From Candidatus Jordarchaeales archaeon (GTDB taxonomy: Archaea; Asgardarchaeota; Jordiarchaeia; Jordiarchaeales; Freyrarchaeaceae), in contig JAWAHN010000001.1 of assembly GCA_038889235.1 (NCBI GenBank), positions 644,499 to 676,498 on the forward strand: DNA of 32,000 bases, given 5' to 3'. Both the position numbers and the translations under genes were made by a program. Of the stretch, positions 1 to 32,000 are shown in pieces. How positions within the stretch are numbered: the stretch's first letter is position 1; each line of letters opens with the position of its first letter. The notes below the pieces were generated by a model. The model was given only the letters and a program-made list of their open reading frames with translations. It was not told the origin of the DNA and did not search any database.

Positions 1-1
1 T

Positions 2-595
2 TTAAGTTTTCCCTTTACTAGGCAAGAATCTTTGCGAGATGTGTGGGTCACTCTTAGGAAGCGTTTCTAGCGCTATCTCTAAGTATGATCTAAGCTCGAA
101 GCCTTCTACGGGGATGCCCAGCTTTTCAGCTTTAAGTAGTAACTCGTTGCGTTTAGTTTCGACCTCGCTTTCACTTTCAACGATCGTTTCGATTTCCACG
201 AAAAAACCTATGCCGTCAACGTCGTCAAGATGTAGGAGGATTTCGTTCAGCGCGTAGGTTTTCCTGTTTTTGACTATCTTAGCCACTCGGAGGAAGCCCA
301 GTTTTTCGAAAAGAAGTATGGTTTTAGAGAAGTTATCAACCTCGACTTTTACTTCTTCCCTAGTCTTTGACTTCGGATCAATCCTCGGACCCTTGTACGT
401 GATTTCCGTCTTGTTTCCAACGCGTCTAACCCTCAGCGCTTCGTCTGTTAACGCAAAGTTCCTTGAAGGATGTTGGAAGTATATGTCCTCTTGGATTTCT
501 TCGCCAACAAATACGCCACCCATAGAAGTTACCCTTGAGAGGATTTGCTCTACAGAATCCTTTGGAACCCTGTATTTGATCTCAACTTCTATCAT
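2..595 (-). CDS. cyaB: CYTH-domain protein (class IV adenylate cyclase / triphosphate tunnel metalloenzyme)
   Basis: N-terminal EVEIKY (ExExK) motif, QEDIYF, ALRVR, ITYKGP, GFFVEIE. Start trimmed to the ATG at 595 (MIEVE); the ORF track starts at 619. Confidence 0.85.
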   Translation of the reverse strand: MIEVEIKYRVPKDSVEQILSRVTSMGGVFVGEEIQEDIYFQHPSRNFALTDEALRVRRVGNKTEITYKGPRIDPKSKTREEVKVEVDNFSKTILLFEKLGFLRVAKIVKNRKTYALNEILLHLDDVDGIGFFVEIETIVESESEVETKRNELLLKAEKLGIPVEGFELRSYLEIALETLPKSDPHISQRFLPSKGKT

Positions 596-619
596 TCTGC
601 TTCCATCTCCCTTACCCAC

Positions 620-871
620 TTAGGTCTCTGAAACGTTTATTCTTATGGCGCCTCTAGGGCAGGCCTCAACACACTTGTAACATGCTATGCAAAATCTTTG
701 AAATGATGGGACAATCCTGTAATGTGTTGGTTCTTTGTTAGGTTCCCTATCTGTCGCATACCTGACGAAAACTGTGCAAGGGCATACTTCTAGACACTTT
801 CCACAGTTTTGTGGCTCGGGACATTTGTCTTCAAACCATTCTATCGAAACCTTCACTGTCAGTTTCACCAT
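620..871 (-). CDS. 2x[4Fe-4S]-type ferredoxin (83 aa)
   Basis: CPEPQNCGKCLEVCP and CIACYKCVEACP motifs. ATG at 871 follows GAAGGAGGA and overlaps the upstream stop. Confidence 0.85.
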   Translation of the reverse strand: MVKLTVKVSIEWFEDKCPEPQNCGKCLEVCPCTVFVRYATDREPNKEPTHYRIVPSFQRFCIACYKCVEACPRGAIRINVSET

Positions 872-1704
872 TCCTCCTTCAGTCCTGGTATGCTTTCCCT
901 TGGAACAAGAGTAATAGCGTTTTCTGGGCATGCTGCTCGGCAAACGCCGCAGCCAAAACACTTCCAAAGATCAATGTACGCCTTACCAAGTGTCGGGCGG
1001 AGCTTGGCGGCGCTGAACTGGCAACGCATCACGCAATTTCCGCAACCTATACATTTATCTAAGTCTAGCATAGCTACATAGTGCCCTTTTAACAAGTGGC
1101 GAACGTTAAAGTCGATTCTTGGTCTAAGAGCGATGCATTCTGGGTATTCGCAGTTACAAAGGGCAAACGCAAACGGGAGAGGGGTGCCAGCGATCGTGTG
1201 AACTAACCCTTTCTCGTAGCACTCGTCCAAGAAGGCTTTTGCCTCTTCTACGCTAAGAATTTCAACACCTTTTGGAGCATGATCAGGGAAAGTTCTTGCT
1301 GTTTCCCCATGAAGACCTAAAGGCATGCACATGTAAACCTTCTCATTCCTGTTCATCCACCGGCATGGACACATAACTCGATAAACTTCTCCAGAAATCT
1401 CGACAACTTTCTTCGCTTCTTCAACCGTTATTACTTGTCCAAGGTGTCCTTCAGGAAAGGAGCGAGCGCCTTCATCTTTTTGTATCATTGCTTCGATCAT
1501 CCTTTTCGTTGGTTCTGCGAGGTTTGGATCATTAATCACGTCGGACAACATTTTAGCGGCATCACCGTAAACCTTGTCGATCAATTTCCAATGGTCTAGC
1601 TCCCAAAGTTCGTAACCCAGCTCTCTTGCTAGTTTTACAGAAAGATTCCTCTCGTTCAGGTACCACTTCTTGCCTCCACCATGTTTGTAGCAAAACTTAC
1701 ACAA
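865..1704 (-). CDS. Cys-rich 4Fe-4S binding protein with C-terminal ferredoxin domain
   Basis: C-terminal CIGCGNCVMRC and CFGCGVCRAACP; extra CKFC, CPC and CNC motifs; TTG start preceded by GTGAGGT. Confidence 0.8.
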   Translation of the reverse strand: MCKFCYKHGGGKKWYLNERNLSVKLARELGYELWELDHWKLIDKVYGDAAKMLSDVINDPNLAEPTKRMIEAMIQKDEGARSFPEGHLGQVITVEEAKKVVEISGEVYRVMCPCRWMNRNEKVYMCMPLGLHGETARTFPDHAPKGVEILSVEEAKAFLDECYEKGLVHTIAGTPLPFAFALCNCEYPECIALRPRIDFNVRHLLKGHYVAMLDLDKCIGCGNCVMRCQFSAAKLRPTLGKAYIDLWKCFGCGVCRAACPENAITLVPRESIPGLKEEW

Positions 1705-1867
1705 AATTCCACCTCACTTGCAGCGAGCGAACACTAGGAAATATGAAGTAGCAGTAATAAAAAGGCTTAGTTTAATCCTTGCGCCACGATATGTGAAGAG
1801 AATACTTATATACTTCTTGGAAATAATCTAAGATTCGCCTCTTTCAGTATAAAGGAGGGGAACTGAG

Positions 1868-2650
1868 ATTTCAGGGAAGAATCACGACGGAAAAATATTT
1901 CTCTTAGACCTTGACGGAACGCTTGGCTTGTCGTTGATACCCGAAGAGGACGCGATACTGGAAACGCTCGACTTCATAGCCAGTGAAGTCGCCAGACGTT
2001 TTAACAAAAAAATTGATAGGGGTACTTTGTACGACTTGTACGTGGAAACGAAAAAGGAGCAGTATCGCTTATATCCCCTCAACCCGAAGAGACATGACAA
2101 AAACCTAAGATGGGAGATGCTACTCAGGAAACTGGGAGAGAAATTGGGTTGCAAGATATCCGAGGAGCTTTTTGAGGACGTCAAGAAAGTTTACTGGAAT
2201 CTCTTCGAAAGCAAAGCCAGGCCTTATCCAGATACACATGAAACGCTAGAGAAACTCATGGAGAAATTCAATGTAGTCATAGTCACCAACAACGATTATG
2301 CAGAAGCTAAGAAGAAGATTAAGCTATTCGGATTAGAGGAAGGAAAACACTACGACGTTTTGGTTACATCGGAGGATTTTAATGTTTGCAAGCCTTCACG
2401 AGAGTTTCTCGAAAAACTTATCCCATTCCTCGAGGAGAAGCTAGGGCGGAGGGTAAAGCCCGAGCACATAGTCGTGGTTGGAGATGACCCTATAAATGAC
2501 ATAGCTTGGGCTAAAAGCGCTGGGCTTAAAGCGATAAGAGTTAAAAGGGACCTTTTGGCGCCACGTGAACCTAACAATGAGAAAGAGAAAGCAGATTACG
2601 ATATAGAAAAACTTTTTGAGCTGCTAGAAATTTCTGAAAAAATCCAATAA
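1868..2650 (+). CDS. HAD-superfamily hydrolase (DxD phosphatase type)
   Basis: Motif I FLLDLDGTL lies in frame at 1898-1924, upstream of the ORF-track start (1928). Also IVTN, KPS and VGDDPINDI motifs. Start placed at ATT 1868 after the SD GGAGGGG; the start position is uncertain. Confidence 0.8.
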   Translation: MSGKNHDGKIFLLDLDGTLGLSLIPEEDAILETLDFIASEVARRFNKKIDRGTLYDLYVETKKEQYRLYPLNPKRHDKNLRWEMLLRKLGEKLGCKISEELFEDVKKVYWNLFESKARPYPDTHETLEKLMEKFNVVIVTNNDYAEAKKKIKLFGLEEGKHYDVLVTSEDFNVCKPSREFLEKLIPFLEEKLGRRVKPEHIVVVGDDPINDIAWAKSAGLKAIRVKRDLLAPREPNNEKEKADYDIEKLFELLEISEKIQ

Positions 2651-2694
2651 AGGTTGCCTGGCACCGAGTTATCAGCATTAAGGGAGGTCCACAG

Positions 2695-3990
2695 ATGAGT
2701 GTCCTTGAACATGTTTTTTCTAAGATAGGGTTAGAGTTTGACGAGGAAATAGGAACATATGCCCACGTGAAGACGAAAATTCCTCTGACGGTTTATTACG
2801 ACGACGAGAAAGAGGAGCTGGTTTTGTTAGATCAAACTAAGCTTCCATTTGAAGTCACTGTGTGGAAGACTAGGGATTGGAGGGAGGCTGGAAATCCAGG
2901 AATAAAAGGGATGATAGTTAGGGGAAGCCAGGCGATAGGATGCGCCGCCGGGTACGCTATGCTGCTTGCAGCTAACAGCTTTAAGAGTTTTGGAAGGAAG
3001 GAGTTCATGGAGAAGCTTGGTGAAGCAGCATCTTTCCTACGTGCTACAAGGCCTACTGCTTCACCTTTAAAGTGGGCTGTGGACTTATGTGAGAGAGCGG
3101 CGCGGAACGCGCTCCGGGATAAAGGGGTCAACGAGGCTGTTGATGCAGTGAAGGAAACAGCAGACTACATACTCGCCTCCGACTTAATTATGAATTGGTA
3201 CTTGAGACAAGAGGGTAAGCCTTTCATAAAGGATGGCGACGTAATAATGACGCATTGTAATGGTGGAAGCCTTTCGTCAACTTTCGGAGGACACGCACTT
3301 GGGATCATTGAGGAGGCTTATGCTGAGGGGAGAGAAATCATGGTGGTTGCTAAGGAAACACGTCCAAGGAGTCAGGGGTACAAGCTCACAACGTGGGAGC
3401 TTAACAGAGCAGGGGTCCCGGTGGTAATAATAACGGATAATATGATATCGTCTGCTATAGAGAGGTTTGGGGTAACTAAAGTATTGCTTGGAGTAGACAG
3501 AGTGGCGAGGGATGGGTCGGTAGCTAATAAGATAGGTTCAGCAGACATAGCGCGTGTTGTGGCATTATACGAAAACATAGAGTTTTACTATGCAACATCC
3601 TACAGCACGATAGACTTAGAAACACTAGAGGGGAAGAACATTCCAATAGAGGAGAGGAGTATAGACGAGGTCACTTACCCATATGAACTTGAAGCTAAAG
3701 ACAAGAAAGAGAGGGGCATACTTTCAAGCAAAAGTCTAGACAGGTGGCCGCCCCGAGAACTCCTCGTTCAAGGAAAGCCTGGAAGAGGACAAATAGCAAT
3801 ATATAATCCCGCCTTTGACGTCACTCCTCCCAAACTCATAGACTTGATAATAACCGACATAGGTGTTTTTGCGCCTCAACAGATAAGGACGCTAACCGAG
3901 GAAAAAATAACATTAATGGTGAAAGAGCGCCTTGAGAAGCAAGGGATAAGCATGCCTAAATATATAGCTGCCACCCGCAACGAGACGTGA
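2695..3990 (+). CDS. mtnA: Methylthioribose-1-phosphate isomerase-like protein (eIF-2B/MtnA family), divergent
   Basis: LLDQTKLP, IVRG..AIG, ATRPTA, MTHCNGGSL, ETRP..QG.KLT.WEL, ANKIG, YNPAFDVTP; SD GGAGG. Confidence 0.75.
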   Translation: MSVLEHVFSKIGLEFDEEIGTYAHVKTKIPLTVYYDDEKEELVLLDQTKLPFEVTVWKTRDWREAGNPGIKGMIVRGSQAIGCAAGYAMLLAANSFKSFGRKEFMEKLGEAASFLRATRPTASPLKWAVDLCERAARNALRDKGVNEAVDAVKETADYILASDLIMNWYLRQEGKPFIKDGDVIMTHCNGGSLSSTFGGHALGIIEEAYAEGREIMVVAKETRPRSQGYKLTTWELNRAGVPVVIITDNMISSAIERFGVTKVLLGVDRVARDGSVANKIGSADIARVVALYENIEFYYATSYSTIDLETLEGKNIPIEERSIDEVTYPYELEAKDKKERGILSSKSLDRWPPRELLVQGKPGRGQIAIYNPAFDVTPPKLIDLIITDIGVFAPQQIRTLTEEKITLMVKERLEKQGISMPKYIAATRNET

Positions 3991-4035
3991 AAAACATTTA
4001 TTATCCTTTGAAGAATCATAGAAATCCTGGAGCTG

Positions 4036-4182
4036 GCGGGGGTTGCCTAGTGGCTAGCTTAAAAGCCCGCAAAAGGCGCTGGCCTGGAGCCCGATGACTG
4101 AAAGCCAGTGACCCGAAAACTCGCGTGGCTAACACGCGTAGCCGGAGGGGTCGCGTGGGTTCGAATCCCACCCCCCGCGCCA
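4036..4182 (+). tRNA. tRNA-Ser(GGA) with three introns
   Basis: Acceptor GCGGGGG/CCCCCGC, G73, encoded CCA; anticodon stem CTGGC/GCCAG. Introns at 4056-4072 (D-loop), 4090-4102 (37/38) and 4119-4147 (variable arm). Spliced length 88 nt with variable arm GACCC-GAAA-GGGTC. Confidence 0.88.
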
Positions 4183-4264
4183 AACTCATTTTCACTGAGG
4201 CTGTGTCTCAGGGGACTTAAAGAGAAAAATATAATGTTATTCTAGTTTGAACGGGCTCCGCCAC

Positions 4265-4693
4265 TTATATGTCAAGAACGAAAACCAGGCGGACTTTGCC
4301 TTCTTTGACGTCGATCTCCATTTCGTGGTATGTCGCCGCTTTGACGTGTGTTTTTGACACGTGTTTTTCGTGGTTAAATTTTTCTCCTTTGGCAGTTGCA
4401 ACAAGTTTGTAGCCCCCGTCCTCCTTTGTTATCTTTTTTACTTTGAAATCTGAAAAGACAAGACGTTCAGAATCTGTTAGGTATATGAATTCTTCAAGCC
4501 AGTTATACAATAGGTTTTCCAAGTCGCTGCCCTCAACTTCTATCTTCTTTTCTACAACAGGGGTTACCTTAGAAATGTCCGTCATTAACTCGTAAAGTCC
4601 TCTTGCTGCCTCCTCGAAAGCCTCTTCAAGCGTTTTTCCCTCAGCCTCTATTTTAACATCTGCCGTGTGCTCGAGGAACCTGAATTGTCCCAT
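4265..4693 (-). CDS. Archease (RtcB RNA-ligase cofactor)
   Basis: FRFLEHTADVKIEAEG..LEEAF..AA and VKAATYH motifs; ATG at 4693 after GGAGGG. Confidence 0.9.
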   Translation of the reverse strand: MGQFRFLEHTADVKIEAEGKTLEEAFEEAARGLYELMTDISKVTPVVEKKIEVEGSDLENLLYNWLEEFIYLTDSERLVFSDFKVKKITKEDGGYKLVATAKGEKFNHEKHVSKTHVKAATYHEMEIDVKEGKVRLVFVLDI

Positions 4694-4836
4694 GTTTTTC
4701 CCTCCACGCAAGAATTTTGACATAACTTAGCTCGTTATGAAGGAAAAACTTTCCCCCTACGATGAGAGGAGGGGGCTAGGCATCAAGAAAAAGATCCCGG
4801 TGGTGTCCTTGATAATACTAAGTTTCAAAATAGGCG

Positions 4837-5367
4837 ATGGCGAGAAGACAATCCGAAAAAGTGTCGGAGGATTCCTGGTTGAAGTATGTTAAAGTGGTCT
4901 TTTTGGGGTTGCCCTCGGTTGGCAAGACGAGCATTATAACGCTTTTGAGTGAAAACAGAGTTGTTAGAAGCTACGATCCAACGATAGGCGTCGATTTTGG
5001 TTCAGTGTCCATCGGCGAGTGTGAGGTCTCATTGTGGGATCTTGCAGGACAAGAGAGGTTTCAATTTCTCTGGGATGACTTCATAAAGGGCGCGAAGATC
5101 ATTTTCGCGGTTAGTGATTCAACGCCGAAGAATGTTTTGCAAACGAAAAAGATAATAGATGAGATTAGAGGGAAAACTGATGCTCTTATAATAGGTATAG
5201 CTAACAAGCAAGACCTTCCGGGAGCTATGAAGCCAAGTCAAGTTGAGAGTATACTTAAGGTTCCAACTTACGGTATGGTCGCAATAGACCCTAGGAAGAG
5301 AGTTAAAATGTACAGTATTTTGAGGCAAGCTTTAGAGCAGACTGTTCTAGCTGTGGCGAGCAATTAG
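4837..5367 (+). CDS. Ras-superfamily (Rab/Arf-like) small GTPase
   Basis: G1 GLPSVGKT, G2 PTIG, G3 WDLAGQERF, G4 NKQD; 176 aa. Confidence 0.9.
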   Translation: MARRQSEKVSEDSWLKYVKVVFLGLPSVGKTSIITLLSENRVVRSYDPTIGVDFGSVSIGECEVSLWDLAGQERFQFLWDDFIKGAKIIFAVSDSTPKNVLQTKKIIDEIRGKTDALIIGIANKQDLPGAMKPSQVESILKVPTYGMVAIDPRKRVKMYSILRQALEQTVLAVASN

Positions 5368-5434
5368 CTGTCATCACTTCTCTCCGCGAAACTTTTTATG
5401 CTAACTTTGGCTGACATGGTTTTGGGGTCTGTAA

Positions 5435-5788
5435 GTGAGCCCGTTTGAGTATGGATCACTGGGTAAGCCTCCGGTGAAGCCGCATGCCGTTCCTAAGGAC
5501 ATTAAGGACATTTCACCATCTGATGGACTTGTTAGGGTTATTGGTGTCGTCGTGGAGTCCACTCCCGGATACATCCTCATCGATGATGGAACTGGGGTGA
5601 TCAGAGTGGCCTTAACGGGAGATACACCCACCCCTGAAATAGGGAAGGTTGTCAGAATTTTTGGTTCTGTGGCGAAGAACAGCAGAGGGGATACATACAT
5701 TAATGCTGAAATTGTGCAGGATATGAGCGTCCTAGACCTGGGGCTTTATAGGAGAGTAAAGAACATTAAAAAACGTGGTTTAACATGA
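5435..5788 (+). CDS. Small OB-fold protein, RPA small-subunit (RPA3/RPA14)-like
   Basis: VRVIGVV..LIDDGTG..VRIFG..INAEIVQD single OB fold with a C-terminal helix (LDLGLYRRV); directly upstream of PCNA. Confidence 0.65.
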   Translation: MSPFEYGSLGKPPVKPHAVPKDIKDISPSDGLVRVIGVVVESTPGYILIDDGTGVIRVALTGDTPTPEIGKVVRIFGSVAKNSRGDTYINAEIVQDMSVLDLGLYRRVKNIKKRGLT

Positions 5789-5818
5789 AAATTAAAGGGG
5801 AAGTAAGGAGGGGAAAAA

Positions 5819-6574
5819 ATGCCGTTTAGAGCGAAGTTCTCAGACGCGCGAACTTGGAAGAAGGTTATTGACGCTATAGAGGTGCTCGTAGACGAGGCTG
5901 TCTTTAGGGCAAACAAGGAGGCTTTGAAAGTTAGAGCCATGGATCCAAGCCACGTTGCTATGGTGGATGTTTACCTGCCTGCAGCGATATTCGACGAATA
6001 CGAGTGCAGTGGCGATGTGGCAATAGGCGTTAGTCTCGACGAGATGAGGAAAGTAATGCGTAGGGCTAGCTCAAATGACGAGCTAGAACTAGTCCTAGAC
6101 GAGTCAGCAGGTAATTTGCGTGTGCACCTTAAGGGAGCTACCAGTAGAACTTTTAGACTTTCCCTTCTAGATATAGGAAGAGAGGAGCCGCCCACACCGT
6201 CAATTAAGTTCAACGTCGAAGCAAAACTGCTATCTGACGCATTGGTCCAGGCATTAAAGGATGCCGAGCTTTTCAGTGAACACGTCCAGATCTCTGCGAC
6301 GCCGGAAGGTGTGCGAATTACTGCCTCCGGGGATACTAGCGGAGTAGAAGTCAAAATAGACAAAGGAAGCGAGGCGCTTTTAGAGCTGAATGTCACCGAG
6401 AGCGCTAGGGCAATATACGCCCTCAGCTACCTCTCAGACATGGTTAAAGCTGCTTCAGCAAGTGAGACAGTAACTGTCAGTTTCTCCACAGACATGCCTT
6501 TAAAGCTCGAGTTCAGAGTTCTCGGGGAAGGCAGAATAACCTACTGGCTTGCTCCAAGAATAGAGGCAGAATGA
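5819..6574 (+). CDS. pcn: DNA polymerase sliding clamp PCNA
   Basis: AMDPSHVAMVD, FDEYEC, YALSYL, DMPLKLEF, C-terminal YWLAPRIE. Confidence 0.97.
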   Translation: MPFRAKFSDARTWKKVIDAIEVLVDEAVFRANKEALKVRAMDPSHVAMVDVYLPAAIFDEYECSGDVAIGVSLDEMRKVMRRASSNDELELVLDESAGNLRVHLKGATSRTFRLSLLDIGREEPPTPSIKFNVEAKLLSDALVQALKDAELFSEHVQISATPEGVRITASGDTSGVEVKIDKGSEALLELNVTESARAIYALSYLSDMVKAASASETVTVSFSTDMPLKLEFRVLGEGRITYWLAPRIEAE

Positions 6575-6628
6575 TGGCGGGATTTTCGAGGAAAACTTCG
6601 AAGACACTTTCTCACCCTGACAAACTAA

Positions 6629-7735
6629 ATGAGAGAGGAGCGGTCAGAAATCATTTCTCGCTACTTTATCGCCAAGTACCCATTCACCGTTGAAGCACAG
6701 GCTTGGCTTAGGGAGAGGAAGATTGACTTAGACTTCCTGGTTAAGGAGATGCCTGCCGTATTAGTCAGGGCAAGAGACAGAGTGATAAAAGCTCTTGAAG
6801 AAGGAGTTGCACCGTCGATTTTAGATGACCCTGAAGCTGAATTCCTCTCGTTCCCTATAGCAAGAATGATTGTCGAAATAGTTGGAGACCCATTTTTACG
6901 CCACAGGTTCGCAGTAGCTGAGGCGAAAAGAGCTCAAGGCTTTTTCAAGGAAGAAGATGTGGAAACGTTAACTGTCATAGCTACACGGACCTTCGGGATC
7001 GACTGTCAGCCTGTCAAGAAAGATATCAGTGGAAGAGTGTATTCGTTCAAAATTCACTTCGCGGATTACTTAAGGTATGCCTCCGGCTTTCATGACCCTT
7101 ACTGGAAGCTCGTTAACAGGGTTCTTTCTAAAGGATATGTCTTTCTCGCTAAAGATGATTTTACGAGAATACTAGCTGGTGCAGTTGAAAAAAGGCTGCT
7201 TGAGCCACGTGAGCCGCCTTTGAAGGTGCCCTCGGAGATCAAACAAATTGTCGACGAGGTTGTGTCCAAAGTTATGGCCAGACGGGAGAGATATGTACTG
7301 GAAGAAGTCGAGGGAGGAGAAGTAGTGGAGGAGGCGTTCCCTCCCTGTATATCAGCACTAATTCTAGCTCTAAGGAAGAACCAGCCTCTGCCTCATAGCG
7401 CTAGGTTTACTCTGACCTCGTTCCTACTTAGCGTCGGGTACTCTGTTGACAGAATTATTTCTCTGTTCAGTGAGATACCAGACTTCAAGGAGGAAATAAC
7501 GAGGTATCAAGTTGAGCACATTGCAGGAATAAGAAGCGGCACGAGGTACACGCCCCCGAAATGCGAAACTATGAAAACCTACGGGTTATGCTTGTTTCAT
7601 GAAAAATGCAGAAACATAAGGCACCCCTTGGAATACTATAGGAAATACAAGCGCCACCGTTCTAAGGAGGCTGTGAAACTTGATTCCGGAGGACAAGCGG
7701 GTGAGGAACGAAATATTCCTCAAGGGTCTCTTTAG
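6629..7735 (+). CDS. priL: DNA primase large subunit
   Basis: AKYPF N-terminus; FPPCI, PHSARF, YQVEHIAG, YTPPKC...LC...C [4Fe-4S] domain. Confidence 0.93.
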   Translation: MREERSEIISRYFIAKYPFTVEAQAWLRERKIDLDFLVKEMPAVLVRARDRVIKALEEGVAPSILDDPEAEFLSFPIARMIVEIVGDPFLRHRFAVAEAKRAQGFFKEEDVETLTVIATRTFGIDCQPVKKDISGRVYSFKIHFADYLRYASGFHDPYWKLVNRVLSKGYVFLAKDDFTRILAGAVEKRLLEPREPPLKVPSEIKQIVDEVVSKVMARRERYVLEEVEGGEVVEEAFPPCISALILALRKNQPLPHSARFTLTSFLLSVGYSVDRIISLFSEIPDFKEEITRYQVEHIAGIRSGTRYTPPKCETMKTYGLCLFHEKCRNIRHPLEYYRKYKRHRSKEAVKLDSGGQAGEERNIPQGSL

Positions 7736-8927
7736 GAAGTATTACCAGGAGAACAAGGTCAGTCCACCTCTTTCCATCGAGAAAAGGGAGTTTGGGTTCA
7801 TGTTTTTTGGTTCACAAAACATGGTGCGGCACTTGTCCTTTACCAACGCTGAAAGTCTTCAGCAGTTCATGTTTTCCAGGGTACCGTCTAACGCATTCTA
7901 CTCTGCAGCTTACTACTCGAAGCCCGACGCAGCGAAAATGGATGAGAAAGGATGGGAGGGGTGTGACCTCATATTTGACATTGACGCAGACCACCTTAGA
8001 ACGCCTTGCAAGGAAACACATGACAAATGGGTTTGCCAGAACTGTGGAGAAAGTGGATTAGGAGGAAGACCTGAAAAGTGTCCGCGGTGCGGGGGACAAA
8101 ACATAGAAGAGAGGACGTGGCTGTGCGAAACATGCTTAGAGACAGCAAAGAACGAACTGATAAAACTCATAGAAGATTTTTTGATGGCTGACTTTGGAAT
8201 TAGTGCGGACGAATTAAGAGTGGTTTTCTCGGGTCACAGAGGTTATCACGTTCACATAACTTCACGGGTATTACTGGACTTGGACCAAAACGCGAGGCGC
8301 GAAATAATAGACTATATAAAAGGTGTAGGAATAGAACCATACTACCATGGGCTTATGGAGGTACGAGAAGGAAGAAGTAAAATCCTGAAGGGGCCACGTG
8401 TTAGCGAGGAAGGGTGGAGAGGAAGATTAGCTAGAGGAGTAATTAAAACAATATTATCAATGAGCGAGGAAAGCATTCCACAGGATAGAAAAGTAAGGGC
8501 GGCTTTGCAAAAACTGCTCAAGGATAGAAGCCGGGTAGTCGCATCTTTGGGGGAAGGCATATGGGACCCTGTGAGGGGGGTCAGCTTAGACGCTTGGAAG
8601 TACGTAGTGAAGACTGCCATTGAGGAAGTTGGAGGGAAAGTTGACGAACCTGTAACTTCCGACGTTAGGAGATTAATAAGGCTCCCAACTTCTTTGCATG
8701 GAAAAACAGGATTTAAAGTATCTTTAGTCAAACTGGGAGAAATCTCCAATTTCGATCCATTTAGGCATGCTTTAGCTTTTAAAGGAGAAGTTACCGTTCA
8801 CGTGAATGAAGCTCCGAGATTCAGAATAGGGGAAGAAGAATTTGGACCATTTAAGGATGAAGACGTGGAACTCCCCCTCTCGGCGGCAGTTCTCTTACTG
8901 TGTAAAAGTGTTGCCTACTTGAAGTAG
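7680..8927 (+). CDS. priS: DNA primase small (catalytic) subunit
   Basis: KREFGF, RHLSF, DLIFDIDAD, FSGHRGYHVH, DEPVTSDVRRLIRLPTSLHGKTG; carries a Cys-rich Zn-ribbon insertion. Confidence 0.95.
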   Translation: MIPEDKRVRNEIFLKGLFRKYYQENKVSPPLSIEKREFGFMFFGSQNMVRHLSFTNAESLQQFMFSRVPSNAFYSAAYYSKPDAAKMDEKGWEGCDLIFDIDADHLRTPCKETHDKWVCQNCGESGLGGRPEKCPRCGGQNIEERTWLCETCLETAKNELIKLIEDFLMADFGISADELRVVFSGHRGYHVHITSRVLLDLDQNARREIIDYIKGVGIEPYYHGLMEVREGRSKILKGPRVSEEGWRGRLARGVIKTILSMSEESIPQDRKVRAALQKLLKDRSRVVASLGEGIWDPVRGVSLDAWKYVVKTAIEEVGGKVDEPVTSDVRRLIRLPTSLHGKTGFKVSLVKLGEISNFDPFRHALAFKGEVTVHVNEAPRFRIGEEEFGPFKDEDVELPLSAAVLLLCKSVAYLK

Positions 8928-8936
8928 GAGGGAGCT

Positions 8937-9473
8937 GTGGTGTACAAGGAGATACGCGAAGCGTGGCTTGCCGAACAAAAAGAGGGGGGCATTCGGACGT
9001 TGGACAGCGAGTTCTTCGAGAGGGCAGCAGGATATCTTAGACGCTTAGAAGCTTTAGAGGAAGAGAGTGAGCTGGTCAAGGTTAAAAGGGAAAGAGTACG
9101 GTACATGCTGATGGATCTTATCGAGCTACGATTAGAGAAGATGTTTTCGAGCATAATTATTAGTACTCCAATAAATCCCGGGGCACTAACCCAGAAGGAA
9201 AGAGAGATCTATGGTGAGCTTCAAGGGTTATTTGAGACGAGAGAGAGCGAGGAAGAGTTGGGTGAGGAGGAATATGTATTGGTACGCATGCTAGTCGACT
9301 TACCAGAGATTGTTGGAGTAGATCTTCAAATCTATGGTCCATTCAAAGCAGAGGACATAGTAACGCTTCCCAGGGACAATGCGATTGCTCTCATAAGAAA
9401 GGGTGTGGCTGTTCCCATAATGGTAGACAGCAAGAGAAATTCCAAGGTGAGTGAGCTACCTACTCAAAGTTAA
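8937..9473 (+). CDS. ginS: GINS subunit, Gins51 (A-B domain order) type
   Basis: Helical N-terminal domain plus C-terminal B domain (LVRMLVDLPEIVGVDLQIYGPFKAEDIVTLP..NA); follows priS. Confidence 0.85.
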   Translation: MVYKEIREAWLAEQKEGGIRTLDSEFFERAAGYLRRLEALEEESELVKVKRERVRYMLMDLIELRLEKMFSSIIISTPINPGALTQKEREIYGELQGLFETRESEEELGEEEYVLVRMLVDLPEIVGVDLQIYGPFKAEDIVTLPRDNAIALIRKGVAVPIMVDSKRNSKVSELPTQS

Positions 9474-9621
9474 AGAGCTGGATGTTTTTCAACATAGCAC
9501 CGCAAAAACTTTTTAAGTGTCCCGGCTGTTGTTCTTTCTAAAACTAGATAATGAGTGCTTTATAACTGTCAACTTGTGTTCTTCTCATAAGAGTTTAAAA
9601 TGAAAAAAAGGGTGAAACGTA

Positions 9622-10107
9622 TTGGGCAAGGTTACCGTTGAGGCGCTCGTTGAGGGAGGAAAGGCGACTGCTGGCCCACCGATAGGACCAGCCTTAGGCC
9701 CTACGGGAGTAAATCTGTACCAAGTAGTCCAAAAGATAAATGAGCTGACAGCTAAGTTTAAAGGACTTAAAGTTCCCGTAAAGATAACGGTTGACACAGA
9801 TGACAAATCCTTTGAAGTAGAGGTGGGCGTCCCGCCCACTTCAGCTTTGATCTTAAGCAAGTTAGGGAAAGAAAAAGCCACCGGAAGCCCGGGAAAGGAG
9901 GTTACAGGTGACATTTCGATGAAAGATATAGTTGAGATAGCAAAGATGAAGCGCAGCCAGTTGACGGCTAAAACTTTGGCTGGAGCGGTGAGGACGGTAC
10001 TCGGAACCTGTGTTTCTATGGGGATCACTGTGGACGGCAAGGATCCAAGGGTTGTCCAGAAAGAGGTGCTAGAAGGCAAGTATGACCATCTTCTAGTTGA
10101 GGATTAA
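9622..10107 (+). CDS. rpl11: 50S ribosomal protein L11 (uL11)
   Basis: GGKATAGPPIGPALGP; VLGTCVSMGITVDG. Confidence 0.97.
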   Translation: MGKVTVEALVEGGKATAGPPIGPALGPTGVNLYQVVQKINELTAKFKGLKVPVKITVDTDDKSFEVEVGVPPTSALILSKLGKEKATGSPGKEVTGDISMKDIVEIAKMKRSQLTAKTLAGAVRTVLGTCVSMGITVDGKDPRVVQKEVLEGKYDHLLVED

Positions 10108-10141
10108 TTTCGAGCACTAAGGGAAATAAAGGGGGTTTACA

Positions 10142-10804
10142 ATGCCCATCGACAAAAAGGAATTAATTGAGGCGTTGAAAAAGGTCGATGAGATTTCGAA
10201 AAAAAGAAACTTCGTGGAAGCTATAGAGTTGATGGTTAATCTGAAGGATATTGACCTTAAAAAGCCGGAAAACCGCATAAACACCGAGCTTGTTCTTCCG
10301 AATGAGATTGGCGGAGAACCAAATGTTTGTGTTATCGCCTCAGGAGAGCTGGCAGTAAAAGCTAAGGATCTCAATGTGAGGGTGTTAGACAAAGATGAGC
10401 TCCAAAGTCTGGCGGGTAATAAGAAAGCTATAAAGAAGCTTGCTAAGACGTACGATTTCTTCATAGCATCAGTAGATCTTATGCCTCTCGTTGGTAAAAT
10501 CCTTGGTGCCATTCTTGGGCCTAGGGGAAAGATGCCTAAACCAGTACCCCCTAACACCGACCTAAGAGCTGTGCTTGAAAACTATAAGAAAACTGTTAGG
10601 TTGAGAATGAGAGATAATCCTTGTATACACGCCAAGGTTGGCACCAGAGGGATGGATAAAGAAAAGCTGGCTGAAAACATTAATGCGATTTTGTCTTTCC
10701 TTGAGGAGAAACTCGAGCGGGGACCTAGCAACATAAAGTCCATTTATTTGAAGACAACCATGGGGCCCTCTGTTAAAGTGCCATACGTGAGGAGTAAGAG
10801 GTGA
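10142..10804 (+). CDS. rpl1: 50S ribosomal protein L1 (uL1)
   Basis: KRNFVEAIELMVNLKDIDL, LGPRGKMP, YLKTTMGP. Confidence 0.97.
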   Translation: MPIDKKELIEALKKVDEISKKRNFVEAIELMVNLKDIDLKKPENRINTELVLPNEIGGEPNVCVIASGELAVKAKDLNVRVLDKDELQSLAGNKKAIKKLAKTYDFFIASVDLMPLVGKILGAILGPRGKMPKPVPPNTDLRAVLENYKKTVRLRMRDNPCIHAKVGTRGMDKEKLAENINAILSFLEEKLERGPSNIKSIYLKTTMGPSVKVPYVRSKR

Positions 10805-10810
10805 AAGAGA

Positions 10811-11824
10811 GTGCAGGTTGAACTAACTGCAAGGGGAAGGCCTGTTCCAGAATACAAGGTGAAAAGAGTAAGTGAAATTAAGCGGCTTATGGAAACATAT
10901 AAAGTCATAGGTATTGCCAATATAGAGGGGATAGGAGCGAAGCAGCTTCAGGAGTTAAGAAGCAAGCTAAGAGGGCAAGTTCTGATAAAAGTGGAGAAAA
11001 ACACGTTGGTCAAAAAAGCTATAGAGAAACTCGCCAGGTCAAAGAAGGGAATAGAACTGCTTATGGAGCACATCAAAGGACCTATAGCGCTTATTTTCAC
11101 CAATATGAATCCAGTTAAACTTAACATGATATTCGAAAAGAACAAGACCAAGGCGCCGATTAAACCTGAATCGGTTACACCTGTAGACATAATAGTTCCA
11201 GCTGGAAATACAGGTCTTCCTCCTGGACCTATAATAAGTGAGCTTGGAAGCGTGGGACTTCCTACAAGGGTGCAATCTGGAACCATATGGATAACCAAAG
11301 ATACACTTGTGGCTAGGGCGGGGGAAGTTGTATCGAAAAACCTTGCAGAAGTTTTAAGAAAACTGAAGATAGAGCCGTTAGAAATTGGATTGGCTTTATC
11401 TGCGGCTTACGCTGATGGAATAGTGTTTACGGAGAAGGATTTGAAGATTAACATTCAAGACGTTCTTGATGAGGTCAAGAAAGCACACGTTGAAGCGGTA
11501 AATCTTGCTGTTTCAGCGCAGGCGGCTATTCCAGAAGTAATGCCATTCATTCTTCAGAAAGCGTACCAGGAGGCGTTTAACCTTGCAGTTAACGCTGCTA
11601 TTCCTACGGTTGAAACCTTGCCGCACATCTTGAAGATAGCTGAGAGTAGGGCAATGAGCCTAGCTGCTGCCGTGGCAAGTAAGAGGCCAGACGCTGTTCC
11701 AGAGGATGTTTTCAAAGCGGCAAAAGCTGAGGGCGAAAAAGTTCCAGAAAGAAAAGAGGAAAAAGAAACTAAGAAGGAGGAAGCTGAAGAAGAAATCGGC
11801 GGTCTGGGTATGTTATTTGGCTAA
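10811..11824 (+). CDS. rpl10: Acidic ribosomal protein P0 (uL10)
   Basis: P..K...V, KVEKNTL, GNTGLPPGP, acidic tail ending GLGMLFG. Confidence 0.96.
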   Translation: MQVELTARGRPVPEYKVKRVSEIKRLMETYKVIGIANIEGIGAKQLQELRSKLRGQVLIKVEKNTLVKKAIEKLARSKKGIELLMEHIKGPIALIFTNMNPVKLNMIFEKNKTKAPIKPESVTPVDIIVPAGNTGLPPGPIISELGSVGLPTRVQSGTIWITKDTLVARAGEVVSKNLAEVLRKLKIEPLEIGLALSAAYADGIVFTEKDLKINIQDVLDEVKKAHVEAVNLAVSAQAAIPEVMPFILQKAYQEAFNLAVNAAIPTVETLPHILKIAESRAMSLAAAVASKRPDAVPEDVFKAAKAEGEKVPERKEEKETKKEEAEEEIGGLGMLFG

Positions 11825-11830
11825 ATGTGT

Positions 11831-11843
11831 GAAACCTTTAAAA
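11831..11843 (+). promoter_or_regulatory. Putative internal BRE/TATA promoter for rpl12
   Basis: GAAACC-TTTAAAA in the rpl10-rpl12 gap, about 45 nt upstream of the ATG; SD GGGGTGA before the start. Confidence 0.45.
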
Positions 11844-11886
11844 GTACTCATCGAAATTAGAAGTTGACAAAAAGGGGTGAAGTGAA

Positions 11887-12201
11887 ATGGAGTATATATA
11901 TGCTGCAATGCTTCTTCACCGTGCGGGGAAGGGTATAAACGAAGAGAATATGAAAAAAGTTCTAACTGCTGCAGGGATATCTCCTGACGAGGTTAGGGTC
12001 AAAGCACTGGTCGCAGCTCTGGAAGAGATAAATATTGACGAAGCAATTAAGAGCGCAGTAACGATGCCTATGGTGGCAGCGGCTGCAGCGCCGCAGCAAG
12101 CAGAGGTGCCAACAGCTAAGGAAGAAAAGAAAGAGAAAGAAAAGAAAGAAGAGAAGAAGGAAGAAGAAGTATTAGAGGGACTTGGTGCTCTCTTCGGTTA
12201 A
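11887..12201 (+). CDS. rpl12: Ribosomal stalk protein P1/L12
   Basis: [20 protein letters not shown], Ala-rich hinge, acidic tail ending GLGALFG. Confidence 0.97.
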
Positions 12202-12228
12202 TTAAACAGCGCAAATCAATGCTTGTTT

Positions 12229-14967
12229 TCAACTTTTTAGAGATTTACGGAGCAGTTCCAGCGCTCTTCTCATTGCTTCATCAATTTTTTCTACGAGTTC
12301 TCCCCCGCCCATGGCTATGTTTTCTTTGCCACCACCAGACCCACCTACAACCACTGATATCTCTCTGACTATTGCAGATACATCTACCGGTACTTTGTTC
12401 CCTCTCATTCCGACAACTTCTACTTTCCCGTTCCTCCCTAAGAGAATTACAACCAAGTTCTCGTTCTTTTTAACTAACGAGTCGGCTATTTTTACGAGAG
12501 TTTCCCTATCAGTATCTACTCTTTCTACGATTGTAACATATTCCTCTAAAGGTATAACTTTATTGAGAAGCCTCTCAGCTTCCATCTTAGCCAAGTAGTT
12601 TTTGAGTTTTTCAATTTCCTTTCCTCGATCCTTCCACTCTTCAAAGAATCTTTTAGCAGCGTCTAAGACGTTTTCCTTTGGAACTTTGAAGACTGATGCA
12701 ACGCTGTTAAGGAGCCTATCGATGTCTTGAATGTAGCGGATAGCAGCGTCGCCGGCCTTGAACTCAAACCTAACCACTCCGTCCTGTATTCTTTCAGTTT
12801 TCACTATTTTGATAATTCCAACTTCACCCGTGTAGTCTACATGTATTCCTCCGCAGGCTTCTACGTCCCATCCTTCTACGTCAACTATTCTAAGCTCTCC
12901 GCCGGGAACCGCGCCTCCTTGGTATATTGTGAAGCCAAACTTGTTCTCAGCTTCGTCTCTAGGCATGACATACTTGCTTACCCGGCGGTTCTCCATAACG
13001 ATTTTATTGGCCAGCTCTTCTATTCTTGCAACTTCCTCGTTGGTTAAAGGTTTGTAGTGTGTTACGTCTAACCTTGCTTCATCAAATCTTTTCTCTGCAC
13101 CAGCCTGCCAGACGTGGGGGCCTAGTACTCTTCTCGCCGCACCATTAAGTATGTGTGTTGCGGTGTGATGTCTCATGAGGGCAATTCTCCTTTCCCAGTC
13201 TATCTTCCCCTTAACCTCTTGTCCTACATGGAACTTAGAAACGTCGTTTACTTGATGGAGAATTACGTTTCCGACTTTTTCAACCTTGACCACGGTTTCG
13301 CCGTTAAGGCTGCCAACGTCGTACAGCTGGCCTCCCCCGGTAGGATAAAACAAGGTTCTGTCAAGGATTACGTATGGCCCAATTATGGCTATGACTCGCC
13401 CAGTGAACTCAGAGTCATATGGTCTGTCGTAGTAAAGTGGGTAAGTTGGAGGAATGTTTTCGTCTATCACAATACCCGGAGAAACAACGCCTCTATCTTT
13501 TTTCTCTTGTCTACCACCAAGTTCGAGGTAAAAGTTGCTTGGAACCTCGATCTTAATTCCCATTTCTTCGCCTATTTCTTGAACCATTTCGGGTGTGATC
13601 CCATTTGATTCATAGAGTTTAATGAGGGTTTCAACGTCCAGTGACTTCTTCTTTAGGAGACGTTCAACCTGGCTGCGACCTTTAGCCAGCGACTGCAAGT
13701 ATCTTTCCTTTTCGACAGCAAAAACGTCATCTATTATTTCAGCCGCAACCTTCAAGTGCGGGTAACTCCTGCTGAAGTACTCTATTTGCTTGTGGAAAAG
13801 CTCTGTGAAGTTTAATTCGAAACCATAAAGCTTATCCAAGCTAAGCGCCCTTCGAAGTATCACGCGGAGGTTGTAACCTCCACCGACGTTTGAAGGAATG
13901 CCGCCATCAGCTACGGCGAAGACCAGGGTGCGCGTGTGGTCAGCTATAGCATAGAGGGCTTCTAGGGGGAGAAGCTGTCTCTTGAGCTCTTCCGTGGAGA
14001 CGTCAAGCTTAGAAGCTATTTCGCGCACCACTTTTTCAAGATCTTGCATCTCGGTTGCATCGAAAACTCCCGCAAGAGCGAAGTACCTCAGGATGAGGTC
14101 CTCGTCGACGGTCACCCCGGCCTCCTTTTTCAACCACTCCAAAATGGGGCCGAAGGCGGCCTCATATATTGTTGGGGTTCCTTGCATGAACCAACTAACC
14201 CGCTCGATCCCCCAACCTACATCTATCACTCTTATTTTAAGTTCTCTCCAGCTTCCATCCGGATTGAAAGCATACTGCATGAAGACATTATTTACTATTT
14301 CTAGGCCGCGGCCAAAGGCTTCTAGGGACGGGCCGAATGTTCCCCCGCCACTCCAAACATCTTCCTTATAGGTTATTTCCTCCTTTTCCAGATTGAGGAC
14401 TTTGGTTAAGAATTCGAAGTTGAGCTCCATGCATCTGTCCATCCAGTAACCCTCACCGTTATAGTTGAAAGCATGTTGGCCTCCCATTATGAAGAGGGAG
14501 AGGTGTCTGCCCGTTCTACCGACGTTGTCTATGTCGCAAAAGCCTTTACCTCCAAACCTTATGCAGGGCTGTGGGACAACAAGTGGATTTGCAGGAGGTC
14601 TCACGACGCCTTCAACTACGTACGGCTGGAAGTCGGCTATCGATGCTATGGTGAAAGCTATGTCGTCCCTCCATCTAGCCACAACAGGATAAGCCTTTAT
14701 TCTTTTATGGCCTCTTTCCTCGAAAAACCTACACCACTTTTCTATAGACTCGTGGAAATCCCATGCCATGCTAGTCTTCTTTCCCAGGAAGAGGTATCCT
14801 CCAACACACTTGGTGTCACCGCAGTTCTTTCGGTCAGGGTCCAGGGTCCAAAAGTAGTCGCCGCAAACTTCGCACCTATTTCTGACGAATCCTTCTCGCC
14901 TGAAAAGTTCTACTTCGTACTTTTCTTTACCGAAGTTTTTCCTAAGCTCCTCTTTAGAGACAGTCAA
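12229..14967 (-). CDS. alaS: Alanine--tRNA ligase (archaeal type)
   Basis: IASIADFQP, PQPCIRF, DNVGRTGRH, DVGWGIER, HHTATH, CGGIH, GGSGGG. Start trimmed to TTG at 14967 after GAGGTG; the ORF track starts at 15051. Confidence 0.97.
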   Translation of the reverse strand: MTVSKEELRKNFGKEKYEVELFRREGFVRNRCEVCGDYFWTLDPDRKNCGDTKCVGGYLFLGKKTSMAWDFHESIEKWCRFFEERGHKRIKAYPVVARWRDDIAFTIASIADFQPYVVEGVVRPPANPLVVPQPCIRFGGKGFCDIDNVGRTGRHLSLFIMGGQHAFNYNGEGYWMDRCMELNFEFLTKVLNLEKEEITYKEDVWSGGGTFGPSLEAFGRGLEIVNNVFMQYAFNPDGSWRELKIRVIDVGWGIERVSWFMQGTPTIYEAAFGPILEWLKKEAGVTVDEDLILRYFALAGVFDATEMQDLEKVVREIASKLDVSTEELKRQLLPLEALYAIADHTRTLVFAVADGGIPSNVGGGYNLRVILRRALSLDKLYGFELNFTELFHKQIEYFSRSYPHLKVAAEIIDDVFAVEKERYLQSLAKGRSQVERLLKKKSLDVETLIKLYESNGITPEMVQEIGEEMGIKIEVPSNFYLELGGRQEKKDRGVVSPGIVIDENIPPTYPLYYDRPYDSEFTGRVIAIIGPYVILDRTLFYPTGGGQLYDVGSLNGETVVKVEKVGNVILHQVNDVSKFHVGQEVKGKIDWERRIALMRHHTATHILNGAARRVLGPHVWQAGAEKRFDEARLDVTHYKPLTNEEVARIEELANKIVMENRRVSKYVMPRDEAENKFGFTIYQGGAVPGGELRIVDVEGWDVEACGGIHVDYTGEVGIIKIVKTERIQDGVVRFEFKAGDAAIRYIQDIDRLLNSVASVFKVPKENVLDAAKRFFEEWKDRGKEIEKLKNYLAKMEAERLLNKVIPLEEYVTIVERVDTDRETLVKIADSLVKKNENLVVILLGRNGKVEVVGMRGNKVPVDVSAIVREISVVVGGSGGGKENIAMGGGELVEKIDEAMRRALELLRKSLKS

Positions 14968-15071
14968 CGGGAACACCTCTTTGTGAGGGCGAGGGATGCT
15001 TTCTTGTTGCAAGTAAATTTTGAGGCGGGAAAGTCTAAAAACCTTCCTCACGAATAGGATTTTTTAACAGT

Positions 15072-15770
15072 ATGAATAACTGTGGTATGGTGTTTAGTGG
15101 TGAAAGTAGGTTGTTTGAGTTAGATGAAGCGAAATTGAGGAGAGCGGCTGAAGAGGTAAGATACCTTTTGAACAGGGGGTATAATAGAGAAAGTGTTCTC
15201 AAATTCGTTGCAGATCACCACCATCTTGACAAGGTGCATAGAACAATCCTCATGAGAAGTGTCTTTAGTAGTGGTGAAATAGAGGAAAGGAGGAGGAAAA
15301 CCGTCTCATTCAAAGACCTTAATGGTGAAACGCTTTCCGTCGATGGGTATAATGTACTGATAGTCATTGAAACGATGATGAGAAACGGACTTCTGATAGA
15401 GGGGGATGATGGATATATAAGAGACATGTCGGGAGTTCATGGAAAGTACAGGGCGACGAATCTAACAGCTGAAGCTCTAAGCATTATCTTGGAAAAGCTC
15501 GAGAGTGCTAACCCAAAAAAAGTCTTGATATTCTTTGACAAGCCGGTAAGCAAAAGTGGGGAGTTAGCTAAAGCTACAAGACAGCTCATGAAAGAACATA
15601 GAATAGAAGGAGATAGTTTAACTGTAAGACGAGCAGATAGCACTGTGCTAAAAGCAGGAGGTGTAGCGCTCACAAGCGACAGCGTGATTCTACAGAAAGC
15701 CAGAAAATGTTTTGATATAGCGGGGCACATAGTCAAGGAAAGAGGCTATAGGAAAATCCTAAAACTGTGA
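15072..15770 (+). CDS. DUF434-family protein (PIN-like fold suspected)
   Basis: YLLNRGY, VDGYNVLI, DGYIRD.SGV.GKY, DKPVSKSGELA, TSDS motifs recalled for this family. Confidence 0.7.
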   Translation: MNNCGMVFSGESRLFELDEAKLRRAAEEVRYLLNRGYNRESVLKFVADHHHLDKVHRTILMRSVFSSGEIEERRRKTVSFKDLNGETLSVDGYNVLIVIETMMRNGLLIEGDDGYIRDMSGVHGKYRATNLTAEALSIILEKLESANPKKVLIFFDKPVSKSGELAKATRQLMKEHRIEGDSLTVRRADSTVLKAGGVALTSDSVILQKARKCFDIAGHIVKERGYRKILKL

Positions 15771-16021
15771 GCAAATTGATATGATGCGTACAAGAGTCAT
15801 TTCAGAAATCATTGTAAGTATCTGAATTTCGGTTTTCTGACGTGTTTCATCGAAGCTACCGATGGTTGAGTAGCTAGCTCAAAGTAGTTGTCTGCCGGCA
15901 TCATGGTTGTTGCATAGGGTAAGAAAGGTCAATGTTTCTTGGGATGGTGAAAACTGGACGCGATGTGATCCTCGAATCTCTTAACATGAAAAACACGAAG
16001 AAGAACACGAAGAGGCATAAC

Positions 16022-16030
16022 ATATAAAAA
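16022..16030 (+). promoter_or_regulatory. TATA box of tRNA-Arg
   Basis: ATATAAAAA about 30-38 nt upstream of the mature 5' end at 16060. Confidence 0.5.
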
Positions 16031-16059
16031 CTTGTCGAGAAATACCACTCTTGAGTGGC

Positions 16060-16192
16060 GGTCCCGTCGCCTAGCCAGGAGAGGAAACTGAAAGGGCGCC
16101 GACCGGGTGGGCGTAAGCCTTCTAAGCCGGAATTCCCGGGTTCAAGTGTTTCCGCCTTTGGGGCGGAATTGAAAGTCCCGGCGGGACCGCCA
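16060..16192 (+). tRNA. tRNA-Arg(TCT) with three introns
   Basis: Acceptor GGTCCCG/CGGGACC, G73, CCA; anticodon loop CT-TCT-AA. Introns at 16082-16092 (D-loop, 20a/21), 16102-16116 (29/30) and 16147-16175 (59/60). Spliced length 78 nt. Confidence 0.92.
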
Positions 16193-16216
16193 TCAATTTT
16201 CCCTTCCTGTCGTCGT

Positions 16217-17185
16217 CTATTGATGCCTGAAGTGTTCGTAACCTCTCCAATTGACCTTGATCCACCCCTTTTCAGGGTGCTTGAATATTATCTCGTTTTC
16301 AGACGTCACGCGTCCTATTCGATGTAATGAGCCACCGGCCTTTTCTATAGCCTTCACAGCCTCGCCCCATTTTGCTTCTGGTATTGTGACAACTAACTCG
16401 TATTCTTCACCTCCGTAAAATGCAAGCTCGTAGGGATCCAGTCCATTTCTTTGAGCGAAAAATAGAACTTCAGGTGGAATGGGAACAGTTTCTATGGAGA
16501 AACCAACATTGCTTGCTCTCGCTAATTCATGGAGGGATACGGCCAGCCCGTCGCTACTATCTATGCATGAGGAGGCATAACCTCCCTTGGCAAGGACCAC
16601 TCCTTCTTTCACCCTAGGTTCAGGCTGGTATACTGCTTTTAAACAGCGTTTTCCTTCATCCCCCGCCTCTAATCCTTCAAGAAGTATTTTTAGCCCAGCT
16701 GCTGTTAGTCCGAATGGACCTGTCACTGCAACGACTTCGCCTGGCTTAGCTCCCGTTCTCGGTATAAATCTTTCAGTCACGCCTAACACCGCGCCGGAGA
16801 TGACAACCTCGTCAGACTCGTTAACGTCTCCTCCGAGGTAGTGCGCTCCGTAGAAATTAGAGGCTTCCTTTATTCCACTAGCGATTTCAAGAGCATCATC
16901 CACTTTAAACCATCTTGGAAGACCAAAAGCATAAAGTCCACCTATGGGTTCAGCTCCCTTGGCAGCTAAATCGCTTAAATTCATCGCTACGACTTTCCAT
17001 CCCACCTGTTTCCAGGTCATTCCTGGGGGGACGTCTGTTCTTGCAACGAGCATGTCCGAGCTGAAAACCAGTGTTACATTGCCAAGTTGGATTACCGCAG
17101 CGTCTTCACCATAAGAGCGTTCATCGTCTATGAAGGCCAGAAGTTGTTCAACCAGTTTTCTCTCACCTAACCTACTCAACTCCAT
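16217..17185 (-). CDS. thiL: Thiamine-monophosphate kinase
   Basis: GEDAAV, SSDML, MNLSDLAAKGA, GGD, IDSSDGL, GGEEYELV; start trimmed to MELSRLGE. Confidence 0.93.
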   Translation of the reverse strand: MELSRLGERKLVEQLLAFIDDERSYGEDAAVIQLGNVTLVFSSDMLVARTDVPPGMTWKQVGWKVVAMNLSDLAAKGAEPIGGLYAFGLPRWFKVDDALEIASGIKEASNFYGAHYLGGDVNESDEVVISGAVLGVTERFIPRTGAKPGEVVAVTGPFGLTAAGLKILLEGLEAGDEGKRCLKAVYQPEPRVKEGVVLAKGGYASSCIDSSDGLAVSLHELARASNVGFSIETVPIPPEVLFFAQRNGLDPYELAFYGGEEYELVVTIPEAKWGEAVKAIEKAGGSLHRIGRVTSENEIIFKHPEKGWIKVNWRGYEHFRHQ

Positions 17186-17714
17186 AAAATAAACACCCCA
17201 CCTAAGGAGGGCGAGAAGAAAAAATAAATTTCGCGAAAAAGATGGCGAAGAGCACACTTAGTAGCTTAGCTGTTCAACTTTCTGCGGAATTTAACAACAC
17301 ACAGTGCAAGGCACACATCTTTGTGGCTGTTCGGTCGACATACTTTTCCAGCAGTCTACTGAAAGCCTAGAACTACCACCACTCACATTCAGCTACGCGC
17401 CTAAGTCACTTTGCTAGCGTAACAACCGCCAGTTCCGATTCGTCATCTCCTCTAAAGACTCACAATACTCTATCGCAGCTTTTTTCACTTCACCAGAAAA
17501 CTTGTACAAATCTTCCAGTAAATTACTGGCCACGCACTTAACGGCCCCCTTTAACTTTTTCTATTTCAAGCGTATCTTGAAACACTCTTTTAAAGAAACG
17601 AACAAGAGAACATTCGGTTTCCTGATGATTTTTCAATAGAGAAGTCAGAATTTCCGTTTTGCCAAGAGAGCCATGTAAAAGACGACAGCTCCTCGACAAA
17701 ACTTTCTCGTTAGG

Positions 17715-17829
17715 TGGAGCCCCGGGCGGGTTTTTCTACAGCGACTCGAACCCGCGGCCTGCGGCTTACGAGGCCGCCGCTCTACCGGTTGCCCGCCAAT
17801 TTCAAAAAGACGCTCTGAGCTACCGGGGC
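17715..17829 (-). tRNA. tRNA-Thr(CGT) with two introns
   Basis: Acceptor GCCCCGG/CCGGGGC, U73, CCA; GCGGC-CT-CGT-AA-GCCGC. Introns at 17789-17814 (15/16) and 17732-17744 (59/60). Spliced length 76 nt. Confidence 0.92.
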
Positions 17830-18069
17830 TCTAATCCATTTTTCATGGATTGAAGCATATTAATCTTTCCCATTTTTAACCTACCGTGCTTCATGAAGAG
17901 ACCGATCTTGGTTCGTTGTTCTTTTTCGCTTTTGGAAGTGATTCCATTTTAGAACTGATAATTGGTGTTTAAATTTCCTTGAGGAAAAGAGCTAAAAAGA
18001 GTTAAATATCTGTGTCTTTTCCCTTTTTTAGGAACCTTTGTTTTTTATGTCTTTTAAGGGTGAAGTGAA

Positions 18070-19431
18070 ATGGTTTTGGATGCTTTGGGTGAGGGGCTGA
18101 GGAACGCCATTAGTAAGCTTCTTCGTTCGACTGTTGCGGATAGGGAGGCTGTTAGAGAGCTTGTAAGGGAAATGCAGCGTGTTTTACTTTCCTCCGACGT
18201 CAATGTTGAGCTTGTGCTCCGCCTCTCAGAAAATATTGAGAGGAGGGCGCTCGAGGAGGAGCTACCCTTAGGTATTAGTAGAAGAGAACATATTGTTAAG
18301 ATCGTTTACGATGAGTTGGTGAAGATTTTAGGTGGTAGACCGCGTGGTTTGAATATTAAGCCTGGACGATTAAATGTTATAATGCTGGTTGGGATACAGG
18401 GTTCCGGGAAAACAACCACGGCAGCTAAGCTAGCGAAGTATTTAGTTAAACGGGGATTCAAGGTTGGGCTCGTTTGTGCAGACACATTCCGCTTAGGGGC
18501 CTATGAGCAACTCAGCCAGCTGGCTGAGTCTATTGGTGTACCTTTCTTTGGGGACGTTAATAGCAAGAGCAGCGTTGATGTCGCCAGAAGGGGGATTGAG
18601 TTCTTCCGGGAAAAGGGGGTTGACGTAGTAATAGTTGATACCGCTGGAAGGCATAAGAACGAAGCAGACCTTATGGAGGAAATGAAGGAAATCGCTAATG
18701 CCATTAAGCCTACTGAAATAATACTTGTTGTTGATGGAACTTTAGGTCAGCAAGCGATGGTTCAAGCTAAGGCGTTTAAAGAAGCCACAGATATAGGCTC
18801 AATAATTGTAACGAAACTTGATGGCACTGCTAGGGGTGGAGGGGCGCTTTCAGCGGTAGCTGCAACGGGTGCGCCTATAAAATTTATAGGGATAGGAGAA
18901 AAACTGGACGACATAGAAGCCTTTGACCCTGTTGGCTTTGTAGGGCGGCTTCTGGGAATAAGCGATTTGCGTGCGCTCCTTGAAAAAGTAAGAGAAGCGG
19001 AAATTAAGCCCGAAAAAGAGGAAGTAGTGGCTTTACTCACAGGTCGCTTCACATTGAAGGACTTCTTCAGGTGGATGGAGCAGGCTAGGAAAATGGGACC
19101 TGTGGGGAGGATCTTTGAGCTAATGGGCTTATCTGGCATACCAAAAGAGCTTAGAGAGGTCGCTGAGACAAAACTTGAAAGGTGGAAAGTTATAATGCAG
19201 TCTATGACAAAAGAAGAACTGGAGAACCCTAAGATACTTAACAGGTCGAGGGTGAACAGAATTGCAAGAGGGTCTGGGACTACGCCTAAAGAGGTCAAGG
19301 AACTAATAGACCAATATTTTGCGGCGAAAAAAATGGTTAAGGTACTAGGCAAGAGGAGAATGCGTGGAAAGGGATTGCCACTTCACGGCTTTTCCTTAGA
19401 CCAAATGGGGAAGCTAGTGGGAAAAACATGA
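18070..19431 (+). CDS. srp54: Signal recognition particle protein SRP54
   Basis: GIQGSGKTTT, DTAGRH, TKLDG.ARGGGALS; M domain with SRVNRIARGSG. Confidence 0.97.
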   Translation: MVLDALGEGLRNAISKLLRSTVADREAVRELVREMQRVLLSSDVNVELVLRLSENIERRALEEELPLGISRREHIVKIVYDELVKILGGRPRGLNIKPGRLNVIMLVGIQGSGKTTTAAKLAKYLVKRGFKVGLVCADTFRLGAYEQLSQLAESIGVPFFGDVNSKSSVDVARRGIEFFREKGVDVVIVDTAGRHKNEADLMEEMKEIANAIKPTEIILVVDGTLGQQAMVQAKAFKEATDIGSIIVTKLDGTARGGGALSAVAATGAPIKFIGIGEKLDDIEAFDPVGFVGRLLGISDLRALLEKVREAEIKPEKEEVVALLTGRFTLKDFFRWMEQARKMGPVGRIFELMGLSGIPKELREVAETKLERWKVIMQSMTKEELENPKILNRSRVNRIARGSGTTPKEVKELIDQYFAAKKMVKVLGKRRMRGKGLPLHGFSLDQMGKLVGKT

Positions 19432-19994
19432 GACATTTCTATATAGTATTGAATGCTATCCCTGTGATTTCAAAAAGGGAAGTCGATCACGGGCAGTTGA
19501 GCGACGAAGTGGCTGAACTTTGTTCCTGTATTAGAGCGGCGCTTTTCCTCTCTCACGACATAAGACGTGATGTTAGAGTCCACCTCATACTACTCGGAGA
19601 GAGAAAAGACGTGGTAATTTCCGGTGAAAGTGTCAGGTACCTCTCTCCTGACGAGAGGTCGCTTTGCATGCTTTTAATTAAGTTCAGTGAGAGGAAAACT
19701 AGGAAACCTTGGAGAGGCGTTTGCGTAAAAGAATTCGCTTCCCTCCGAGAGATATTCCCCTCAGACGGTGTGCTAATAGTTCCTAATGATGAAAGAGACG
19801 AACTTCAGCAAGTAGAAAATTTGAAAGAGGTCATGTTAATTGTTCCATTGAATCCATTAGGAAAGTTAGAAAGAGAGTTGGATAATGTAAAAAAGCTGCA
19901 TGTTAAAGTTTGCGGTAAACTTGACCCAAGTAGTCTTATAACTGTTATAAACAACCGAATCGATATAACGGAGGAGCAACAATGTTCCCTCTAA
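19428..19994 (+). CDS. trmY: TrmY-like (tRNA pseudouridine-54 N1-methyltransferase, SPOUT) homologue, degenerate
   Basis: ALFLSHDIRRDV and SPDERS motifs, C-terminal ITVINNRID; sits between srp54 and pus10 with overlapping start/stop codons. Confidence 0.7.
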   Translation: MRHFYIVLNAIPVISKREVDHGQLSDEVAELCSCIRAALFLSHDIRRDVRVHLILLGERKDVVISGESVRYLSPDERSLCMLLIKFSERKTRKPWRGVCVKEFASLREIFPSDGVLIVPNDERDELQQVENLKEVMLIVPLNPLGKLERELDNVKKLHVKVCGKLDPSSLITVINNRIDITEEQQCSL

Positions 19995-21352
19995 ATAAAG
20001 CCCTTGAAATGCTCGAAAGAACCCCGCTTTGCAACAGCTGCTTAGGTAGACAGTTCGCCCTTTTAGGAATGGGGTCAAACAACCCGAACAGAGGGTATGC
20101 ACTTAAAATGGTTCTAACCATGGCCGCAGCACATATGCTCAGAGATAAACCAGAAGAGGGGACGAGAATACTCAGGATACTTGCAACGAACGGCATGTTT
20201 CAGCCAGCTGTTGAGACCCTAGAGAAAGAGGGTATGAAAGTTGAGAAAGATGAGAAAAAATGCTACATCTGCGGTGGACTTATGATGAAGAAAAAAGAGA
20301 TAGCAGAGAAAGTCGTAGAAGTGCTGAAAAACTACGATTACAGAAACTTCCTCATCGGATGCCACGTCCCCTCGTCACTGACAGAAAAAGATGATGAGCT
20401 TAAGGCGACACACCAAATAGACACCGGCGAAACGATAAAGGCGGAATTTAATAGAGAAGTTGGAAAGATAGTTTCAGCAATGACGGGAAAACCTGTTGAT
20501 TTCAAGAACCCCGATGTGGTCGCCATAGTAAACCTCGAAAGTCTAGACGTCACAGTAAATTCTAACCCACTGTACATAGGAGGACGTTACCTAAAACACG
20601 TCAGAGGCATACCGCAAACCAAGTGGCCCTGCAGAGTCTGCAAGGGTAAAGGATGCCCGAGATGCGGGGGAACCGGGAAGATGTACAGCGAGTCTGTTGA
20701 AGAGTTAATCCTCCCACCTATACTTGAGGAAACAAGAGGGGACGAGGGGAAATTCCATGGAGCAGGAAGGGAAGATATAGATGCAAGAATGCTTGGAACA
20801 GGTAGACCGTTCATAGTTGAAATTAAGAACCCGAAGAGGCGCAACATAGACTTAAAGCTCCTAGAAGAGAAGATAAACGCTTATGCCCAAGGGAAAGTGG
20901 AAGTGCATTCCCTGCAATTTGCAGTAAAGGAAAACGTGCGACAACTTAAAGCATTATCACAATTTGCCCCTAAGACTTACAGGGCGCTTGTTAAACTAGA
21001 CAGAGAAGTAACACCACAGGAGCTAGAAGAATTAGAGAAGCGACTTGCAGGACAAACAATAAGGCAAAAGACACCTAGGAGGGTCGCTCATAGAAGAGCA
21101 ATAAAGACCAGGCTCAAAAAAGTTTACCAAGTTCAGGCTAAACAAATAGACCCACAAACCATAGAGTTAACAGTAACATGCCAGGGAGGATTGTACGTAA
21201 AAGAACTTGTGACCGGCGACAAAAGAAGAACCAGGCCAAGCGTGGCAGAAATCCTCCAAACGAAAGCAGAGTGCGTGGAATTAGACGTTATAGACGTTGG
21301 TACCGCGATTCCACAAGAAACAGTACAGCAAAACGAGAAAAAAGCCACGTAG
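19982..21352 (+). CDS. pus10: tRNA pseudouridine(54/55) synthase Pus10
   Basis: LCNSCLGRQF, GGRYLKHVRGIPQTKW, FHGAGREDIDARMLGTGRPF, GGLYVKELVTGD..RT.PS. Confidence 0.95.
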   Translation: MFPLNKALEMLERTPLCNSCLGRQFALLGMGSNNPNRGYALKMVLTMAAAHMLRDKPEEGTRILRILATNGMFQPAVETLEKEGMKVEKDEKKCYICGGLMMKKKEIAEKVVEVLKNYDYRNFLIGCHVPSSLTEKDDELKATHQIDTGETIKAEFNREVGKIVSAMTGKPVDFKNPDVVAIVNLESLDVTVNSNPLYIGGRYLKHVRGIPQTKWPCRVCKGKGCPRCGGTGKMYSESVEELILPPILEETRGDEGKFHGAGREDIDARMLGTGRPFIVEIKNPKRRNIDLKLLEEKINAYAQGKVEVHSLQFAVKENVRQLKALSQFAPKTYRALVKLDREVTPQELEELEKRLAGQTIRQKTPRRVAHRRAIKTRLKKVYQVQAKQIDPQTIELTVTCQGGLYVKELVTGDKRRTRPSVAEILQTKAECVELDVIDVGTAIPQETVQQNEKKAT

Positions 21353-21403
21353 AAAGAGGGCAAAAAATTTATCTAAGACTCATCTACTTTCTTTCATGAT
21401 GGT

Positions 21404-21514
21404 GGGCCCGTAGCTCAGCTAGGTAGAGCGGCAGAAAATGAACGCCGAAGCTCATAACCTGTTGGTCCAGGGTTCGAATGTGATAAAACGCCGAAAATCC
21501 CTGCGGGCCCACCA
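21404..21514 (+). tRNA. tRNA-Ile2(CAT) with two introns (elongator Met is the less likely alternative)
   Basis: GGGCCCG/CGGGCCC, A73, CCA; the G31-C39 pair and GGGCCC acceptor fit archaeal Ile2. Introns at 21435-21449 (30/31) and 21479-21497 (59/60), both clean BHBs. Spliced length 77 nt. Confidence 0.85.
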
Positions 21515-21543
21515 CCATTCAAAATGTTAAAGCAAGCAATCCT

Positions 21544-21556
21544 AAAAGCTTTTAAA
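21544..21556 (+). promoter_or_regulatory. BRE/TATA promoter of tRNA-Glu
   Basis: AAAAGC-TTTTAAA about 29-41 nt upstream of the mature 5' end. Confidence 0.55.
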
Positions 21557-21584
21557 TCCGTTTTCTATTCTATTTCGTGCTAGT

Positions 21585-21715
21585 GCCTCGGTGGTGTAGC
21601 CCGGCCAAATTTAATGATGCTGAAAGCATAAGGGGCTTAGGAGTAAATCCGCCCAATCGACCCCTTGACCCGGGTGGTTAAGAGCCAGGGAATTCAAATC
21701 CCGGCCGAGGCACCA
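21585..21715 (+). tRNA. tRNA-Glu(TTC) with three introns, one splitting the anticodon
   Basis: GCCTCGG/CCGAGGC, A73, CCA; Glu-type D arm (GTGT/GCAT) and 4-nt variable loop. Introns at 21608-21624 (20b/21), 21639-21656 (34/35) and 21675-21692 (53/54). Spliced length 78 nt. Confidence 0.88.
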
Positions 21716-21842
21716 ATCACTTCTAATTTTTGACAAAGCTAAAGTTATTACAAGAAACTAAACGAGATTCCCTCTTTGTTAGGAGCCGCGAGAAAAAGTC
21801 CAAAATGTTCTGGAAATGGGCTTTAGGGAAAATATGATGTAA

Positions 21843-21980
21843 TGGCGCCGGGGGCAGGATTTCCGTGGGAGGACCCCATCTCGAACTTCCGCCCTTTTTA
21901 GGGGCTGCGACCACCGGGTTAACAGCCCGGCGCTTTAGGCTACTTTAAGCGGTGATCTACCTGGTCTGAGCTACCCCGGC
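21843..21980 (-). tRNA. tRNA-Asn(GTT) with three introns
   Basis: GCCGGGG/CCCCGGC, G73, CCA; CCGGG-CT-GTT-AA-CCCGG. Introns at 21935-21956 (22/23), 21887-21904 (52/53) and 21860-21879 (59/60). Spliced length 78 nt. Confidence 0.92.
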
Positions 21981-22206
21981 TCATGTTTAGTATTATGCTT
22001 CGTGTTCTTAAATGTTTCTAGTGCCGCTTTTCTATACCTTGTTTATGAAGGTTGCACGCTTCTTTGCGGCTTTTAGAAAACGGCGGAAATGTTATAGTGG
22101 AGGTTTTGGATGTTGTGGTGCTTGCTATGCTGTACATTTAAAGGAAAACTATAAAAGTTGCATTGTTCAAGGTTTTTAGTAGCTTGAAGAAGGAGGTTTT
22201 TGTCTT

Positions 22207-22413
22207 TTGTCTAAGAAGAGGAGGAGTGATGAGGCGCCTCTTCCTGCAACAAGCGCAGGCCTTATAAGGTTTTTCGAGGAAGAGAGCGCAGGTATAAAAA
22301 TTAGCCCGTTCACGGTGGTTATTATAGCGGTCTTCATAATTATTGTTGTTGGCTTTGCAGTTTACCTGAGTAGTGGAGGAGAAGTATTGAAACAATTAGT
22401 TACATTTCGCTAG
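22207..22413 (+). CDS. secG: Preprotein translocase subunit Sec61-beta
   Basis: P.TSAGLIRFFEEE...IKISP followed by one hydrophobic transmembrane segment. Confidence 0.88.
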   Translation: MSKKRRSDEAPLPATSAGLIRFFEEESAGIKISPFTVVIIAVFIIIVVGFAVYLSSGGEVLKQLVTFR

Positions 22414-22422
22414 CCTTTTAAC

Positions 22423-23073
22423 TTATAAGTCTTGTTGCAGTTCACTTGCTCCTTTTGGTCTAAGAAGAATATAGGGTCCCATTCTAAGGCGGCTTGCTTC
22501 TTCTTCAGACATTTCTTCTACTTTAATTTTTTCTTGGTCTTGCGGTATTATCATTCCGTTTCCGAGAGGATCCTCTAGGATTATTGTGAATTTCAGGTGT
22601 CCGTCTATTGCTTTCTGGATGCTTTGTATTGCTTGCTGGCACTTTTGAGTCTCTTGGGGTGTTGTTGACCAGTTTTTCAACGTTTGTGCAATGTCCAGAA
22701 AACGGTGTAAGACACCTTCCACGTTTGTTATGAATGGCTGTGCTGCTGGTCCCGGTTCTAGGATTGCACCGAGTTCTGGGATTCTTATGGTGCTTGTAAC
22801 GGAACGTATTACTTTGGATGAGAGATCTGATGGTTCCCTAACTTGTAGAATGTACCTCATGGGTTTTCCAAATCTCATGCTCACCACGTCACTTACTCTT
22901 AGATTGCAGTTACTGCATTTAACGGTTACTAGCAACACTTCGTGGAAAAACGGTACATCTACATGCACTTGAGTCGTCTTTGCTTTACTACCGCAGGATG
23001 GGCATGTAATTTCCTCTTCTACTGCTTCTTCAGATGCGTGATTCGAGGTATTCGATGAGTTTTTCGGCTTCAT
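22423..23073 (-). CDS. ZPR1-type zinc finger protein
   Basis: CPSCG...VPFF.EV...C.NC, KVIRS....IRIPELG..LEPG, ITNVEGVL.R, LEDPLGNG; start uncertain (overlaps the rpa stop). Confidence 0.88.
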   Translation of the reverse strand: MKPKNSSNTSNHASEEAVEEEITCPSCGSKAKTTQVHVDVPFFHEVLLVTVKCSNCNLRVSDVVSMRFGKPMRYILQVREPSDLSSKVIRSVTSTIRIPELGAILEPGPAAQPFITNVEGVLHRFLDIAQTLKNWSTTPQETQKCQQAIQSIQKAIDGHLKFTIILEDPLGNGMIIPQDQEKIKVEEMSEEEASRLRMGPYILLRPKGASELQQDL

Positions 23074-24712
23074 CCTCTGGGCTCGCCTCCTTGAATGAGT
23101 AAACTATAAGCGTAGTTTTACCAGTCGAAGGGTTAAATATAGCCTTAGCCGTTAGAACTAACTCTTTGCCTTCCAGGAAGGAGGCTCTCGTTTTTAGTAA
23201 AGGTGAGATGTCTCCCTCTTTTCTCATGAACTCGTATGCTTCTTTCGCGGTTACCCCTAAAAGCTTTTCAGCTTCTTTACCAAAGAAAATAGCCTTCACT
23301 ACACTTGTTCCATCATCAATCAACACGTGGGCGGCAAGGAGTAGTTTGGGTTCAACTGTTTTACAGGTACTGCACAGTCTTTCGGAGACTAATCTCTTGC
23401 TACAAATTGGGCATATTTCGTAAACGATTCTCTTTCGCATAAGGCGTATTATCGTCCCTCTAACTTCCACGAATTCACCGTCTTCCAACTGGGAGAGGAA
23501 CTTACGCGATGGAAGTTTCTTTGGGGGGGCTTGTTCAAGCGGTTCTTCCAATGGTATAAGCTCGACTTTTGAAAAGCGTCCTATGTGAACTTCCACCTTC
23601 CCCTCTAACCCTATTTTAGTATAGCCACCCTTTATCTTCAGCGTATCACCTATCTCCGCGTTAGCGACGATTTCAGCTTGCTCCCCCCACGCAACCACTC
23701 TCACTTTCCCCGTGTCATCTGCTATTACGAGAGAAGACATTACCCCTACAGATCCATCTATTCTAGTAAATTCCTTCGTGCTTGGTAACTCGACAACTTT
23801 ACCCTCTACGTCTACCGCTAACATTCCTGGTTCCAAGTCGTTTATTTTTGCCAGTTTCCCTTTCTCGGACTCTTTGCCTGGGATGATGGTTACCCGCGCA
23901 AGTCTCCCGGCGTGGATTTCCACGTCTCCCTGAAGACCAAGCTTAGTGTATCCTCCTTCTATCCTCAATATGTCTCCTTCCTTGACTGTGTCTACGACAT
24001 CAGCATTCTCATCCCAGAAAACCGCTCTCACACTTCCAGTTTCGTCAGAAAGTATGATGGATTTTCTTTTTCCCTCTCCAAGCTCTCTGCTAAACACGGT
24101 TGTTGGATAAACTCTTTGAACAACGGCCTCCACGTCTACATCCCACATTTCAGGTAGAAGGTCGCCTAGCCTAAACAACCTTTTCTCTGTCAATGGGTAT
24201 TCTCTTTCATCAACGTCGCCCGGTTCAATGTCTAGAAAGCCGCCTTTCCCTAAGTGGACCTCTAACTCCCCCCTTAGCCCCTCCCGAATATACCCCTTAA
24301 CAACGCGCACTATCATGCCTTCCTTTATAGCTCCTTTCTCCACGAGACTAACGTGGTCCCCCCACAACACTACGCGAATGTCGCCCGTTATGTCACTTAT
24401 GACTATGCTGGCAACCTTACCTTGTACGCCTCTTTTTTCGAAAACTCTTACTGGGTGAATGCGTTTCACTCTTCCCGTGATGGTAACATTTCGCATATCG
24501 GGTTTCAAGTCCCTCACATATATCTTAACCGGTTTATATTCGTCTATTTCGGAAAGGTCGACCCCGAGGTCTCTTGCGACGAGATGTAGAGCACCTTCAT
24601 CGCTGATAAGGTCTCCCATCGCTCGCTTTTTCCTTTCAATGAGGTTCTGGAGCTCTGTTCTAGATACACCAGCCTTCTCGACCACGAACCTTACTTTCTC
24701 TTCCAAACTCAA
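23030..24712 (-). CDS. rpa: Replication protein A large subunit (multi-OB fold with Zn finger)
   Basis: Repeated D.TG.(I/V)R.V.W OB folds; CPICSKR...CSTC Zn finger within the last OB fold (IDDGT). Start probably TTG at 24712 after AGGTG; the ORF track starts at 24733. Confidence 0.9.
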   Translation of the reverse strand: MSLEEKVRFVVEKAGVSRTELQNLIERKKRAMGDLISDEGALHLVARDLGVDLSEIDEYKPVKIYVRDLKPDMRNVTITGRVKRIHPVRVFEKRGVQGKVASIVISDITGDIRVVLWGDHVSLVEKGAIKEGMIVRVVKGYIREGLRGELEVHLGKGGFLDIEPGDVDEREYPLTEKRLFRLGDLLPEMWDVDVEAVVQRVYPTTVFSRELGEGKRKSIILSDETGSVRAVFWDENADVVDTVKEGDILRIEGGYTKLGLQGDVEIHAGRLARVTIIPGKESEKGKLAKINDLEPGMLAVDVEGKVVELPSTKEFTRIDGSVGVMSSLVIADDTGKVRVVAWGEQAEIVANAEIGDTLKIKGGYTKIGLEGKVEVHIGRFSKVELIPLEEPLEQAPPKKLPSRKFLSQLEDGEFVEVRGTIIRLMRKRIVYEICPICSKRLVSERLCSTCKTVEPKLLLAAHVLIDDGTSVVKAIFFGKEAEKLLGVTAKEAYEFMRKEGDISPLLKTRASFLEGKELVLTAKAIFNPSTGKTTLIVYSFKEASPEDEAEKLIEYLESRI

Positions 24713-24818
24713 AGAACACACCTGACACCGCATTCTTCACAGAATAACACTTCAAGATATTCTTTTAAGGTTCACGAGAAGGTTTGTTTGAAACAAAGGA
24801 AACGTTTATGGTGAAATA

Positions 24819-25682
24819 ATGTTGGATGAAAAAACACTTGAAAATGTGGTCGTCGAAGGCATTAGGAGAGCTGTTTGCACGGTTCCTTTTGACGTTAAAT
24901 GTGCGTTAAATGATGCTTTAAAAAGAGAAAGCAATGATGTAGCCAGAATACAGCTTGAAGCTATGGTAGAAAACATAAAACTGGCCGAGGAGAGAGGGAT
25001 GCCTATTTGTCAAGACACCGGCATACTACACTTCTACGTATCTTTACCACAATGTACAGATGCAGGACTCATTAAGAGGACGTTGGTGAACGCTACCATT
25101 AGAGCGACGCGTGAAATCCCTTTAAGGCCGAACGCGATTAACCCGCTAACTGGTGAAAACAGTGGAAACAATGTCGGTTTTAATGTGCCATGGATAGAAT
25201 TTGAGCCAAGTTTTAATGAGAATATTGAGATAACAGTTTTCGCTAAAGGCGGAGGGGCGGACAACGCCAGCATGTTAATGTTTCTTCCCGTAGGAGACGG
25301 GCTGGAAGGTGTTAAACGAGGGGTTCTTGAAGCCGTTTTAAGGAGCGGGGGCGGGCCATGCCCCCCCGTAGTTTTAGGCGTTGGCTTTGGAGGAGGAGCA
25401 TATATAGCTATGAAGCTGGCTAAAAAGGCGCTTATGCGCCCACTTTTTGAAAGAAACAATGATCCAAGGATTGCGCAACTAGAAAGCGAGATACTTAGAG
25501 AGGTTAACAGAACAGGGATAGGACCTATGGGTCTTGGAGGGAAGACCACGGCTTTAGGGGTGAACATTGAAGTTGCGCACAGACACCCGGCGTCGTACCC
25601 GATAGTTATCTTGTTTAACTGCTATGTTGTGAGGAGAGCTAGGATCAAGATTTTTCCAGATGGAGGGTGGTCAATTGAGTGA
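24819..25682 (+). CDS. Fe-S hydro-lyase (fumarate hydratase / tartrate dehydratase) alpha subunit
   Basis: PICQDTG, LRPN, GENSGNN, KGGG..N, GGPCPP, GIGPMGLGGKTT, HRHPAS. Confidence 0.9.
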   Translation: MLDEKTLENVVVEGIRRAVCTVPFDVKCALNDALKRESNDVARIQLEAMVENIKLAEERGMPICQDTGILHFYVSLPQCTDAGLIKRTLVNATIRATREIPLRPNAINPLTGENSGNNVGFNVPWIEFEPSFNENIEITVFAKGGGADNASMLMFLPVGDGLEGVKRGVLEAVLRSGGGPCPPVVLGVGFGGGAYIAMKLAKKALMRPLFERNNDPRIAQLESEILREVNRTGIGPMGLGGKTTALGVNIEVAHRHPASYPIVILFNCYVVRRARIKIFPDGGWSIE

Positions 25683-26259
25683 CGGGAGAAACGTTGTGGG
25701 AAAAGAGATGAAGACACCGTTGCTTGAGAAAGATATTAGATCGTTACATGTTGGAGATGTGGTGTTTCTCTCAGGAGTTGTAGTTACAGCCAGAGATGCA
25801 GCGTATAGAAGGATGGCTGAATGCATCCGTTTGGGGAAACCTATCCCAGTGAATTTAAGGGACGGGGTGATATACCACTGCGGCCCCATAGTTAGAGAGA
25901 TTGAAGGAAAAATGGAGGTTGTCTCTGCGGGGCCCACTACGAGTTCCAGAATGGACGCATTTGAACCCCTTATAATAGAACGACTCGGGGTTAGGATGAT
26001 TATTGGTAAGGGAGGAGTTGGAGAGGCAACTGTCGAAGCGATGAAGCGGTTTGGAGCAGTTTATGCAGCGTTCCCTGGAGGAGCAGGTGTCCTTGCTGCT
26101 TCGAAAATTAAGAGAGTTATTGGAGTCGAGTGGGCAGACTTAGGAATGCCCGAAGCGTTGTGGTCCTTGGAAGTTGAAGCTTTCGGACCTTTAATAATCG
26201 CGGTAGACTCTCATGGAAGGTCTCTTTACGCCAGGAAATCTGTAAGTTTTTTCGAGTGA
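25675..26259 (+). CDS. Fe-S hydro-lyase beta subunit
   Basis: L.VGDVV.LSG...TARDAA, YHCGP, GPTTSSRM, IIGKGG, LGMPEA, IIAVDSHG; TTG start after GGAGGGTG. Confidence 0.9.
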   Translation: MSDGRNVVGKEMKTPLLEKDIRSLHVGDVVFLSGVVVTARDAAYRRMAECIRLGKPIPVNLRDGVIYHCGPIVREIEGKMEVVSAGPTTSSRMDAFEPLIIERLGVRMIIGKGGVGEATVEAMKRFGAVYAAFPGGAGVLAASKIKRVIGVEWADLGMPEALWSLEVEAFGPLIIAVDSHGRSLYARKSVSFFE

Positions 26260-27005
26260 GATTCTTTAACAATTTCAGCGCACTTTTGAGGTGAGAGAAC
26301 TTTAAACTCTAATCCGTGTTTTTCAAGCAAGAGAAGAGCTTTCTTAGAGGCGGAGGGAGCCGCCAAAATCCCTCTTACACAGCGTGTGCCACGCTTTTTA
26401 ACTTCTTCAACGTACCTCGAAAGCTGGAGGACGTCTTCGCTCGTGGCGGTTTTTCTCTTAAGTTCTATAACGACGATATTGCCTTCTTTGTCCACGGCAT
26501 AAACATCAACGAAGCCCGATTCAACAATTTTCTCCTTAGTTATGGGTTTGAGTCCCTCCTCTATAAGTCCGGGATTCGCTATTACCGCTTTTTGCATGTC
26601 TTCCTCGCTAGCATACATTATGAACTCTGCCTCGTCAACTAGATCAAGAGCAATAACGGCATAGAGTTCCTTGAACTCGATTTCCAGCAGCTCTTTGGGC
26701 TTCATTCTGACACTTTTAACAACAAGATTGCCTTTCTTACTCATTGATTGCAAAACAGACCCGGAAGGCTGCCAGTTAACCGGTTGCGCGTCCCATGCCC
26801 TATGAACGAGGATGCTCCCATCTCTCTTAATTATTACTAGTCTTTCTCCCCAATCCAGGGACGAGCTTGCTCGACCTTTATAGTCGACTTTACACAGCCC
26901 GATAAGTAACAACAGTGAACCCTTCTTTATGGCATAGTTTATCATGTGAACGGCCTCATCTAAGGACGGGTGGAGAATTAACTTGGATTTATGCAAGAAC
27001 ATCAC
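26226..27005 (-). CDS. nucS: Mismatch endonuclease NucS/EndoMS
   Basis: C.VDY.GRA.S.L..GER..IIK.DGS.LVH, PVNWQP, EEDMQ, GFVDV, VIELKR, QLSRY. Confidence 0.93.
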   Translation of the reverse strand: MMFLHKSKLILHPSLDEAVHMINYAIKKGSLLLLIGLCKVDYKGRASSSLDWGERLVIIKRDGSILVHRAWDAQPVNWQPSGSVLQSMSKKGNLVVKSVRMKPKELLEIEFKELYAVIALDLVDEAEFIMYASEEDMQKAVIANPGLIEEGLKPITKEKIVESGFVDVYAVDKEGNIVVIELKRKTATSEDVLQLSRYVEEVKKRGTRCVRGILAAPSASKKALLLLEKHGLEFKVLSPQKCAEIVKESHSKKLTDFLA

Positions 27006-27036
27006 CCTTTTATCCCTTTAAATAGTATTCCATCAT

Positions 27037-27555
27037 ATGCCTAAAGGTTTGATCAAAAAGGCGCGGCTTTACAATGAAACGGCGTGGCTATATGATAAGC
27101 GTTACGGGGCTCAACAAAGCTTAAAACATTCCCTTGCACTGCTGGAACTGCCGATCGAAAAAGGGGATGTTGTAATTGATTTAGGCTGTGGGACAGGAGA
27201 CCTCTTAACGAGGATCACGAAGGTTTGCCATTCCTGTCTAGGGATAGATTTCTCTATCGGGATGCTTTTGGAGGCAAGGAGAAAGTATACAAACCTCGAC
27301 CTAGTACTAGCTGATGTTCATAACCTCCCTCTGAGAAAGGGTGCATGTAACAAGTTCTTTGCCATCACATTACTCCAAAACATCAACGAGCAAAAGCTTT
27401 TCAATGAATTGGTCAGGGTGTGCCGCCCAGGGAGCCGGGGTGTGGCGTCAACTATACGGAAAAAGGTGCGTTCACACTCTCTTTTCAAAAAACACGCTGA
27501 GAAAATTTTGGAGGTAGACGAAGACCTGATGTTCCTGGTTAGGCTCCCTATGTGA
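27037..27555 (+). CDS. Class I SAM-dependent methyltransferase
   Basis: VIDLGCGTG, GIDFS.GML, ADVHNLP, RVCRPG. Confidence 0.85.
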   Translation: MPKGLIKKARLYNETAWLYDKRYGAQQSLKHSLALLELPIEKGDVVIDLGCGTGDLLTRITKVCHSCLGIDFSIGMLLEARRKYTNLDLVLADVHNLPLRKGACNKFFAITLLQNINEQKLFNELVRVCRPGSRGVASTIRKKVRSHSLFKKHAEKILEVDEDLMFLVRLPM

Positions 27556-27570
27556 CATTGCTCCGGGGAA

Positions 27571-28296
27571 TCATATTCCACTACTGGGAAGAATTATTAT
27601 TCCCCTTTCACTGATCTCGAATGGCATTACTTTAAGGGAATGTTTTGTGAACCTCAGTTTTCTAACAACTAGCGACCTCTTAAGCTCGCCTCTCTCTTCA
27701 TTCAGGTAGAGAACTATTATTCCTTGAGCTATAAACTCCTCCACTCCGAACCTTGAAAGCTCGTTTTTTGAAGTTATTTCAGAGGTCAAGAGACTTGTTG
27801 TATTTAAATCATTCAGCAGTGACGCGATCTTGAATATAGCGGTTCTAATGGCCGTCATAGACTCAAACCTTATTCCGAGACTTGAGAGCGAGTCTATCAC
27901 AACGCGTTCAGCGTTTATCTCTTTTGTAGCTCTATATATCTCCTGAGCTAACGTGCTTATGTCAAAGCCTCTTTTCAGGGTGTAGGGCTCAGAGGTGGGT
28001 ATTCCGGCTTTACTGGACGCGGCATCTATTATGATGAGTTTCCCTTCGTTTTCTAGTTTCTTAAGATCCCAGCCAAACTGCATAGCTTCCCGTCTTAGAT
28101 CGTCTGGTCGCTCTTCGAGGGTTACGAAAACGCCAGGTTCGTCGTACTCTTTAGCTCCGTAGTAGAGGAACTGCATGCAGAAGATAGTTTTTCCAGTTCC
28201 CGCTCCACCTGTAACTAAAATGTTAGTTCCTTTAACGAAGCCCCCATTCGTTATTTCGTCGAGTCCAGGTATACCTGTTTTAACTCTTTCAATCAT
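27571..28296 (-). CDS. Single-domain KaiC/RAD55-family RecA-fold ATPase
   Basis: KTGIPGLD, GGAGTGKT, VTLEE, VVIDS, FGVEEF, VRKLR.T.H. Confidence 0.9.
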   Translation of the reverse strand: MIERVKTGIPGLDEITNGGFVKGTNILVTGGAGTGKTIFCMQFLYYGAKEYDEPGVFVTLEERPDDLRREAMQFGWDLKKLENEGKLIIIDAASSKAGIPTSEPYTLKRGFDISTLAQEIYRATKEINAERVVIDSLSSLGIRFESMTAIRTAIFKIASLLNDLNTTSLLTSEITSKNELSRFGVEEFIAQGIIVLYLNEERGELKRSLVVRKLRFTKHSLKVMPFEISERGIIILPSSGI

Positions 28297-28309
28297 TGTA
28301 AACCCCTCC

Positions 28310-28798
28310 CTACTTTTCTTTTTCGCTTATTAACCCTATTATTTCTTCTCCTTTCAACAGCTCGTTCAAACGCCACACGCTTACTTCTTGAACGTCTGGA
28401 CTTCTTCTAAAGTTTGAAATTATAGATTCAAGTTCTTCATTAGATCTAGCAACAATCACTAGATAAAGTTCGTTTCCTTCGCCGCCGACACCAATTAACC
28501 TTACAAAGTCGTTTTTCAGTAAGCTTTCAGCGATCTCTCTTGTTCTTTTGAGGGTTAAGTCTCTAACGATATGACCTCCCACGATTAGCCGAACAAGAGC
28601 CAAAGTGTTATACCCAAGCTTTTCAGCCGAAACAGCCACAGTAAACTTCCGGATTATGCCTCGCTCGACAAGTTTACGAACCCTAAAATGTACTGTTGTG
28701 TCAGGCACTTGAAGCTGCTTAGCAATCTGGGTAAAAGGGGTTCTCGAATCATTCTGAAGTATTTTCAATATTTCAATGTCAAGAGAATCCATTTCCAT
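28310..28798 (-). CDS. Lrp/AsnC-family transcriptional regulator
   Basis: MDSLDIEILKILQNDSRTPFTQIAK...TV..RVRKL...GII HTH followed by a RAM-like domain. Confidence 0.9.
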   Translation of the reverse strand: MEMDSLDIEILKILQNDSRTPFTQIAKQLQVPDTTVHFRVRKLVERGIIRKFTVAVSAEKLGYNTLALVRLIVGGHIVRDLTLKRTREIAESLLKNDFVRLIGVGGEGNELYLVIVARSNEELESIISNFRRSPDVQEVSVWRLNELLKGEEIIGLISEKEK

Positions 28799-28914
28799 AA
28801 ATGTGACACCTCTTCTTTCGATTAACTCAAAAGAAACATAGTTCTTTTTGTTAAAAATTTAGTTTACCATAAATTAAAATGTTTCTCTCATTAAACCCAG
28901 TTTAAAGGTAAAAT

Positions 28915-30438
28915 TTATTCGGATATTCTACCTAAAAGCATACCCTCAACTCTAACTGGGATAAGGGAGTAAGCGAGCTCTAAGGCTTTGGAAAGCCTGT
29001 GTTCACTCCCAGAGTAAATCTCCAAGAGCGTATCTCCCTTAGACACCTTATAACCTCTTTTAAACCTTAGAACAACGCCTGCACCTTTATCCGCCGGAGC
29101 TCCAGCAGCCCTAGCTATAAGTTTCACAGCTTCATTATCGACCTCAACGACATACCCGCCACTTTCCGCCTTGACCGCCGCAGTATAGTTACCGACAGGG
29201 ATTTCCTCCGGTTTAATATTAGGATCACCGCCTTGTGCAGCGATTATTTCCCTCATTTTCGAAAGCGCCCTACCATTCTCAAGAATGCTTTTAGCTACAG
29301 AGTAACCTTGTCCTACCCCGGCTTTGCCTCCCATTTCCAGGAGGATCCCTGCTAAAGATGTCGCTTTTTCGATTAAGCTCATGGGACCACTTCCCATAAG
29401 TGCTTCTAGCGCCTCTTTCGCCTCTAGAGAGGGGCCGACAGTATAGCCGACGGGCTGCCCTCCATAAGTGATCCCGCACTGGATCTTTATGCCTAGCTTT
29501 TTACCTATTTTTATGACTCTAGATGCTAGTTCTTCTGCTTCGTTCATGCTTTGTACCTTGCACCCCTTTCCCACCGGTATATCTAAAACCATGTTGTTCA
29601 CGCCCACAGCGAGTTTCTTGGCTAGAATGCTTGCTATCATTTGAGGAGTCGGATCGACCATTAATGGATGCTCTACTTTGATTATTATGTCGTCGGCTGG
29701 CGCTATGTTTAAGCCACCCCCCCACACTATGGCGCCTTTCACGTGTTCAACGATTTCTTTAAACTCGTCGATGGTGAAGCACACTGGAGCCAGAACTTCC
29801 ATCGTGTCTGCCGTCCCGCTCGGACTTGTGATAGCCTTACTGCTGGTCTTGGGAATCAGGAGGCCTGAGGCGGCCACTATGGGTACTACTAGCAAACTTA
29901 CTTTGTTCCCGGGAACGCCGCCGATAGAGTGTTTGTCGTAAGTTTCTTCGTTAAAACGCAATTTTTCCCCGCTCTCCGCCATAGAAATGGTTAGAGCTTC
30001 TATTTCTCGGTCACTCATCCCGTTAAAGTATTGCGCCAAAATAAATGCCGCTATTTCGATCGGGCTTAGCTCTCCTTTAACTATGCTTTGGACTATAATG
30101 GAGATTTCATCACGGGATAATTCTTCCCCCCGCATTTTCTTCCTTACATGTTCAAGCGCAGGAGTGGAGGGTGCTGTGTCTAAGATAATGGATTCACCGT
30201 CAGACAGGTTAATTAGCTTGCTTAAACGTTTAGGGATGCCTATCTCTCCCCTCCCCACCATAGAATCGGAGAGGGCTACGTTAACCGTTAACTCACGCCC
30301 ATCGGCGATAAGCTTAACCCTGTCTCCCACTTCAGCGTGAATTTCACTAGCGTCATGAACGTTCATAACTATTGTCGCAGATTCGAAATCGATGTCTACG
30401 ATGCGCGTCTCGAACTCTTTCAAATATGCAACCTCCAC
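28915..30438 (-). CDS. deoA: AMP phosphorylase (thymidine phosphorylase family)
   Basis: DKHSIGGVPGNK, PKTSSKAITSPSGTADTME, ASILAKK, LDIPVG.G.K; N-terminal beta-barrel extension typical of AMP phosphorylases. Confidence 0.92.
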   Translation of the reverse strand: MEVAYLKEFETRIVDIDFESATIVMNVHDASEIHAEVGDRVKLIADGRELTVNVALSDSMVGRGEIGIPKRLSKLINLSDGESIILDTAPSTPALEHVRKKMRGEELSRDEISIIVQSIVKGELSPIEIAAFILAQYFNGMSDREIEALTISMAESGEKLRFNEETYDKHSIGGVPGNKVSLLVVPIVAASGLLIPKTSSKAITSPSGTADTMEVLAPVCFTIDEFKEIVEHVKGAIVWGGGLNIAPADDIIIKVEHPLMVDPTPQMIASILAKKLAVGVNNMVLDIPVGKGCKVQSMNEAEELASRVIKIGKKLGIKIQCGITYGGQPVGYTVGPSLEAKEALEALMGSGPMSLIEKATSLAGILLEMGGKAGVGQGYSVAKSILENGRALSKMREIIAAQGGDPNIKPEEIPVGNYTAAVKAESGGYVVEVDNEAVKLIARAAGAPADKGAGVVLRFKRGYKVSKGDTLLEIYSGSEHRLSKALELAYSLIPVRVEGMLLGRISE

Positions 30439-30537
30439 GTATTAGCTAGCTTCTTATGGAAAACCAATTTTTTGGGGTATTTTGATAAGGTATTTATCAG
30501 TGCAAAGAAAAAGTTTTCCATTGGGGGTATATTCAGC

Positions 30538-32000
30538 ATGCTGTTCTCTAAAATAGCAGATTTTTATGAGAAAATAGAGGCTACGACAAAACGGTTGGAG
30601 ATGATAGACCTACTTGTTAACCTGTTCCTAGAGACGCCAAAAGAGATAATTGACAAGGTAGTTTACCTGACGACGGGGAGAATTTACCCGATGTTTGTTC
30701 CAATAGAGCTTGGTATTTCTGAAAAGTTGGCCATGCGAAGCATCGCTATGATTGCTGGAGTGAGTATTAAGGATGTTGAAAACACCTTTAAAGAGGTTGG
30801 TGACATAGGCCTTGTTGCCGAAATATTCACGAAAAAGAAGAAGCAAGCCTCCCTATTCCGGACGCCTTTAACAGTCGAGGTGGTTTATGAAACACTAGAT
30901 AAGATAGCGAAGGAAAGTGGGGAGGGGTCGGTAGAAGCCAAAATAAGACATCTTTCGAAGCTGCTACTTGACGGTACACCTAAAGAAGCCAAGTATATTG
31001 CGAGGATGGTTGTAGGAAAGCTCCGCCTTGGGATAGCAGATTATACAATTCTTGACGCGTTGGCCGTGGCTTTCACAGGGTCTAGAGAAAACAGACCCAT
31101 CCTTGAGAGGGCTTACAACATCACATCTGACTTAGGACTAATAGCTAAGGTGGTTGCAACAGAGGGGCTTAACTCTGTTAAAAACTTCAAGATCACCGTT
31201 GGAAGACCTATAAGGATGATGCTTGCTCAAAGAGCGACATCTCCCGAAGAAATTCTTGAGCGCATGGGTGGCCGTTGCTCAGCCGAATATAAACTTGACG
31301 GGGAACGAATGCAAATACACAAGGACGGAAGTAGAGTGGAAATATTTTCTAGGAGACTTGAGAACATAACGTACCAGTACCCAGACGTAGTTAAACTTGT
31401 CATAGAAAACCTGAAAGCAGAGAGAGCGATAGTTGAAGGAGAATGCGTGGCCATAAATCCTGATACCGGGGAAATGCTTCCCTTCCAGCAATTGATGAGA
31501 AGGAAAAGAGTGTACGGCATAGAGGAAGCCGTAGAGAAGTACCCTGCTATGATCTATCTTTTCGACGCGCTTTTGGTAGAAGATGAAGATTTAACGGATA
31601 AACCCTACCCTGAACGCAGAAAGAGACTTGCGGAAATAGTTCGAGAAAACGAGCGTATAAAGTTAGTTAGAGCAGAGCTGCTCGACAGCGTGGAAGCCAT
31701 AGAGAAATTTTTTGACGCTGCAGTCGAGGAAGGATGCGAAGGTATAATGGCGAAATCCATCCAATCCGACTCCATATATGAGGCTGGAAGTAGAGGATAC
31801 AAGTGGCTCAAGTTCAAACGAGAGTACAAGACAGAGATGACCGACACTATAGATGCAGTTATAGTTGGAGCGTTTATGGGTAAAGGCAAACGGGCAGGAT
31901 CCTATGGAGCGCTGCTCGTCGCGGTTTACGACGAGGATTCAGACATGTTCAAAACCATCTGCAAAGTTGGTACAGGCTTTAGTGATGAAGATTTAGAAAG
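30538..32000 (+). CDS. lig: ATP-dependent DNA ligase (3'-partial, runs off the window)
   Basis: Read by hand and absent from the ORF track: MLFSKIADFYEKIEATTKRLEM..., AEYKLDGERMQIH, IFSRRLE, VEGE, FDAL, EGIMAK, WLKFK, KVGTGF. Confidence 0.95.
   Translation, partial: MLFSKIADFYEKIEATTKRLEMIDLLVNLFLETPKEIIDKVVYLTTGRIYPMFVPIELGISEKLAMRSIAMIAGVSIKDVENTFKEVGDIGLVAEIFTKKKKQASLFRTPLTVEVVYETLDKIAKESGEGSVEAKIRHLSKLLLDGTPKEAKYIARMVVGKLRLGIADYTILDALAVAFTGSRENRPILERAYNITSDLGLIAKVVATEGLNSVKNFKITVGRPIRMMLAQRATSPEEILERMGGRCSAEYKLDGERMQIHKDGSRVEIFSRRLENITYQYPDVVKLVIENLKAERAIVEGECVAINPDTGEMLPFQQLMRRKRVYGIEEAVEKYPAMIYLFDALLVEDEDLTDKPYPERRKRLAEIVRENERIKLVRAELLDSVEAIEKFFDAAVEEGCEGIMAKSIQSDSIYEAGSRGYKWLKFKREYKTEMTDTIDAVIVGAFMGKGKRAGSYGALLVAVYDEDSDMFKTICKVGTGFSDEDLE

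Follow-up and report, generated by a model that had tools for sequence, protein, structure and literature searches.

The window analysed here, a stretch of 32,000 nt of archaeal DNA, contains six tRNA genes: Ser-GGA, Arg-TCT, Thr-CGT, Met/Ile2-CAT, Glu-TTC and Asn-GTT. The 3' CCA is encoded in all six, and our splice maps divide each gene by two or three intervening sequences of 11-30 nt. The genes and their introns are listed below with the pairing of the bulge-helix-bulge (BHB) motif at each splice site; coordinates are counted from the first base of the window.

4036-4182, plus strand: tRNA-Ser(GGA) gene, encoded CCA, three introns, mature product 87 nt with CCA (Rfam 38.3 bits, splice map, ARAGORN after splicing)
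4056-4072, plus strand: Ser intron 1, 20a/21, 17 nt (central helix 4/4, inner helix 4, central helix in the local minimum-energy fold)
4090-4102, plus strand: Ser intron 2, canonical 37/38, 13 nt (outer helix 7, central helix 2/4)
4113-4142, plus strand: Ser intron 3, variable arm, some 30 nt with the boundary good to 1-2 nt (BHB 3/4)
4265-4723, minus strand: archease gene (RtcB tRNA ligase cofactor), adjoining tRNA-Ser, given as context only (Pfam PF01951, E = 7e-50)
16060-16192, plus strand: tRNA-Arg(TCT) gene, encoded CCA, three introns (splice solver, ARAGORN after splicing)
16082-16092, plus strand: Arg intron 1, D-loop 20a/21, 11 nt, the weakest call (central helix 3/4, one outer pair)
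16102-16116, plus strand: Arg intron 2, anticodon stem 29/30, 15 nt (central helix 4/4, outer 4, inner 3, in the local minimum-energy fold)
16147-16175, plus strand: Arg intron 3, T-loop 59/60, 29 nt (central helix 4/4, outer 5, inner 5, in the local minimum-energy fold)
17715-17829, minus strand: tRNA-Thr(CGT) gene, encoded CCA, two introns (splice solver, ARAGORN after splicing, orthologues in relatives)
17789-17814, minus strand: Thr intron 1, D-loop 15/16, 26 nt (BHB 4/4)
17732-17744, minus strand: Thr intron 2, T-loop 59/60, 13 nt (central helix 3/4, outer 5)
21404-21514, plus strand: tRNA-Met or Ile2 (CAT) gene, encoded CCA, two introns (splice solver, ARAGORN after splicing)
21435-21449, plus strand: CAT intron 1, anticodon stem 30/31, 15 nt (central helix 4/4, outer 3)
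21479-21497, plus strand: CAT intron 2, T-loop 59/60, 19 nt (central helix 4/4, outer 5, inner 3, in the local minimum-energy fold)
21585-21715, plus strand: tRNA-Glu(TTC) gene, encoded CCA, three introns (splice solver, ARAGORN after splicing)
21608-21624, plus strand: Glu intron 1, D-loop 20b/21, 17 nt (central helix 4/4, inner 3, in the local minimum-energy fold)
21639-21656, plus strand: Glu intron 2, anticodon 34/35, 18 nt (central helix 4/4, inner 3, in the local minimum-energy fold)
21675-21692, plus strand: Glu intron 3, T-arm 53/54, 18 nt (central helix 3/4, outer 4, inner 4)
21843-21980, minus strand: tRNA-Asn(GTT) gene, encoded CCA, three introns (genome-wide splice solver, ARAGORN after splicing)
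21935-21956, minus strand: Asn intron 1, D-stem 22/23, 22 nt (central helix 4/4, short flanking helices)
21887-21904, minus strand: Asn intron 2, T-stem 52/53, 18 nt (central helix 4/4, outer 2, inner 2)
21860-21879, minus strand: Asn intron 3, T-loop 59/60, 20 nt (central helix 4/4, inner 5, in the local minimum-energy fold)

The canonical archaeal tRNA intron lies at 37/38 and is cut by an alpha4 or alpha'2 EndA, for example in Methanocaldococcus and Haloferax. In the window a single intron, that of tRNA-Ser, occupies this position and the other 15 of the 16 are non-canonical, with a mean of 2.67 introns per gene. An initial annotation made by eye had claimed 16 introns in six tRNAs, 15 of them non-canonical, and an average of 2.7; the independent splice maps arrive at the same count, and they match its list of intron positions exactly. 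It had also claimed that excision restores cloverleaves. Without the 16 inserts the mature products measure 76-87 nt, CCA counted, and ARAGORN recognises each of them with the anticodon expected, but none of the six in the unspliced window. Rfam at gathering thresholds gives no tRNA match in the window. With lax filters it scores the Ser gene alone, at 38.3 bits and with three large inserts; sub-region scans at these filters left the other five genes unaligned, with fragments at best, and the Asn gene has only a partial tRNA match. The warning that standard scanners may miss such genes is thus well founded, and this failure has already been published for tRNA genes of this kind.

The geometry at the splice sites is, as had been proposed, mostly bulge, 4-bp helix, bulge. 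The central helix is perfect at 11 of the 16 exact sites, which leaves five without a perfect helix, and at least three of its four pairs form at 15 of 16. When the boundaries were shifted by 1-8 nt, a perfect central helix was seen in 2 of 239 controls. The local minimum-energy fold contains three or more of the four pairs of the central helix for ten introns and does not show the motif for six. Across the window, strict BHB motifs number 125 and 86 per strand against about 120 in shuffled sequence, and so are not enriched. Because of this, the case rests on the coincidence of the motif with cloverleaf restoration and conservation, and further introns in the window cannot be claimed from the motif by itself. 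A TrmY-like gene was examined as a split protein gene, and its frame is continuous.

Conservation was followed in four related genomes, where the exons are identical or nearly so and the inserts at the same positions vary in length and sequence. Orthologues of tRNA-Ser(GGA) are present in all four, each with an insert of different sequence at 20a/21. At 37/38 the central helix has two of four pairs in this genome and three of four in the relatives. The 5' exon of the anticodon loop does not vary among five genomes, and this fixes the Ser anticodon as GGA. The solver itself had preferred a 33/34 site with anticodon TGA, which we rejected because the site is not conserved in the relatives, because the orthologues would then have different anticodons, and because the 5' part of the loop is invariant. 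In the mature tRNA-Arg there are 0-2 substitutions in the four relatives, except that the D-loop call is 2 nt shorter in L107, and the mature tRNA-Glu is identical in all four. In tRNA-Thr the BHB at 15/16 arises where the intron's 3' end pairs with the D-stem's 5' strand, and this end of the intron is kept in relatives, the remainder having diverged with indels. A reading of the 34-nt Thr D-loop region as two introns, which would bring the window total to 17, was rejected in favour of the single 26-nt intron on the basis of the Jordarchaeum orthologue and the 4/4 helix. The central helix at Thr 59/60 is complete in three of four orthologues. The Asn 22/23 intron keeps its site but is 13 nt long in relatives of the same genus and 34 nt long in the sister genus; the doubly spliced Asn T-arm gave no match in the metagenome contigs scanned.

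Two empty sites are informative. Three relatives (L001/L095, L096 and L098) have CAT orthologues that lack exactly the 15 nt of the 30/31 intron, and the sister-genus orthologue of tRNA-Ser, L085, has a compact 17-nt variable arm without the insert; these absences support the boundaries independently of the motif. A Freyarchaeia genome, L099, has an insert at the 30/31 site of the CAT gene. In G003 the CAT orthologue was not recovered, the match there being a different tRNA. The last 11 bases of the CAT 30/31 intron are also the last 11 of the D-loop intron of tRNA-Ser(GCT) in the same genome, an intron whose sequence is different in the relatives, and nine bases are common with the 59/60 intron of the CAT gene itself. 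A very recent gain in this species, by partial copying of another intron of the same genome, may be imagined from these matches and from the intron's absence in three relatives, but we consider it doubtful. The general tests of the Goswami et al. 2026 preprint (10.64898/2026.10.13.758758) did not show such intron-to-intron matches to be common; here there is one possible case.

The source genome belongs to an Asgard archaeon, in the genus Candidatus Jordarchaeum of the class Jordarchaeia, and not to a member of Thermoproteales. The SRP54 protein encoded in the window shares 85% identity with its counterpart in Candidatus Jordarchaeum sp. LHC_1308 and 66-69% with those of Freyarchaeota; its nearest relatives are in Jordarchaeia, Freyarchaeota, Atabeyarchaeia and Bathyarchaeia, and no Thermoproteales genome occurs among the best 80 SRP54 loci. 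Three genomes are placed in the same genus as the source genome, and all fall in one GTDB family. A lineage outside Thermoproteales and Asgard-like in character had been suggested earlier, and SRP54 together with genome classification specifies it as Candidatus Jordarchaeum.

The window is a typical sample of the tRNA genes of its own genome. All 32 chromosomal tRNA genes that were reconstructed genome-wide are interrupted, by 78 introns or 2.44 per gene, counts that are motif-assisted since the solver required a cloverleaf and a BHB-like junction. Genes also had to have an encoded CCA and an acceptor stem close to perfect to enter the census, in which 149 long candidate spans went unsolved; it covers 32 of roughly 45 tRNA genes expected, so that about a dozen are missing. 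Seven of the 78 introns are at 37/38, and 58 have a 4/4 central helix. Among the reconstructed genes, the near-saturating intron load proposed in the initial annotation is therefore upheld.

We conclude, with a probability of about 0.9, that the six loci are functional tRNA genes of Jordarchaeum, each with two or three short BHB introns. A narrower version of this reading would have one or a few of the inserts remain unspliced as enlarged loops, with 13-15 true introns; the candidates are the Arg D-loop insert and possibly the Ser variable-arm insert. The weakest intron calls are these two and the Ser 37/38 intron. At the Arg site three of four central pairs form with hardly any flanking helix, and the local fold does not contain the motif; the Ser variable-arm insert has three of four central pairs and the 37/38 intron two. 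However, an unspliced D-loop of 21 nt or variable arm of 46 nt would not fit the usual geometry of a tRNA. Both inserts also vary in length among close relatives (11, 12, 13 and 15 nt for the Arg D-loop) although the flanking loop bases are constant, and the variable-arm site, though empty in the sister genus, has a 4/4 helix in two same-genus orthologues. We regard the retention of some inserts as unlikely, but as the most plausible of the alternatives.

Two other explanations concern the loci as a whole. That standard tRNA finders reject them, and that their intron pattern resembles that of Thermoproteales, could be taken to mean, respectively, that they are decaying pseudogenes with accumulated insertions, functional copies being elsewhere, and that the window is a mis-binned or horizontally acquired piece of a Thermoproteales genome. 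Decay is very improbable: no intron-less copy of any of the six genes was found in the 95%-complete genome, a family of genomes preserves the exons almost without change as the inserts drift, BHB sites coincide with the inserts far more often than with shifted controls, and all other reconstructed chromosomal tRNA genes look like these six. A Thermoproteales origin is harder still to credit, as the window lies within a 1.1-Mb contig, the nearest matches to its SRP54 are those of Jordarchaeum and Freyarchaeota, and four Jordarchaeaceae genomes carry the tRNA loci with neighbours and intron sites unchanged.

The genome encodes two EndA paralogues (PF01974) of 196 and 195 aa. The 196-aa paralogue is closest to the catalytic subunit of Aeropyrum pernix (E = 4e-47), and the alignment with A. 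pernix 3P1Z_B shows that the Tyr/His/Lys triad is kept. It is ungapped through the Crenarchaea-specific loop (L1), the definition and role of which are given in PMC5829648, and its K51 aligns with K44 of A. pernix. The 195-aa paralogue has Val at the position of the catalytic His of M. jannaschii EndA. Typing of EndA, which the initial annotation had proposed as a check, thus yields two paralogues of which the catalytic one carries the specificity loop, and the enzyme is likely of the two-paralogue (alpha-beta)2 type, with a heterotetramer predicted from sequence. An RtcB gene is also present. We infer that the precursor would fold into a BHB or its relaxed hBH or HBh' form at every exon-intron junction, that the (alpha-beta)2 endonuclease, with the specificity loop on its catalytic subunit, would cut in the two 3-nt bulges, and that RtcB would join the exons with the help of archease.

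The multi-intron tRNA habit of Jordarchaeia is already known from publications of 2024 and 2026. Valentin-Alvarado et al. 2024 (PMC11291895) report intron-containing tRNA genes at 92-95% in Atabeyarchaeia and Freyarchaeia and quote a figure of 70% for Thermoproteales. The Goswami preprint (10.64898/2026.10.13.758758) puts the number of intervening sequences per tRNA gene in the family Jordiarchaeaceae at 2.0-2.2 and argues that they accumulated independently of the other intron-rich Asgard class. Our case shares its lineage, the genus Candidatus Jordarchaeum, with these heavily interrupted Asgard genes, and has a comparable load, with 2.7 introns per gene in the window and about 2.4 over the whole genome, versus 2.0-2.2 in print. 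In both, non-canonical D-arm and T-arm sites dominate, scanners miss the genes, EndA has two paralogues, and intron presence varies among close relatives. There is no difference in kind, and the addition made here is the base-level maps of six genes.

Thermoproteales (Pyrobaculum, Thermofilum and Caldivirga) likewise have short BHB introns, as many as several in one gene and at numerous non-canonical positions (Sugahara et al. 2008, cited in PMC11291895), and their (alpha-beta)2 EndA has the Crenarchaea-specific loop, as is predicted here. They belong to the phylum Thermoproteota, whereas the present genome is Asgard, and the intron load here is higher than the 1.54 per gene of Pyrobaculum calidifontis, the richest reference in the preprint. 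Copying between tRNA genes also has far less evidence in Asgard introns than in those of Thermoproteales, according to the same preprint (10.64898/2026.10.13.758758). With canonical 37/38 introns the chemistry is presumed to be the same, with cuts in two 3-nt bulges 4 bp apart and ligation by RtcB. The positions differ, since 15 of the 16 introns here are in the D-loop, D-stem, anticodon stem, 34/35, variable arm, T-stem or T-loop. Several window introns also have relaxed motifs, which are cut poorly by alpha4 and alpha'2 enzymes (PMC5829648).

Multi-intron tRNA genes that ARAGORN and Rfam miss can thus be recovered by reading the sequence alone, and six tRNA genes of a Jordarchaeum genome now have intron maps to the base. 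In two Asgard classes nearly every tRNA would have to go through cleavage and ligation several times, so that both RtcB and the splicing endonuclease would be essential and in heavy use in these archaea.

Standard scanners largely miss the tRNA genes of this window, as the initial annotation had anticipated. On the unspliced 32-kb sequence, ARAGORN reported zero tRNA genes and Rfam gave zero matches at gathering thresholds. With permissive filters Rfam recovered one gene of the six, at 4036-4179 (38.3 bits), with three large inserts in the D-loop, anticodon loop and variable region, and Rfam scans of the remaining tRNA regions yielded only fragments. The six tRNA-like genes were spotted by reading the GC-rich intergenic islands of the window, and all of them have a 7-bp acceptor stem and an encoded CCA. 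Splice maps were derived from a coded bulge-helix-bulge (BHB) rule (a 4-bp helix between two 3-nt bulges, cut after the second base of each bulge) and a cloverleaf solver, followed by a hand check and comparison with relatives.

Predicted introns of the six tRNA genes in the window
4036-4182, + strand, tRNA-Ser(GGA): 20a/21, 17 nt; 37/38, 13 nt; variable arm, ~30 nt
16060-16192, + strand, tRNA-Arg(TCT): 20a/21, 11 nt; 29/30, 15 nt; 59/60, 29 nt
17715-17829, - strand, tRNA-Thr(CGT): 15/16, 26 nt; 59/60, 13 nt
21404-21514, + strand, tRNA-Met or Ile2(CAT): 30/31, 15 nt; 59/60, 19 nt
21585-21715, + strand, tRNA-Glu(TTC): 20b/21, 17 nt; 34/35, 18 nt; 53/54, 18 nt
21843-21980, - strand, tRNA-Asn(GTT): 22/23, 22 nt; 52/53, 18 nt; 59/60, 20 nt

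The maps reproduce the 16 introns annotated initially, at identical sites, and 15 of them are non-canonical; the Arg 20a/21 and Ser variable-arm calls are the less secure ones. The single canonical site is in tRNA-Ser, where the 5' part of the anticodon loop is conserved; thus the anticodon is GGA and the intron lies at 37/38. The predicted spliced products are 76-87 nt with CCA, and ARAGORN recognises all six. In these genes G+C is 70% in exons versus 48% in introns.

At the exact splice sites, the central helix has four of four pairs in 11 of the 16 introns and at least three of four in 15, while control boundaries moved by 1-8 nt give a complete helix in only 2 of 239 cases. At least three central pairs out of the four are also present in the local minimum-energy fold for 10 of the 16. 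A window-wide scan for BHB-like motifs alone found no enrichment (125 and 86 per strand versus ~120 in shuffles). Because of this, our case rests on the motif, the restoration of the cloverleaf and conservation taken together.

Conservation was followed in Candidatus Jordarchaeum sp. LHC_1308, whose SRP54 is 85% identical to that of the window. Orthologues of all six genes occur at the LHC_1308 locus and in four related genomes. The exons are identical or nearly so, whereas the inserts occupy the same positions with other sequences and lengths; the Asn 22/23 insert, for example, measures 22 nt in this genome, 13 nt in its congeners and 34 nt in the sister genus. Three relatives lack the CAT 30/31 intron, with precisely its 15 nt missing. 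In the sister genus (G004), the variable arm of tRNA-Ser is compact (17 nt) and intron-free, a fourth intron, at 37/38, interrupts tRNA-Asn, and the CAT tRNA has an intron at 37/38 and none at 30/31. By these alignments, the CAT 30/31, Ser variable-arm and Asn fourth introns bear out predicted boundaries or show turnover without any use of the motif, and the predicted intron content varies between the two genera.

The CAT 30/31 intron (21435-21449) may also bear on how introns arise. Its last 11 bases equal the last 11 of the D-loop intron of Ser(GCT) in the same genome (C2:433039-433202, locus L113), an intron with a differing sequence in relatives, and it has 9 bases in common with the CAT gene's other intron, at 59/60 (21479-21497). 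Among the 78 introns predicted genome-wide, 15 pairs share at least 9 identical bases versus 2.4 in shuffles, an excess that includes isoacceptor duplicates and is inflated by positional constraints. The 11-base match hints that the CAT 30/31 intron is a recent copy of another intron of this genome, but we consider such an event improbable; pairing constraints together with chance could account for the match.

The assembly totals 2.14 Mb at 95% completeness, and the contig carrying the window is 1.1 Mb long. The genus of this genome, Candidatus Jordarchaeum, is assigned by NCBI taxonomy to class Jordarchaeia, Asgard archaea. Across the whole genome, the Rfam tRNA model gave only 12 matches above cut-off, of which only one was intron-less. 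The genome-wide intron count proposed initially was run with the solver on all CCA-ended acceptor pairs, and this returned 33 genes scoring at least 19.2, clearly separated from a background of at most 17.7. All 32 genes found on the main contigs, out of a full set estimated at about 45, are interrupted, by 78 predicted introns (2.44 per gene); thus, the window is typical of its own genome. The central helix is complete in 58 of the 78; ~30 lie in the D-arm, 21 in the T-arm and only 7 at 37/38. No intron-less copies of the six tRNAs were found elsewhere in the assembly.

The only intron-less tRNA of the assembly is an Arg(CCG) at 391-468 of contig C6 (locus L115), and a chromosomal Arg(CCG) gene with three introns is also present. 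This 5.7-kb contig has an odd composition (41.6% G+C), holds a CofE-like gene, and carries at 4576-4619 a 44-nt partial repeat of the Arg(CCG) 3' half, 4.2 kb from the tRNA. Contamination or a mobile element may account for this contig.

Other genes of the window were also considered. Both the Arf/Ras-family small GTPase (4837-5367) and the multi-OB-fold RPA-like protein (23030-24733) noticed initially are confirmed, and both fit an Asgard genome. SRP54, a TrmY-like SPOUT methyltransferase (a partial PF04013 match) and Pus10 stand in a row at 18070-21352, directly upstream of three tRNA genes. Pseudouridine at 54/55 is formed by Pus10, and that at 54 is methylated by TrmY. Both enzymes modify the T-loop, where four of the six tRNAs have their 59/60 intron. 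For the ribosomal protein L11 frame the candidate start is a TTG (9622); the ATG at 9600 precedes a seven-A run and opens a different frame that stops after 13 codons. No split protein-coding gene was found in the window.

The splicing machinery is encoded in the genome. The initial annotation had proposed typing the splicing endonuclease EndA, and its catalytic domain occurs in two genes, one of which is predicted to be catalytic with the specificity loop. This 196-aa protein most resembles the Aeropyrum pernix catalytic alpha subunit (3P1Z_B, E = 4e-47), keeps the Tyr/His/Lys triad, and aligns without gaps across the Crenarchaea-specific loop, where its lysine 51 corresponds to K44. The 195-aa paralogue has Val at the catalytic His position, as expected for a putative structural beta subunit. 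There is one RtcB gene, and an archease gene adjoins tRNA-Ser inside the window. According to Kaneta et al. 2018 (PMC5829648), the Crenarchaea-specific loop gives broad specificity, and Asgard archaea have loop-bearing (alpha-beta)2 EndA.

Introns, often multiple and often non-canonical, were reported in 92-95% of the tRNA genes of complete Atabeyarchaeia and Freyarchaeia genomes (Valentin-Alvarado et al. 2024, PMC11291895). An October 2026 preprint surveying 90 Asgard genomes (10.64898/2026.10.13.758758) found two EndA paralogues in most of them, inferred repeated gains, and showed that tRNAscan-SE misses 30% of intervening sequences, chiefly in the D-arm. Neither study contains RNA evidence for the family concerned. 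The preprint gives 2.0-2.2 intervening sequences per tRNA gene for Jordiarchaeaceae, Freyrarchaeaceae and Atabeyarchaeaceae; our motif-assisted solver count is 2.44 introns per gene. Since this load is already published for the very family concerned, the six-gene finding is a correct local view of a known phenomenon.

Follow-up and report, generated by a model that had tools for sequence, protein, structure and literature searches.

The pre-tRNA-Glu(UUC) of Methanopyrus kandleri carries a relaxed HBh' intron at position 20b/21 together with an anticodon-loop intron, and is cleaved in vitro (PMC5829648). That of Pyrobaculum calidifontis carries three bulge-helix-bulge (BHB) introns (PMC4390854, PMC4090602). 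Multi-intron tRNA genes have also been published from Jordarchaeia/Freyarchaeia and Atabeyarchaeia (Valentin-Alvarado 2024, PMC11291895; Goswami 2026, bioRxiv 10.64898/2026.10.13.758758). Here, we analyzed a 32,000-nt stretch of a Jordarchaeia (Asgard) genome (hereafter the window), in which positions 21585-21715 are, as judged from sequence, the tRNA-Glu(UUC) gene. We propose, with a probability of roughly 95%, that its precursor contains three local BHB introns that would be cut by EndA and joined by RtcB, the middle one lying at position 34/35, within the anticodon. The parts of the gene and its flanks are the following:

21585-21715, forward strand: tRNA-Glu(UUC) gene made up of four exons and three introns, its CCA being encoded (ARAGORN on the spliced 78-mer; intron-free Glu(TTC) genes of genomes G047 and G318)
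21585-21607, forward strand: exon 1, tRNA positions 1-20b
21608-21624, forward strand: intron 1, 17 nt, in the D-loop at 20b/21, an HBh' motif with 4/4 central and 3 inner pairs
21625-21638, forward strand: exon 2, positions 21-34, ending with the wobble base U34
21639-21656, forward strand: intron 2, 18 nt, at 34/35 inside the anticodon, the sole register with 4/4 central pairs
21633-21657, forward strand: BHB (HBh') motif of intron 2, from sequence reading and predicted folding
21657-21674, forward strand: exon 3, positions 35-53, beginning with U35-C36
21675-21692, forward strand: intron 3, 18 nt, in the T-arm at 53/54, a relaxed motif with 3/4 central, 4 inner and 4 outer pairs
21693-21715, forward strand: exon 4, positions 54-76
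21544-21557, forward strand: likely BRE and TATA box by the archaeal promoter consensus, an A-run followed by TTTTAAAT, about 30 nt 5' of the gene
21727-21731, forward strand: T-run, a likely terminator from reading of the sequence

A sigma-70 promoter scan was set aside as not applicable to archaea. On the unspliced window, neither ARAGORN nor Rfam returned anything, and a relaxed ARAGORN run gave noise only. Removal of all three introns leaves 78 nt, which ARAGORN calls as tRNA-Glu(ttc) and which form a canonical cloverleaf in agreement with intron-free orthologues: the spliced 78-mer is identical at 71/78 positions to the intron-free Glu gene of G047/G318 (Asgard), and the exact 34/35 junction is present in intron-free Asgard Glu genes (identity 71/78 and 73/78). 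The spliced sequence is of Glu type, with U11:A24, U13:G22, A46, no base 47, a short variable loop and a YUC anticodon; we take these features to be identity elements for GluRS recognition.

The middle intron displays the elements of a BHB site, with a 4-bp exon-intron central helix (GGGC 21633-21636 with GCCC 21651-21654), two 3-nt bulges (TT|A 21637-21639 and AA|T 21655-21657), each to be cut after its second base, and an inner hairpin at 21640-21650 (GGA 21640-21642/TCC 21648-21650). The initial annotation had placed these elements at the same positions and had called the BHB clean; the central helix and the bulges stand, and the outer helix was overstated, since the exon side offers a single pair, G28:C36. 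A strict hBHBh' motif would need an outer exon-exon helix of at least 2 pairs, and the motif is thus a relaxed HBh'. When the 18-nt cut is slid from 28/29 to 41/42, five possible loops keep an intact stem along the anticodon arm, and 4/4 central pairs with an inner helix are obtained at 34/35 only; among 2000 shuffled versions of this intron, 4/4 central pairs plus a 3-bp inner helix never occurred. For intron 1, a one-base shift of the cut leaves 0-1 pairs only. In RNAfold predictions of the precursor, the 34/35 motif is present in both the MFE and the centroid structures, with a pair probability that falls from ~0.9 at 37 °C to ~0.5 at 70 °C. At the higher temperature, the predicted populations of the BHB and of the mature anticodon stem are about equal, which counts against our proposal, as do the single-pair outer helix and the failure of the RNA data described below to show a spliced read. 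A group I tRNA intron was rejected, the insert being 18 nt long with no Rfam match.

The genome (2.14 Mb, 95% complete) encodes at least one intron in each of the 41 tRNA genes parsed, seven of which (Asp, Arg(CCT), Tyr, Gly(TCC), Lys(TTT), Trp and the Ser gene at 4036) were read by hand. Among these 41, only the two Glu genes have an anticodon-internal intron; 35/36 calls for Arg and Trp turned out on manual reading to be parser errors and were dropped. The second Glu gene, at C1:760886-761022, is a Glu(CUC) paralogue whose body is nearly the same and whose intron, a different one of 20 nt, occupies the same 34/35 site. The check for another tRNA-Glu(TTC) gene proposed by the initial annotation found none in the genome, and one may have been missed because the assembly is only 95% complete. 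No contiguous Glu anticodon arm was found in the genome either. Together, the register test, the intron-free orthologues, the CUC paralogue and this inventory bear out the original proposal of a 34/35 intron joining T34 to T35-C36.

We then considered homologues. BLAST, used without the motif and with the intron end set by anticodon-stem closure, found 27 Glu genes with an insert, and 4/4 central pairs form at 34/35 in 27/27 of them; their introns are 16-31 nt long and variable in inner sequence. The corresponding BHB score of the pattern-found loci (33/33) is partly circular, as three of the four helix bases are built into the pattern. At the base outside the search pattern, exon base 31 G faces an intron C or T, and C faces G; introns with a matching base-31 change may be non-homologous.

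The pattern search detected the 34/35 Glu intron in 18 of 400 Asgard genomes belonging to four families, these distribution counts being lower bounds since the pattern misses genes whose stems differ or that hold additional introns between positions 23 and 53. The site is present in 5/5 and 6/6 genomes of two Jordarchaeales families, i.e. in every Jordarchaeales genome searched, in 4/4 genomes of a family with Baldrarchaeota-labelled records and, in the CUC gene only, in 3/3 genomes of a further Asgard family; it was detected in none of the other families searched. Within the Baldr family, the site in Glu(UUC) is filled by the intron in one genome and empty in another. When 185,579 species genomes were scanned, 31 matches proved to be true tRNAs, and four of these came from genomes carrying a Hadarchaeota or Thermococci label (L061, L063, L073 and L084) that are each other's nearest relatives. 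There, Glu(UUC) carries a 34/35 intron of the strict hBHBh' type with a four-pair outer helix, plus a D-loop insert. The unrelated intron sequences and the four-pair outer helix suggest that the site was gained more than once; an intron in both Glu genes was probably already present in the ancestor of Jordarchaeales. Four bacterial matches from the pattern scan and five further matches were rejected as chance hits outside tRNA genes, and short-pattern matches for Glu(CUC) in Hadarchaeota-labelled genomes were set aside, the pattern being too loose.

The anticodon arm admits other cuts. With 18 nt removed at 36/37-38/39, the 5-bp stem stays whole and the loop, CT-TAG-GA, looks normal. A canonical 37/38 intron, which is inserted a single base 3' of an undivided anticodon and pairs with C32-N35, would equip a Glu body with a UAG (Leu) anticodon, producing a mis-decoding or recoding tRNA. 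We judge this highly improbable: the 37/38 register has 2/4 central pairs in this gene by the same sliding test and 4/4 in 0/33 homologues, and the would-be anticodon varies freely across orthologues, which read at 37/38 give six anticodons (TAG, TAT, TTA, TTT, CAA and CAT) on near-identical Glu bodies and read at 34/35 give TTC or CTC in all. A true long-arm Leu(TAG) gene also lies elsewhere in the genome (C1 ~727460), as does a Val(TAC) gene (C2:298437), and a 37/38 intron would leave the genome without any GAA reader; GAA makes up ~3.6% of codons in long ORFs and calls for a UUC reader. The preference of the initial annotation for Glu(UUC) over Leu(TAG) thus agrees with the Glu-type body, the separate Leu(TAG) gene, the orthologues and the CUC paralogue.

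If the precursor were instead spliced in two ways, at 34/35 and in another register, it would yield Glu plus a second anticodon. The 33/34 register does give 3/4 central pairs in 22/33 homologues because the helix is G-rich, but in this gene the inner helix is absent there, the product would have the anticodon AUC, with A as its first base, and the alternative product is conserved in no orthologue; dual splicing therefore appears very unlikely. Lastly, the gene could be a remnant that has lost its function and never undergoes splicing, with which the RNA data might be reconciled: three raw hot-spring RNA runs gave 0, 0 and 1 reads on the region, with no spliced read among them. A public metatranscriptome contig of 291 nt, which matches 21515-21805 with no differences and thereby excludes an assembly error, is likewise unspliced, and may derive from DNA or precursor. 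Set against a remnant are the exons, identical across five genomes of the family in which the introns diverge from their second base onward yet keep the motif, the status of this gene as the sole Glu(TTC) gene found in the genome, and the presence of such introns in nearly all of its tRNA genes; we regard this reading as extremely unlikely.

For the 34/35 intron, we infer that the gene is transcribed into a precursor that would fold into three local BHB motifs, each to be cut by an (alpha-beta)2 EndA after the second bulge base, RtcB then ligating the exons. In the middle intron, G29-G30-G31-C32 would pair with the intron rather than with the anticodon stem, placing U33-U34 in the 5' bulge and U35 in the 3' one, and the cut would join U34 to U35-C36, so that the UUC anticodon and its stem would exist only after splicing. 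The partners of G29-G31 are intron bases in one fold and C39-C41 in the other, so that formation of the BHB and of the mature anticodon stem is mutually exclusive. In EndA chemistry, the 2'-OH of the second bulge base (here U34) is the nucleophile, and a 2'-O-methyl at 34 thus cannot precede cleavage. The genome encodes two EndA paralogues (PF01974), at C1 ~1056200-1056750 and C3 ~444300-444900, and one RtcB gene (PF01139). The catalytic EndA most resembles the alpha subunit of the Aeropyrum (alpha-beta)2 enzyme, and its K-P-K broad-specificity loop is retained; aligned to 3P1Z, the alpha subunit retains Y/H/K. The broad-specificity loop of EndA has been tied to relaxed-motif cleavage (PMC5829648, PMC12397907). 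Elp3 and two TIGR00269 thiolase-family genes are also present, and their products would probably act on the spliced loop only, U34 modification following splicing. Note that Elongator modification follows splicing in yeast for an ordinary 37/38 intron (PMC11408192), so this order would not be special to the 34/35 site.

Other tRNA genes of the genome show the following. In the window, tRNA-Met(CAU) (21404-21514, forward strand) has introns at 30/31 and 59/60, both with AACGCCGAA near the 3' end; Ser(GCT) at C2:433039 has the same element in its D-loop intron, which hints at intron copying. Directly 5' of the tRNA cluster lie a TrmY-like gene (below cut-off) and pus10 (19428-21352, forward strand), the enzymes for tRNA positions 54/55; the site of these enzymes is broken by the 53/54 intron in several tRNAs. 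tRNA-Asn(GUU) (21843-21980, reverse strand), with three introns (22/23, 52/53 and 59/60), is convergent with the Glu gene, an arrangement kept in three same-genus genomes, and tRNA-Thr(CGU) (17715-17829, reverse strand) has introns at 15/16 and near 59/60. A tRNA-Ser gene (4036-4182, forward strand) has an ambiguous 13-nt anticodon-loop intron, which gives GGA at 37/38 (2/4 central pairs) and TGA at 33/34 (3/4); GGA is favored because a Ser(TGA) gene exists elsewhere. Outside the window, Gly(CCC) (C1:1090422-1090535) and Gly(UCC) (C2:148251-148365) have C at position 33, a near-universal U in tRNA. Ala(GGC) (C1:695148-695286) has an intron at 33/34, just 5' of the anticodon, and in Asp(GUC) (C1:741358-741516), read manually, introns at 32/33 and 37/38 flank a 5-nt anticodon exon. 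By eye, the tRNA-Trp intron (C2:111364-111553) contains box C/D-like motifs and stretches complementary to its own anticodon arm, the same layout as the known guide that directs Cm34 and Um39. An intron-free Arg(CCG) gene (C6:391-468) duplicates the three-intron Arg(CCG) on C1; its small 5.7-kb contig may be contamination.

The position has consequences for published inventories. Supplementary Data 4 lists 38 tRNAs for Freyarchaeia-1, with no Glu among them (PMC11291895); this complete chromosome belongs to the same order as our genome. The 'Met CAT' entry in row 31 of that table (1545739-1545581, intron 1545685-1545670) corresponds, with exactly matching coordinates, to the Glu(CUC) gene read at 37/38, and the Glu(UUC) gene, near 1790195, is missing from the table. 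A complete published Asgard genome is left with no annotated tRNA-Glu and one false tRNA-Met. The warning in the initial annotation that scanners would mis-call such genes is upheld by this orthologue, although the predicted Leu call did not arise for the gene itself, which received no call. As the site occurs in every Jordarchaeales genome searched, the tRNA inventories and intron censuses of the group need correction. The 2026 census may share the Glu mis-call because isotype and anticodon were taken from tRNAscan-SE (Goswami, bioRxiv 10.64898/2026.10.13.758758). More generally, the gene indicates that an anticodon can be assembled from two exons by EndA-type splicing, which makes tRNA identity unreadable from contiguous DNA. 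The gene also offers a clean substrate for the order of Elp3 and NcsA action relative to splicing, and the filled and empty alleles inside one genus a site for studying intron gain.

Phrase searches of the literature, whose coverage does not extend to the primary position catalogues, returned no archaeal report of a 34/35 BHB intron, and the main texts of PMC11291895 and bioRxiv 10.64898/2026.10.13.758758 do not mention an anticodon-internal one. We see an even chance that the position is already catalogued somewhere, and put the same odds on the site being both unreported and recurrent. A farther-reaching reading, which we consider unlikely, is that 34/35 is uncatalogued and the first protein-spliced split of an anticodon, gained repeatedly and specifically in Glu because the 34/35 bond is a target, and that the intron is a repair scar or shield that gates wobble modification. 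Anticodon nucleases reportedly cut tRNA-Glu(UUC) at this bond, and viral integrases are said to use the Glu anticodon loop. The scar and integration-shield ideas come from the discussion in PMC4090602 and are hypotheses for the present gene.

Compared with known systems, the intron class and the intron load of the lineage are already published; position 34/35, for which we found no report, has caused a published mis-annotation. We take the group I intron of cyanobacterial and plastid tRNA-Leu(UAA) to sit between U34 and A35, hence a split anticodon as such has precedent. That intron, which interrupts the anticodon loop (PMC5931654), is a ribozyme several hundred bases long that splices itself, and it has no relation to the 18-nt EndA substrate described here. 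The tRNAs of Jordarchaeia/Freyarchaeia, the same lineage, and of Atabeyarchaeia share with this gene short non-canonical BHB introns, several per gene, and an (alpha-beta)2 EndA. In Thermoproteales, three BHB introns likewise occur in one tRNA-Glu(UUC) (P. calidifontis), and the intron positions given in the text of PMC4390854 and PMC4090602 include 20/21 and 53/54 and do not include 34/35. The M. kandleri gene resembles ours in encoding tRNA-Glu(UUC) and in having a relaxed HBh' intron at 20b/21 and a further intron in the anticodon loop; it differs in that this anticodon-loop intron lies at the canonical 37/38 and does not interrupt the anticodon.
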